Below are positions 1-64,000 of a stretch of 64,000 bases of DNA, in pieces. Each line of letters starts with the position of its first letter. The stretch's first letter is position 1. The stretch is taken from NCBI GenBank assembly GCA_964016885.1, contig OZ024762.1, positions 29,140,001 to 29,204,000 of the forward strand, in the 5' to 3' direction. The notes under the pieces are model-generated. The model worked only from the letters and a program-made list of their open reading frames with translations, did no database searches and was not told where the DNA came from. Both the position numbers and the translations under genes were made by a program. Source of the stretch: Eledone cirrhosa (Eukaryota).

Positions 1-3000
1 CAGTCTTCTCTCCCACACACTACAACTTATCCCTCTTATACACAGTTTCTCTCTCAACACATCACATGTCCATACCATCTCAGTCTTCTCTCCCACACAC
101 CACAACTTATCCCTCTTATACAGTTTCTCTCTCAATACATCACATGTCCATACTATCTCAGTTTTCTCTCCCACACACGACAACTTATCCCTCTTATACC
201 CAGTTTCTCTCTCAACACATCACATGTCCATACCATCTCAGTGTCTTCTCCCACACACTACAACTTATCCCTCTTATACACAGTTTCTCTCTCAACACAT
301 CACATGTCCATACCATCTCAGTCTTCTCTCCCACACACCACAACTTATCCCTCTTATACACAGTTTCTCTCTCAACACATCACATGTCGATACTATCTCA
401 GTCTTCTCTCCCAATCACTACAACTTATCCCTCTTATACACAGTTAATCTCTCAACACATCACATGTCCATGCCATCTCAGTCTTCTCTCCCACTCACTA
501 CAACTTATCCCTCTTATACACAGTTAATCTCTCAACACATCACATGTCCATACCATCTCAGTTTTCTCTCCCACTCACTACAACTTATCCCTCTTATACA
601 CAGTTTCTCTCTCAACACATCACATGTCCATACCATCTCAGTCTTCTCTCCCACACACCACAATTTATCCCTCTTATACACAGTTTCTCTCTCAACACAT
701 CAAATGTCCATACCATCTCAGTCTTCTCTCCCACACACCACAACTTATCCCTCTTATACACAGTTTCTCTCTCAACTCATCAAATGTCCATACCATCTCA
801 GTCTTCTCTCCCACACACCACCACTTATCCCTCTTATACACAGTTAATCTCTCAACACATCACATGTCCATACCATCTCAGTCTTCTCCCCCACACACCA
901 CAACTTATCCCTCTTATACACAGTTTCTCTCTCAACACATCACATGTCCATACCATCTCAGTCTTCTCTCCCACACACCACAACTTATCCCTCTTATACA
1001 CAGTTTCTCTCTCAATACATCACATGTCCATACTATCTCAGTTTTCTCTCCCACACACTACAACTTATCCCTCTTATACCCAGTTTCTCTCTCAACACAT
1101 CACATGTCCATACCATCTCAGTGTCTTCTCCCACACACTACAACTTATCCCTCTTATACACAGTTTCTCTCTTAACACATCACATGTCCATACCATCTCA
1201 GTCTTCTCTCCCACACACCACAACTTATCCCTCTTATACACAGTTTCTCTCTCAATACATCACATGTCCATACCATCTCAGTCTTCTCTCCGACACACTA
1301 CAACTTATCCCTCTTATACCCAGTTTCTCTCTCAACACATCACATGTCCATACCATCTCAGTGTCTTCTCCCACACACTACAACTTATCCCTCTTATACA
1401 CAGTTTCTCTCTCAACACATCACATGTCCATACCATCTCAGTCTTCTCTCCCACACACTACAACTTATCCCTCTTATACACAGTTTCTCTCTCAACACAT
1501 CACATGTCCATACCATCTCAGTCTTCTCTCCCACACACCACAACTTATCCCTCTTATACACAGTTTCTCTCTCAATACATAACATGTCCATACTATCTCA
1601 GTTTTCTCTCCCACACACGACAACTTATCCCTCTTATACACAGTTTCTCTCTCAACACATCACATGTCCATACCATCTCAGTCTTCTCTCCCACACACCA
1701 CAACTTATCCCTCTTATACACAGTTTCTCTCTCAATACATCACATGTCCATACCATCTCAGTCTTCTCTCCCACACACCACAACTTATCCCTCTTATACA
1801 CAGTTTCTCTCTCAACACATCACATGTCCATACCATCTCAGTGTCTTCTCCCACACACTACAACTTATCCCTCTTATACACAGTTTCTCTCTCAACACAT
1901 CACATGTCCATACCATCTCAGTCTTCTCTCCCACACACCACAACTTATCCCTCTTATACACAGTTTCTCTCTCAACACATCACATGTCCATACCATCTCA
2001 GTCTTCTCTCCCAATCACTACAACTTATCCCTCTTATACACAGTTTCTCTCTCAACACATCACATGTCCATACCATCTCAGTGTCTTCTGCCACACACTA
2101 CAACTTATCCCTCTTATACACAGTTTCTCTCTCAACACATCACATGTCCATACCATCTCAGTCTTCTCTCCCACACACCACAACTTATCCCTCTTATACA
2201 CAGTTTCTCTCTCAATACATCACATGTCCATACCATCTCAGTCTTCTCTCCCACACACCACAACTTATCCCTCTTATACACAGTTTCTCTCTCAATACAT
2301 CACATGTCCATACTATCTCAGTTTTCTCTCCCACACACTACAACTTATCCCTCTTATACACAGTTTCTCTCTCAACACATCACATGTCGATACCATCTCA
2401 GTCTTCTCTCCCACACACCACAACTTATCCCTCTTATACACAGTTTCTCTCTCAATACATCACATGTCCATACCATCTCAGTCTTCTCTCCCACACACCA
2501 CAACTTATCCCTCTTATACACAGTTTCTCTCTCAACACATCACATGTCCATACCATCTCAGTCTTCTCTCCCACACACCACAATTTATCCCTCTTATACC
2601 CAGTTTCTCTCTCAACACATCACATGTCCATACCATCTCAGTGTCTTCTCCCACACACTACAACTTATCCCTCTTATACACAGTTTCTCTCTCAACACAT
2701 CACATGTCCATACCATCTCAGTCTTCTCTCCCACACACCACAACTTATCCCTCTTATACACAGTTTCTCTCTCAACACATCACATGTCCATACCATCTCA
2801 GTCTTCTCTCCCAATCACTACAACTTATCCCTCTTATACACAGTTTCTCTCTCAACACATCACATGTCCATACCATCTCAGTGTCTTCTCCCACACACTA
2901 CAACTTATCCCTCTTATACACAGTTTCTCTCTCAACACATCACATGTCCATACCATCTCAGTCTTCTCTCCCACACACCACAACTTATCCCTCTTATACA

Positions 3001-6000
3001 CAGTTTCTCTCTCAATACATCACATGTCCATACCATCTCAGTCTTCTCTCCCACACACTACAACTTATCCCTCTTATACACAGTTTCTCTCTCAACACAT
3101 CACATGTCCATACCATCTCAGTCTTCTCTCCCACACACCACAACTTATCCCTCTTATACAGTTTCTCTCTCAATACATCACATGTCCATACTATCTCAGT
3201 TTTCTCTCCCACACACGACAACTTATCCCTCTTATACCCAGTTTCTCTCTCAACACATCACATGTCCATACCATCTCAGTGTCTTCTCCCACACACTACA
3301 ACTTATCCCTCTTATACACAGTTTCTCTCTCAACACATCACATGTCCATACCATCTCAGTCTTCTCTCCCACACACCACAACTTATCCCTCTTATACACA
3401 GTTTCTCTCTCAACACATCACATGTCGATACTATCTCAGTCTTCTCTCCCAATCACTACAACTTATCCCTCTTATACACAGTTAATCTCTCAACACATCA
3501 CATGTCCATGCCATCTCAGTCTTCTCTCCCACTCACTACAATTTATCCCTCTTATACACAGTTTCTCTCTCAACACATCAAATGTCCATACCATCTCAGT
3601 CTTCTCTCCCACACACCACAACTTATCCCTCTTATACACAGTTTCTCTCTCAACTCATCAAATGTCCATACCATCTCAGTCTTCTCTCCCACACACCACC
3701 ACTTATCCCTCTTATACACAGTTAATCTCTCAACACATCACATGTCCATACCATCTCAGTCTTCTCCCCCACACACCACAACTTATCCCTCTTATACACA
3801 GTTTCTCTCTCAACACATCACATGTCCATACCATCTCAGTCTTCTCTCCCACACACCACAACTTATCCCTCTTATACACAGTTTCTCTCTCAATACATCA
3901 CATGTCCATACTATCTCAGTTTTCTCTCCCACACACTACAACTTATCCCTCTTATACCCAGTTTCTCTCTCAACACATCACATGTCCATACCATCTCAGT
4001 GTCTTCTCCCACACACTACAACTTATCCCTCTTATACACAGTTTCTCTCTTAACACATCACATGTCCATACCATCTCAGTCTTCTCTCCCACACACCACA
4101 ACTTATCCCTCTTATACACAGTTTCTCTCTCAATACATCACATGTCCATACCATCTCAGTCTTCTCTCCGACACACTACAACTTATCCCTCTTATACCCA
4201 GTTTCTCTCTCAACACATCACATGTCCATACCATCTCAGTGTCTTCTCCCACACACTACAACTTATCCCTCTTATACACAGTTTCTCTCTCAACACATCA
4301 CATGTCCATACCATCTCAGTCTTCTCTCCCACACACTACAACTTATCCCTCTTATACACAGTTTCTCTCTCAACACATCACATGTCCATACCATCTCAGT
4401 CTTCTCTCCCACACACCACAACTTATCCCTCTTATACACAGTTTCTCTCTCAATACATAACATGTCCATACTATCTCAGTTTTCTCTCCCACACACGACA
4501 ACTTATCCCTCTTATACACAGTTTCTCTCTCAACACATCACATGTCCATACCATCTCAGTCTTCTCTCCCACACACCACAACTTATCCCTCTTATACACA
4601 GTTTCTCTCTCAATACATCACATGTCCATACCATCTCAGTCTTCTCTCCCACACACCACAACTTATCCCTCTTATACACAGTTTCTCTCTCAACACATCA
4701 CATGTCCATACCATCTCAGTGTCTTCTCCCACACACTACAACTTATCCCTCTTATACACAGTTTCTCTCTCAACACATCACATGTCCATACCATCTCAGT
4801 CTTCTCTCCCACACACCACAACTTATCCCTCTTATACACAGTTTCTCTCTCAACACATCACATGTCCATACCATCTCAGTCTTCTCTCCCAATCACTACA
4901 ACTTATCCCTCTTATACACAGTTTCTCTCTCAACACATCACATGTCCATACCATCTCAGTGTCTTCTGCCACACACTACAACTTATCCCTCTTATACACA
5001 GTTTCTCTCTCAACACATCACATGTCCATACCATCTCAGTCTTCTCTCCCACACACCACAACTTATCCCTCTTATACACAGTTTCTCTCTCAATACATCA
5101 CATGTCCATACCATCTCAGTCTTCTCTCCCACACACCACAACTTATCCCTCTTATACACAGTTTCTCTCTCAATACATCACATGTCCATACTATCTCAGT
5201 TTTCTCTCCCACACACGACAACTTATCCCTCTTATACACAGTTTCTCTCTCAACACATCACATGTCCATACCATCTCAGTCTTCTCTCCCACACACCACA
5301 ACTTATCCCTCTTATACACAGTTTCTCTCTCAATACATCACATGTCCATACCATCTCAGTCTTCTCTCCCACACACCACAACTTATCCCTCTTATACACA
5401 GTTTCTCTCTCAACACATCACATGTCCATACCATCTCAGTCTTCTCTCCCACACACCACAATTTATCCCTCTTATACCCAGTTTCTCTCTCAACACATCA
5501 CATGTCCATACCATCTCAGTGTCTTCTCCCACACACTACAACTTATCCCTCTTATACACAGTTTCTCTCTCAACACATCACATGTCCATACCATCTCAGT
5601 CTTCTCTCCCACACACCACAACTTATCCCTCTTATACACAGTTTCTCTCTCAACACATCACATGTCCATACCATCTCAGTCTTCTCTCCCAATCACTACA
5701 ACTTATCCCTCTTATACACAGTTTCTCTCTCAATACATCACATGTCCATACTATCTCAGTTTTCTCTCCCACACACGACAACTTATCCCTCTTATACCCA
5801 GTTTCTCTCTCAACACATCACATGTCCATACCATCTCAGTGTCTTCTCCCACACACTACAACTTATCCCTCTTATACACAGTTTCTCTCTCAACACATCA
5901 CATGTCCATACCATCTCAGTCTTCTCTCCCACACACCACAACTTATCCCTCTTATACACAGTTTCTCTCTCAACACATCACATGTCGATACCATCTCAGT

Positions 6001-9000
6001 CTTCTCTCCCAATCACTACAACTTATCCCTCTTATACACAGTTAATCTCTCAACACATCACATGTCCATGCCATCTCAGTCTTCTCTCCCACTCACTACA
6101 ACTTATCCCTCTTATACACAGTTAATCTCTCAACACATCACATGTCCATACCATCTCAGTTTTCTCTCCCACTCACTACAACTTATCCCTCTTATACACA
6201 GTTTCTCTCTCAACACATCACATGTCCATACCATCTCAGTCTTCTCTCCCACACACCACAATTTATCCCTCTTATACACAGTTTCTCTCTCAACACATCA
6301 AATGTCCATACCATCTCAGTCTTCTCTCCCACACACCACAACTTATCCCTCTTATACACAGTTTCTCTCTCAACTCATCAAATGTCCATACCATCTCAGT
6401 CTTCTCTCCCACACACCACCACTTATCCCTCTTATACACAGTTAATCTCTCAACACATCACATGTCCATACCATCTCAGTCTTCTCCCCCACACACCACA
6501 ACTTATCCCTCTTATACACAGTTTCTCTCTCAACACATCACATGTCCATACCATCTCAGTCTTCTCTCCCACACACCACAATTTATCCCTCTTATACACA
6601 GTTTCTCTCTCAATACATAACATGTCCATACTATCTCAGTTTTCTCTCCCACACACGACAACTTATCCCTCTTATACACAGTTTCTCTCTCAACACATCA
6701 CATGTCCATACCATCTCAGTCTTCTCTCCCACACACCACAACTTATCCCTCTTATACACAGTTTCTCTCTCAATACATCACATGTCCATACCATCTCAGT
6801 CTTCTCTCCCACACACCACAACTTATCCCTCTTATACACAGTTTCTCTCTCAACACATCACATGTCCATACCATCTCAGTCTTCTCTCCCACACACCACA
6901 ATTTATCCCTCTTATACCCAGTTTCTCTCTCAACACATCACATGTCCATACCATCTCAGTGTCTTCTCCCACACACTACAACTTATCCCTCTTATACACA
7001 GTTTCTCTCTCAACACATCACATGTCCATACCATCTCAGTCTTCTCTCCCACACACCACAACTTATCCCTCTTATACACAGTTTCTCTCTCAACACATCA
7101 CATGTCCATACCATCTCAGTCTTCTCTCCCAATCACTACAACTTATCCCTCTTATACACAGTTTCTCTCTCAACACATCACATGTCCATACCATCTCAGT
7201 GTCTTCTCCCACACACTACAACTTATCCCTCTTATACACAGTTTCTCTCTCAACACATCACATGTCCATACCATCTCAGTCTTCTCTCCCACACACTACA
7301 ACTTATCCCTCTTATACACAGTTTCTCTCTCAACACATCACATGTCCATACCATCTCAGTCTTCTCTCCCACACACCACAACTTATCCCTCTTATACAGT
7401 TTCTCTCTCAATACATCACATGTCCATACTATCTCAGTTTTCTCTCCCACACACGACAACTTATCCCTCTTATACCCAGTTTCTCTCTCAACACATCACA
7501 TGTCCATACCATCTCAGTGTCTTCTCCCACACACTACAACTTATCCCTCTTATACACAGTTTCTCTCTCAACACATCACATGTCCATACCATCTCAGTCT
7601 TCTCTCCCACACACCACAACTTATCCCTCTTATACACAGTTTCTCTCTCAACTCATCAAATGTCCATACCATCTCAGTCTTCTCTCCCACACACCACCAC
7701 TTATCCCTCTTATACACAGTTAATCTCTCAACACATCACATGTCCATACCATCTCAGTCTTCTCCCCCACACACCACAACTTATCCCTCTTATACACAGT
7801 TTCTCTCTCAACACATCACATGTCCATACCATCTCAGTCTTCTCTCCCACACACCACAACTTATCCCTCTTATACACAGTTTCTCTCTCAATACATCACA
7901 TGTCCATACTATCTCAGTTTTCTCTCCCACACACTACAACTTATCCCTCTTATACCCAGTTTCTCTCTCAACACATCACATGTCCATACCATCTCAGTGT
8001 CTTCTCCCACACACTACAACTTATCCCTCTTATACACAGTTTCTCTCTTAACACATCACATGTCCATACCATCTCAGTCTTCTCTCCCACACACCACAAC
8101 TTATCCCTCTTATACACAGTTTCTCTCTCAATACATCACATGTCCATACCATCTCAGTCTTCTCTCCGACACACTACAACTTATCCCTCTTATACCCAGT
8201 TTCTCTCTCAACACATCACATGTCCATACCATCTCAGTGTCTTCTCCCACACACTACAACTTATCCCTCTTATACACAGTTTCTCTCTTAACACATCACA
8301 TGTCCATACCATCTCAGTCTTCTCTCCCACACACCACAACTTATCCCTCTTATACACAGTTTCTCTCTCAATACATCACATGTCCATACCATCTCAGTCT
8401 TCTCTCCGACACACTACAACTTATCCCTCTTATACCCAGTTTCTCTCTCAACACATCACATGTCCATACCATCTCAGTGTCTTCTCCCACACACTACAAC
8501 TTATCCCTCTTATACACAGTTTCTCTCTCAACACATCACATGTCCATACCATCTCAGTCTTCTCTCCCACACACTACAACTTATCCCTCTTATACACAGT
8601 TTCTCTCTCAACACATCACATGTCCATACCATCTCAGTCTTCTCTCCCACACACCACAACTTATCCCTCTTATACACAGTTTCTCTCTCAATACATAACA
8701 TGTCCATACTATCTCAGTTTTCTCTCCCACACACGACAACTTATCCCTCTTATACACAGTTTCTCTCTCAACACATCACATGTCCATACCATCTCAGTCT
8801 TCTCTCCCACACACCACAACTTATCCCTCTTATACACAGTTTCTCTCTCAATACATCACATGTCCATACCATCTCAGTCTTCTCTCCCACACACCACAAC
8901 TTATCCCTCTTATACACAGTTTCTCTCTCAACACATCACATGTCCATACCATCTCAGTGTCTTCTCCCACACACTACAACTTATCCCTCTTATACACAGT

Positions 9001-12000
9001 TTCTCTCTCAACACATCACATGTCCATACCATCTCAGTCTTCTCTCCCACACACCACAACTTATCCCTCTTATACACAGTTTCTCTCTCAACACATCACA
9101 TGTCCATACCATCTCAGTCTTCTCTCCCAATCACTACAACTTATCCCTCTTATACACAGTTTCTCTCTCAACACATCACATGTCCATACCATCTCAGTGT
9201 CTTCTGCCACACACTACAACTTATCCCTCTTATACACAGTTTCTCTCTCAACACATCACATGTCCATACCATCTCAGTCTTCTCTCCCACACACCACAAC
9301 TTATCCCTCTTATACACAGTTTCTCTCTCAATACATCACATGTCCATACCATCTCAGTCTTCTCTCCCACACACTACAACTTATCCCTCTTATACACAGT
9401 TTCTCTCTCAACACATCACATGTCCATACCATCTCAGTCTTCTCTCCCACACACCACAACTTATCCCTCTTATACAGTTTCTCTCTCAATACATCACATG
9501 TCCATACTATCTCAGTTTTCTCTCCCACACACGACAACTTATCCCTCTTATACCCAGTTTCTCTCTCAACACATCACATGTCCATACCATCTCAGTCTTC
9601 TCTCCCACACACCACAACTTATCCCTCTTATACACAGTTTCTCTCTCAATACATCACATGTCCATACCATCTCAGTCTTCTCTCCCACACACCACAACTT
9701 ATCCCTCTTATACACAGTTTCTCTCTCAACACATCACATGTCGATACCATCTCAGTCTTCTCTCCCAATCACTACAACTTATCCCTCTTATACACAGTTA
9801 ATCTCTCAACACATCACATGTCCATGCCATCTCAGTCTTCTCTCCCACTCACTACAACTTATCCCTCTTATACACAGTTAATCTCTCAACACATCACATG
9901 TCCATACCATCTCAGTTTTCTCTCCCACTCACTACAACTTATCCCTCTTATACACAGTTTCTCTCTCAACACATCACATGTCCATACCATCTCAGTCTTC
10001 TCTCCCACACACCACAACTTATCCCTCTTATACCCAGTTTCTCCCTCAACACATCACATGTCCATACCATCTCAGTCTTCTCTCCCACACACTACAACTT
10101 ATCTCTCTAATACATAGTTTCTCTCTCAACGCATCACATGTCCATTCCATCTCAGTCTTCTCTCCCTCACACCACAACTTATCCCTCTTATACACAGTTA
10201 ATCTCTTAACACATCACATGTCCATACCATCACTGTCTTCTCTCCCACACACTACAACTTATCCCTCTTATACACAGTTTCTCTCTCAACACAAAATGTC
10301 CATACCATCACAGTCATCTCTCTCACACACTACGACTTATCCCTCTTATACACAGTTTCTCTCTCAACACATCACATGTCCATACCACCTCAGTCATCTC
10401 TCCCACACACCACAACTTATCCCTCTTATACCCAGTTTCTTTCTCAACTCATCACATGTCCATACCATCTCAGTCTTCTCTCACACACACTACAACTTAT
10501 CCCTCTTATACACAGTTTCTCTCTCAACACATCACATATCCATACCACCTCAGTCTTCTCTCCCACACACCACAACTTATCCCTCTTATACACAGTTTCT
10601 CTCTCAACACAAAATGTCCATACCATCTCAGTCATCTCTCTCACACACCACAACTTATCCCTCTTATACCCAGTTTCTCTCTCAACTCATCACATGTCCA
10701 TACTATCTCAGTTTTCTCTCCCACACACGACAACTTATCCCTCTTATACCCAGTTTCTCTCTCAACACATCACATGTCCATACCATCTCAGTGTCTTCTC
10801 CCACACACTACAACTTATCCCTCTTATACACAGTTTCTCTCTCAACACATCACATGTCCATACCATCTCAGTCTTCTCTCCCAATCACTACAACTTATCC
10901 CTCTTATACACAGTTAATCTCTCAACACATCACATGTCCATGCCATCACAGTCTTCTCTCCCACTCACTACAACTTATCCCTCTTATACACAGTTAATCT
11001 CTCAACACATCACATGTCCATACCATCTCAGTTTTCTCTCCCACTCACTACAACTTATCCCTCTTATACACAGTTTCTCTCTCAACACATCACATGTCCA
11101 TACCATCTCAGTCTTCTCTCCCACACACCACAACTTATCCGTCTTATACCCAGTTTCTCCCTCAACACATCACATGTCCATACCATCTCAGTCTTCTCTC
11201 CCACACACTACAACTTATCCCTCTTATACACAGTTTCTCTCTCAACGCATCACATGTCCATTCCATCTCAGTCTTCTCTCCCACACACTACAACTTATCC
11301 CTCTTATACACAGTTAATCTCTTAACTCATCACATATCCATACCATCTCAGTCTTCTCTCCCACACACTACAACTTCTCTCTCAACACATCACATGTCCA
11401 TACCATCTCAGTTTTCTCTCCCACACACGACAACTTATCCCTCTTATACACAGTTTCTCTCTCAACACATCACATGTCCATACCATCTCAGTCTTCTCTC
11501 CCACACACCACAACTTATCCCTCTTATACACAGTTTCTCTCTCAATACATCACATGTCCATACCATCTCAGTCTTCTCTCCCACACACCACAACTTATCC
11601 CTCTTATACACAGTTTCTCTCTCAACACATCACATATCCATACCATCTCAGTCTTCTCTCCCACACACCACAATTTATCCCTCTTATACCCAGTTTCTCT
11701 CTCAACACATCACATGTCCATACCATCTCAGTGTCTTCTCCCACACACTACAACTTATCCCTCTTATACACAGTTTCTCTCTCAACACATCACATGTCCA
11801 TACCATCTCAGTCTTCTCTCCCACACACCACAACTTATCCCTCTTATACACAGTTTCTCTCTCAACACATCACATGTCCATACCATCTCAGTCTTCTCTC
11901 CCAATCACTACAACTTATCCCTCTTATACACAGTTTCTCTCTCAACACATCACATGTCCATACCATCTCAGTGTCTTCTCCCACACACTACAACTTATCC

Positions 12001-15000
12001 CTCTTATACACAGTTTCTCTCTCAACACATCACATGTCCATACCATCTCAGTCTTCTCTCCCACACACCACAACTTATCCCTCTTATACACAGTTTCTCT
12101 CTCAATACATCACATGTCCATACCATCTCAGTCTTCTCTCCCACACACTACAACTTATCCCTCTTATACACAGTTTCTCTCTCAACACATCACATGTCAT
12201 ACCATCTCAGTCTTCTCTCCCAGACACCACAACTTATCCCTCTTATACAGTTTCTCTCTCAATACATCACATGTCCATACTATCTCAGTTTTCTCTCCCA
12301 CACACGACAACTTATCCCTCTTATACCCAGTTTCTCTCTCAACACATCACATGTCCATACCATCTCAGTGTCTTCTCCCACACACTACAACTTATCCCTC
12401 TTATACACAGTTTCTCTCTCAACACATCACATGTCCATACCATCTCAGTCTTCTCTCCCACACACCACAACTTATCCCTCTTATACACAGTTTCTCTCTC
12501 AACACATCACATGTCGATACCATCTCAGTCTTCTCTCCCAATCACTACAACTTATCCCTCTTATACACAGTTAATCTCTCAACACATCACATGTCCATGC
12601 CATCTCAGTCTTCTCTCCCACTCACTACAACTTATCCCTCTTATACCCAGTTTCTTTCTCAACACATCACATGTCCATACCACCTCAGTCTTCTCTCCCA
12701 CACACCACAACTTATCCCTCTTATACACAGTTTCTCTCTCAACACATCACATGTCCATACCATCTCAGTCTTCTCTCCCACACACCACAATTTATCCCTC
12801 TTATACCCAGTTTCTCTCTCAACACATCACATGTCCATACCATCTCAGTGTCTTCTCCCACACACTACAACTTATCCCTCTTATACACAGTTTCTCTCTC
12901 AACACATCACATGTCCATACCATCTCAGTCTTCTCTCCCACACACCACAACTTATCCCTCTTATACACAGTTTCTCTCTCAACACATCACATGTCCATAC
13001 CATCTCAGTCTTCTCTCCCAATCACTACAACTTATCCCTCTTATACACAGTTTCTCTCTCAACACATCACATGTCCATACCATCTCAGTGTCTTCTCCCA
13101 CACACTACAACTTATCCCTCTTATACACAGTTTCTCTCTCAACACATCACATGTCCATACCATCTCAGTCTTCTCTCCCACACACCACAACTTATCCCTC
13201 TTATACACAGTTTCTCTCTCAATACATCACATGTCCATACCATCTCAGTCTTCTCTCCCACAGACTACAACTTATCCCTCTTATACACAGTTTCTCTCTC
13301 AACACATCACATGTCCATACCATCTCAGTCTTCTCTCCCACACACCACAACTTATCCCTCTTATACAGTTTCTCTCTCAATACATCACATGTCCATACTA
13401 TCTCAGTTTTCTCTCCCACACACGACAACTTATCCCTCTTATACCCAGTTTCTCTCTCAACACATCACATGTCCATACCATCTCAGTGTCTTCTCCCACA
13501 CACTACAACTTATCCCTCTTATACACAGTTTCTCACTCAACACATCACATGTCCATACCATCTCAGTCTTCTCTCCCGCACACCACAACTTATCCCTCTT
13601 ATACACAGTTTCTCTCTCAACACATCACATGTCGATACCATCTCAGTCTTCTCTCCCAATCACTACAACTTATCCCTCTTATACACAGTTTCTCTCTCAA
13701 CACATCACATGTCCATACCATCACAGTCTTCTCTCCCACACACTACAACTGATCCCTCTTATACACAGTTTCTCTCTCAACACATCACATGTCCATACCA
13801 TCTCAGTCTTCTCTCCCACACACTACAACTGATCCCTCTTATACACAGTTTCTCTCTCAACTCATCACATGTCCATACCATCTCAGTCTTCTCTCCCACA
13901 CACTACAACTTATCCCTCTTATACACAGTTTCTCTCTCAACTCATCACATGTCCATACCACCTCAGTCTTCTCTCCCACACACCACAACTTATCCCTCTC
14001 ATACCCATTTTCTCTCTCAACACATCACATGTCCATACCATCTCAGTCTTCTCTCCCACACACCACAACTTATCCCTCTTATACACAGTTTCTCTCTCAA
14101 CACATCACATGTCCATACCATCTCAGTCTTCTCTCCCACACACTACAACTTATCCCTCTTATACACAGTTTCTCTCTCAACACATCACATGTCCATACTA
14201 TCTCAGTCTTCTCTCCCACACACCACAACTTATCCCTCTTATACACAGTTTCTCTCTCAACACATCACATGTCCATACCATCTCAGTTTTCTCTCCCACA
14301 CACCACAACTTATCCCTCTTATACCCAGTTTCTCTCTCAACTCATCACATGTCCATACCATCTCAGTCTTCTCTCCCACACACTACAACTTATCCCTCTT
14401 ATACACAGTTTCTCTCTCAACACATCACATGTCCATACCATCTCAGTTTTCTCTCCCACACACGACAACTTATCCCTCTTATACACAGTTTCTCTCTCAA
14501 CACATCACATGTCCATACCATCTCAGTCTTCTCTCCCACACACCACAACTTATCCCTCTTATACACAGTTTCTCTCTCAATACATCACATGTCCATACCA
14601 TCTCAGTCTTCTCTCCCACACACCACAACTTATCCCTCTTATACACAGTTTCTCTCTCAACACATCACATATCCATACCATCTCAGTCTTCTCTCCCACA
14701 CACCACAATTTATCCCTCTTATACCCAGTTTCTCTCTCAACACATCACATGTCCATACCATCTCAGTGTCTTCTCCCACACACTACAACTTATCCCTCTT
14801 ATACACAGTTTCTCTCTCAACACATCACATGTCCATACCATCTCAGTCTTCTCTCCCACACACCACAACTTATCCCTCTTATACACAGTTTCTCTCTCAA
14901 CACATCACATGTCCATACCATCTCAGTCTTCTCTCCCAATCACTACAACTTATCCCTCTTATACACAGGTTTCTCTCTCAACACATCACATGTCCATACC

Positions 15001-18000
15001 ATCTCAGTGTCTTCTCCCACACACTACAACTTATCCCTCTTATACACAGTTTCTCTCTCAACACATCACATGTCCATACCATCTCAGTCTTCTCTCCCAC
15101 ACACCACAACTTATCCCTCTTATACACAGTTTCTCTCTCAATACATCACATGTCCATACCATCTCAGTCTTCTCTCCCACACACTACAACTTATCCCTCT
15201 TATACACAGTTTCTCTCTCAACACATCACATGTCATACCATCTCAGTCTTCTCTCCCAGACACCACAACATATCCCTCTTATACAGTTTCTCTCTCAATA
15301 CATCACATGTCCATACTATCTCAGTTTTCTCTCCCACACACGACAACTTATCCCTCTTATACCCAGTTTCTCTCTCAACACATCACATGTCCATACCATC
15401 TCAGTGTCTTCTCCCACACACTACAACTTATCCCTCTTATACACAGTTTCTCTCTCAACACATCACATGTCCATACCATCTCAGTCTTCTCTCCCACACA
15501 CCACAACTTATCCCTCTTATACACAGTTTCTCTCTCAACACATCACATGTCGATACCATCTCAGTCTTCTCTCCCAATCACTACAACTTATCCCTCTTAT
15601 ACACAGTTAATCTCTCAACACATCACATGTCCATGCCATCTCAGTCTTCTCTCCCACTCACTACAACTTATCCCTCTTATACCCAGTTTCTTTCTCAACA
15701 CATCACATGTCCATACCACCTCAGTCTTCTCTCCCACACACCACAACTTATCCCTCTTATACACAGTTTCTCTCTCAACACATCACATGTCCATACCATC
15801 TCAGTCTTCTCTCCCACACACCACAATTTATCCCTCTTATACCCAGTTTCTCTCTCAACACATCACATGTCCATACCATCTCAGTGTCTTCTCCCACACA
15901 CTACAACTTATCCCTCTTATACACAGTTTCTCTCTCAACACATCACATGTCCATACCATCTCAGTCTTCTCTCCCACACACCACAACTTATCCCTCTTAT
16001 ACACAGTTTCTCTCTCAACACATCACATGTCCATACCATCTCAGTCTTCTCTCCCAATCACTACAACTTATCCCTCTTATACACAGTTTCTCTCTCAACA
16101 CATCACATGTCCATACCATCTCAGTGTCTTCTCCCACACACTACAACTTATCCCTCTTATACACAGTTTCTCTCTCAACACATCACATGTCCATACCATC
16201 TCAGTCTTCTCTCCCACACACCACAACTTATCCCTCTTATACACAGTTTCTCTCTCAATACATCACATGTCCATACCATCTCAGTCTTCTCTCCCACACA
16301 CTACAACTTATCCCTCTTATACACAGTTTCTCTCTCAACATATCACATGTCCATACCATCTCAGTCTTCTCTCCCACACACCACAACTTATCCCTCTTAT
16401 ACAGTTTCTCTCTCAATACATCACATGTCCATACTATCTCAGTTTTCTCTCCCACACACGACAACTTATCCCTCTTATACCCAGTTTCTCTCTCAACACA
16501 TCACATGTCCATACCATCTCAGTGTCTTCTCCCACACACTACAACTTATCCCTCTTATACACAGTTTCTCACTCAACACATCACATGTCCATACCATCTC
16601 AGTCTTCTCTCCCGCACACCACAACTTATCCCTCTTATACACAGTTTCTCTCTCAACACATCACATGTCGATACCATCTCAGTCTTCTCTCCCAATCACT
16701 ACAACTTATCCCTCTTATACACAGTTAATCTCTCAACACATCACATGTCCATGCCATCTCAGTCTTCTCTCCCACTCACTACAACTTATCCCTCTTATAC
16801 ACAGTTAATCTCTCAACACATCACATGTCCATACCATCTCAGTTTTCTCTCCCACTCACTACAACTTATCCCTCTTATACACAGTTTCTCTCTCAACACA
16901 TCACATGTCCATACCATCTCAGTCTTCTCTCCCACACACCACAACTTATCCCTCTTATACCCAGTTTCTCCCTCAACACATCACATGTCCATACCATCTC
17001 AGTCTTCTCTCCCACACACTACAACTTATCTCTCTAATACATAGTTTCTCTCTCAACGCATCACATGTCCATTCCATCTCAGTCTTCTCTCCCACACACT
17101 ACAACTTATCCCTCTTATACATAGTTTCTCTCTCAACACATCACATGTCCATTCCATCTCAGTCTTCTCTCCCTCACACCACAACTTATCCCTCTTATAC
17201 ACAGTTAATCTCTTAACACATCACATGTCCATAGCATCATGTCTTCTCTCCCACACACTACAACTTATCCCTCTTATACACAGTTTCTCTCTCAACACAA
17301 AATGTCCATACCATCACAGTCATCTCTCTCACACACTACGACTTATCCCTCTTATACACAGTTTCTCTCTCAACACATCACATGTCCATACCACCTCAGT
17401 CATCTCTCCCACACACCACAACTTATCCCTCTTATACCCAGTTTCTTTCTCAACTCATCACATGTCCATACCATCTCAGTCTTCTCTCACACACACTACA
17501 ACTTATCCCTCTTATACACAGTTTCTCTCTCAACACATCACATATCCATACCACCTCAGTCTTCTCTCCCACACACCACAACTTATCCCTCTTATACACA
17601 GTTTCTCTCTCAACACAAAATGTCCATACCATCTCAGTCATCTCTCTCACACACCACAACTTATCCCTCTTATACCCAGTTTCTCTCTCAACTCATCACA
17701 TGTCCATACTATCTCAGTTTTCTCTCCCACACACGACAACTTATCCCTCTTATACCCAGTTTCTCTCTCAACACATCACATGTCCATACCATCTCAGTGT
17801 CTTCTCCCACACACTACAACTTATCCCTCTTATACACAGTTTCTCTCTCAACACATCACATGTCCATATCATCTCAGTCTTCTCTCCCAATCACTACAAC
17901 TTATCCCTCTTATACACAGTTAATCTCTCAACACATCACATGTCCATGCCATCACAGTCTTCTCTCCCACTCACTACAACTTATCCCTCTTATACACAGT

Positions 18001-21000
18001 TTCTCTCTCAACACATCACATGTCCATACCATCTCAGTTTTCTCTCCCACTCACTACAACTTATCCCTCTTATACACAGTTTCTCTCTCAACACATCACA
18101 TGTCCATACCATCTCAGTCTTCTCTCCCACACACCACAACTTATCCGTCTTATACCCAGTTTCTCCCTCAACACATCACATGTCCATACCATCTCAGTCT
18201 TCTCTCCCACACACTACAACGTATCCCTCTTATACACAGTTTCTCTCTCAACGCATCACATGTCCATTCCATCTCAGTCTTCTCTCCCACACACTACAAC
18301 TTATCCCTCTTATACACAGTTTCTCTCTCAACACATCACATGTCCATTCCATCTCAGTCTTCTCTCCCACACACCACAACTTATCCCTCTTATACACAGT
18401 TAATCTCTTAACACATCACATGTCCATACCATCTCAGTCTTCTCTCCCACACACCACAATTTATCCCTCTTATACACAGTTAATCTCTTAACTCATCACA
18501 TATCCATAACATCTCAGTCTTCTCTCCCACACACCACAACTTATCCCTCTTATACACAGTTTCTCTCTCAACACATCACATGTCCATACCATCACAGTCT
18601 TCTCTCCCACACACTACAACTGATCCCTCTTATACACAGTTTCTCTCTCAACACATCACATGTCCATACCATCTCAGTCTTCTCTCCCACACACTACAAC
18701 TGATCCCTCTTATACACAGTTTCTCTCTCAACTCATCACATGTCCATACCATCTCAGTCTTCTCTCCCACACACTACAACTTATCCCTCTTATACACAGT
18801 TTCTCTCTCAACTCATCACATGTCCATACCACCTCAGTCTTCTCTCCCACACACCACAACTTATCCCTCTCATACCCATTTTCTCTCTCAACACATCACA
18901 TGTCCATACCATCTCAGTCTTCTCTCCCACACACCACAACTTATCCCTCTTATCCACAGTTTCTCTCTCAACACATCACATGTCCATACCATCTCAGTCT
19001 TCTCTCCCACACACTACAACTTATCCCTCTTATACACAGTTTCTCTCTCAACACATCACATGTCCATACTATCTCAGTCTTCTCTCCCACACACCACAAC
19101 TTATCCCTCTTATACACAGTTTCTCTCTCAACACATCACATGTCCATACCATCTCAGTTTTCTCTCCCACACACCACAACTTATCCCTCTTATACCCAGT
19201 TTCTCTCTCAACTCATCACATGTCCATACCATCTCAGTCTTCTCTCCCACACACTACAACTTATCCCTCTTATACACAGTTTCTCTCTCAACACATCACA
19301 TGTCCATACCATCTCAGTCTTCTCTCCCACACACTACAACTTATCCCTCTTATACCCAGTTTCTCTCTCAATACATCACATGTCCATACTATCTCAGTTT
19401 TCTCTCCCACACACTACAACTTATCCCTCTTATACCCAGTTTCTCTCTCAACACATCACATGTCCATACCATCTCAGTGTCTTCTCCCACACACTACAAC
19501 TTATCCCTCTTATACACAGTTTCTCTCTCAACACATCACATGTCCATACCATCTCAGTCTTCTCTCCCACACACCACAACTTATCCCTCTTATACACAGT
19601 TTCTCTCTCAATACATCACATGTCCATACCATCTCAGTCTTCTCTCCCACACACTACAACTTATCCCTCTTATACCCAGTTTCTCTCTCAACTCATCACA
19701 TGTCCATACCATCTCAGTCTTCTCTCCCACACACTACAACTTATCCCTCTTATACACAGTTTCTCTCTCAACACATCACATATCCATACCACCTCAGTCT
19801 TCTCTCCCACACACCACAACTTATCCCTCTTATACACAGTTTCTCTCTCAACACAAAATGTCCATACCATCTCATTCATCTCTCTCACACACCACAACTT
19901 ATCCCTCTTATACCCAGTTTCTCTCTCAACTCATCACATGTCCATACTATCTCAGTTTTCTCTCCCACACACGACAACTTATCCCTCTTATACCCAGTTT
20001 CTCTCTCAACACATCACATGTCCATACCATCTCAGTGTCTTCTCCCACACACTACAACTTATCCCTCTTATACCCAGTTTCTCTCTCAACACATCACATG
20101 TCCATACCATCTCAGTGTCTTCTCCCACACACTACAACTTATCCCTCTTATACACAGTTTCTCTCTCAACACATCACATGTCCATACCATCTCAGTCTTC
20201 TCTCTCACACACTACAACTTATCCCTCTTATACACAGTTTCTCTCTCAACACATCACATGTCGATACCATCTCAGTCTTCTCTCCCACACACTACAACTT
20301 ATCCCTCTTATACACAGTTAATCTCTCAACACGTCACATGTCCATACCATCTCAGTTTTCTCTCCCACTCACTACAACTTATCCCTCTTATAAACAGTTT
20401 CTCTCTCAACACATCACATGTCCATACCATCTCAGTCTTCTCTCCCACACACCACAACTTATCCCTCTTATACCCAGTTTCTCCCTCAACACATCACATG
20501 TCCATACCATCTCAGTCTTCTCTCCCACACACTACAACTTATCTCTCTAATACACAGTTTCTCTCTCAACGCATCACATGTCCATTCCATCTCAGTCTTC
20601 TCTCCCACACACTACAACTTATCCCTCTTATACACAGTTTCTCTCTCAACAAATCACATGTCCATTCCATCTCCGTCTTCTCTCCCTCACACCACAACTT
20701 ATCCCTCTTATACACAGTTAATCTCTTAACTCATCACATATCCATACCATCTCAGTCTTCTCTCCCACACACTACAACTTATCTCTCTAATACACAGTTT
20801 CTCTCTCAACGCATCACATGTCCATTCCATCTCAGTCTTCTCTCCCACACACTACAACTTATCCCTCTTATACACAGTTTCTCTCTCAACAAATCACATG
20901 TCCATTCCATCTCCGTCTTCTCTCCCTCACACCACAACTTATCCCTCTTATACACAGTTAATCTCTTAACTCATCACATATCCATACCATCTCAGTCTTC

Positions 21001-23512
21001 TCTCCCATACACCACAACTTATCCCTCTTATACACAGTTTCTCTCTCAACTCATCACATGTCCATACCATCTCAGTCTTCTCTCCCACACACTACAACTT
21101 ATCCCTCTCATACCCATTTTCTCTCTCAACACATCACATGTCCATACCATCTCAGACTTCTCTCCCACACACCACAACTTATCCCTCTTATATACAGTTT
21201 CTCTCTCAACACATCACATGTCCATACCATCTCAGCTTTCTCTCCCACACACCACAACTTATCCCTCTTATACCCAGTTTCTCTCTCAACTCATCACATG
21301 TCCATACCATCTCAGTCTTCTCTCCCACACACTACAACTTATCCCTCTTATACACAGTTTCTCTCTCAACACATCACATGTCCATACCATCTCAGTCTTC
21401 TCTCCCACACACCACAACTTATCCCTCTTATACCCAGTTTCTCTCTCAATACATCACATGTCCATACTATCTCAGTTTTCTCTCCCACACACTACAACTT
21501 ATCCCTCTTATACCCAGTTTCTCTCTCAACACATCACATGTCCATACCATCTCAGTGTCTTCTCCCACACACTACAACTTATCCCTCTTATACACAGTTT
21601 CTCTCTCAACACATCACATGTCCATACCATCTCAGTCTTCTCTCCCACACACCACAACTTATCCCTCTTATACACAGTCCCTCTCTCAATACATCACATC
21701 TCCATACCATCTCAGTCTTCTCTCCCACACACTACAATTTATCCCTCTTATACACAGTTTCTCTCTCAACACATCACATGTCCATACCATCTCAGTGTCT
21801 TCTCCCACACACTACAACTTATCCCTCTTATACACAGTTTCTCTCTCAACACATCACATGTCCATACCATCTCAGTCTTCTCTCCCACACACCACAACTT
21901 ATCCCTCTTATACACAGTTTCTCTCTCAATACATCACATGTCCATACCATCTCAGTCTTCTCTCCCACACACTACAACTTATCCCTCTTATACACAGTTT
22001 CTCTCTCAACACATCACATGTCCATACCATCTCAGTCTTCTCTCCCACACACCACAACTTATCCCTCTTATACACAGTTTCTCTCTCAATACATCACATG
22101 TCCATACTATCTCAGTTTTCTCTCCCACACACGACAACTTATCCCTCTTATACCCAGTTTCTCTCTCAACACATCACATGTCCATACCATCTCAGTGTCT
22201 TCTCCCACACACTACAACTTATCCCTCTTATACACAGTTTCTCTCTCAACACATCACATGTCTATACCATCTCAGTCTTCTCTCCCACACACCACAACTT
22301 ATCCCTCTTATACACAGTTTCTCTCTCAACACATCACATGTCGATACCATCTCAGTCTTCTCTCCCAATCACTACAACGTATCCCTCTTATACACAGTTA
22401 ATCTCTCAACACATCACATGTCCATGCCATCTCAGTCTTCTCTCCCACTCACTACAACTTATCCCTCTTATACACAGTTTCTCTCTCAACACATCACATG
22501 TCCATACCATCTCAGTCTTCTCTCCCACACACCACAACTTATCCCTCTTATACCCAGTTTCTCCCTCAACACATCACATGTCCATACCATCTCAGTCTTC
22601 TCTCCCACACACTACAACTTATCTCTCTAATACACAGTTTCTCTCTCAACGCATCACATGTCCATTCCATCTCAGTCTTGTCTCCCACACACTACAACTT
22701 ATCCCTCTTTTACACAGTTTCTCTCTCAACACATCACATGTCCATTCCATCTCAGTCTTCTCTCCCTCACACCACAACTTATCCCTCTTATACACAGTTA
22801 ATCTCTTAACACATCACATGTCCATACCATCACAGTCTTTTCTCCCACACACTACAACTTATCCCTCTTATACACAGTTTCTCTCTCAACACATCACATA
22901 TCCATACCACCTCAGTCTTCTCTCCCACACACCACAACTTAACCCTCTTATACACAGTTTCTCTCTCAACACAAAATGTCCATACCATCTCAGTCATCTC
23001 TCTCACACACTACGACTTATCCCTCTTATACACAGTTTCTCTCTCAACACATCACATGTCCATACCACCTCAGTCATCTCTCCCACACACCACAACTTAT
23101 CCCTCTTATACCCAGTTTCTCTCTCAACTCATCACATGTCCATACCATCTCAGTCTTCTCTCCCACACACTACAACTTATCCCTCTTATACACAGTTTCT
23201 CTCTCAACACATCACATGTCCATACCACCTCAGTGATCTCTCCCACACACCACAACTTATCCCTCTTATACACAGTTTCTCTCTGAACACATCACATATC
23301 CATACCACCTCAGTCTTCTCTCCCACACACCACAACTTATCCCTCTTATACACAGTTTCTCTCTCAACACATCACATGTCCATAGCATCTCAGTCATCTC
23401 TCTCACACACTACGACTTATCCCTCTTATACACAGTTTCTCTCTCAACACATCACATGTCCATTCCATCTCAGTCTTCTCTCCCACACACCACAACTTAT
23501 CCCTCTTATACC
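1..23512. repeat. Left domain: pure type-A monomers with kb-scale higher-order duplications
   Basis: All monomers carry ...ACAACTTATCCCTCTTATAC(A/C). The variants CAGTGTCTTCTC and TACTATCTCAGTTTT...CACGA are frequent here. No type-B (CCGTACACTACATTCTAT) monomer seen. Confidence 0.9.
3012..3101 (-). mobile_element. Representative type-A monomer: fragment of an RTE-clade non-LTR retrotransposon (LINE) ORF, post-RT C-terminal region; same origin for all monomers
   Basis: The minus strand reads DVLREKLCIRGISCSVWERRLRWYGHVMY*, also visible in the ORF track at 3012..3221. 'LREKL-x9-ERRLRWYGHVM' matches the pattern and spacing of the conserved RTE/BovB-type segment (I/L)R.K.....I...(I/V)R..RLRW(F/Y)GHV.R. 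Recognised from knowledge of the family, not from a search. Confidence 0.8.
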
Positions 23513-26468
23513 CAGTTTCTCTCTCAACACATCACATGTCCATACCACCTCAGTCTCCTGTCCCGTACACTACATTCTATCCTTCTCAGACACAGTTTCT
23601 CTCTCAACACATCACATGTCCATACCACCTCAATCTCCTCTCCCGTACACTACATTCTATCCCTCTCAGACACAGTTTCTCTCTCAACACATCACATGTC
23701 CATACCACCTCAGTCTCCTCTCCCGTACACTACATTCTATCCCTCTCAGACACAGTTTCTCTCTCAACACATCACATGTCCATACCACCTCAGTCTCCTG
23801 TCCCGTACACTACATTCTATCCTTCTCAGACACAGTTTCTCTCTCAACACATTACATGTCCATACCACCTCAGTCTCCTCTCCCGTACACTACATTCTAT
23901 CCCTCTCAGACACAGTTTCTCTCTCAACACATCACATGTCCATACCACCTCAGTCTCCTCTCCCGTACACTACATTCTATGCCTCTCAGACACAGTTTCT
24001 CTCTCAACACATCACATGTCCATACCACCTCAGTCTCCTGTCCCGTACACTACATTCTATCCTTCTCAGACACAGTTTCTCTCTCAACACATCACATGTC
24101 CATACCACCTCAGTCTCCTCTCCCGTACACTACATTCTATCCCTCTCAGACACAGTTTCTCTCTCAACACATCACATGTCCATACCACCTCAGTCTCCTC
24201 TCCCGTACACTACATTCTATCCTTCTCAGATACAGTTTCTCTCTCAACACATTACATGTCCATACCACCTCAGTCTCCTCTGCCGTACACTACATTCTAT
24301 CCCTCTCAGACACAGTTTCTCTCTCAACACATCACATGACCATACCACCTCAGTCTCCTCTCCCGTACACTACATTCTATCCCTCTCAGACAGTTTCTCT
24401 CTCAACACATCACATGTCCATACCACCTCAGTCTTCTCTCCCGTACACTACATTCTATCCCTCTCAGACACAGTTTCTCTCTCAACACATCACATGTCTA
24501 TACCTCCTCAGTCTCCTCTCCTGTACACTACATTCTATCCCTCTCAGACACAGTTTCTCTCTCAACACATTACATGTCCATACCACCTCAGTCTCCTCTC
24601 CCGTACACTACATTCTATCCTTCTCAGACACAGTTTCTCTCTCAACACATTACATGTCCATACCACCTCAGTCTCCTCTCCCGTACACTACATTCTATCC
24701 CTCTCAGATACAGTTTCTCTCTCAACACATCACATGTCCATACCACCTCAGTCTCCTCTCCCGTACACTACATTCTATCCCTCTCAGATACAGTTTCTCT
24801 CTCAACACATTACATGTCCATACCACCTTAGTCTCCTCTCCCGTACACTACATTCTATCCCTCTCAGATACAGTTTCTCTCTCAACACATTACATGTCCA
24901 TACCACCTCAGTCTCCTCTCCCGTACACTACATTCTATCCCTCTCAGATACAGTTTCTCTCTCAACACATCACATGTCCATACCACCTCAGTCTCCTCTC
25001 CCGTACACTACATTCTATGCCTCTCAGACACAGTTTCTCTCTCAACACATCACATGTCCATACCACCTCAGTCTCCTGTCCCGTACACTACATTCTATCC
25101 TTCTCAGACACAGTTTCTCTCTCAACACATCACATGTCCATACCACCTCAGTCTCCTCTCCCGTACACTACATTCTATCCCTCTCAGACACAGTTTCTCT
25201 CTCAACACATCACATGTCCATACCACCTCAGTCTCCTCTCCCGTACACTACATTCTATCCTTCTCAGATACAGTTTCTCTCTCAACACATTACATGTCCA
25301 TACCACCTCAGTCTCCTCTGCCGTACACTACATTCTATCCCTCTCAGACACAGTTTCTCTCTCAACACATCACATGACCATACCACCTCAGTCTCCTCTC
25401 CCGTACACTACATTCTATCCCTCTCAGACAGTTTCTCTCTCAACACATCACATGTCCATACCACCTCAGTCTTCTCTCCCGTACACTACATTCTATCCCT
25501 CTCAGACACAGTTTCTCTCTCAACACATCACATGTCTATACCTCCTCAGTCTCCTCTCCTGTACACTACATTCTATCCCTCTCAGACACAGTTTCTCTCT
25601 CAACACATTACATGTCCATACCACCTCAGTCTCCTCTCCCGTACACTACATTCTATCCTTCTCAGACACAGTTTCTCTCTCAACACATTACATGTCCATA
25701 CCACCTCAGTCTCCTCTCCCGTACACTACATTCTATCCCTCTCAGATACAGTTTCTCTCTCAACACATCACATGTCCATACCACCTCAGTCTCCTCTCCC
25801 GTACACTACATTCTATCCCTCTCAGATACAGTTTCTCTCTCAACACATTACATGTCCATACCACCTTAGTCTCCTCTCCCGTACACTACATTCTATCCCT
25901 CTCAGATACAGTTTCTCTCTCAACACATTACATGTCCATACCACCTCAGTCTCCTCTCCCGTACACTACATTCTATCCCTCTCAGATACAGTTTCTCTCT
26001 CAACACATCACATGTCCATACCACCTCAGTCTCCTCTCCCGTACACTACATTCTATCCCTCTCAGATACAGTTTCTCTCTCAACACATCACATGTCCATA
26101 CCACCTCAGTCTCCTCTCCCGTACACTACATTCTATCCTTCTCAGACACAGTTTCTCTCTCAACACATCACATGTCCATACCACCTCAGTCTATTCTCCC
26201 GTACACTACATTCTATCCCTCTCAGACACAGTTTCTCTCTCAACACATCACATGTCCATACCACCTCAGTCTCCTCTCCCGTACACTACATTCTATCCTT
26301 CTCAGAGACAGTTTCTCTCTCAACACATTACATGTCCATACCACCTCAGTCTCCTCTCCCGTACACTACATTCTATCCCTCTCAGACACAGTTTCTCTCT
26401 CAACACATCACATGTACATACCACCTCAGTCTCCTCTCCCGTACACTACATTATATCCTTCTCAGACA
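23513..26468. repeat. Type-B subfamily block 1 (37 monomers, includes an internal 1038-bp duplication)
   Basis: Every unit has CCGTACACTACATTCTATCC(C/T)TCTCAGA or a one-base variant. Identical ORFs at 24574 and 25612 are offset by 1038 bp. Confidence 0.92.
23684..23773 (-). mobile_element. Representative type-B monomer: RTE-like LINE ORF fragment
   Basis: Minus strand: gat gtg ttg aga gag aaa ctg tgt ctg aga ggg ata gaa tgt agt gta cgg gag agg aga ctg agg tgg tat gga cat gtg atg = DVLREKLCLRGIECSVRERRLRWYGHVM. Confidence 0.8.
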
Positions 26469-29400
26469 CAGTTTCTCTCTCAACACGTCACATGTCCATA
26501 CCACCTCAGTCTCCTCTCCCACACACCACAACTTATCCCTCTTATACACAGTTTCTCTCTCAACACATCACATGTTCATACCATCTCAGTCTCCTCTCCC
26601 ACACACCACAACTTATCCCTCTTATACACAGTTTCTCTGTCAACACATCACATGTCCATACCATCTCAGTCATCTCTCCCACACACCACAACTTATCCCT
26701 CTTATACCCAGTTTCTATCTCAACTCATCACATGCCTATTCCATCTCAGTCTTCTCTCCCACACACCACAACTTATCCCTCTTATACACAGTTTCTCTCT
26801 CAACTCATCACATGTCCATACCATCTCAGTCTTCTCTCCCACACACTACAACTTATAACTTATCCCTCTTATACACAGTTTCTCTCTCAACTCATCACAT
26901 GTCCATTCCATCTCAGTCTTCTCTCCCACACACCACAACTTATCCCTCTTATACACAGTTTCTCTCTCAACACATCACATGTCCAAACCATCTCAGTCTT
27001 CTCCCCCACACACTACAACTTATCCCTCTTATACACAGTTTCTCTATCAACACATCACATGTCCATACCACCTCAGTCTTCTCTCCTGTACACTACAACT
27101 TATCCCTCTTATACACAGTTTCTCTCTCAACACATCACATGTCCATACCATCTCAGTCTTCTCTCCCACACACTATAACTTATCCCTCTGATACACAGTT
27201 TCTCTCTCAACACATCACATGTCCATACCATCTCAGTCTTCTCTCCCACACACTACAACTTATGCCTCTTATACACAGTTTCTCTCTCAACACATCACAT
27301 GTCCATACCACCTCAGTCATCTCTCCCATACACCACAACTTATCCCTCTTATACCTAGTTTCTCTCTCAACTCATCACATGTCTATTCCATCTCAGTCTT
27401 CTCTCCCACACACCACAACTTATCCCTCTGATACACAGTTTCTCTCTCAACTCATCACACGTCCATACCACCTCAGTCTTCTCTCCCACACACCACAACT
27501 TATCCCTCTTATACGCAGTTTCTCTCTCAACTCATCACATGTCCATACCGTCTCAGTCTTTTCTCCCACACACCACAACTTATCCCTCTTATACCCAGTT
27601 TCTCTCTCAACTCATCACATGTCCATACCATCTCAGTCTTCTCTCCCACACACTACAACTTATCCCACTTATACACAGTTTCTCTCTCAACACATCACAT
27701 GTCCATACCACCTCAGTCATCTCTCACACACACCACAACTTATCCCTCTTATACCCAGTTTCTTTCTCAACACATCACATGTCCATACCACCTCAGTCAT
27801 CTCTCCCACACACCACAACTTATCCCTCTTATACCCAGTTTCTCTCTCAACTCATCACATGTCCATACCATCTCAGTCTTCTCTCCCACACACTACAACT
27901 TATCCCTCTTATACACAGTTTCTCTCTCAACGCATCACATGTCCATACCAGCTCAGTGATCTCTCCCACACACCACAACTTATCCCTCTTATACACAGTT
28001 TCTCTCTCAACACATCACATATCCATACCACCTCAGTCTTCTCTCCCACACACCACAACTTATCCCCCTTATACACAGTTTCTCTCTCAACACAAAATGT
28101 CCATACCATCTCAGTCATCTCTCTCACACACTACGACTTATCCCTCTTATACACAGTTTCTCTCTCAACTCATCACATGTCCATTCCATCTCAGTCTTCT
28201 CTCCCACACACCACAACTTATCCCTCTTATACCCAGTTTCTCTCTCAACACATCACATGTCCATACCACCTCAGTCATCTCTCCCACACACCACAACTTA
28301 TCCCTCTTATACACAGTTTCTCTCTCAACTCATCACATGTCCATACCACCTCAGTCATCTCTCCCACACACCACAACTTATCCCTCTTATACACAGTTTC
28401 TCTCTCAACACATCACATGTCCATACCATCTCAATCTTCTCTCCCACACACCACAACTTATCCCTCTTATACACAGTTAATCTCTCAACACATCACATGA
28501 CCATACCACCTCAGTCATCTCTCTCACACACCACAACTTATCCCTCTAATACACAGTTTCTCTCTCAACACATCACATGTCCATACCACCTCAGTCTTCT
28601 CTCCCACACACCACAACTTATCCCTCTTATACACAGTTTCTCTCTGAACACATCACATGTCCATACCACCTCAGTCATCTCTCCCACACACCACAACTTA
28701 TCCCTCTTATACACAGTTTCTCTCTCAACACTTCACATGTCCATACCATCTCAATCTTCTCTCCCACACACCACAACTTATCCCTCTTATACACAGTTAA
28801 TCTCTCAACACATCACATGACCATACCACCTCAGTCATCTCTCTCACACACCACAACTTATCCCTCTTATACCCAGTTTCTCTCTCAACACATCACATGT
28901 CCATACCACCTCAGTCTTCTCTCCCACACACCACAACTTATCCCTCTTATACACAGTTTCTCTCTCAACACATCACATGTCCATACCACCTCAGTCATCT
29001 CTCCCACACACCACAACTTATCCCTCTTATACACAGTTTCTCTCTCAACACATCACATGTCCATTCCATCTCAGTCTTCTCTCCCACACACTACAACTTA
29101 TCCCTCTGATACCCAGTTTCTCTCTCAACACATCACATGTCCATACCATCTCAGTCTTCTCTCCCACACACCACAACTTATCCCTCTTATACAGAGTTTC
29201 TCTCTCAACACGTCACATGTCCATACCATCTCAGTCTTCTCTCCCACACACCACAACTTATCCCTCTTATACCCAGTTTCTCCCTCAACACATCACATGT
29301 CCATACCATCCCAGTCTTCTCCTCCGCTCACTACAACTTATCCTTCTGATACACAGTTTCTCTCCCACACACCACAACTTATCTCTCTTATACACAGTTT

Positions 29401-31312
29401 CTCTCTCAACACATCACATGTACATACCATCTTAGTCTTCTCTCGCACAAACCACAATTTATCCCTCTTATACCCAGTTTCTCTCTCAACTCATCACATG
29501 TCCATACCATCTCAGTCTTCTCTCCCACACATTACAACTTATGCCTCTTATACACAGTTTCACACTCAACACATCACATGTCCATACCATCGCAGCCTTC
29601 TCTCCCACACACCACAACTTATCCCTCTTATACCCAGTTTCTCTCTCAATACATCACATGTTCATACCATCGCAGCCTTCTCTCCCACACACCACAACTT
29701 ATCCCTCTTATACCCAGTTTCTCTCTCAACATATCACATGTCCATACCATCTCAGTCTTCTCTCCCACACACTACAACTTATCCCTCTTATACACAGTTT
29801 CTCTCTCAACACATCATATGTCCATACCATCTCAGTCTTCTCTCCCACACACCACAACTTATCCCTCTTATACACAGTTTCTCCCTCAACACATCACATG
29901 TCCATACCATCTCAGTCTTCTCTCCCACACACTACAACTTATCCCTCTTATACACAGTTTCTCTCTCAACGCATCACCTGTCCATTCCATCTCAGTCTTC
30001 TCTCCCACACACCACAACTTATCCCTCTTATACACAGTTTCTCTCTCAACACATCACATGTCTATACCATCTCAGTCTTCTCTCCCACACACCACAACTT
30101 ATCCCTCTTATACACAGTTTCTCTCTCAACACATCACATGTCGATACCATCTCAGTCTTCTCTCCCAATCACTACAACGTATCCCTCTTATACACAGTTA
30201 ATCTCTCAACACATCACATGTCCATGCCATCTCAGTCTTCTCTCCCACTCACTACAACTTATCCCTCTTATACACAGTTTCTCTCTCAACACATCACATG
30301 TCCATACCATCTCAGTCTTCTCTCCCACACACCACAACTTATCCCTCTTATACCCAGTTTCTCCCTCAACACATCACATGTCCATACCATCTCAGTCTTC
30401 TCTCCCACACACTACAACTTATCTCTCTAATACACAGTTTCTCTCTCAACGCATCACATGTCCATTCCATCTCAGTCTTCTCTCCCACACACTACAACTT
30501 ATCCCTCTTTTACACAGTTTCTCTCTCAACACATCACATGTCCATTCCATCTCAGTCTTCTCTCCCTCACACCACAACTTATCCCTCTTATACACAGTTA
30601 ATCTCTTAACACATCACATGTCCATACCATCACAGTCTTCTCTCCCACACACTACAACTTATCCCTCTTATACACAGTTTCTCTCTCAACACATCACATA
30701 TCCATACCACCTCAGTCTTCTCTCCCACACACCACAACTTAACCCTCTTATACACAGTTTCTCTCTCAACACAAAATGTCCATACCATCTCAGTCATCTC
30801 TCTCACACACTACGACTTATCCCTCTTATACACAGTTTCTCTCTCAACACATCACATGTCCATACCACCTCAGTCATCTCTCCCACACACCACAACTTAT
30901 CCCTCTTATACCCAGTTTCTCTCTCAACTCATCACATGTCCATACCATCTCAGTCTTCTCTCCCACACACTACAACTTATCCCTCTTATACACAGTTTCT
31001 CTCTCAACACATCACATGTCCATACCACCTCAGTGATCTCTCCCACACACCACAACTTATCCCTCTTATACACAGTTTCTCTCTGAACACATCACAAATC
31101 CATACCACCTCAGTCTTCTCTCCCACACACCACAACTTATCCCTCTTATACACAGTTTCTCTCTCAACACATCACATGTCCATAGCATCTCAGTCATCTC
31201 TCTAACACACTACGACTTATCCCTCTTATACACAGTTTCTCTCTCAACACATCACATGTCCATTCCATCTCAGTCTTCTCTCCCACACACCACAACTTAT
31301 CCCTCTTATACC

Positions 31313-32512
31313 CAGTTTCTCTCTCAACACATCACATGTCCATACCACCTCAGTCTCCTGTCCCGTACACTACATTCTATCCTTCTCAGACACAGTTTCT
31401 CTCTCAACACATCACATGTCCATACCACCTCAATCTCCTCTCCCGTACACTACATTCTATCCCTCTCAGACACAGTTTCTCTCTCAACACATCACATGTC
31501 CATACCACCTCAGTCTCCTCTCCCGTACACTACATTCTATCCCTCTCAGACACAGTTTCTCTCTCAACACATCACATGTCCATACCACCTCAGTCTCCTG
31601 TCCCGTACACTACATTCTATCCTTCTCAGACACAGTTTCTCTCTCAACACATTACATGTCCATACCACCTCAGTCTCCTCTCCCGTACACTACATTCTAT
31701 CCCTCTCAGACACAGTTTCTCTCTCAACACATCACATGTCCATACCACCTCAGTCTCCTCTCCCGTACACTACATTCTATGCCTCTCAGACACAGTTTCT
31801 CTCTCAACACATCACATGTCCATACCACCTCAGTCTCCTGTCCCGTACACTACATTCTATCCTTCTCAGACACAGTTTCTCTCTCAACACATCACATGTC
31901 CATACCACCTCAGTCTCCTCTCCCGTACACTACATTCTATCCCTCTCAGACACAGTTTCTCTCTCAACACATCACATGTCCATACCACCTCAGTCTCCTC
32001 TCCCGTACACTACATTCTATCCTTCTCAGATACAGTTTCTCTCTCAACACATTACATGTCCATACCACCTCAGTCTCCTCTGCCGTACACTACATTCTAT
32101 CCCTCTCAGACACAGTTTCTCTCTCAACACATCACATGTCTATACCTCCTCAGTCTCCTCTCCTGTACACTACATTCTATCCCTCTCAGACACAGTTTCT
32201 CTCTCAACACATTACATGTCCATACCACCTCAGTCTCCTCTCCCGTACACTACATTCTATCCTTCTCAGACACAGTTTCTCTCTCAACACATTACATGTC
32301 CATACCACCTCAGTCTCCTCTCCCGTACACTACATTCTATCCCTCTCAGATACAGTTTCTCTCTCAACACATCACATGTCCATACCACCTCAGTCTCCTC
32401 TCCCGTACACTACATTCTATCCCTCTCAGATACAGTTTCTCTCTCAACACATTACATGTCCATACCACCTCAGTCTCCTCTCCCGTACACTACATTCTAT
32501 CCCTCTCAGATA
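31313..32512. repeat. Type-B block 2 (15 monomers)
   Basis: Diagnostic B substitutions. Starts with the same CTCCTGTCCCGTA then CTCAATCTCC monomer order as block 1. Confidence 0.92.
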
Positions 32513-35500
32513 CAGTTTCTCTCTCAACACGTCACATGTCCATACCACCTCAGTCTCCTCTCCCACACACCACAACTTATCCCTCTTATACACAGTTTCT
32601 CTCTCAACACATCACATGTTCATACCATCTCAGTCTCCTCTCCCACACACCACAACTTATCCCTCTTATACACAGTTTCTCTGTCAACACATCACATGTC
32701 CATACCATCTCAGTCATCTCTCCCACACACTACAACTTATCCCTCTTATACACAGTTTCTCTCTCAACTCATCACATGTCCATTCCATCTCAGTCTTCTC
32801 TCCCACACACCACAACTTATCCCTCTTATACACAGTTTCTCTCTCAACACATCACATGTCCAAACCATCTCAGTCTTCTCCCCCACACACTACAACTTAT
32901 CCCTCTTATACACAGTTTCTCTATCAACACATCACATGTCCATACCACCTCAGTCTTCTCTCCTGTACACTACAACTTATCCCTCTTATACACAGTTTCT
33001 CTCTCAACACATCACATGTCCATACCATCTCAGTCTTCTCTCCCACACACTATAACTTATCCCTCTGATACACAGTTTCTCTCTCAACACATCACATGTC
33101 CATACCATCTCAGTCTTCTCTCCCACACACTACAACTTATGCCTCTTATACACAGTTTCTCTCTCAACACATCACATGTCCATACCACCTCAGTCATCTC
33201 TCCCATACACCACAACTTATCCCTCTTATACCTAGTTTCTCTCTCAACTCATCACACGTCCATACCACCTCAGTCTTCTCTCCCACACACCACAACTTAT
33301 CCCTCTTATACGCAGTTTCTCTCTCAACTCATCACATGTCCATACCGTCTCAGTCTTTTCTCCCACACACCACAACTTATCCCTCTTATACCCAGTTTCT
33401 CTCTCAACTCATCACATGTCCATACCATCTCAGTCTTCTCTCCCACACACTACAACTTATCCCACTTATACACAGTTTCTCTCTCAACACATCACATGTC
33501 CATACCACCTCAGTCATCTCTCACACACACCACAACTTATCCCTCTTATACCCAGTTTCTTTCTCAACACATCACATGTCCATACCACCTCAGTCATCTC
33601 TCCCACACACCACAACTTATCCCTCTTATACCCAGTTTCTCTCTCAACTCATCACATGTCCATACCATCTCAGTCTTCTCTCCCACACACTACAACTTAT
33701 CCCTCTTATACACAGTTTCTCTCTCAACGCATCACATGTCCATACCAGCTCAGTGATCTCTCCCACACACCACAACTTATCCCTCTTATACACAGTTTCT
33801 CTCTCAACACATCACATATCCATTCCATCTCAGTCTTCTCTCCCACACACCACAACTTATCCCTCTTATACCCAGTTTCTCTCTCAACACATCACATGTC
33901 CATACCACCTCAGTCATCTCTCCCACACACCACAACTTATCCCTCTTATACACAGTTTCTCTCTCAACTCATCACATGTCCATACCACCTCAGTCATCTC
34001 TCCCACACACCACAACTTATCCCTCTTATACACAGTTTCTCTCTCAACACATCACATGTCCATACCATCTCAATCTTCTCTCCCACACACCACAACTTAT
34101 CCCTCTTATACACAGTTAATCTCTCAACACATCACATGACCATACCACCTCAGTCATCTCTCTCACACACCACAACTTATCCCTCTTATACACAGTTTCT
34201 CTCTGAACACATCACATGTCCATACCACCTCAGTCTTCTCTCCCACACACCACAACTTATCCCTCTTATACACAGTTTCTCTCTGAACACATCACATGTC
34301 CATACCACCTCAGTCATCTCTCCCACACACCACAACTTATCCCTCTTATACACAGTTTCTCTCTCAACACTTCACATGTCCATACCATCTCAATCTTCTC
34401 TCCCACACACCACAACTTATCCCTCTTATACACAGTTAATCTCTCAACACATCACATGACCATACCACCTCAGTCATCTCTCTCACACACCACAACTTAT
34501 CCCTCTTATACCCAGTTTCTCTCTCAACACATCACATGTCCATACCACCTCAGTCTTCTCTCCCACACACCACAACTTATCCCTCTTATACACAGTTTCT
34601 CTCTCAACACATCACATGTCCATACCACCTCAGTCATCTCTCCCACACACCACAACTTATCCCTCTTATACACAGTTTCTCTCTCAACACATCACATGTC
34701 CATTCCATCTCAGTCTTCTCTCCCACACACTACAACTTATCCCTCTGATACCCAGTTTCTCTCTCAACACATCACATGTCCATACCATCTCAGTCTTCTC
34801 TCCCACACACCACAACTTATCCCTCTTATACAGAGTTTCTCTCTCAACACGTCACATGTCCATACCATCTCAGTCTTCTCTCCCACACACCACAACTTAT
34901 CCCTCTTATACCCAGTTTCTCCCTCAACACATCACATGTCCATACCATCCCAGTCTTCTCCTCCGCTCACTACAACTTATCCTTCTGATACACAGTTTCT
35001 CTCCCACACACCACAACTTATCTCTCTTATACACAGTTTCTCTCTCAACACATCACATGTACATACCATCTTAGTCTTCTCTCGCACAAACCACAATTTA
35101 TCCCTCTTATACCCAGTTTCTCTCTCAACTCATCACATGTCCATACCATCTCAGTCTTCTCTCCCACACATTACAACTTATGCCTCTTATACACAGTTTC
35201 ACACTCAACACATCACATGTCCATACCATCGCAGCCTTCTCTCCCACACACCACAACTTATCCCTCTTATACCCAGTTTCTCTCTCAATACATCACATGT
35301 TCATACCATCGCAGCCTTCTCTCCCACACACCACAACTTATCCCTCTTATACCCAGTTTCTCTCTCAACATATCACATGTCCATACCATCTCAGTCTTCT
35401 CTCCCACACACTACAACTTATCCCTCTTATACACAGTTTCTCTCTCAACACATCATATGTCCATACCATCTCAGTCTTCTCTCCCACACACCACAACTTA

Positions 35501-36951
35501 TCCCTCTTATACACAGTTTCTCCCTCAACACATCACATGTCCATACCATCTCAGTCTTCTCCCCCACACACTACAACTTATCCCTCTTATACACAGTTTC
35601 TCTCTCAACGCATCACCTGTCCATTCCATCTCAGTCTTCTCTCCCACACACCACAACTTATCCCTCTTATACACAGTTTCTCTCTCAACACATCACATGT
35701 CTATACCATCTCAGTCGTCTCTCCCACACACCACAACTTATCCCTCTTATACACAGTTTCTCTCTCAACACATCACATGTCGATACCATCTCAGTCTTCT
35801 CTCCCAATCACTACAACGTATCCCTCTTATACACAGTTAATCTCTCAACACATCACATGTCCATGCCATCTCAGTCTTCTCTCCCACTCACTACAACTTA
35901 TCCCTCTTATACACAGTTTCTCTCTCAACACATCACATGTCCATACCATCTCAGTCTTCTCTCCCACACACCACAACTTATCCCTCTTATACCCAGTTTC
36001 TCCCTCAACACATCACATGTCCATACCATCTCAGTCTTCTCTCCCACACACTACAACTTATCTCTCTAATACACAGTTTCTCTCTCAACGCATCACATGT
36101 CCATTCCATCTCAGTCTTCTCTCCCACACACTACAACTTATCCCTCTTTTACACAGTTTCTCTCTCAACACATCACATGTCCATTCCATCTCAGTCTTCT
36201 CTCCCTCACACCACAACTTATCCCTCTTATACACAGTTAATCTCTTAACACATCACATGTCCATACCATCACAGTCTTCTCTCCCACACACTACAACTTA
36301 TCCCTCTTATACACAGTTTCTCTCTCAACACATCACATATCCATACCACCTCAGTCTTCTCTCCCACACACCACAACTTAACCCTCTTATACACAGTTTC
36401 TCTCTCAACACAAAATGTCCATACCATCTCAGTCATCTCTCTCACACACTACGACTTATCCCTCTTATACACAGTTTCTCTCTCAACACATCACATGTCC
36501 ATACCACCTCAGTCATCTCTCCCACACACCACAACTTATCCCTCTTATACCCAGTTTCTCTCTCAACTCATCACATGTCCATACCATCTCAGTCTTCTCT
36601 CCCACACACTACAACTTATCCCTCTTATACACAGTTTCTCTCTCAACACATCACATGTCCATACCACCTCAGTGATCTCTCCCACACACCACAACTTATC
36701 CCTCTTATACACAGTTTCTCTCTGAACACATCACAAATCCATACCACCTCAGTCTTCTCTCCCACACACCACAACTTATCCCTCTTATACACAGTTTCTC
36801 TCTCAACACATCACATGTCCATAGCATCTCAGTCATCTCTCTCACACACTACGACTTATCCCTCTTATACACAGTTTCTCTCTCAACACATCACATGTCC
36901 ATTCCATCTCAGTCTTCTCTCCCACACACCACAACTTATCCCTCTTATACC

Positions 36952-38551
36952 CAGTTTCTCTCTCAACACATCACATGTCCATACCACCTCAGTCTCCTGT
37001 CCCGTACACTACATTCTATCCTTCTCAGACACAGTTTCTCTCTCAACACATCACATGTCCATACCACCTCAATCTCCTCTCCCGTACACTACATTCTATC
37101 CCTCTCAGACACAGTTTCTCTCTCAACACATCACATGTCCATACCACCTCAGTCTCCTCTCCCGTACACTACATTCTATCCCTCTCAGACACAGTTTCTC
37201 TCTCAACACATCACATGTCCATACCACCTCAGTCTCCTGTCCCGTACACTACATTCTATCCTTCTCAGACACAGTTTCTCTCTCAACACATTACATGTCC
37301 ATACCACCTCAGTCTCCTCTCCCGTACACTACATTCTATCCCTCTCAGACACAGTTTCTCTCTCAACACATCACATGTCCATACCACCTCAGTCTCCTCT
37401 CCCGTACACTACATTCTATGCCTCTCAGACACAGTTTCTCTCTCAACACATCACATGTCCATACCACCTCAGTCTCCTGTCCCGTACACTACATTCTATC
37501 CTTCTCAGACACAGTTTCTCTCTCAACACATCACATGTCCATACCACCTCAGTCTCCTCTCCCGTACACTACATTCTATCCCTCTCAGACACAGTTTCTC
37601 TCTCAACACATCACATGTCCATACCACCTCAGTCTCCTCTCCCGTACACTACATTCTATCCTTCTCAGATACAGTTTCTCTCTCAACACATTACATGTCC
37701 ATACCACCTCAGTCTCCTCTGCCGTACACTACATTCTATCCCTCTCAGACACAGTTTCTCTCTCAACACATCACATGTCTATACCTCCTCAGTCTCCTCT
37801 CCTGTACACTACATTCTATCCCTCTCAGACACAGTTTCTCTCTCAACACATTACATGTCCATACCACCTCAGTCTCCTCTCCCGTACACTACATTCTATC
37901 CTTCTCAGACACAGTTTCTCTCTCAACACATTACATGTCCATACCACCTCAGTCTCCTCTCCCGTACACTACATTCTATCCCTCTCAGATACAGTTTCTC
38001 TCTCAACACATCACATGTCCATACCACCTCAGTCTCCTCTCCCGTACACTACATTCTATCCCTCTCAGATACAGTTTCTCTCTCAACACATTACATGTCC
38101 ATACCACCTCAGTCTCCTCTCCCGTACACTACATTCTATCCCTCTCAGATACAGTTTCTCTCTCAACACATTACATGTCCATACCACCTCAGTCTCCTCT
38201 CCCGTACACTACATTCTATCCCTCTCAGATACAGTTTCTCTCTCAACACATCACATGTCCATACCACCTCAGTCTCCTCTCCCGTACACTACATTCTATC
38301 CCTCTCAGATACAGTTTCTCTCTCAACACATCACATGTCCATACCACCTCAGTCTATTCTCCCGTACACTACATTCTATCCCTCTCAGACACAGTTTCTC
38401 TCTCAACACATTACATGTCCATACCACCTCAGTCTCCTCTCCCGTACACTACATTCTATCCCTCTCAGACACAGTTTCTCTCTCAACACATCACATGTAC
38501 ATACCACCTCAGTCTCCTCTCCCGTACACTACATTATATCCTTCTCAGACA
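36952..38551. repeat. Type-B block 3 (20 monomers)
   Basis: Diagnostic B substitutions. Same first monomers and same last monomer (CATTATATCCTTCTCAG) as block 1. Confidence 0.92.
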
Positions 38552-41500
38552 CAGTTTCTCTCTCAACACGTCACATGTCCATACCACCTCAGTCTCCTCT
38601 CCCACACACCACAACTTATCCCTCTTATACACAGTTTCTCTCTCAACACATCACATGTTCATACCATCTCAGTCTCCTCTCCCACACACCACAACTTATC
38701 CCTCTTATACACAGTTTCTCTGTCAACACATCACATGTCCATACCATCTCAGTCATCTCTCCCACACACCACAACTTATCCCTCTTATACCCAGTTTCTA
38801 TCTCAACTCATCACATGCCTATTCCATCTCAGTCTTCTCTCCCACACACCACAACTTATCCCTCTTATACACAGTTTCTCTCTCAACTCATCACATGTCC
38901 ATTCCATCTCAGTCTTCTCTCCCACACACCACAACTTATCCCTCTTATACACAGTTTCTCTCTCAACACATCACATGTCCAAACCATCTCAGTCTTCTCC
39001 CCCACACACTACAACTTATCCCTCTTATACACAGTTTCTCTATCAACACATCACATGTCCATACCACCTCAGTCTTCTCTCCTGTACACTACAACTTATC
39101 CCTCTTATACACAGTTTCTCTCTCAACACATCACATGTCCATACCATTTCAGTCTTCTCTCCCACACACTATAACTTATCCCTCTGATACACAGTTTCTC
39201 TCTCAACACATCACATGTCCATACCATCTCAGTCTTCTCTCCCACACACTACAACTTATGCCTCTTATACACAGTTTCTCTCTCAACACATCACATGTCC
39301 ATACCACCTCAGTCATCTCTCCCATACACCACAACTTATCCCTCTTATACCTAGTTTCTCTCTCAACTCATCACATGTCCATTCCATCTCAGTCTTCTCT
39401 CCCACACACCACAACTTATCCCTCTGATACACAGTTTCTCTCTCAACTCATCACACGTCCATACCACCTCAGTCTTCTCTCCCACACACCACAACTTATC
39501 CCTCTTATACGCAGTTTCTCTCTCAACTCATCACATGTCCATACCGTCTCAGTCTTCTCTCCCACACACCACAACTTATCCCTCTTATACCCAGTTTCTC
39601 TCTCAACTCATCACATGTCCATACCATCTCAGTCTTCTCTCCCACACACTACAACTTATCCCACTTATACACAGTTTCTCTCTCAACACATCACATGTCC
39701 ATACCACCTCAGTCATCTCTCACACACACCACAACGTATCCCTCTTATACCCAGTTTCTTTCTCAACACATCACATGTCCATACCACCTCAGTCATCTCT
39801 CCCACACACCACAACTTATCCCTCTTATACCCAGTTTCTCTCTCAACTCATCACATGTCCATACCATCTCAGTCTTCTCTCCCACACACTACAACTTATC
39901 CCTCTTATACACAGTTTCTCTCTCAACGCATCACATGTCCATACCAGCTCAGTGATCTCTCCCACACACCACAACTTATCCCTCTTATACACAGTTTCTC
40001 TCTCAACACATCACATATCCATACCACCTCAGTCTTCTCTCCCACACACCACAACTTATCCCCCTTATACACAGTTTCTCTCTCAACACAAAATGTCCAT
40101 ACCATCTCAGTCATCTCTCTCACACACTACGACTTATCCCTCTTATACACAGTTTCTCTCTCAACACATCACATGTCCATACCATCTCAATCTTCTCTCC
40201 CACACACCACAACTTATCCCTCTTATACACAGTTTCTCTCTCAACTCATCACATGTCCATACCACCTCAGTCATCTCTCCCACACACCACAACTTATCCC
40301 TCTTATACACAGTTTCTCTCTCAACACATCACATGTCCATACCATCTCAATCTTCTCTCCCACACACCACAACTTATCCCTCTTATACACAGTTAATCTC
40401 TCAACACATCACATGACCATACCACCTCAGTCATCTCTCTCACACACCACAACTTATCCCTCTTATACACAGTTTCTCTCTCAACACATCACATGTCCAT
40501 ACCACCTCAGTCTTCTCTCCCACACACCACAACTTATCCCTCTTATACACAGTTTCTCTCTGAACACATCACATGTCCATACCACCTCAGTCATCTCTCC
40601 CACACACCACAACTTATCCCTCTTATACACAGTTTCTCTCTCAACACATCACATGTCCATACCATCTCAATCTTCTCTCCCACACACCACAACTTATCTC
40701 TCTTATACACAGTTAATCTCTCAACACATCACATGACCATACCACCTCAGTCATCTCTCTCACACACCACAACTTATCCCTCTTATACCCAGTTTCTCTC
40801 TCAACACATCACATGTCCATACCACCTCAGTCTTCTCTCCCACACACCACAACTTATCCCTCTTATACACAGTTTCTCTCTCAACACATCACATGTCCAT
40901 ACCACCTCAGTCATCTCTCCCACACACCACAACTTATCCCTCTTATACACAGTTTCTCTCTCAACACATCACATGTCCATTCCATCTCAGTCTTCTCTCC
41001 CACACACTACAACTTATCCCTCTGATACCCAGTTTCTCTCTCAACACATCACATGTCCATACCATCTCAGTCTTCTCTCCCACACACCACAACTTATCCC
41101 TCTTATACAGAGTTTCTCTCTCAACACGTCACATGTCCATACCATCTCAGTCTTCTCTCCCACACACCACAACTTATCCCTCTTATACCCAGTTTCTCCC
41201 TCAACACATCACATGTCCATACCATCCCAGTCTTCTCCTCCGCTCACTACAACTTATCCTTCTGATACACAGTTTCTCTCCCACACACCACAACTTATCT
41301 CTCTTATACACAGTTTCTCTCTCAACACATCACATGTACATACCATCTTAGTCTTCTCTCGCACAAACCACAATTTATCCCTCTTATACCCAGTTTCTCT
41401 CTCAACTCATCACATGTCCATACCATCTCAGTCTTCTCTCCCACACATTACAACTTATGCCTCTTATACACAGTTTCACACTCAACACATCACATGTCCA

Positions 41501-43068
41501 TACCATCGCAGCCTTCTCTCCCACACACCACAACTTATCCCTCTTATACCCAGTTTCTCTCTCAATACATCACATGTTCATACCATCGCAGCCTTCTCTC
41601 CCACACACCACAACTTATCCCTCTTATACCCAGTTTCTCTCTCAACATATCACATGTCCATACCATCTCAGTCTTCTCTCCCACACACTACAACTTATCA
41701 ATCTGATACCCAGTTTCTCTCTCAACACATCACATGTCCATACCATCTCAGTCTTCTCTCCCACACACTACAACTTATCCCTCTTATACACAGTTTCTCT
41801 CTCAACACATCATATGTCCATACCATCTCAGTCTTCTCTCCCACACACCACAACTTATCCCTCTTATACACAGTTTCTCCCTCAACACATCACATGTCCA
41901 TACCATCTCAGTCTTCTCTCCCACACACTACAACTTATCCCTCTTATACACAGTTTCTCTCTCAACGCATCACCTGTCCATTCCATCTCAGTCTTCTCTC
42001 CCACACACCACAACTTATCCCTCTTATACACAGTTTCTCTCTCAACACATCACATGTCTATACCATCTCAGTCTTCTCTCCCACACACCACAACTTATCC
42101 CTCTTATACACAGTTTCTCTCTCAACACATCACATGTCGATACCATCTCAGTCTTCTCTCCCAATCACTACAACGTATCCCTCTTATACACAGTTAATCT
42201 CTCAACACATCACATGTCCATGCCATCTCAGTCTTCTCTCCCACTCACTACAACTTATCCCTCTTATACACAGTTTCTCTCTCAACACATCACATGTCCA
42301 TACCATCTCAGTCTTCTCTCCCACACACCACAACTTATCCCTCTTATACCCAGTTTCTCCCTCAACACATCACATGTCCATACCATCTCAGTCTTCTCTC
42401 CCACACACTACAACTTATCTCTCTAATACACAGTTTCTCTCTCAACGCATCACATGTCCATTCCATCTCAGTCTTCTCTCCCACACACTACAACTTATCC
42501 CTCTTTTACACAGTTTCTCTCTCAACACATCACATGTCCATTCCATCTCAGTCTTCTCTCCCTCACACCACAACTTATCCCTCTTATACACAGTTAATCT
42601 CTTAACACATCACATGTCCATACCATCACAGTCTTCTCTCCCACACACTACAACTTATCCCTCTTATACACAGTTTCTCTCTCAACACATCACATATCCA
42701 TACCACCTCAGTCTTCTCTCCCACACACCACAACTTAACCCTCTAATACACAGTTTCTCTCTCAACACAAAATGTCCATACCATCTCAGTCATCTCTCTC
42801 ACACACTACGACTTATCCCTCTTATACACAGTTTCTCTCTCAACACATCACATGTCCATACCACCTCAGTCATCTCTCCCACACACCACAACTTATCCCT
42901 CTTATACCCAGTTTCTCTCTCAACTCATCACATGTCCATACCATCTCAGTCTTCTCTCCTACACACTACAACTTATCCCTCTTATACACAGTTTCTCTCT
43001 CAACACATCACATGTCCATACCACCTCAGTGATCTCTCCCACACACTACAACTTATCCCTCTTATACC

Positions 43069-44828
43069 CAGTTTCTCTCTCAACACATCACATGTCCATA
43101 CCACCTCAGTCTCCTGTCCCGTACACTACATTCTATCCTTCTCAGACACAGTTTCTCTCTCAACACATCACATGTCCATACCACCTCAATCTCCTCTCCC
43201 GTACACTACATTCTATCCCTCTCAGACACAGTTTCTCTCTCAACACATCACATGTCCATACCACCTCAGTCTCCTCTCCCGTACACTACATTCTATCCCT
43301 CTCAGACACAGTTTCTCTCTCAACACATCACATGTCCATACCACCTCAGTCTCCTGTCCCGTACACTACATTCTATCCTTCTCAGACACAGTTTCTCTCT
43401 CAACACATTACATGTCCATACCACCTCAGTCTCCTCTCCCGTACACTACATTCTATCCCTCTCAGACACAGTTTCTCTCTCAACACATCACATGTCCATA
43501 CCACCTCAGTCTCCTCTCCCGTACACTACATTCTATGCCTCTCAGACACAGTTTCTCTCTCAACACATCACATGTCCATACCACCTCAGTCTCCTGTCCC
43601 GTACACTACATTCTATCCTTCTCAGACACAGTTTCTCTCTCAACACATCACATGTCCATACCACCTCAGTCTCCTCTCCCGTACACTACATTCTATCCCT
43701 CTCAGACACAGTTTCTCTCTCAACACATCACATGTCCATACCACCTCAGTCTCCTCTCCCGTACACTACATTCTATCCTTCTCAGATACAGTTTCTCTCT
43801 CAACACATTACATGTCCATACCACCTCAGTCTCCTCTGCCGTACACTACATTCTATCCCTCTCAGACACAGTTTCTCTCTCAACACATCACATGTCTATA
43901 CCTCCTCAGTCTCCTCTCCTGTACACTACATTCTATCCCTCTCAGACACAGTTTCTCTCTCAACACATTACATGTCCATACCACCTCAGTCTCCTCTCCC
44001 GTACACTACATTCTATCCTTCTCAGACACAGTTTCTCTCTCAACACATTACATGTCCATACCACCTCAGTCTCCTCTCCCGTACACTACATTCTATCCCT
44101 CTCAGATACAGTTTCTCTCTCAACACATCACATGTCCATACCACCTCAGTCTCCTCTCCCGTACACTACATTCTATCCCTCTCAGATACAGTTTCTCTCT
44201 CAACACATTACATGTCCATACCACCTCAGTCTCCTCTCCCGTACACTACATTCTATCCCTCTCAGATACAGTTTCTCTCTCAACACATTACATGTCCATA
44301 CCACCTCAGTCTCCTCTCCCGTACACTACATTCTATCCCTCTCAGATACAGTTTCTCTCTCAACACATCACATGTCCATACCACCTCAGTCTCCTCTCCC
44401 GTACACTACATTCTATCCCTCTCAGATACAGTTTCTCTCTCAACACATCACATGTCCATACCACCTCAGTCTCCTCTCCCGTACACTACATTCTATCCTT
44501 CTCAGACACAGTTTCTCTCTCAACACATCACATGTCCATACCACCTCAGTCTATTCTCCCGTACACTACATTCTATCCCTCTCAGACACAGTTTCTCTCT
44601 CAACACATCACATGTCCATAACACCTCAGTCTCCTCTCCCGTACACTACATTCTATCCTTCTCAGAGACAGTTTCTCTCTCAACACATTACATGTCCATA
44701 CCACCTCAGTCTCCTCTCCCGTACACTACATTCTATCCCTCTCAGACACAGTTTCTCTCTCAACACATCACATGTACATACCACCTCAGTCTCCTCTCCC
44801 GTACACTACATTATATCCTTCTCAGACA
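43069..44828. repeat. Type-B block 4 (22 monomers)
   Basis: Diagnostic B substitutions with a conserved variant order. Confidence 0.92.
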
Positions 44829-47800
44829 CAGTTTCTCTCTCAACACTTCACATGTCCATACCACCTCAGTCTCCTCTCCCACACACCACAACTTATCCCT
44901 CTTATACACAGTTTCTCTCTCAACACATCACATGTTCATACCATCTCAGTCTCCTCTCCCACACACCACAACTTATCCCTCTTATACACAGTTTCTCTGT
45001 CAACACATCACATGTCCATACCATCTCAGTCATCTCTCCCACACACCACAACTTATCCCTCTTATACCCAGTTTCTATCTCAACTCATCACATGCCTATT
45101 CCATCTCAGTCTTCTCTCCCACACACCACAACTTATCCCTCTTATACACAGTTTCTCTCTCAACTCATCACATGTCCATTCCATCTCAGTCTTCTCTCCC
45201 ACACACCACAACTTATCCCTCTTATACACAGTTTCTCTCTCAACACATCACATGTCCAAACCATCTCAGTCTTCTCCCCCACACACTACAACTTATCCCT
45301 CTTATACACAGTTTCTCTATCAACACATCACATGTCCATACCACCTCAGTCTTCTCTCCTGTACACTACAACTTATCCCTCTTATACACAGTTTCTCTCT
45401 CAACACATCACATGTCCATACCATTTCAGTCTTCTCTCCCACACACTATAACTTATCCCTCTGATACACAGTTTCTCTCTCAACACATCACATGTCCATA
45501 CCATCTCAGTCTTCTCTCCCACACACTACAACTTATGCCTCTTATACACAGTTTCTCTCTCAACACATCACATGTCCATACCACCTCAGTCATCTCTCCC
45601 ATACACCACAACTTATCCCTCTTATACCTAGTTTCTCTCTCAACTCATCACATGTCCATTCCATCTCAGTCTTCTCTCCCACACACCACAACTTATCCCT
45701 CTGATACACAGTTTCTCTCTCAACTCATCACACGTCCATACCACCTCAGTCTTCTCTCCCACACACCACAACTTATCCCTCTTATACGCAGTTTCTCTCT
45801 CAACTCATCACATGTCCATACCGTCTCAGTCTTCTCTCCCACACACCACAACTTATCCCTCTTATACCCAGTTTCTCTCTCAACTCATCACATGTCCATA
45901 CCATCTCAGTCTTCTCTCCCACACACTACAACTTATCCCACTTATACACAGTTTCTCTCTCAACACATCACATGTCCATACCACCTCAGTCATCTCTCAC
46001 ACACACCACAACGTATCCCTCTTATACCCAGTTTCTTTCTCAACACATCACATGTCCATACCACCTCAGTCATCTCTCCCACACACCACAACTTATCCCT
46101 CTTATACCCAGTTTCTCTCTCAACTCATCACATGTCCATACCATCTCAGTCTTCTCTCCCACACACTACAACTTATCCCTCTTATACACAGTTTCTCTCT
46201 CAACGCATCACATGTCCATACCAGCTCAGTGATCTCTCCCACACACCACAACTTATCCCTCTTATACACAGTTTCTCTCTCAACACATCACATATCCATA
46301 CCACCTCAGTCTTCTCTCCCACACACCACAACTTATCCCCCTTATACACAGTTTCTCTCTCAACACAAAATGTCCATACCATCTCAGTCATCTCTCTCAC
46401 ACACTACGACTTATCCCTCTTATACACAGTTTCTCTCTCAACTCATCACATGTCCATTCCATCTCAGTCTTCTCTCCCACACACCACAACTTATCCCTCT
46501 TATACACAGTTTCTCTCTCAACTCATCACATGTCCATACCACCTCAGTCATCTCTCCCACACACCACAACTTATCCCTCTTATACACAGTTTCTCTCTCA
46601 ACACATCACATGTCCATACCATCTCAATCTTCTCTCCCACACACCACAACTTATCCCTCTTATACACAGTTAATCTCTCAACACATCACATGACCATACC
46701 ACCTCAGTCATCTCTCTCACACACCACAACTTATCCCTCTTATACACAGTTTCTCTCTCAACACATCACATGTCCATACCACCTCAGTCTTCTCTCCCAC
46801 ACACCACAACTTATCCCTCTTATACACAGTTTCTCTCTGAACACATCACATGTCCATACCACCTCAGTCATCTCTCCCACACACCACAACTTATCCCTCT
46901 TATACACAGTTTCTCTCTCAACACATCACATGTCCATACCATCTCAATCTTCTCTCCCACACACCACAACTTATCTCTCTTATACACAGTTAATCTCTCA
47001 ACACATCACATGACCATACCACCTCAGTCATCTCTCTCACACACCACAACTTATCCCTCTTATACCCAGTTTCTCTCTCAACACATCACATGTCCATACC
47101 ACCTCAGTCTTCTCTCCCACACACCACAACTTATCCCTCTTATACACAGTTTCTCTCTCAACACATCACATGTCCATACCACCTCAGTCATCTCTCCCAC
47201 ACACCACAACTTATCCCTCTTATACACAGTTTCTCTCTCAACACATCACATGTCCATTCCATCTCAGTCTTCTCTCCCACACACTACAACTTATCCCTCT
47301 GATACCCAGTTTCTCTCTCAACACATCACATGTCCATACCATCTCAGTCTTCTCTCCCACACACCACAACTTATCCCTCTTATACCCAGTTTCTCCCTCA
47401 ACACATCACATGTCCATACCATCCCAGTCTTCTCCTCCGCTCACTACAACTTATCCTTCTGATACACAGTTTCTCTCCCACACACCACAACTTATCTCTC
47501 TTATACACAGTTTCTCTCTCAACACATCACATGTACATACCATCTTAGTCTTCTCTCGCACAAACCACAATTTATCCCTCTTATACCCAGTTTCTCTCTC
47601 AACTCATCACATGTCCATACCATCTCAGTCTTCTCTCCCACACATTACAACTTATGCCTCTTATACACAGTTTCACACTCAACACATCACATGTCCATAC
47701 CATCGCAGCCTTCTCTCCCACACACCACAACTTATCCCTCTTATACCCAGTTTCTCTCTCAATACATCACATGTTCATACCATCGCAGCCTTCTCTCCCA

Positions 47801-49345
47801 CACACCACAACTTATCCCTCTTATACCCAGTTTCTCTCTCAACATATCACATGTCCATACCATCTCAGTCTTCTCTCCCACACACTACAACTTATCAATC
47901 TGATACCCAGTTTCTCTCTCAACACATCACATGTCCATACCATCTCAGTCTTCTCTCCCACACACTACAACTTATCCCTCTTATACACAGTTTCTCTCTC
48001 AACACATCATATGTCCATACCATCTCAGTCTTCTCTCCCACACACCACAACTTATCCCTCTTATACACAGTTTCTCCCTCAACACATCACATGTCCATAC
48101 CATCTCAGTCTTCTCTCCCACACACTACAACTTATCCCTCTTATACACAGTTTCTCTCTCAACGCATCACCTGTCCATTCCATCTCAGTCTTCTCTCCCA
48201 CACACCACAACTTATCCCTCTTATACACAGTTTCTCTCTCAACACATCACATGTCTATACCATCTCAGTCTTCTCTCCCACACACCACAACTTATCCCTC
48301 TTATACACAGTTTCTCTCTCAACACATCACATGTCGATACCATCTCAGTCTTCTCTCCCAATCACTACAACGTATCCCTCTTATACACAGTTAATCTCTC
48401 AACACATCACATGTCCATGCCATCTTAGTCTTCTCTCCCACTCACTACAACTTATCCCTCTTATACACAGTTTCTCTCTCAACACATCACATGTCCATAC
48501 CATCTCAGTCTTCTCTCCCACACACCACAACTTATCCCTCTTATACACAGTTTCTCCCTCAACACATCACATGTCCATACCATCTCAGTCTTCTCTCCCA
48601 CACACTACAACTTATCCCTCTTTTACACAGTTTCTCTCTCAACACATCACATGTCCATTCCATCTCAGTCTTCTCTCCCTCACACCACAACTTATCCCTC
48701 TTATACACAGTTAATCTCTTAACACATCACATGTCCATACCATCACAGTCTTCTCTCCCACACACTACAACTTATCCCTCTTATACACAGTTTCTCTCTC
48801 AACACATCACATATCCATACCACCTCAGTCTTCTCTCCCACACACCACAACTTAACCCTCTAATACACAGTTTCTCTCTCAACACAAAATGTCCATACCA
48901 TCTCAGTCATCTCTCTCACACACTACGACTTATCCCTCTTATACACAGTTTCTCTCTCAACACATCACATGTCCATACCACCTCAGTCATCTCTCCCACA
49001 CACCACAACTTATCCCTCTTATACCCAGTTTCTCTCTCAACTCATCACATGTCCATACCATCTCAGTCTTCTCTCCTACACACTACAACTTATCCCTCTT
49101 ATACACAGTTTCTCTCTCAACACATCACATGTCCATACCACCTCAGTGATCTCTCCCACACACCACAACTTATCCCTCTTATACACAGTTTCTCTCTGAA
49201 CACATCACATGTCCATAGCATCTCAGTCATCTCTCTCACACACTACGACTTATCCCTCTTATACACAGTTTCTCTCTCAACACATCACATGTCCATTCCA
49301 TCTCAGTCTTCTCTCCCACACACCACAACTTATCCCTCTTATACC

Positions 49346-51263
49346 CAGTTTCTCTCTCAACACATCACATGTCCATATCACCTCAGTCTCCTGTCCCGTA
49401 CACTACATTCTATCCTTCTCAGACACAGTTTCTCTCTCAACACATCACATGTCCATACCACCTCAATCTCCTCTCCCGTACACTACATTCTATCCCTCTC
49501 AGACACAGTTTCTCTCTCAACACATCACATGTCCATACCACCTCAGTCTCCTCTCCCGTACACTACATTCTATCCCTCTCAGACACAGTTTCTCTCTCAA
49601 CACATCACATGTCCATACCACCTCAGTCTCCTGTCCCGTACACTACATTCTATCCTTCTCAGACACAGTTTCTCTCTCAACACATTACATGTCCATACCA
49701 CCTCAGTCTCCTCTCCCGTACACTACATTCTATCCCTCTCAGACACAGTTTCTCTCTCAACACATCACATGTCCATACCACCTCAGTCTCCTCTCCCGTA
49801 CACTACATTCTATGCCTCTCAGACACAGTTTCTCTCTCAACACATCACATGTCCATACCACCTCAGTCTCCTGTCCCGTACACTACATTCTATCCTTCTC
49901 AGACACAGTTTCTCTCTCAACACATCACATGTCCATACCACCTCAGTCTCCTGTCCCGTACACTACATTCTATCCTTCTCAGACACAGTTTCTCTCTCAA
50001 CACATCACATGTCCATACCACCTCAGTCTCCTCTCCCGTACACTACATTCTATCCTTCTCAGATACAGTTTCTCTCTCAACACATTACATGTCCATACCA
50101 CCTCAGTCTCCTCTGCCGTACACTACATTCTATCCCTCTCAGACACAGTTTCTCTCTCAACACATCACATGACCATACCACCTCAGTCTCCTCTCCCGTA
50201 CACTACATTCTATCCCTCTCAGACAGTTTCTCTCTCAACACATCACATGTCCATACCACCTCAGTCTTCTCTCCCGTACACTACATTCTATCCCTCTCAG
50301 ACACAGTTTCTCTCTCAACACATCACATGTCTATACCTCCTCAGTCTCCTCTCCTGTACACTACATTCTATCCCTCTCAGACACAGTTTCTCTCTCAACA
50401 CATTACATGTCCATACCACCTCAGTCTCCTCTCCCGTACACTACATTCTATCCTTCTCAGACACAGTTTCTCTCTCAACACATTACATGTCCATACCACC
50501 TCAGTCTCCTCTCCCGTACACTACATTCTATCCCTCTCAGATACAGTTTCTCTCTCAACACATCACATGTCCATACCACCTCAGTCTCCTCGCCCGTACA
50601 CTACATTCTATCCCTCTCAGATACAGTTTCTCTCTCAACACATTACATGTCCATACCACCTCAGTCTCCTCTCCCGTACACTACATTCTATCCCTCTCAG
50701 ATACAGTTTCTCTCTCAACACATTACATGTCCATACCACCTCAGTCTCCTCTCCCGTACACTACATTCTATCCCTCTCAGATACAGTTTCTCTCTCAACA
50801 CATCACATGTCCATACCACCTCAGTCTCCTCTCCCGTACACTACATTCTATCCCTCTCAGATACAGTTTCTCTCTCAACACATCACATGTCCATACCACC
50901 TCAGTCTCCTCTCCCGTACACTACATTCTATCCTTCTCAGACACAGTTTCTCTCTCAACACATCACATGTCCATACCACCTCAGTCTATTCTCCCGTACA
51001 CTACATTCTATCCCTCTCAGACACAGTTTCTCTCTCAACACATCACATGTCCATACCACCTCAGTATCCTCTCCCGTACACTACATTCTATCCTTCTCAG
51101 AGACAGTTTCTCTCTCAACACATTACATGTCCATACCACCTCAGTCTCCTCTCCCGTACACTACATTCTATCCCTCTCAGACACAGTTTCTCTCTCAACA
51201 CATCACATGTACATACCACCTCAGTCTCCTCTCCCGTACACTACATTATATCCTTCTCAGACA
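49346..51263. repeat. Type-B block 5 (24 monomers)
   Basis: Diagnostic B substitutions. Contains the 78-bp CTCAGACAGTTT monomer also seen in block 1. Confidence 0.92.
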
Positions 51264-53421
51264 CAGTTTCTCTCTCAACACGTCACATGTTCATACCACC
51301 TCAGTCTCCTCTCCCACACACCACAACTTATCCCTCTTATACACAGTTTCTCTCTCAACACATCACATGTTCATACCATCTCAGTCTCCTCTCCCACACA
51401 CCACAACTTATCCCTCTTATACACAGTTTCTCTGTCAACACATCACATGTCCATACCATCTCAGTCATCTCTCCCACACACCACAACTTATCCCTCTTAT
51501 ACCCAGTTTCTATCTCAACTCATCACATGCCTATTCCATCTCAGTCTTCTCTCCCACACACCACAACTTATCCCTCTTATACACAGTTTCTCTCTCAACT
51601 CAGCACATGTCCATACCATCTCAGTCTTCTCTCCCACACACTACAACTTATCCCTCTTATACACAGTTTCTCTCTCATCTCATCACATGTCCATTCCATC
51701 TCAGTCTTCTCTCCCACACACCACAACTTATCCCTCTTATACACAGTTTCTCTCTCAACACATCACATGTCCAAACCATCTCAGTCTTCTCCCCCACACA
51801 CTACAACTTATCCCTCTTATACACAGTTTCTCTATCAACACATCACATGTCCATACCACCTCAGTCTTCTCTCCTGTACACTACAACTTATCCCTCTTAT
51901 ACACAGTTTCTCTCTCAACACATCACATGTCCATACCATCTCAGTCTTCTCTCCCACACACTATAACTTATCCCTCTGATACACAGTTTCTCTCTCAACA
52001 CATCACATGTCCATACCATCTCAGTCTTCTCTCCCACACACTACAACTTATGCCTCTTATACACAGTTTCTCTCTCAACACATCACATGTCCATACCACC
52101 TCAGTCATCTCTCCCATACACCACAACTTATCCCTCTTATACCTAGTTTCTCTCTCAACTCATCACATGTCCATTCCATCTCAGTCTTCTCTCCCACACA
52201 CCACAACTTATCCCTCTGATACACAGTTTCTCTCTCAACTCATCACACGTCCATACCACCTCAGTCTTCTCTCCCACACACCACAACTTATCCCTCTTAT
52301 ACGCAGTTTCTCTCTCAACTCATCACATGTCCATACCGTCTCAGTCTTCTCTCCCACACACCACAACTTATCCCTCTTATACCCAGTTTCTCTCTCAACT
52401 CATCACATGTCCATACCATCTCAGTCTTCTCTCCCACACACTACAACTTATCCCACTTATACACAGTTTCTCTCTCAACACATCACATGTCCATACCACC
52501 TCAGTCATCTCTCACACACCCCACAACTTATCCCTCTTATACCCAGTTTCTTTCTCAACACATCACATGTCCATACCACCTCAGTCATCTCTCCCACACA
52601 CCACAACTTATCCCTCTTATACCCAGTTTCTCTCTCAACTCATCACATGTCCATACCATCTCAGTCTTCTCTCCCACACACTACAACTTATCCCTCTTAT
52701 ACACAGTTTCTCTCTCAACGCATCACATGTCCATACCAGCTCAGTGATCTCTCCCACACACCACAACTTATCCCTCTTATACACAGTTTCTCTCTCAACA
52801 CATCACATATCCATACCACCTCAGTCTTCTCTCCCACACACCACAACTTATCCCCCTTATACACAGTTTCTCTCTCAACACAAAATGTCCATACCATCTC
52901 AGTCATCTCTCTCACACACTACGACTTATCCCTCTTATACACAGTTTCTCTCTCAACTCATCACATGTCCATTCCATCTCAGTCTTCTCTCCCACACACC
53001 ACAACTTATCCCTCTTATACCCAGTTTCTCTCTCAACACATCACATGTCCATACCACCTCAGTCATCTCTCCCACACACCACAACTTATCCCTCTTATAC
53101 ACAGTTTCTCTCTCAACTCATCACATGTCCATACCACCTCAGTCATCTCTCCCACACACCACAACTTATCCCTCTTATACACAGTTTCTCTCTCAACACA
53201 TCACATGTACATACCATCTCAATCTTCTCTCCCACACACCACAACTTATCCCTCTTATACACAGTTAATCTCTCAACACATCACATGACCATACCACCTC
53301 AGTCATCTCTCTCACACACCACAACTTATCCCTCTTATACACAGTTTCTCTCTCAACACATCACATGTCCATACCACCTCAGTCTTCTCTCCCACACACC
53401 ACAACTTATCCCTCTTATACA

Positions 53422-54221
53422 CAGTTTCTCTCTCAACACATTACATGTCCATACCACCTCAGTCTCCTCTCCCGTACACTACATTCTATCCCTCTCAGAT
53501 ACAGTTTCTCTCTCAACACATCACATGTCCATACCACCTCAGTCTCCTCGCCCGTACACTACATTCTATCCCTCTCAGATACAGTTTCTCTCTCAACACA
53601 TTACATGTCCATACCACCTCAGTCTCCTCTCCCGTACACTACATTCTATCCCTCTCAGATACAGTTTCTCTCTCAACACATTACATGTCCATACCACCTC
53701 AGTCTCCTCTCCCGTACACTACATTCTATCCCTCTCAGATACAGTTTCTCTCTCAACACATCACATGTCCATACCACCTCAGTCTCCTCTCCCGTACACT
53801 ACATTCTATCCCTCTCAGATACAGTTTCTCTCTCAACACATCACATGTCCATACCACCTCAGTCTCCTCTCCCGTACACTACATTCTATCCTTCTCAGAC
53901 ACAGTTTCTCTCTCAACACATCACATGTCCATACCACCTCAGTCTATTCTCCCGTACACTACATTCTATCCCTCTCAGACACAGTTTCTCTCTCAACACA
54001 TCACATGTCCATACCACCTCAGTATCCTCTCCCGTACACTACATTCTATCCTTCTCAGAGACAGTTTCTCTCTCAACACATTACATGTCCATACCACCTC
54101 AGTCTCCTCTCCCGTACACTACATTCTATCCCTCTCAGACACAGTTTCTCTCTCAACACATCACATGTACATACCACCTCAGTCTCCTCTCCCGTACACT
54201 ACATTATATCCTTCTCAGACA
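53422..54221. repeat. Type-B block 6 (10 monomers, copy of the distal part of block 5)
   Basis: Shares the private variants CTCCTCGCCCGTA and CAGTATCCTC with block 5. Confidence 0.9.
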
Positions 54222-57200
54222 CAGTTTCTCTCTCAACACGTCACATGTCCATACCACCTCAGTCTCCTCTCCCACACACCACAACTTATCCCTCTTATAC
54301 ACAGTTTCTCTCTCAACACATCACATGTTCATACCATCTCAGTCTCCTCTCCCACACACCACAACTTATCCCTCTTATACACAGTTTCTCTGTCAACACA
54401 TCACATGTCCATACCATCTCAGTCATCTCTCCCACACACCACAACTTATCCCTCTTATACCCAGTTTCTATCTCACACTCATCACATGCCTATTCCATCT
54501 CAGTCTTCTCTCCCACACACCACAACTTATCCCTCTTATACACAGTTTCTCTCTCAACTCATCACATGTCCATACCATCTCAGTCTTCTCTCCCACACAC
54601 TACAACTTATCCCTCTTATACACAGTTTCTCTCTCAACTCATCACATGTCCATTCCATCTCAGTCTTCTCTCCCACACACCACAACTTATCCCTCTTATA
54701 CACAGTTTCTCTCTCAACACATCACATGTCCAAACCATCTCAGTCTTCTCCCCCACACACTACAACTTATCCCTCTTATACACAGTTTCTCTATCAACAC
54801 ATCACATGTCCATACCACCTCAGTCTTCTCTCCTGTACACTACAACTTATCCCTCTTATACACAGTTTCTCTCTCAACACATCACATGTCCATACCATCT
54901 CAGTCTTCTCTCCCACACACTATAACTTATCCCTCTGATACACAGTTTCTCTCTCAACACATCACATGTCCATACCATCTCAGTCTTCTCTCCCACACAC
55001 TACAACTTATGCCTCTTATACACAGTTTCTCTCTCAACACATCACATGTCCATACCACCTCAGTCATCTCTCCCATACACCACAACTTATCCCTCTTATA
55101 CCTAGTTTCTCTCTCAACTCATCACATGTCCATTCCATCTCAGTCTTCTCTCCCACACACCACAACTTATCCCTCTGATACACAGTTTCTCTCTCAACTC
55201 ATCACACGTCCATACCACCTCAGTCTTCTCTCCCACACACCACAACTTATCCCTCTTATACGCAGTTTCTCTCTCAACTCATCACATGTCCATACCGTCT
55301 CAGTCTTCTCTCCCACACACCACAACTTATCCCTCTTATACCCAGTTTCTCTCTCAACTCATCACATGTCCATACCATCTCAGTCTTCTCTCCCACACAC
55401 TACAACTTATCCCACTTATACACAGTTTCTCTCTCAACACATCACATGTCCATACCACCTCAGTCATCTCTCACACACACCACAAGTTATCCCTCTTATA
55501 CCCAGTTTCTTTCTCAACACATCACATGTCCATACCACCTCAGTCATCTCTCCCACACACCACAACTTATCCCTCTTATACCCAGTTTCTCTCTCAACTC
55601 ATCACATGTCCATACCATCTCAGTCTTCTCTCCCACACACTACAACTTATCCCTCTTATACACAGTTTCTCTCTCAACGCATCACATGTCCATACCAGCT
55701 CAGTGATCTCTCCCACACACCACAACTTATCCCTCTTATACACAGTTTCTCTCTCAACACATCACATATCCATACCACCTCAGTCTTCTCTCCCACACAC
55801 CACAACTTATCCCCCTTATACACAGTTTCTCTCTCAACACAAAATGTCCATACCATCTCAGTCATCTCTCTCACACACTACGACTTATCCCTCTTATACA
55901 CAGTTTCTCTCTCAACTCATCACATGTCCATTCCATCTCAGTCTTCTCTCCCACACACCACAACTTATCCCTCTTATACCCAGTTTCTCTCTCAACACAT
56001 CACATGTCCATACCACCTCAGTCATCTCTCCCACACACCACAACTTATCCCTCTTATACACAGTTTCTCTCTCAACTCATCACATGTCCATACCACCTCA
56101 GTCATCTCTCCCACACACCACAACTTATCCCTCTTATACACAGTTTCTCTCTCAACACATCACATGTCCATACCATCTCAATCTTCTCTCCCACACACCA
56201 CAACTTATCCCTCTTATACACAGTTAATCTCTCAACACATCACATGACCATACCACCTCAGTCATCTCTCTCACACACCACAACTTATCCCTCTTATACA
56301 CAGTTTCTCTCTCAACACATCACATGTCCATACCACCTCAGTCTTCTCTCCCACACACCACAACTTATCCCTCTTATACACAGTTTCTCTCTGAAGACAT
56401 CACATGTCCATACCACCTCAGTCATCTCTCCCACACACCACAACTTATCCCTCTTATACACAGTTTCTCTCTCAACACATCACATGTCCATACCATCTCA
56501 ATCTTCTCTCCCACACACCACAACTTATCCCTCTTATACACAGTTAATCTCTCAACACATCACATGACCATACCACCTCAGTCATCTCTCTCACACACCA
56601 CAACTTATCCCTCTTATACCCAGTTTCTCTCTCAACTCATCACATGTCCATACCATCTCAGTCTTCTCTCCCACACACTACAACTTATCCCTCTTATACA
56701 CAGTTTCTCTCTCAACGCATCACATGTCCATACCAGCTCAGTGATCTCTCCCACACACCACAACTTATCCCTCTTATACACAGTTTCTCTCTCAACACAT
56801 CACATATCCATACCACCTCAGTCTTCTCTCCCACACACCACAACTTATCCCCCTTATACACAGTTTCTCTCTCAACACAAAATGTCCATACCATCTCAGT
56901 CATCTCTCTCACACACTACGACTTATCCCTCTTATACACAGTTTCTCTCTCAACTCATCACATGTCCATTCCATCTCAGTCTTCTCTCCCACACACCACA
57001 ACTTATCCCTCTTATACCCAGTTTCTCTCTCAACACATCACATGTCCATACCACCTCAGTCATCTCTCCCACACACCACAACTTATCCCTCTTATACACA
57101 GTTTCTCTCTCAACTCATCACATGTCCATACCACCTCAGTCATCTCTCCCACACACCACAACTTATCCCTCTTATACACAGTTTCTCTCTCAACACATCA

Positions 57201-57418
57201 CATGTACATACCATCTCAATCTTCTCTCCCACACACCACAACTTATCCCTCTTATACACAGTTAATCTCTCAACACATCACATGACCATACCACCTCAGT
57301 CATCTCTCTCACACACCACAACTTATCCCTCTTATACACAGTTTCTCTCTCAACACATCACATGTCCATACCACCTCAGTCTTCTCTCCCACACACCACA
57401 ACTTATCCCTCTTATACA

Positions 57419-58218
57419 CAGTTTCTCTCTCAACACATTACATGTCCATACCACCTCAGTCTCCTCTCCCGTACACTACATTCTATCCCTCTCAGATACA
57501 GTTTCTCTCTCAACACATCACATGTCCATACCACCTCAGTCTCCTCGCCCGTACACTACATTCTATCCCTCTCAGATACAGTTTCTCTCTCAACACATTA
57601 CATGTCCATACCACCTCAGTCTCCTCTCCCGTACACTACATTCTATCCCTCTCAGATACAGTTTCTCTCTCAACACATTACATGTCCATACCACCTCAGT
57701 CTCCTCTCCCGTACACTACATTCTATCCCTCTCAGATACAGTTTCTCTCTCAACACATCACATGTCCATACCACCTCAGTCTCCTCTCCCGTACACTACA
57801 TTCTATCCCTCTCAGATACAGTTTCTCTCTCAACACATCACATGTCCATACCACCTCAGTCTCCTCTCCCGTACACTACATTCTATCCTTCTCAGACACA
57901 GTTTCTCTCTCAACACATCACATGTCCATACCACCTCAGTCTATTCTCCCGTACACTACATTCTATCCCTCTCAGACACAGTTTCTCTCTCAACACATCA
58001 CATGTCCATACCACCTCAGTATCCTCTCCCGTACACTACATTCTATCCTTCTCAGAGACAGTTTCTCTCTCAACACATTACATGTCCATACCACCTCAGT
58101 CTCCTCTCCCGTACACTACATTCTATCCCTCTCAGACACAGTTTCTCTCTCAACACATCACATGTACATACCACCTCAGTCTCCTCTCCCGTACACTACA
58201 TTATATCCTTCTCAGACA
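57419..58218. repeat. Type-B block 7 (10 monomers, duplicate of block 6)
   Basis: Offset 3997 bp from block 6. Identical ORFs at 53445 and 57442. Confidence 0.9.
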
Positions 58219-61200
58219 CAGTTTCTCTCTCAACACGTCACATGTCCATACCACCTCAGTCTCCTCTCCCACACACCACAACTTATCCCTCTTATACACA
58301 GTTTCTCTCTCAACACATCACATGTTCATACCATCTCAGTCTCCTCTCCCACACACCACAACTTATCCCTCTTATACACAGTTTCTCTGTCAACACATCA
58401 CATGTCCATACCATCTCAGTCATCTCTCCCACACACCACAACTTATCCCTCTTATACCCAGTTTCTATCTCACACTCATCACATGCCTATTCCATCTCAG
58501 TCTTCTCTCCCACACACCACAACTTATCCCTCTTATACACAGTTTCTCTCTCAACTCATCACATGTCCATACCATCTCAGTCTTCTCTCCCACACACTAC
58601 AACTTATCCCTCTTATACACAGTTTCTCTCTCAACTCATCACATGTCCATTCCATCTCAGTCTTCTCTCCCACACACCACAACTTATCCCTCTTATACAC
58701 AGTTTCTCTCTCAACACATCACATGTCCAAACCATCTCAGTCTTCTCCCCCACACACTACAACTTATCCCTCTTATACACAGTTTCTCTATCAACACATC
58801 ACATGTCCATACCACCTCAGTCTTCTCTCCTGTACACTACAACTTATCCCTCTTATACACAGTTTCTCTCTCAACACATCACATGTCCATACCATCTCAG
58901 TCTTCTCTCCCACACACTATAACTTATCCCTCTGATACACAGTTTCTCTCTCAACACATCACATGTCCATACCATCTCAGTCTTCTCTCCCACACACTAC
59001 AACTTATGCCTCTTATACACAGTTTCTCTCTCAACACATCACATGTCCATACCACCTCAGTCATCTCTCCCATACACCACAACTTATCCCTCTTATACCT
59101 AGTTTCTCTCTCAACTCATCACATGTCCATTCCATCTCAGTCTTCTCTCCCACACACCACAACTTATCCCTCTGATACACAGTTTCTCTCTCAACTCATC
59201 ACACGTCCATACCACCTCAGTCTTCTCTCCCACACACCACAACTTATCCCTCTTATACGCAGTTTCTCTCTCAACTCATCACATGTCCATACCGTCTCAG
59301 TCTTCTCTCCCACACACCACAACTTATCCCTCTTATACCCAGTTTCTCTCTCAACTCATCACATGTCCATACCATCTCAGTCTTCTCTCCCACACACTAC
59401 AACTTATCCCACTTATACACAGTTTCTCTCTCAACACATCACATGTCCATACCACCTCAGTCATCTCTCACACACACCACAACTTATCCCTCTTATACCC
59501 AGTTTCTTTCTCAACACATCACATGTCCATACCACCTCAGTCATCTCTCCCACACACCACAACTTATCCCTCTTATACCCAGTTTCTCTCTCAACTCATC
59601 ACATGTCCATACCATCTCAGTCTTCTCTCCCACACACTACAACTTATCCCTCTTATACACAGTTTCTCTCTCAACGCATCACATGTCCATACCAGCTCAG
59701 TGATCTCTCCCACACACCACAACTTATCCCTCTTATACACAGTTTCTCTCTCAACACATCACATATCCATACCACCTCAGTCTTCTCTCCCACACACCAC
59801 AACTTATCCCCCTTATACACAGTTTCTCTCTCAACACAAAATGTCCATACCATCTCAGTCATCTCTCTCACACACTACGACTTATCCCTCTTATACACAG
59901 TTTCTCTCTCAACTCATCACATGTCCATTCCATCTCAGTCTTCTCTCCCACACACCACAACTTATCCCTCTTATACCCAGTTTCTCTCTCAACACATCAC
60001 ATGTCCATACCACCTCAGTCATCTCTCCCACACACCACAACTTATCCCTCTTATACACAGTTTCTCTCTCAACTCATCACATGTCCATACCACCTCAGTC
60101 ATCTCTCCCACACACCACAACTTATCCCTCTTATACACAGTTTCTCTCTCAACACATCACATGTCCATACCATCTCAATCTTCTCTCCCACACACCACAA
60201 CTTATCCCTCTTATACACAGTTAATCTCTCAACACATCACATGACCATACCACCTCAGTCATCTCTCTCACACACCACAACTTATCCCTCTTATACACAG
60301 TTTCTCTCTCAACACATCACATGTCCATACCACCTCAGTCTTCTCTCCCACACACCACAACTTATCCCTCTTATACACAGTTTCTCTCTGAAGACATCAC
60401 ATGTCCATACCACCTCAGTCATCTCTCCCACACACCACAACTTATCCCTCTTATACACAGTTTCTCTCTCAACACATCACATGTCCATACCATCTCAATC
60501 TTCTCTCCCACACACCACAACTTATCCCTCTTATACACAGTTAATCTCTCAACACATCACATGGCCATACCACCTCAGTCATCTCTCTCACACACCACAA
60601 CTTATCCCTCTTATACCCAGTTTCTCTCTCAACACATCACATGTCCATACCACCTCAGTCTTCTCTCCCACACACCACAACTTATCCCTCTTATACACAG
60701 TTTCTCTCTCAACACATCACATGTCCATACCACCTCAGTCATCTCTCCCACACACCACAACTTATCCCTCTTATACACAGTTTCTCTCTCAACACATCAC
60801 ATGTCCATTCCATCTCAGTCTTCTCTCCCACACACTACAACTTATCCCTCTGATACCCAGTTTCTCTCTCAACACATCACATCTCCATACCATCTCAGTC
60901 TTCTCTCCCACACACCACAACTTATCCCTCTTATACAGAGTTTCTCTCTCAACACGTCACATGTCCATACCATCTCAGTCTTCTCCTCCGCTCACTACAA
61001 CTTATCCTTCTGATACACAGTTTCTCTCCCACACACCACAACTTATCTCTCTTATACACAGTTTCTCTCTCAACACATCACATGTACATACCATCTTAGT
61101 CTTCTCTCGCACAAACCACAATTTATCCCTCTTATACCCAGTTTCTCTCTCAACTCATCACATGTCCATACCATCTCAGTCTTCTCTCCCACACATTACA

Positions 61201-62098
61201 ACTTATGCCTCTTATACACAGTTTCACACTCAACACATCACATGTCCATACCATCGCAGCCTTCTCTCCCACACACCACAACTTATCCCTCTTATACCCA
61301 GTTTCTCTCTCAATACATCACATGTTCATACCATCGCAGCCTTCTCTCCCACACACCACAACTTATCCCTCTTATACCCAGTTTCTCTCTCAACATATCA
61401 CATGTCCATACCATCTCAGTCTTCTCTCCCACACACTACAACTTATCAATCTGATACCCAGTTTCTCTCTCAACACATCACATGTCCATACCATCTCAGT
61501 CTTCTCTCCCACACACTACAACTTATCCCTCTTATACACAGTTTCTCTCTCAACACATCATATGTCCATACCATCTCAGTCTTCTCTCCCACACACCACA
61601 ACTTATCCCTCTTATACACAGTTTCTCCCTCAACACATCACATGTCCATACCATCTCAGTCTTCTCTCCCACACACTACAACTTATCCCTCTTATACACA
61701 GTTTCTCTCTCAACGCATCACCTGTCCATTCCATCTCAGTCTTCTCTCCCACACACCACAACTTATCCCTCTTATACACAATTTCTCTCTCAACTCATCA
61801 CATGTTCATACCATCTCAGTCTTCTCTCCCACACACCACAACTTATCCCTCTTATACACAGTTTCTCTCTCAACACATCACATGTCCATAGCATCTCAGT
61901 CATCTCTCTCACACACTACGACTTATCCCTCTTATACACAGTTTCTCTCTCAACACATCACATGTCCATTCCATCTCAGTCTTCTCTCCCACACACCACA
62001 ACTTATCCCTCTTATACCCAGTTTCTCTCTCAACACATCACATGTCCATACCACCTCAGTCATCTCTCCCACACACCACAACTTATCCCTCTTATACA

Positions 62099-62818
62099 CA
62101 GTTTCTCTCTCAACTCATCACATGTCCATACCACCTCAGTCTCCTCTCCCGTACACTACATTCTATCCTTCTCAGATACAGTTTCTCTCTCAACACATTA
62201 CATGTCCATACCACCTCAGTCTCCTCTGCCGTACACTACATTCTATCCCTCTCAGACACAGTTTCTCTCTCTACACATCACATGTCCATACCACCTCAGT
62301 CTCCTGTCCCGTACACTACATTCTATCCCTCTCAGACACAGTTTCTCTCTCAACACATCACATGTCCATACCACCTCAGTCTCCTCTCCCGTACACTACA
62401 TTCTATCCCTCTCAGACACAGTTTCTCTCTCAACACATCACATGTCCATACCACCTCAGTCTCCTGTCCCGTACACTACATTCTATCCTTCTCAGACACA
62501 GTTTCTCTCTCAACACATCACATGTCCATACCACCTCAGTCTCCTCTCCCGTACACTACATTCTATCCCTCTCAGACACAGTTTCTCTCTCAACACATCA
62601 CATGTCCATACCACCTCAGTCTCCTCTCCCGTACACTACATTCTATCCTTCTCAGATACAGTTTCTCTCTCAACACATTACATGTCCATACCACCTCAGT
62701 CTCCTCTGCCGTACACTACATTCTATCCCTCTCAGACACAGTTTCTATCACAACACATCACATGTCCATACCACCTCAGTCTCCTCTCCCGTACACTACA
62801 TTCTATCCCTCTCAGACA
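62099..62818. repeat. Type-B block 8 (9 monomers, different variant order)
   Basis: Diagnostic B substitutions plus the private variants CTCTCTACAC (~62270) and TTCTATCACAAC (~62745). Confidence 0.88.
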
Positions 62819-63298
62819 CAGTTTCTCTCTCAACACATCACATGTCCATACCATCGCAGCCTTCTCTCCCACACACCACAACTTATCCCTGTTATACACA
62901 GTTTCACACTCATCACATCACATGTCCATTCCATCTCAGTCTTCTCTCCCACACACCACAACTTATCCCTCTTATACACAGTTTCTCTCTCAACTCATCA
63001 CATGTCCATACCACCTCAGTCATCTCTCCCACACACCACAACTTATCCCTCTTATACACAGTTTCTCTCTCAACACATCACATGTACATACCATCTCAAT
63101 CTTCTCTCCCACACACCACAACTTATCCCTCTTATACACAGTTAATCTCTCAACACATCACATGACCATACCACCTCAGTCATCTCTCTCACACACCACA
63201 ACTTATCCCTCTTATACACAGTTTCTCTCTCAACACATCACATGTCCATACCACCTCAGTCTTCTCTCCCACACACCACAACTTATCCCTCTTATACA

Positions 63299-64000
63299 CA
63301 GTTTCTCTCTCAACACATTACATGTCCATACCACCTCAGTCTCCTCTCCCGTACACTACATTCTATCCCTCTCAGATACAGTTTCTCTCTCAACACATCA
63401 CATGTCCATACCACCTCAGTCTCCTCGCCCGTACACTACATTCTATCCCTCTCAGATACAGTTTCTCTCTCAACACATTACATGTCCATACCACCTCAGT
63501 CTCCTCTCCCGTACACTACATTCTATCCCTCTCAGATACAGTTTCTCTCTCAACACATTACATGTCCATACCACCTCAGTCTCCTCTCCCGTACACTACA
63601 TTCTATCCCTCTCAGATACAGTTTCTCTCTCAACACATCACATGTCCATACCACCTCAGTCTCCTCTCCCGTACACTACATTCTATCCCTCTCAGATACA
63701 GTTTCTCTCTCAACACATCACATGTCCATACCACCTCAGTCTCCTCTCCCGTACACTACATTCTATCCTTCTCAGACACAGTTTCTCTCTCAACACATCA
63801 CATGTCCATACCACCTCAGTCTATTCTCCCGTACACTACATTCTATCCCTCTCAGACACAGTTTCTCTCTCAACACATCACATGTCCATACCACCTCAGT
63901 ATCCTCTCCCGTACACTACATTCTATCCTTCTCAGAGACAGTTTCTCTCTCAACACATTACATGTCCATACCACCTCAGTCTCCTCTCCCGTACACTACA
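63299..64000. repeat. Type-B block 9 (truncated by window end, same variant order as blocks 6/7)
   Basis: CTCCTCGCCC at 63421, CTATTCTCCC at ~63821, and CAGTATCC plus CTCAGAGACA at ~63900-63940. Confidence 0.9.

What the first reader, a model, noticed from the sequence alone, without database searches (positions are those of the whole stretch)
1..64000. Satellite of at least 64 kb built from an 80-bp piece of an RTE-clade LINE coding sequence
Seen: on the minus strand one full monomer length is an open 28-codon stretch, DVLREKL(C/G)IRGISC(G/S)VWERRLRWYGHVM. Established: RTE-clade non-LTR retrotransposons (RTE-1, BovB and relatives) carry a conserved RLRW(F/Y)GHV.R motif after the RT domain, preceded at this spacing by an (I/L)R.K segment. 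Inference: the whole array grew from a small internal duplication within one LINE ORF, which was then amplified about 800-fold or more. TE-derived satellites are known, but many described cases come from LTRs, UTRs or internal repeats, so a monomer that is entirely protein-coding LINE sequence is less usual and may be an undescribed family. From memory, and unverified, very similar wording (LREKL..R.I.C.V.ERRLRWYGHV) occurs in cephalopod RTE-derived predicted proteins.
Basis: partly seen in the sequence, partly recalled or inferred. Interest (0 to 1): 0.85.

Follow-up and report, generated by a model that had tools for sequence, protein, structure and literature searches.

The report
Satellite grown from LINE coding sequence
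This 173-kb satellite is about 2,100 head-to-tail copies of an 80-base piece of the protein-coding part of an abundant retrotransposon; the same piece is tandemly repeated inside more than 150 other copies of that element, almost all on the small chromosomes, which likely catches satellite DNA being born again and again after insertion.

Summary
Confirmed and extended. The window is a pure 80-bp array (about 796 monomers) inside a 173-kb, ~2,125-monomer array near the end of contig C23. The monomer is a segment of the single ORF of an RTE-like LINE (endonuclease, RT, PHD finger, (ATG)n tail); 24 window monomers are identical to the segment in a young single-copy element. The array is non-coding (80 is not a multiple of 3; no codon constraint). 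The flanks are found elsewhere: at least 151 resident LINE copies carry 2 or more units at the same breakpoint. They do not form one clade (AU p 1.7e-7), and none of the 100 listed lies on C1-C9, although the four giant contigs hold about half of the parent copies. Small contigs are rich in minisatellites of all kinds. Best reading: location-dependent duplication after insertion at a 3-6 bp microhomology, then expansion and ectopic exchange. LINE-ORF-derived satellites are known; the recurrent, chromosome-restricted series from dimer to 173 kb was not found in the papers searched.

The parts
1..64000 (-). 80-bp satellite array, about 796 monomers, LINE coding sense on the minus strand; the middle of a 173-kb array that runs about 34 kb before and 75 kb after the window
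298..381 (-). Example monomer plus 4 bases: the 28-codon stretch LREKL...RLRWYGHVM, colinear with residues ~890-918 of the parent ORF
1..23500 (-). Zone of B-subfamily-type monomers only, with local higher-order periods of roughly 1.0-1.6 kb and of several kb
   Evidence: (spacing of identical hits)
23533..26488 (-). Block of about 35 A-subfamily-type monomers (first of eight such blocks)
31333..63947 (-). Seven further A-type blocks (31,333-32,532; 36,972-38,571; 43,089-44,848; 49,366-51,283; 53,428-54,241; 57,425-58,238; 62,119-63,947) alternating with B-type monomers; 145 of 787 parsed window monomers are A-type, 24 identical to the young single-copy LINE segment
29300..61092 (-). Higher-order repeat of about 5.6-6.3 kb, marked by a 121-bp variant monomer near 29,428, 35,067, 41,344, 47,541 and 61,092

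Best explanation
The window is a non-coding satellite whose 80-bp unit is a piece of the ORF of an abundant RTE-like LINE, and it is the longest array found of a genome-wide family that likely starts when resident LINE copies on small chromosomes duplicate this segment after insertion. Step 1 (shown): the LINE leaves thousands of 5'-truncated copies that keep the 3' end, where the segment lies. Step 2 (inferred): slippage or unequal exchange between the short direct repeats ATG(T/A)G and ATG(C/T)G that bound the segment 80 bases apart makes a dimer. Step 3 (shown as states, inferred as order): dimers grow locally to 3-60 units. Step 4 (inferred from mosaics): arrays trade units with ectopic copies, so A- and B-type units end up in one array. 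Step 5 (inferred): one array in a distal satellite block of C23 lost or left its LINE flanks through microhomology joins to neighbouring repeats and expanded by kb-scale duplications to 173 kb. The driver is predicted to be a high local rate of recombination or repair on small chromosomes and chromosome ends.
For: Parent: natural 990-aa frame with endonuclease (E 3e-4, 5'-cut), RVT_1 (1e-28), PHD (6e-6), then the segment, RGRP motif and an (ATG)n tail. In-place arrays with both or one LINE flank on C5, C7, C9, C10, C12, C13, C21, C25-C28. 151 loci match junction + last unit + LINE continuation for subfamily A, 7 for one B variant. 7,093 exact junction matches, 1,137 of them in the C23 array. 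Flank tree: 22 array-bearing against 38 single copies need 17 label changes (shuffled mean 18.2); one clade rejected, p-AU 1.7e-7 (9 truncated rows not counted). Unit type agrees with own 3' flank subfamily in 14 of 15 pure arrays among 18 parsed that were not chosen for an A-type last unit. Arrays carry all entry variants seen in singles. Variants fixed in every unit of one array (L144 three, L127 one). Location: no junction match on C1-C4, C6, C8, C11; 0 of 97 placed array loci on C1-C4 against 24 of 43 placed copies sampled by a flank marker, Fisher p 1.3e-15; 99 of 781 identical single-unit copies lie on C1. Minisatellite cover of 10-kb samples: median 15% on C23/25/26/27 against 0.3% on C1-C4, 20 each, p 0.0014. 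No codon constraint: 21 of 46 synonymous and 83 of 188 non-synonymous changes seen, p 0.87.
Against: The microhomology is only 3-6 bases, weak for a breakpoint reused at over 150 loci, and the region has no notable fold (z +1.25). Array-bearing copies with the CATG-richer entry are not clearly enriched (8 of 25 against 3 of 12). Three of 18 arrays are A/B mosaics and one pure-B array has an A flank; units of several distant arrays match C23 units with 0 differences while 13 single B copies differ by 3-8: all this fits spread of an existing junction as well. The flank tree has only 4 well-supported branches of 66. No recombination map was available. Mean (not median) minisatellite cover is similar on large and small contigs, 0.116 against 0.155, because 2 of 20 large-contig samples are solid satellite.
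Confidence: 0.6

Rival explanations
1. The junction arose once or a few times and then spread from array to single copy by ectopic gene conversion (template switch into an existing array and back), so that it behaves like an infectious tract among LINE copies that lie on neighbouring small chromosomes.
For: Exactly the same breakpoint everywhere despite 3-6 bp of homology; A/B mosaic arrays and the A blocks inside the C23 array; units shared letter for letter between distant arrays; dense clusters on C27 2-10 Mb, C25 3-9 Mb, C20 9.7-13 Mb.
Against: Unit type follows the flank in 14 of 15 pure arrays; the B dimer L093 keeps parent-type letters in both units and a B-type junction letter; many unrelated tandem units, including ones that look derived from other LINE families, occur on the same contigs, so de novo duplication is common there anyway.
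Confidence: 0.27
2. A LINE master that already carried the tandem repeat was retrotransposed in trans, as with Ogre-borne repeats in legumes, and its copies then expanded.
For: Array-bearing copies have normal 3' ends and tails; A-type dimers on C5, C10 and C12 are near-identical.
Against: One clade rejected; two subfamilies and all entry variants carry arrays; the family inserts across C1 yet no junction is found on C1-C4.
Confidence: 0.06
3. The large array has been kept for a function, for example as centromeric, subtelomeric or small-RNA-producing heterochromatin that would silence the parent LINE.
For: It lies in a satellite block of at least 400 kb, 1.6 Mb from the contig end, next to a 45-bp satellite holding a TTAGGG-like word. 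Any transcript would match a very young LINE subfamily.
Against: Its 1,137 junction matches are one locus of many and the family is absent from the largest chromosomes, so it is not a pan-centromeric repeat; no codon constraint.
Confidence: 0.05
4. The arrays are assembly artefacts.
For: Length of the C23 array was not checked with raw long reads.
Against: 398 distinct parsed monomers with nested higher-order structure; an LTR-flanked insertion with a 4-bp target duplication inside the array; the back-80 joint stands in raw reads of a separate study of the same species label (236 reads, 12 start sites, run X12).
Confidence: 0.02

Closest known systems
LINE-ORF-derived satellites: PROsat (Phodopus roborovskii, L1 ORF2), chicken HinfI/SCR1 (CR1 3' UTR plus partial ORF2), common cetacean satellite (L1 3' end), as listed in PMC9659126 (passages and table seen)
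   Same: Satellite monomer taken from the 3' part or ORF of a non-LTR retrotransposon.
   Different: Here the monomer is wholly in-ORF, only 80 bp, from an RTE-like element, up to 100% identical to young parent copies, and all stages from dimer to 173 kb stand in one genome.
Alu-, B1- and MaLR-derived minisatellite families; Haber-Louis short-direct-repeat model (PMC6947457, PMC3389668; passages seen)
   Same: Tandem repeats begin inside dispersed elements at or after insertion, at hot regions of the element, some bounded by short direct repeats, and grow by local duplication.
   Different: PMC3389668 reports no obvious genomic hotspots in human and mean copy numbers near 2.3-2.4 for Alu-derived repeats; here one breakpoint is used at 151 or more loci, is missing from the four largest contigs and reaches 2,100 units.
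Ogre LTR-retrotransposon-derived satellites of Lathyrus sativus (PMC7004042; abstract seen)
   Same: Many short arrays inside dispersed elements, a few expanded to long satellites in favoured chromosome regions.
   Different: There the short arrays are carried within LTR elements and expand at primary constrictions; here the parent is a LINE whose ordinary copies have one unit, and the favoured compartment is small chromosomes and distal regions.
RTE-clade LINEs: HmRTE-e01 (PMC2887409; passages seen) and octopus RTE-2_OV (PMC9115989; section 6 and passages seen)
   Same: One ORF of about 1,000-1,100 aa with AP endonuclease and RT, and a 3' end running straight into a microsatellite; RTE-2_OV also has a zinc finger.
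   Different: The parent here has a PHD-type finger after the RT (Pfam PF00628 above cut-off); identity with RTE-2_OV could not be tested because its sequence was not found in the 8 supplementary files searched.

Membership tests
Satellite DNA | Long head-to-tail array (tens to hundreds of kb) of one monomer | tested here: met
   about 2,125 monomers over 173 kb
Satellite DNA | Non-coding, no protein-level constraint | tested here: met
   80-bp unit shifts frame; longest stop-free run on the LINE strand 81 codons; synonymous and non-synonymous variants equally seen, p 0.87
Satellite DNA | Heterochromatic location | not testable with these tools
   no chromatin data; lies in a satellite block of at least 400 kb
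TE-derived tandem repeat | Monomer colinear with a segment of a dispersed element of the same genome | tested here: met
   24 window monomers identical to the L158 segment; 781 single-unit copies identical over 200 bases
TE-derived tandem repeat | Array embedded in the parent element | tested here: inconclusive
   not met at the C23 array; met at many other loci
RTE-clade LINE (parent) | AP endonuclease and RT in one ORF of about 1,000 aa | tested here: met
   L272 990-aa frame: Exo_endo_phos_2 E 3e-4 (below curated cut-off, copy is 5'-cut) and RVT_1 E 1e-28; relatives of 1,030-1,100 aa carry PF03372 and PF00078
RTE-clade LINE (parent) | Very short 3' UTR ending in a simple repeat | tested here: met
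   stop codon followed at once by (ATG)n; feature as stated in PMC2887409
RTE-clade LINE (parent) | No separate ORF1 upstream | not tested
   the long copies read (L270, L272) are 5'-truncated
RTE-clade LINE (parent) | RT groups with RTE-1/BovB in a tree | not testable with these tools
   no named RTE reference among homologues or cluster members; PDB holds only L1 and R2 proteins at E about 1e-20
Centromeric satellite | Present as a large array on most chromosomes | tested here: not met
   no junction match on C1-C4, C6, C8, C11

The most novel reading that the evidence does not exclude
A very young LINE subfamily, spread evenly over the genome in hundreds of identical copies, acts as a built-in reporter showing that the small chromosomes of this animal convert dispersed repeats into tandem arrays at a far higher rate than its giant chromosomes, with one junction spreading between LINE copies by ectopic conversion and feeding a 173-kb satellite with monomers from two subfamilies. 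On C27 the density of array-bearing copies (at least 44 in 22.4 Mb) approaches the genome-wide density of parent entries (6,614 in 2,996 Mb), so a large share of copies there may already be converted.
Probability: 0.3. Interest if true: 0.72.

Novelty: new variant of a known kind. Interest (0 to 1): 0.5.

Why it matters
How the first duplication of a minisatellite or satellite arises is an open question (PMC3389668 states that the proposed mechanisms explain about 6% of human TE-derived tandem repeats). Here the same 80 bases sit in thousands of near-identical copies across the genome, and are duplicated in one chromosome class and not in another, so sequence and position can be separated without an experiment. 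It also gives every stage, from dimer to 173-kb array with higher-order repeats, and evidence that arrays exchange units across loci. Practically, such arrays will inflate RTE coverage and qPCR copy-number estimates for probes in this region and can yield false gene models.

Tried and rejected
DNA search of the own genome with one monomer gave nothing because common words are skipped; not evidence of rarity. Pfam had no match to the 31-aa peptide alone. The predicted RT and RGRP flanks at the C23 array ends were looked for and are absent. Idea that a longer CATG microhomology predisposes copies: not supported (8 of 25 arrays against 3 of 12 singles). Idea of a hairpin joining the breakpoints: not supported. 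Coding function: rejected. The 45-bp and 34-bp neighbour satellites show no significant translated match to the parent ORF. No RNA holder listed among public runs: no evidence either way. Runs with other organism codes hold parts of the LINE and one (X8) a contig with the same joint; since their origin is unknown I draw no cross-species conclusion. The first tree mislabelled two array loci as single; relabelled. My unit parser drifts at indels, so 2,116 units and 398 distinct monomers are approximate; the anchor count is 2,125. The parser recovered 25 of the 30 loci L171-L200 and missed some of L131-L150, so tables cover 43 arrays, not all fetched. L132 and L136 share a non-LINE flank and are not independent. 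Earlier scan findings: none for this genome. The 2015 octopus genome paper is not held.
Full report
OBSERVATION. The window is one tandem array of period 80, 796 anchors with 757 of 795 spacings exactly 80. The window is G000:C23:29,140,001-29,204,000 in a 3.0-Gb assembly. Walking out the array spans C23:29,105,820-29,278,710, about 2,125 monomers, 1.6 Mb from the end of a 30.8-Mb contig, interrupted once by a 2.1-kb element with two identical 365-bp terminal repeats and a 4-bp target duplication.

THE PARENT. Copies of the sequence downstream of a C25 array led to dispersed elements, most with a single colinear unit or cut inside it. A natural copy, L272, has a 990-aa frame with a 5'-cut endonuclease domain (E 3e-4), RVT_1 (E 1e-28), a PHD finger (E 6e-6), then MLRWMC, the unit, RGRPRKTW, stop and (ATG)n. 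1,977 of 7,999 scored candidates are relatives with the same architecture at up to 56% identity, unnamed as to clade; an O. bimaculoides model carries the motif at 61%. This architecture matches RTE elements as described in PMC2887409 (passages) and PMC9115989 (section 6); PMC10294476 (passages) reports RTE-BovB greatly expanded in cephalopods. The clade was not tested by a tree, and the host is octopus-like by homology only. Two subfamilies, A and B, differ at about nine unit positions and 16 flank positions. A is very young: 781 single-unit copies are identical over 200 bases. Exact entry patterns count 844 and 6,614 copies. The window monomer scores 105 bits on L272 against at most 34.6 for 500 shuffles, and 24 window monomers equal the single-copy A segment letter for letter.

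THE C23 ARRAY IS NOT A SIMPLE IN-PLACE EXPANSION. Upstream (LINE sense) it joins a 45-bp satellite through a shared CTGA-ATG word; downstream it joins a 49-bp repeat of a SINE-like element that ends in the same 3' tail as the LINE (the SINE label is my recall of octopus repeats, not from a call). It holds 1,732 B-type and 384 A-type parsed units, the A-type in blocks, repeated with a 5.6-6.3-kb higher-order unit in the window. A and B types mirror the two LINE subfamilies, so at least one import from another locus is needed. No protein-level constraint is seen (21 of 46 synonymous, 83 of 188 non-synonymous possible changes present, 8 of them stops; p 0.87).

THE FAMILY. The junction 29-mer has 7,093 exact matches, 1,137 in this array, so most units lie elsewhere, possibly in other large arrays that the listings did not reach. 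Three arrays on C25 (about 64, 23 and 4 units) run into LINE 3' ends, two of them with LINE sequence upstream too. A 107-base pattern of junction, last unit and LINE continuation finds 151 A-type loci at up to 3 mismatches and a B variant 7. The 43 arrays parsed have 2-43 units (two are cut by the locus edge, most were chosen through an A-type last unit). The breakpoint lies in ATG(T/A)G at entry and ATG(C/T)G at exit, 3-6 bases of identity. On a tree of the 3' flank the 22 array-bearing copies are scattered among 38 singles (17 changes, shuffled mean 18.2) and one clade is rejected, p-AU 1.7e-7 (nine truncated rows not counted; only 4 of 66 branches are well supported). Among 18 arrays not chosen for an A last unit, 14 of 15 pure arrays match their own flank subfamily, one does not, three are mixed. 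The back-80 joint is in raw reads of a separate study (236 reads, 12 starts).

POSITION. The listing starts at C5: no junction on C1-C4 (1,617 Mb, 54% of the assembly), C6, C8 or C11; one search agrees (35 of 35 on C21 or later). Of the 100 rows listed (all 86 with 0-1 mismatch and the first 14 with 2; 51 rows not shown), 44 are on C27, 22 on C25, 10 on C20, 8 on C26, 13 on other contigs from C10 to C24, 3 unplaced, none on C1-C9 (my count). In contrast 24 of 48 copies sampled by a flank marker are on C1-C4 (Fisher p 1.3e-15 on placed rows) and 99 of 781 identical singles on C1. On C7 the five array loci listed are within 0.21 Mb of the end. Twenty evenly spaced 10-kb samples each give median minisatellite cover of 15% on C23/25/26/27 and 0.3% on C1-C4 (p 0.0014), though means are close because two large-contig samples are solid satellite. 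One small-contig repeat, 82 bp, reads MRWLGHVL, the same motif region of another LINE-like family (weak score). I could not measure the share of copies converted on any one small contig.

MECHANISM. Shown: LINE origin, in-place arrays at many loci, two subfamilies, non-monophyly, compartment bias, mosaic large array. Inferred: order of events, microhomology-led first step, recombination as driver (by analogy with the Haber-Louis model as summarised in PMC6947457 and PMC3389668, passages seen; the link of minisatellites to high-recombination distal regions in vertebrates is recalled). I give 0.6 to recurrent duplication plus exchange and 0.27 to spread of one or a few junctions by ectopic conversion; the weak microhomology and units shared between distant arrays keep the second alive, and both may act.

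WHAT IS KNOWN. LINE ORF-derived satellites exist (PROsat, HinfI, PMC9659126, passages and table), as do element-borne short arrays that expand in favoured regions (PMC7004042, abstract). Ten paper searches (listings seen) showed no description of this repeat or of this compartment bias; the O. vulgaris repeat annotation PMC13282606 (first third read, rest by term search) has no occurrence of 'satellite' as a word start. Repbase and Dfam could not be searched, four supplementary files of PMC9115989 were not searched, and from recall the 2015 octopus genome paper mentions a 70-90-bp tandem repeat at C2H2 zinc-finger clusters, which could be this family or another; a zinc-finger gene lies 11 kb from this array. 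Novelty is therefore provisional.

VERDICT. Real, correctly attributed to a LINE ORF, probably functionless, a new variant of a known kind. Interest 0.5: the satellite alone is ordinary, the natural experiment around it is not.

Noticed in passing
G000 C23:29,212,280-29,214,375 (L032/L056): 2.1-kb element inserted in the array, two identical 365-bp terminal repeats, 4-bp target duplication, no long frame inside: a very recent non-autonomous LTR-type insertion.
   Followed up: partly
G000 C23:29,278,705 to at least 29,506,000 (L062-L064, L045-L048): 45-bp G-rich satellite containing a TTAGGG-like word directly abutting the array; continuous for 25 kb and present in all four samples out to 225 kb. 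Origin unknown.
   Followed up: partly
L051 411-5,822 and L052 3,601-4,398: Downstream of the array: 49-bp repeat of a SINE-like element sharing the LINE 3' tail, a 34-bp repeat of about 5 kb with an inversion, and a C2H2 zinc-finger exon (84-bp period, 8 linker motifs).
   Followed up: partly
L258 912-1,559; L251 1,789-5,221; L254 7,958-8,670; L252 4,481-5,272: Tandem repeats of 82, 123, 65 and 155 bp on small contigs that look cut from other dispersed families; the 82-bp unit reads like the RW.GHV motif of another LINE family.
   Followed up: partly
L272 1,790-4,762 and P0002, P0005, P0009 and others: A large, mostly unnamed LINE lineage with a PHD finger between the RT and the C-terminal region; two paper searches did not show a description.
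   Followed up: partly
window 1-64,000 plus strand: Stop-free frames up to 1,962 codons on the antisense strand, a by-product of G-poor composition; likely source of false gene models.
   Followed up: no
L220 (C1:40.0 Mb), L223 (C1:280 Mb), L210 (C18:10 Mb): Other large satellites: 42-bp; 196/227-bp GC-rich; 16-bp telomere-like unit.
   Followed up: no
L073 1,126-1,492: A different, 288-bp tandem duplication in the same LINE 3' end on C26.
   Followed up: no
G000 contig lengths: Four giant contigs of 379-443 Mb beside many of 22-60 Mb, a strongly bimodal karyotype.
   Followed up: no
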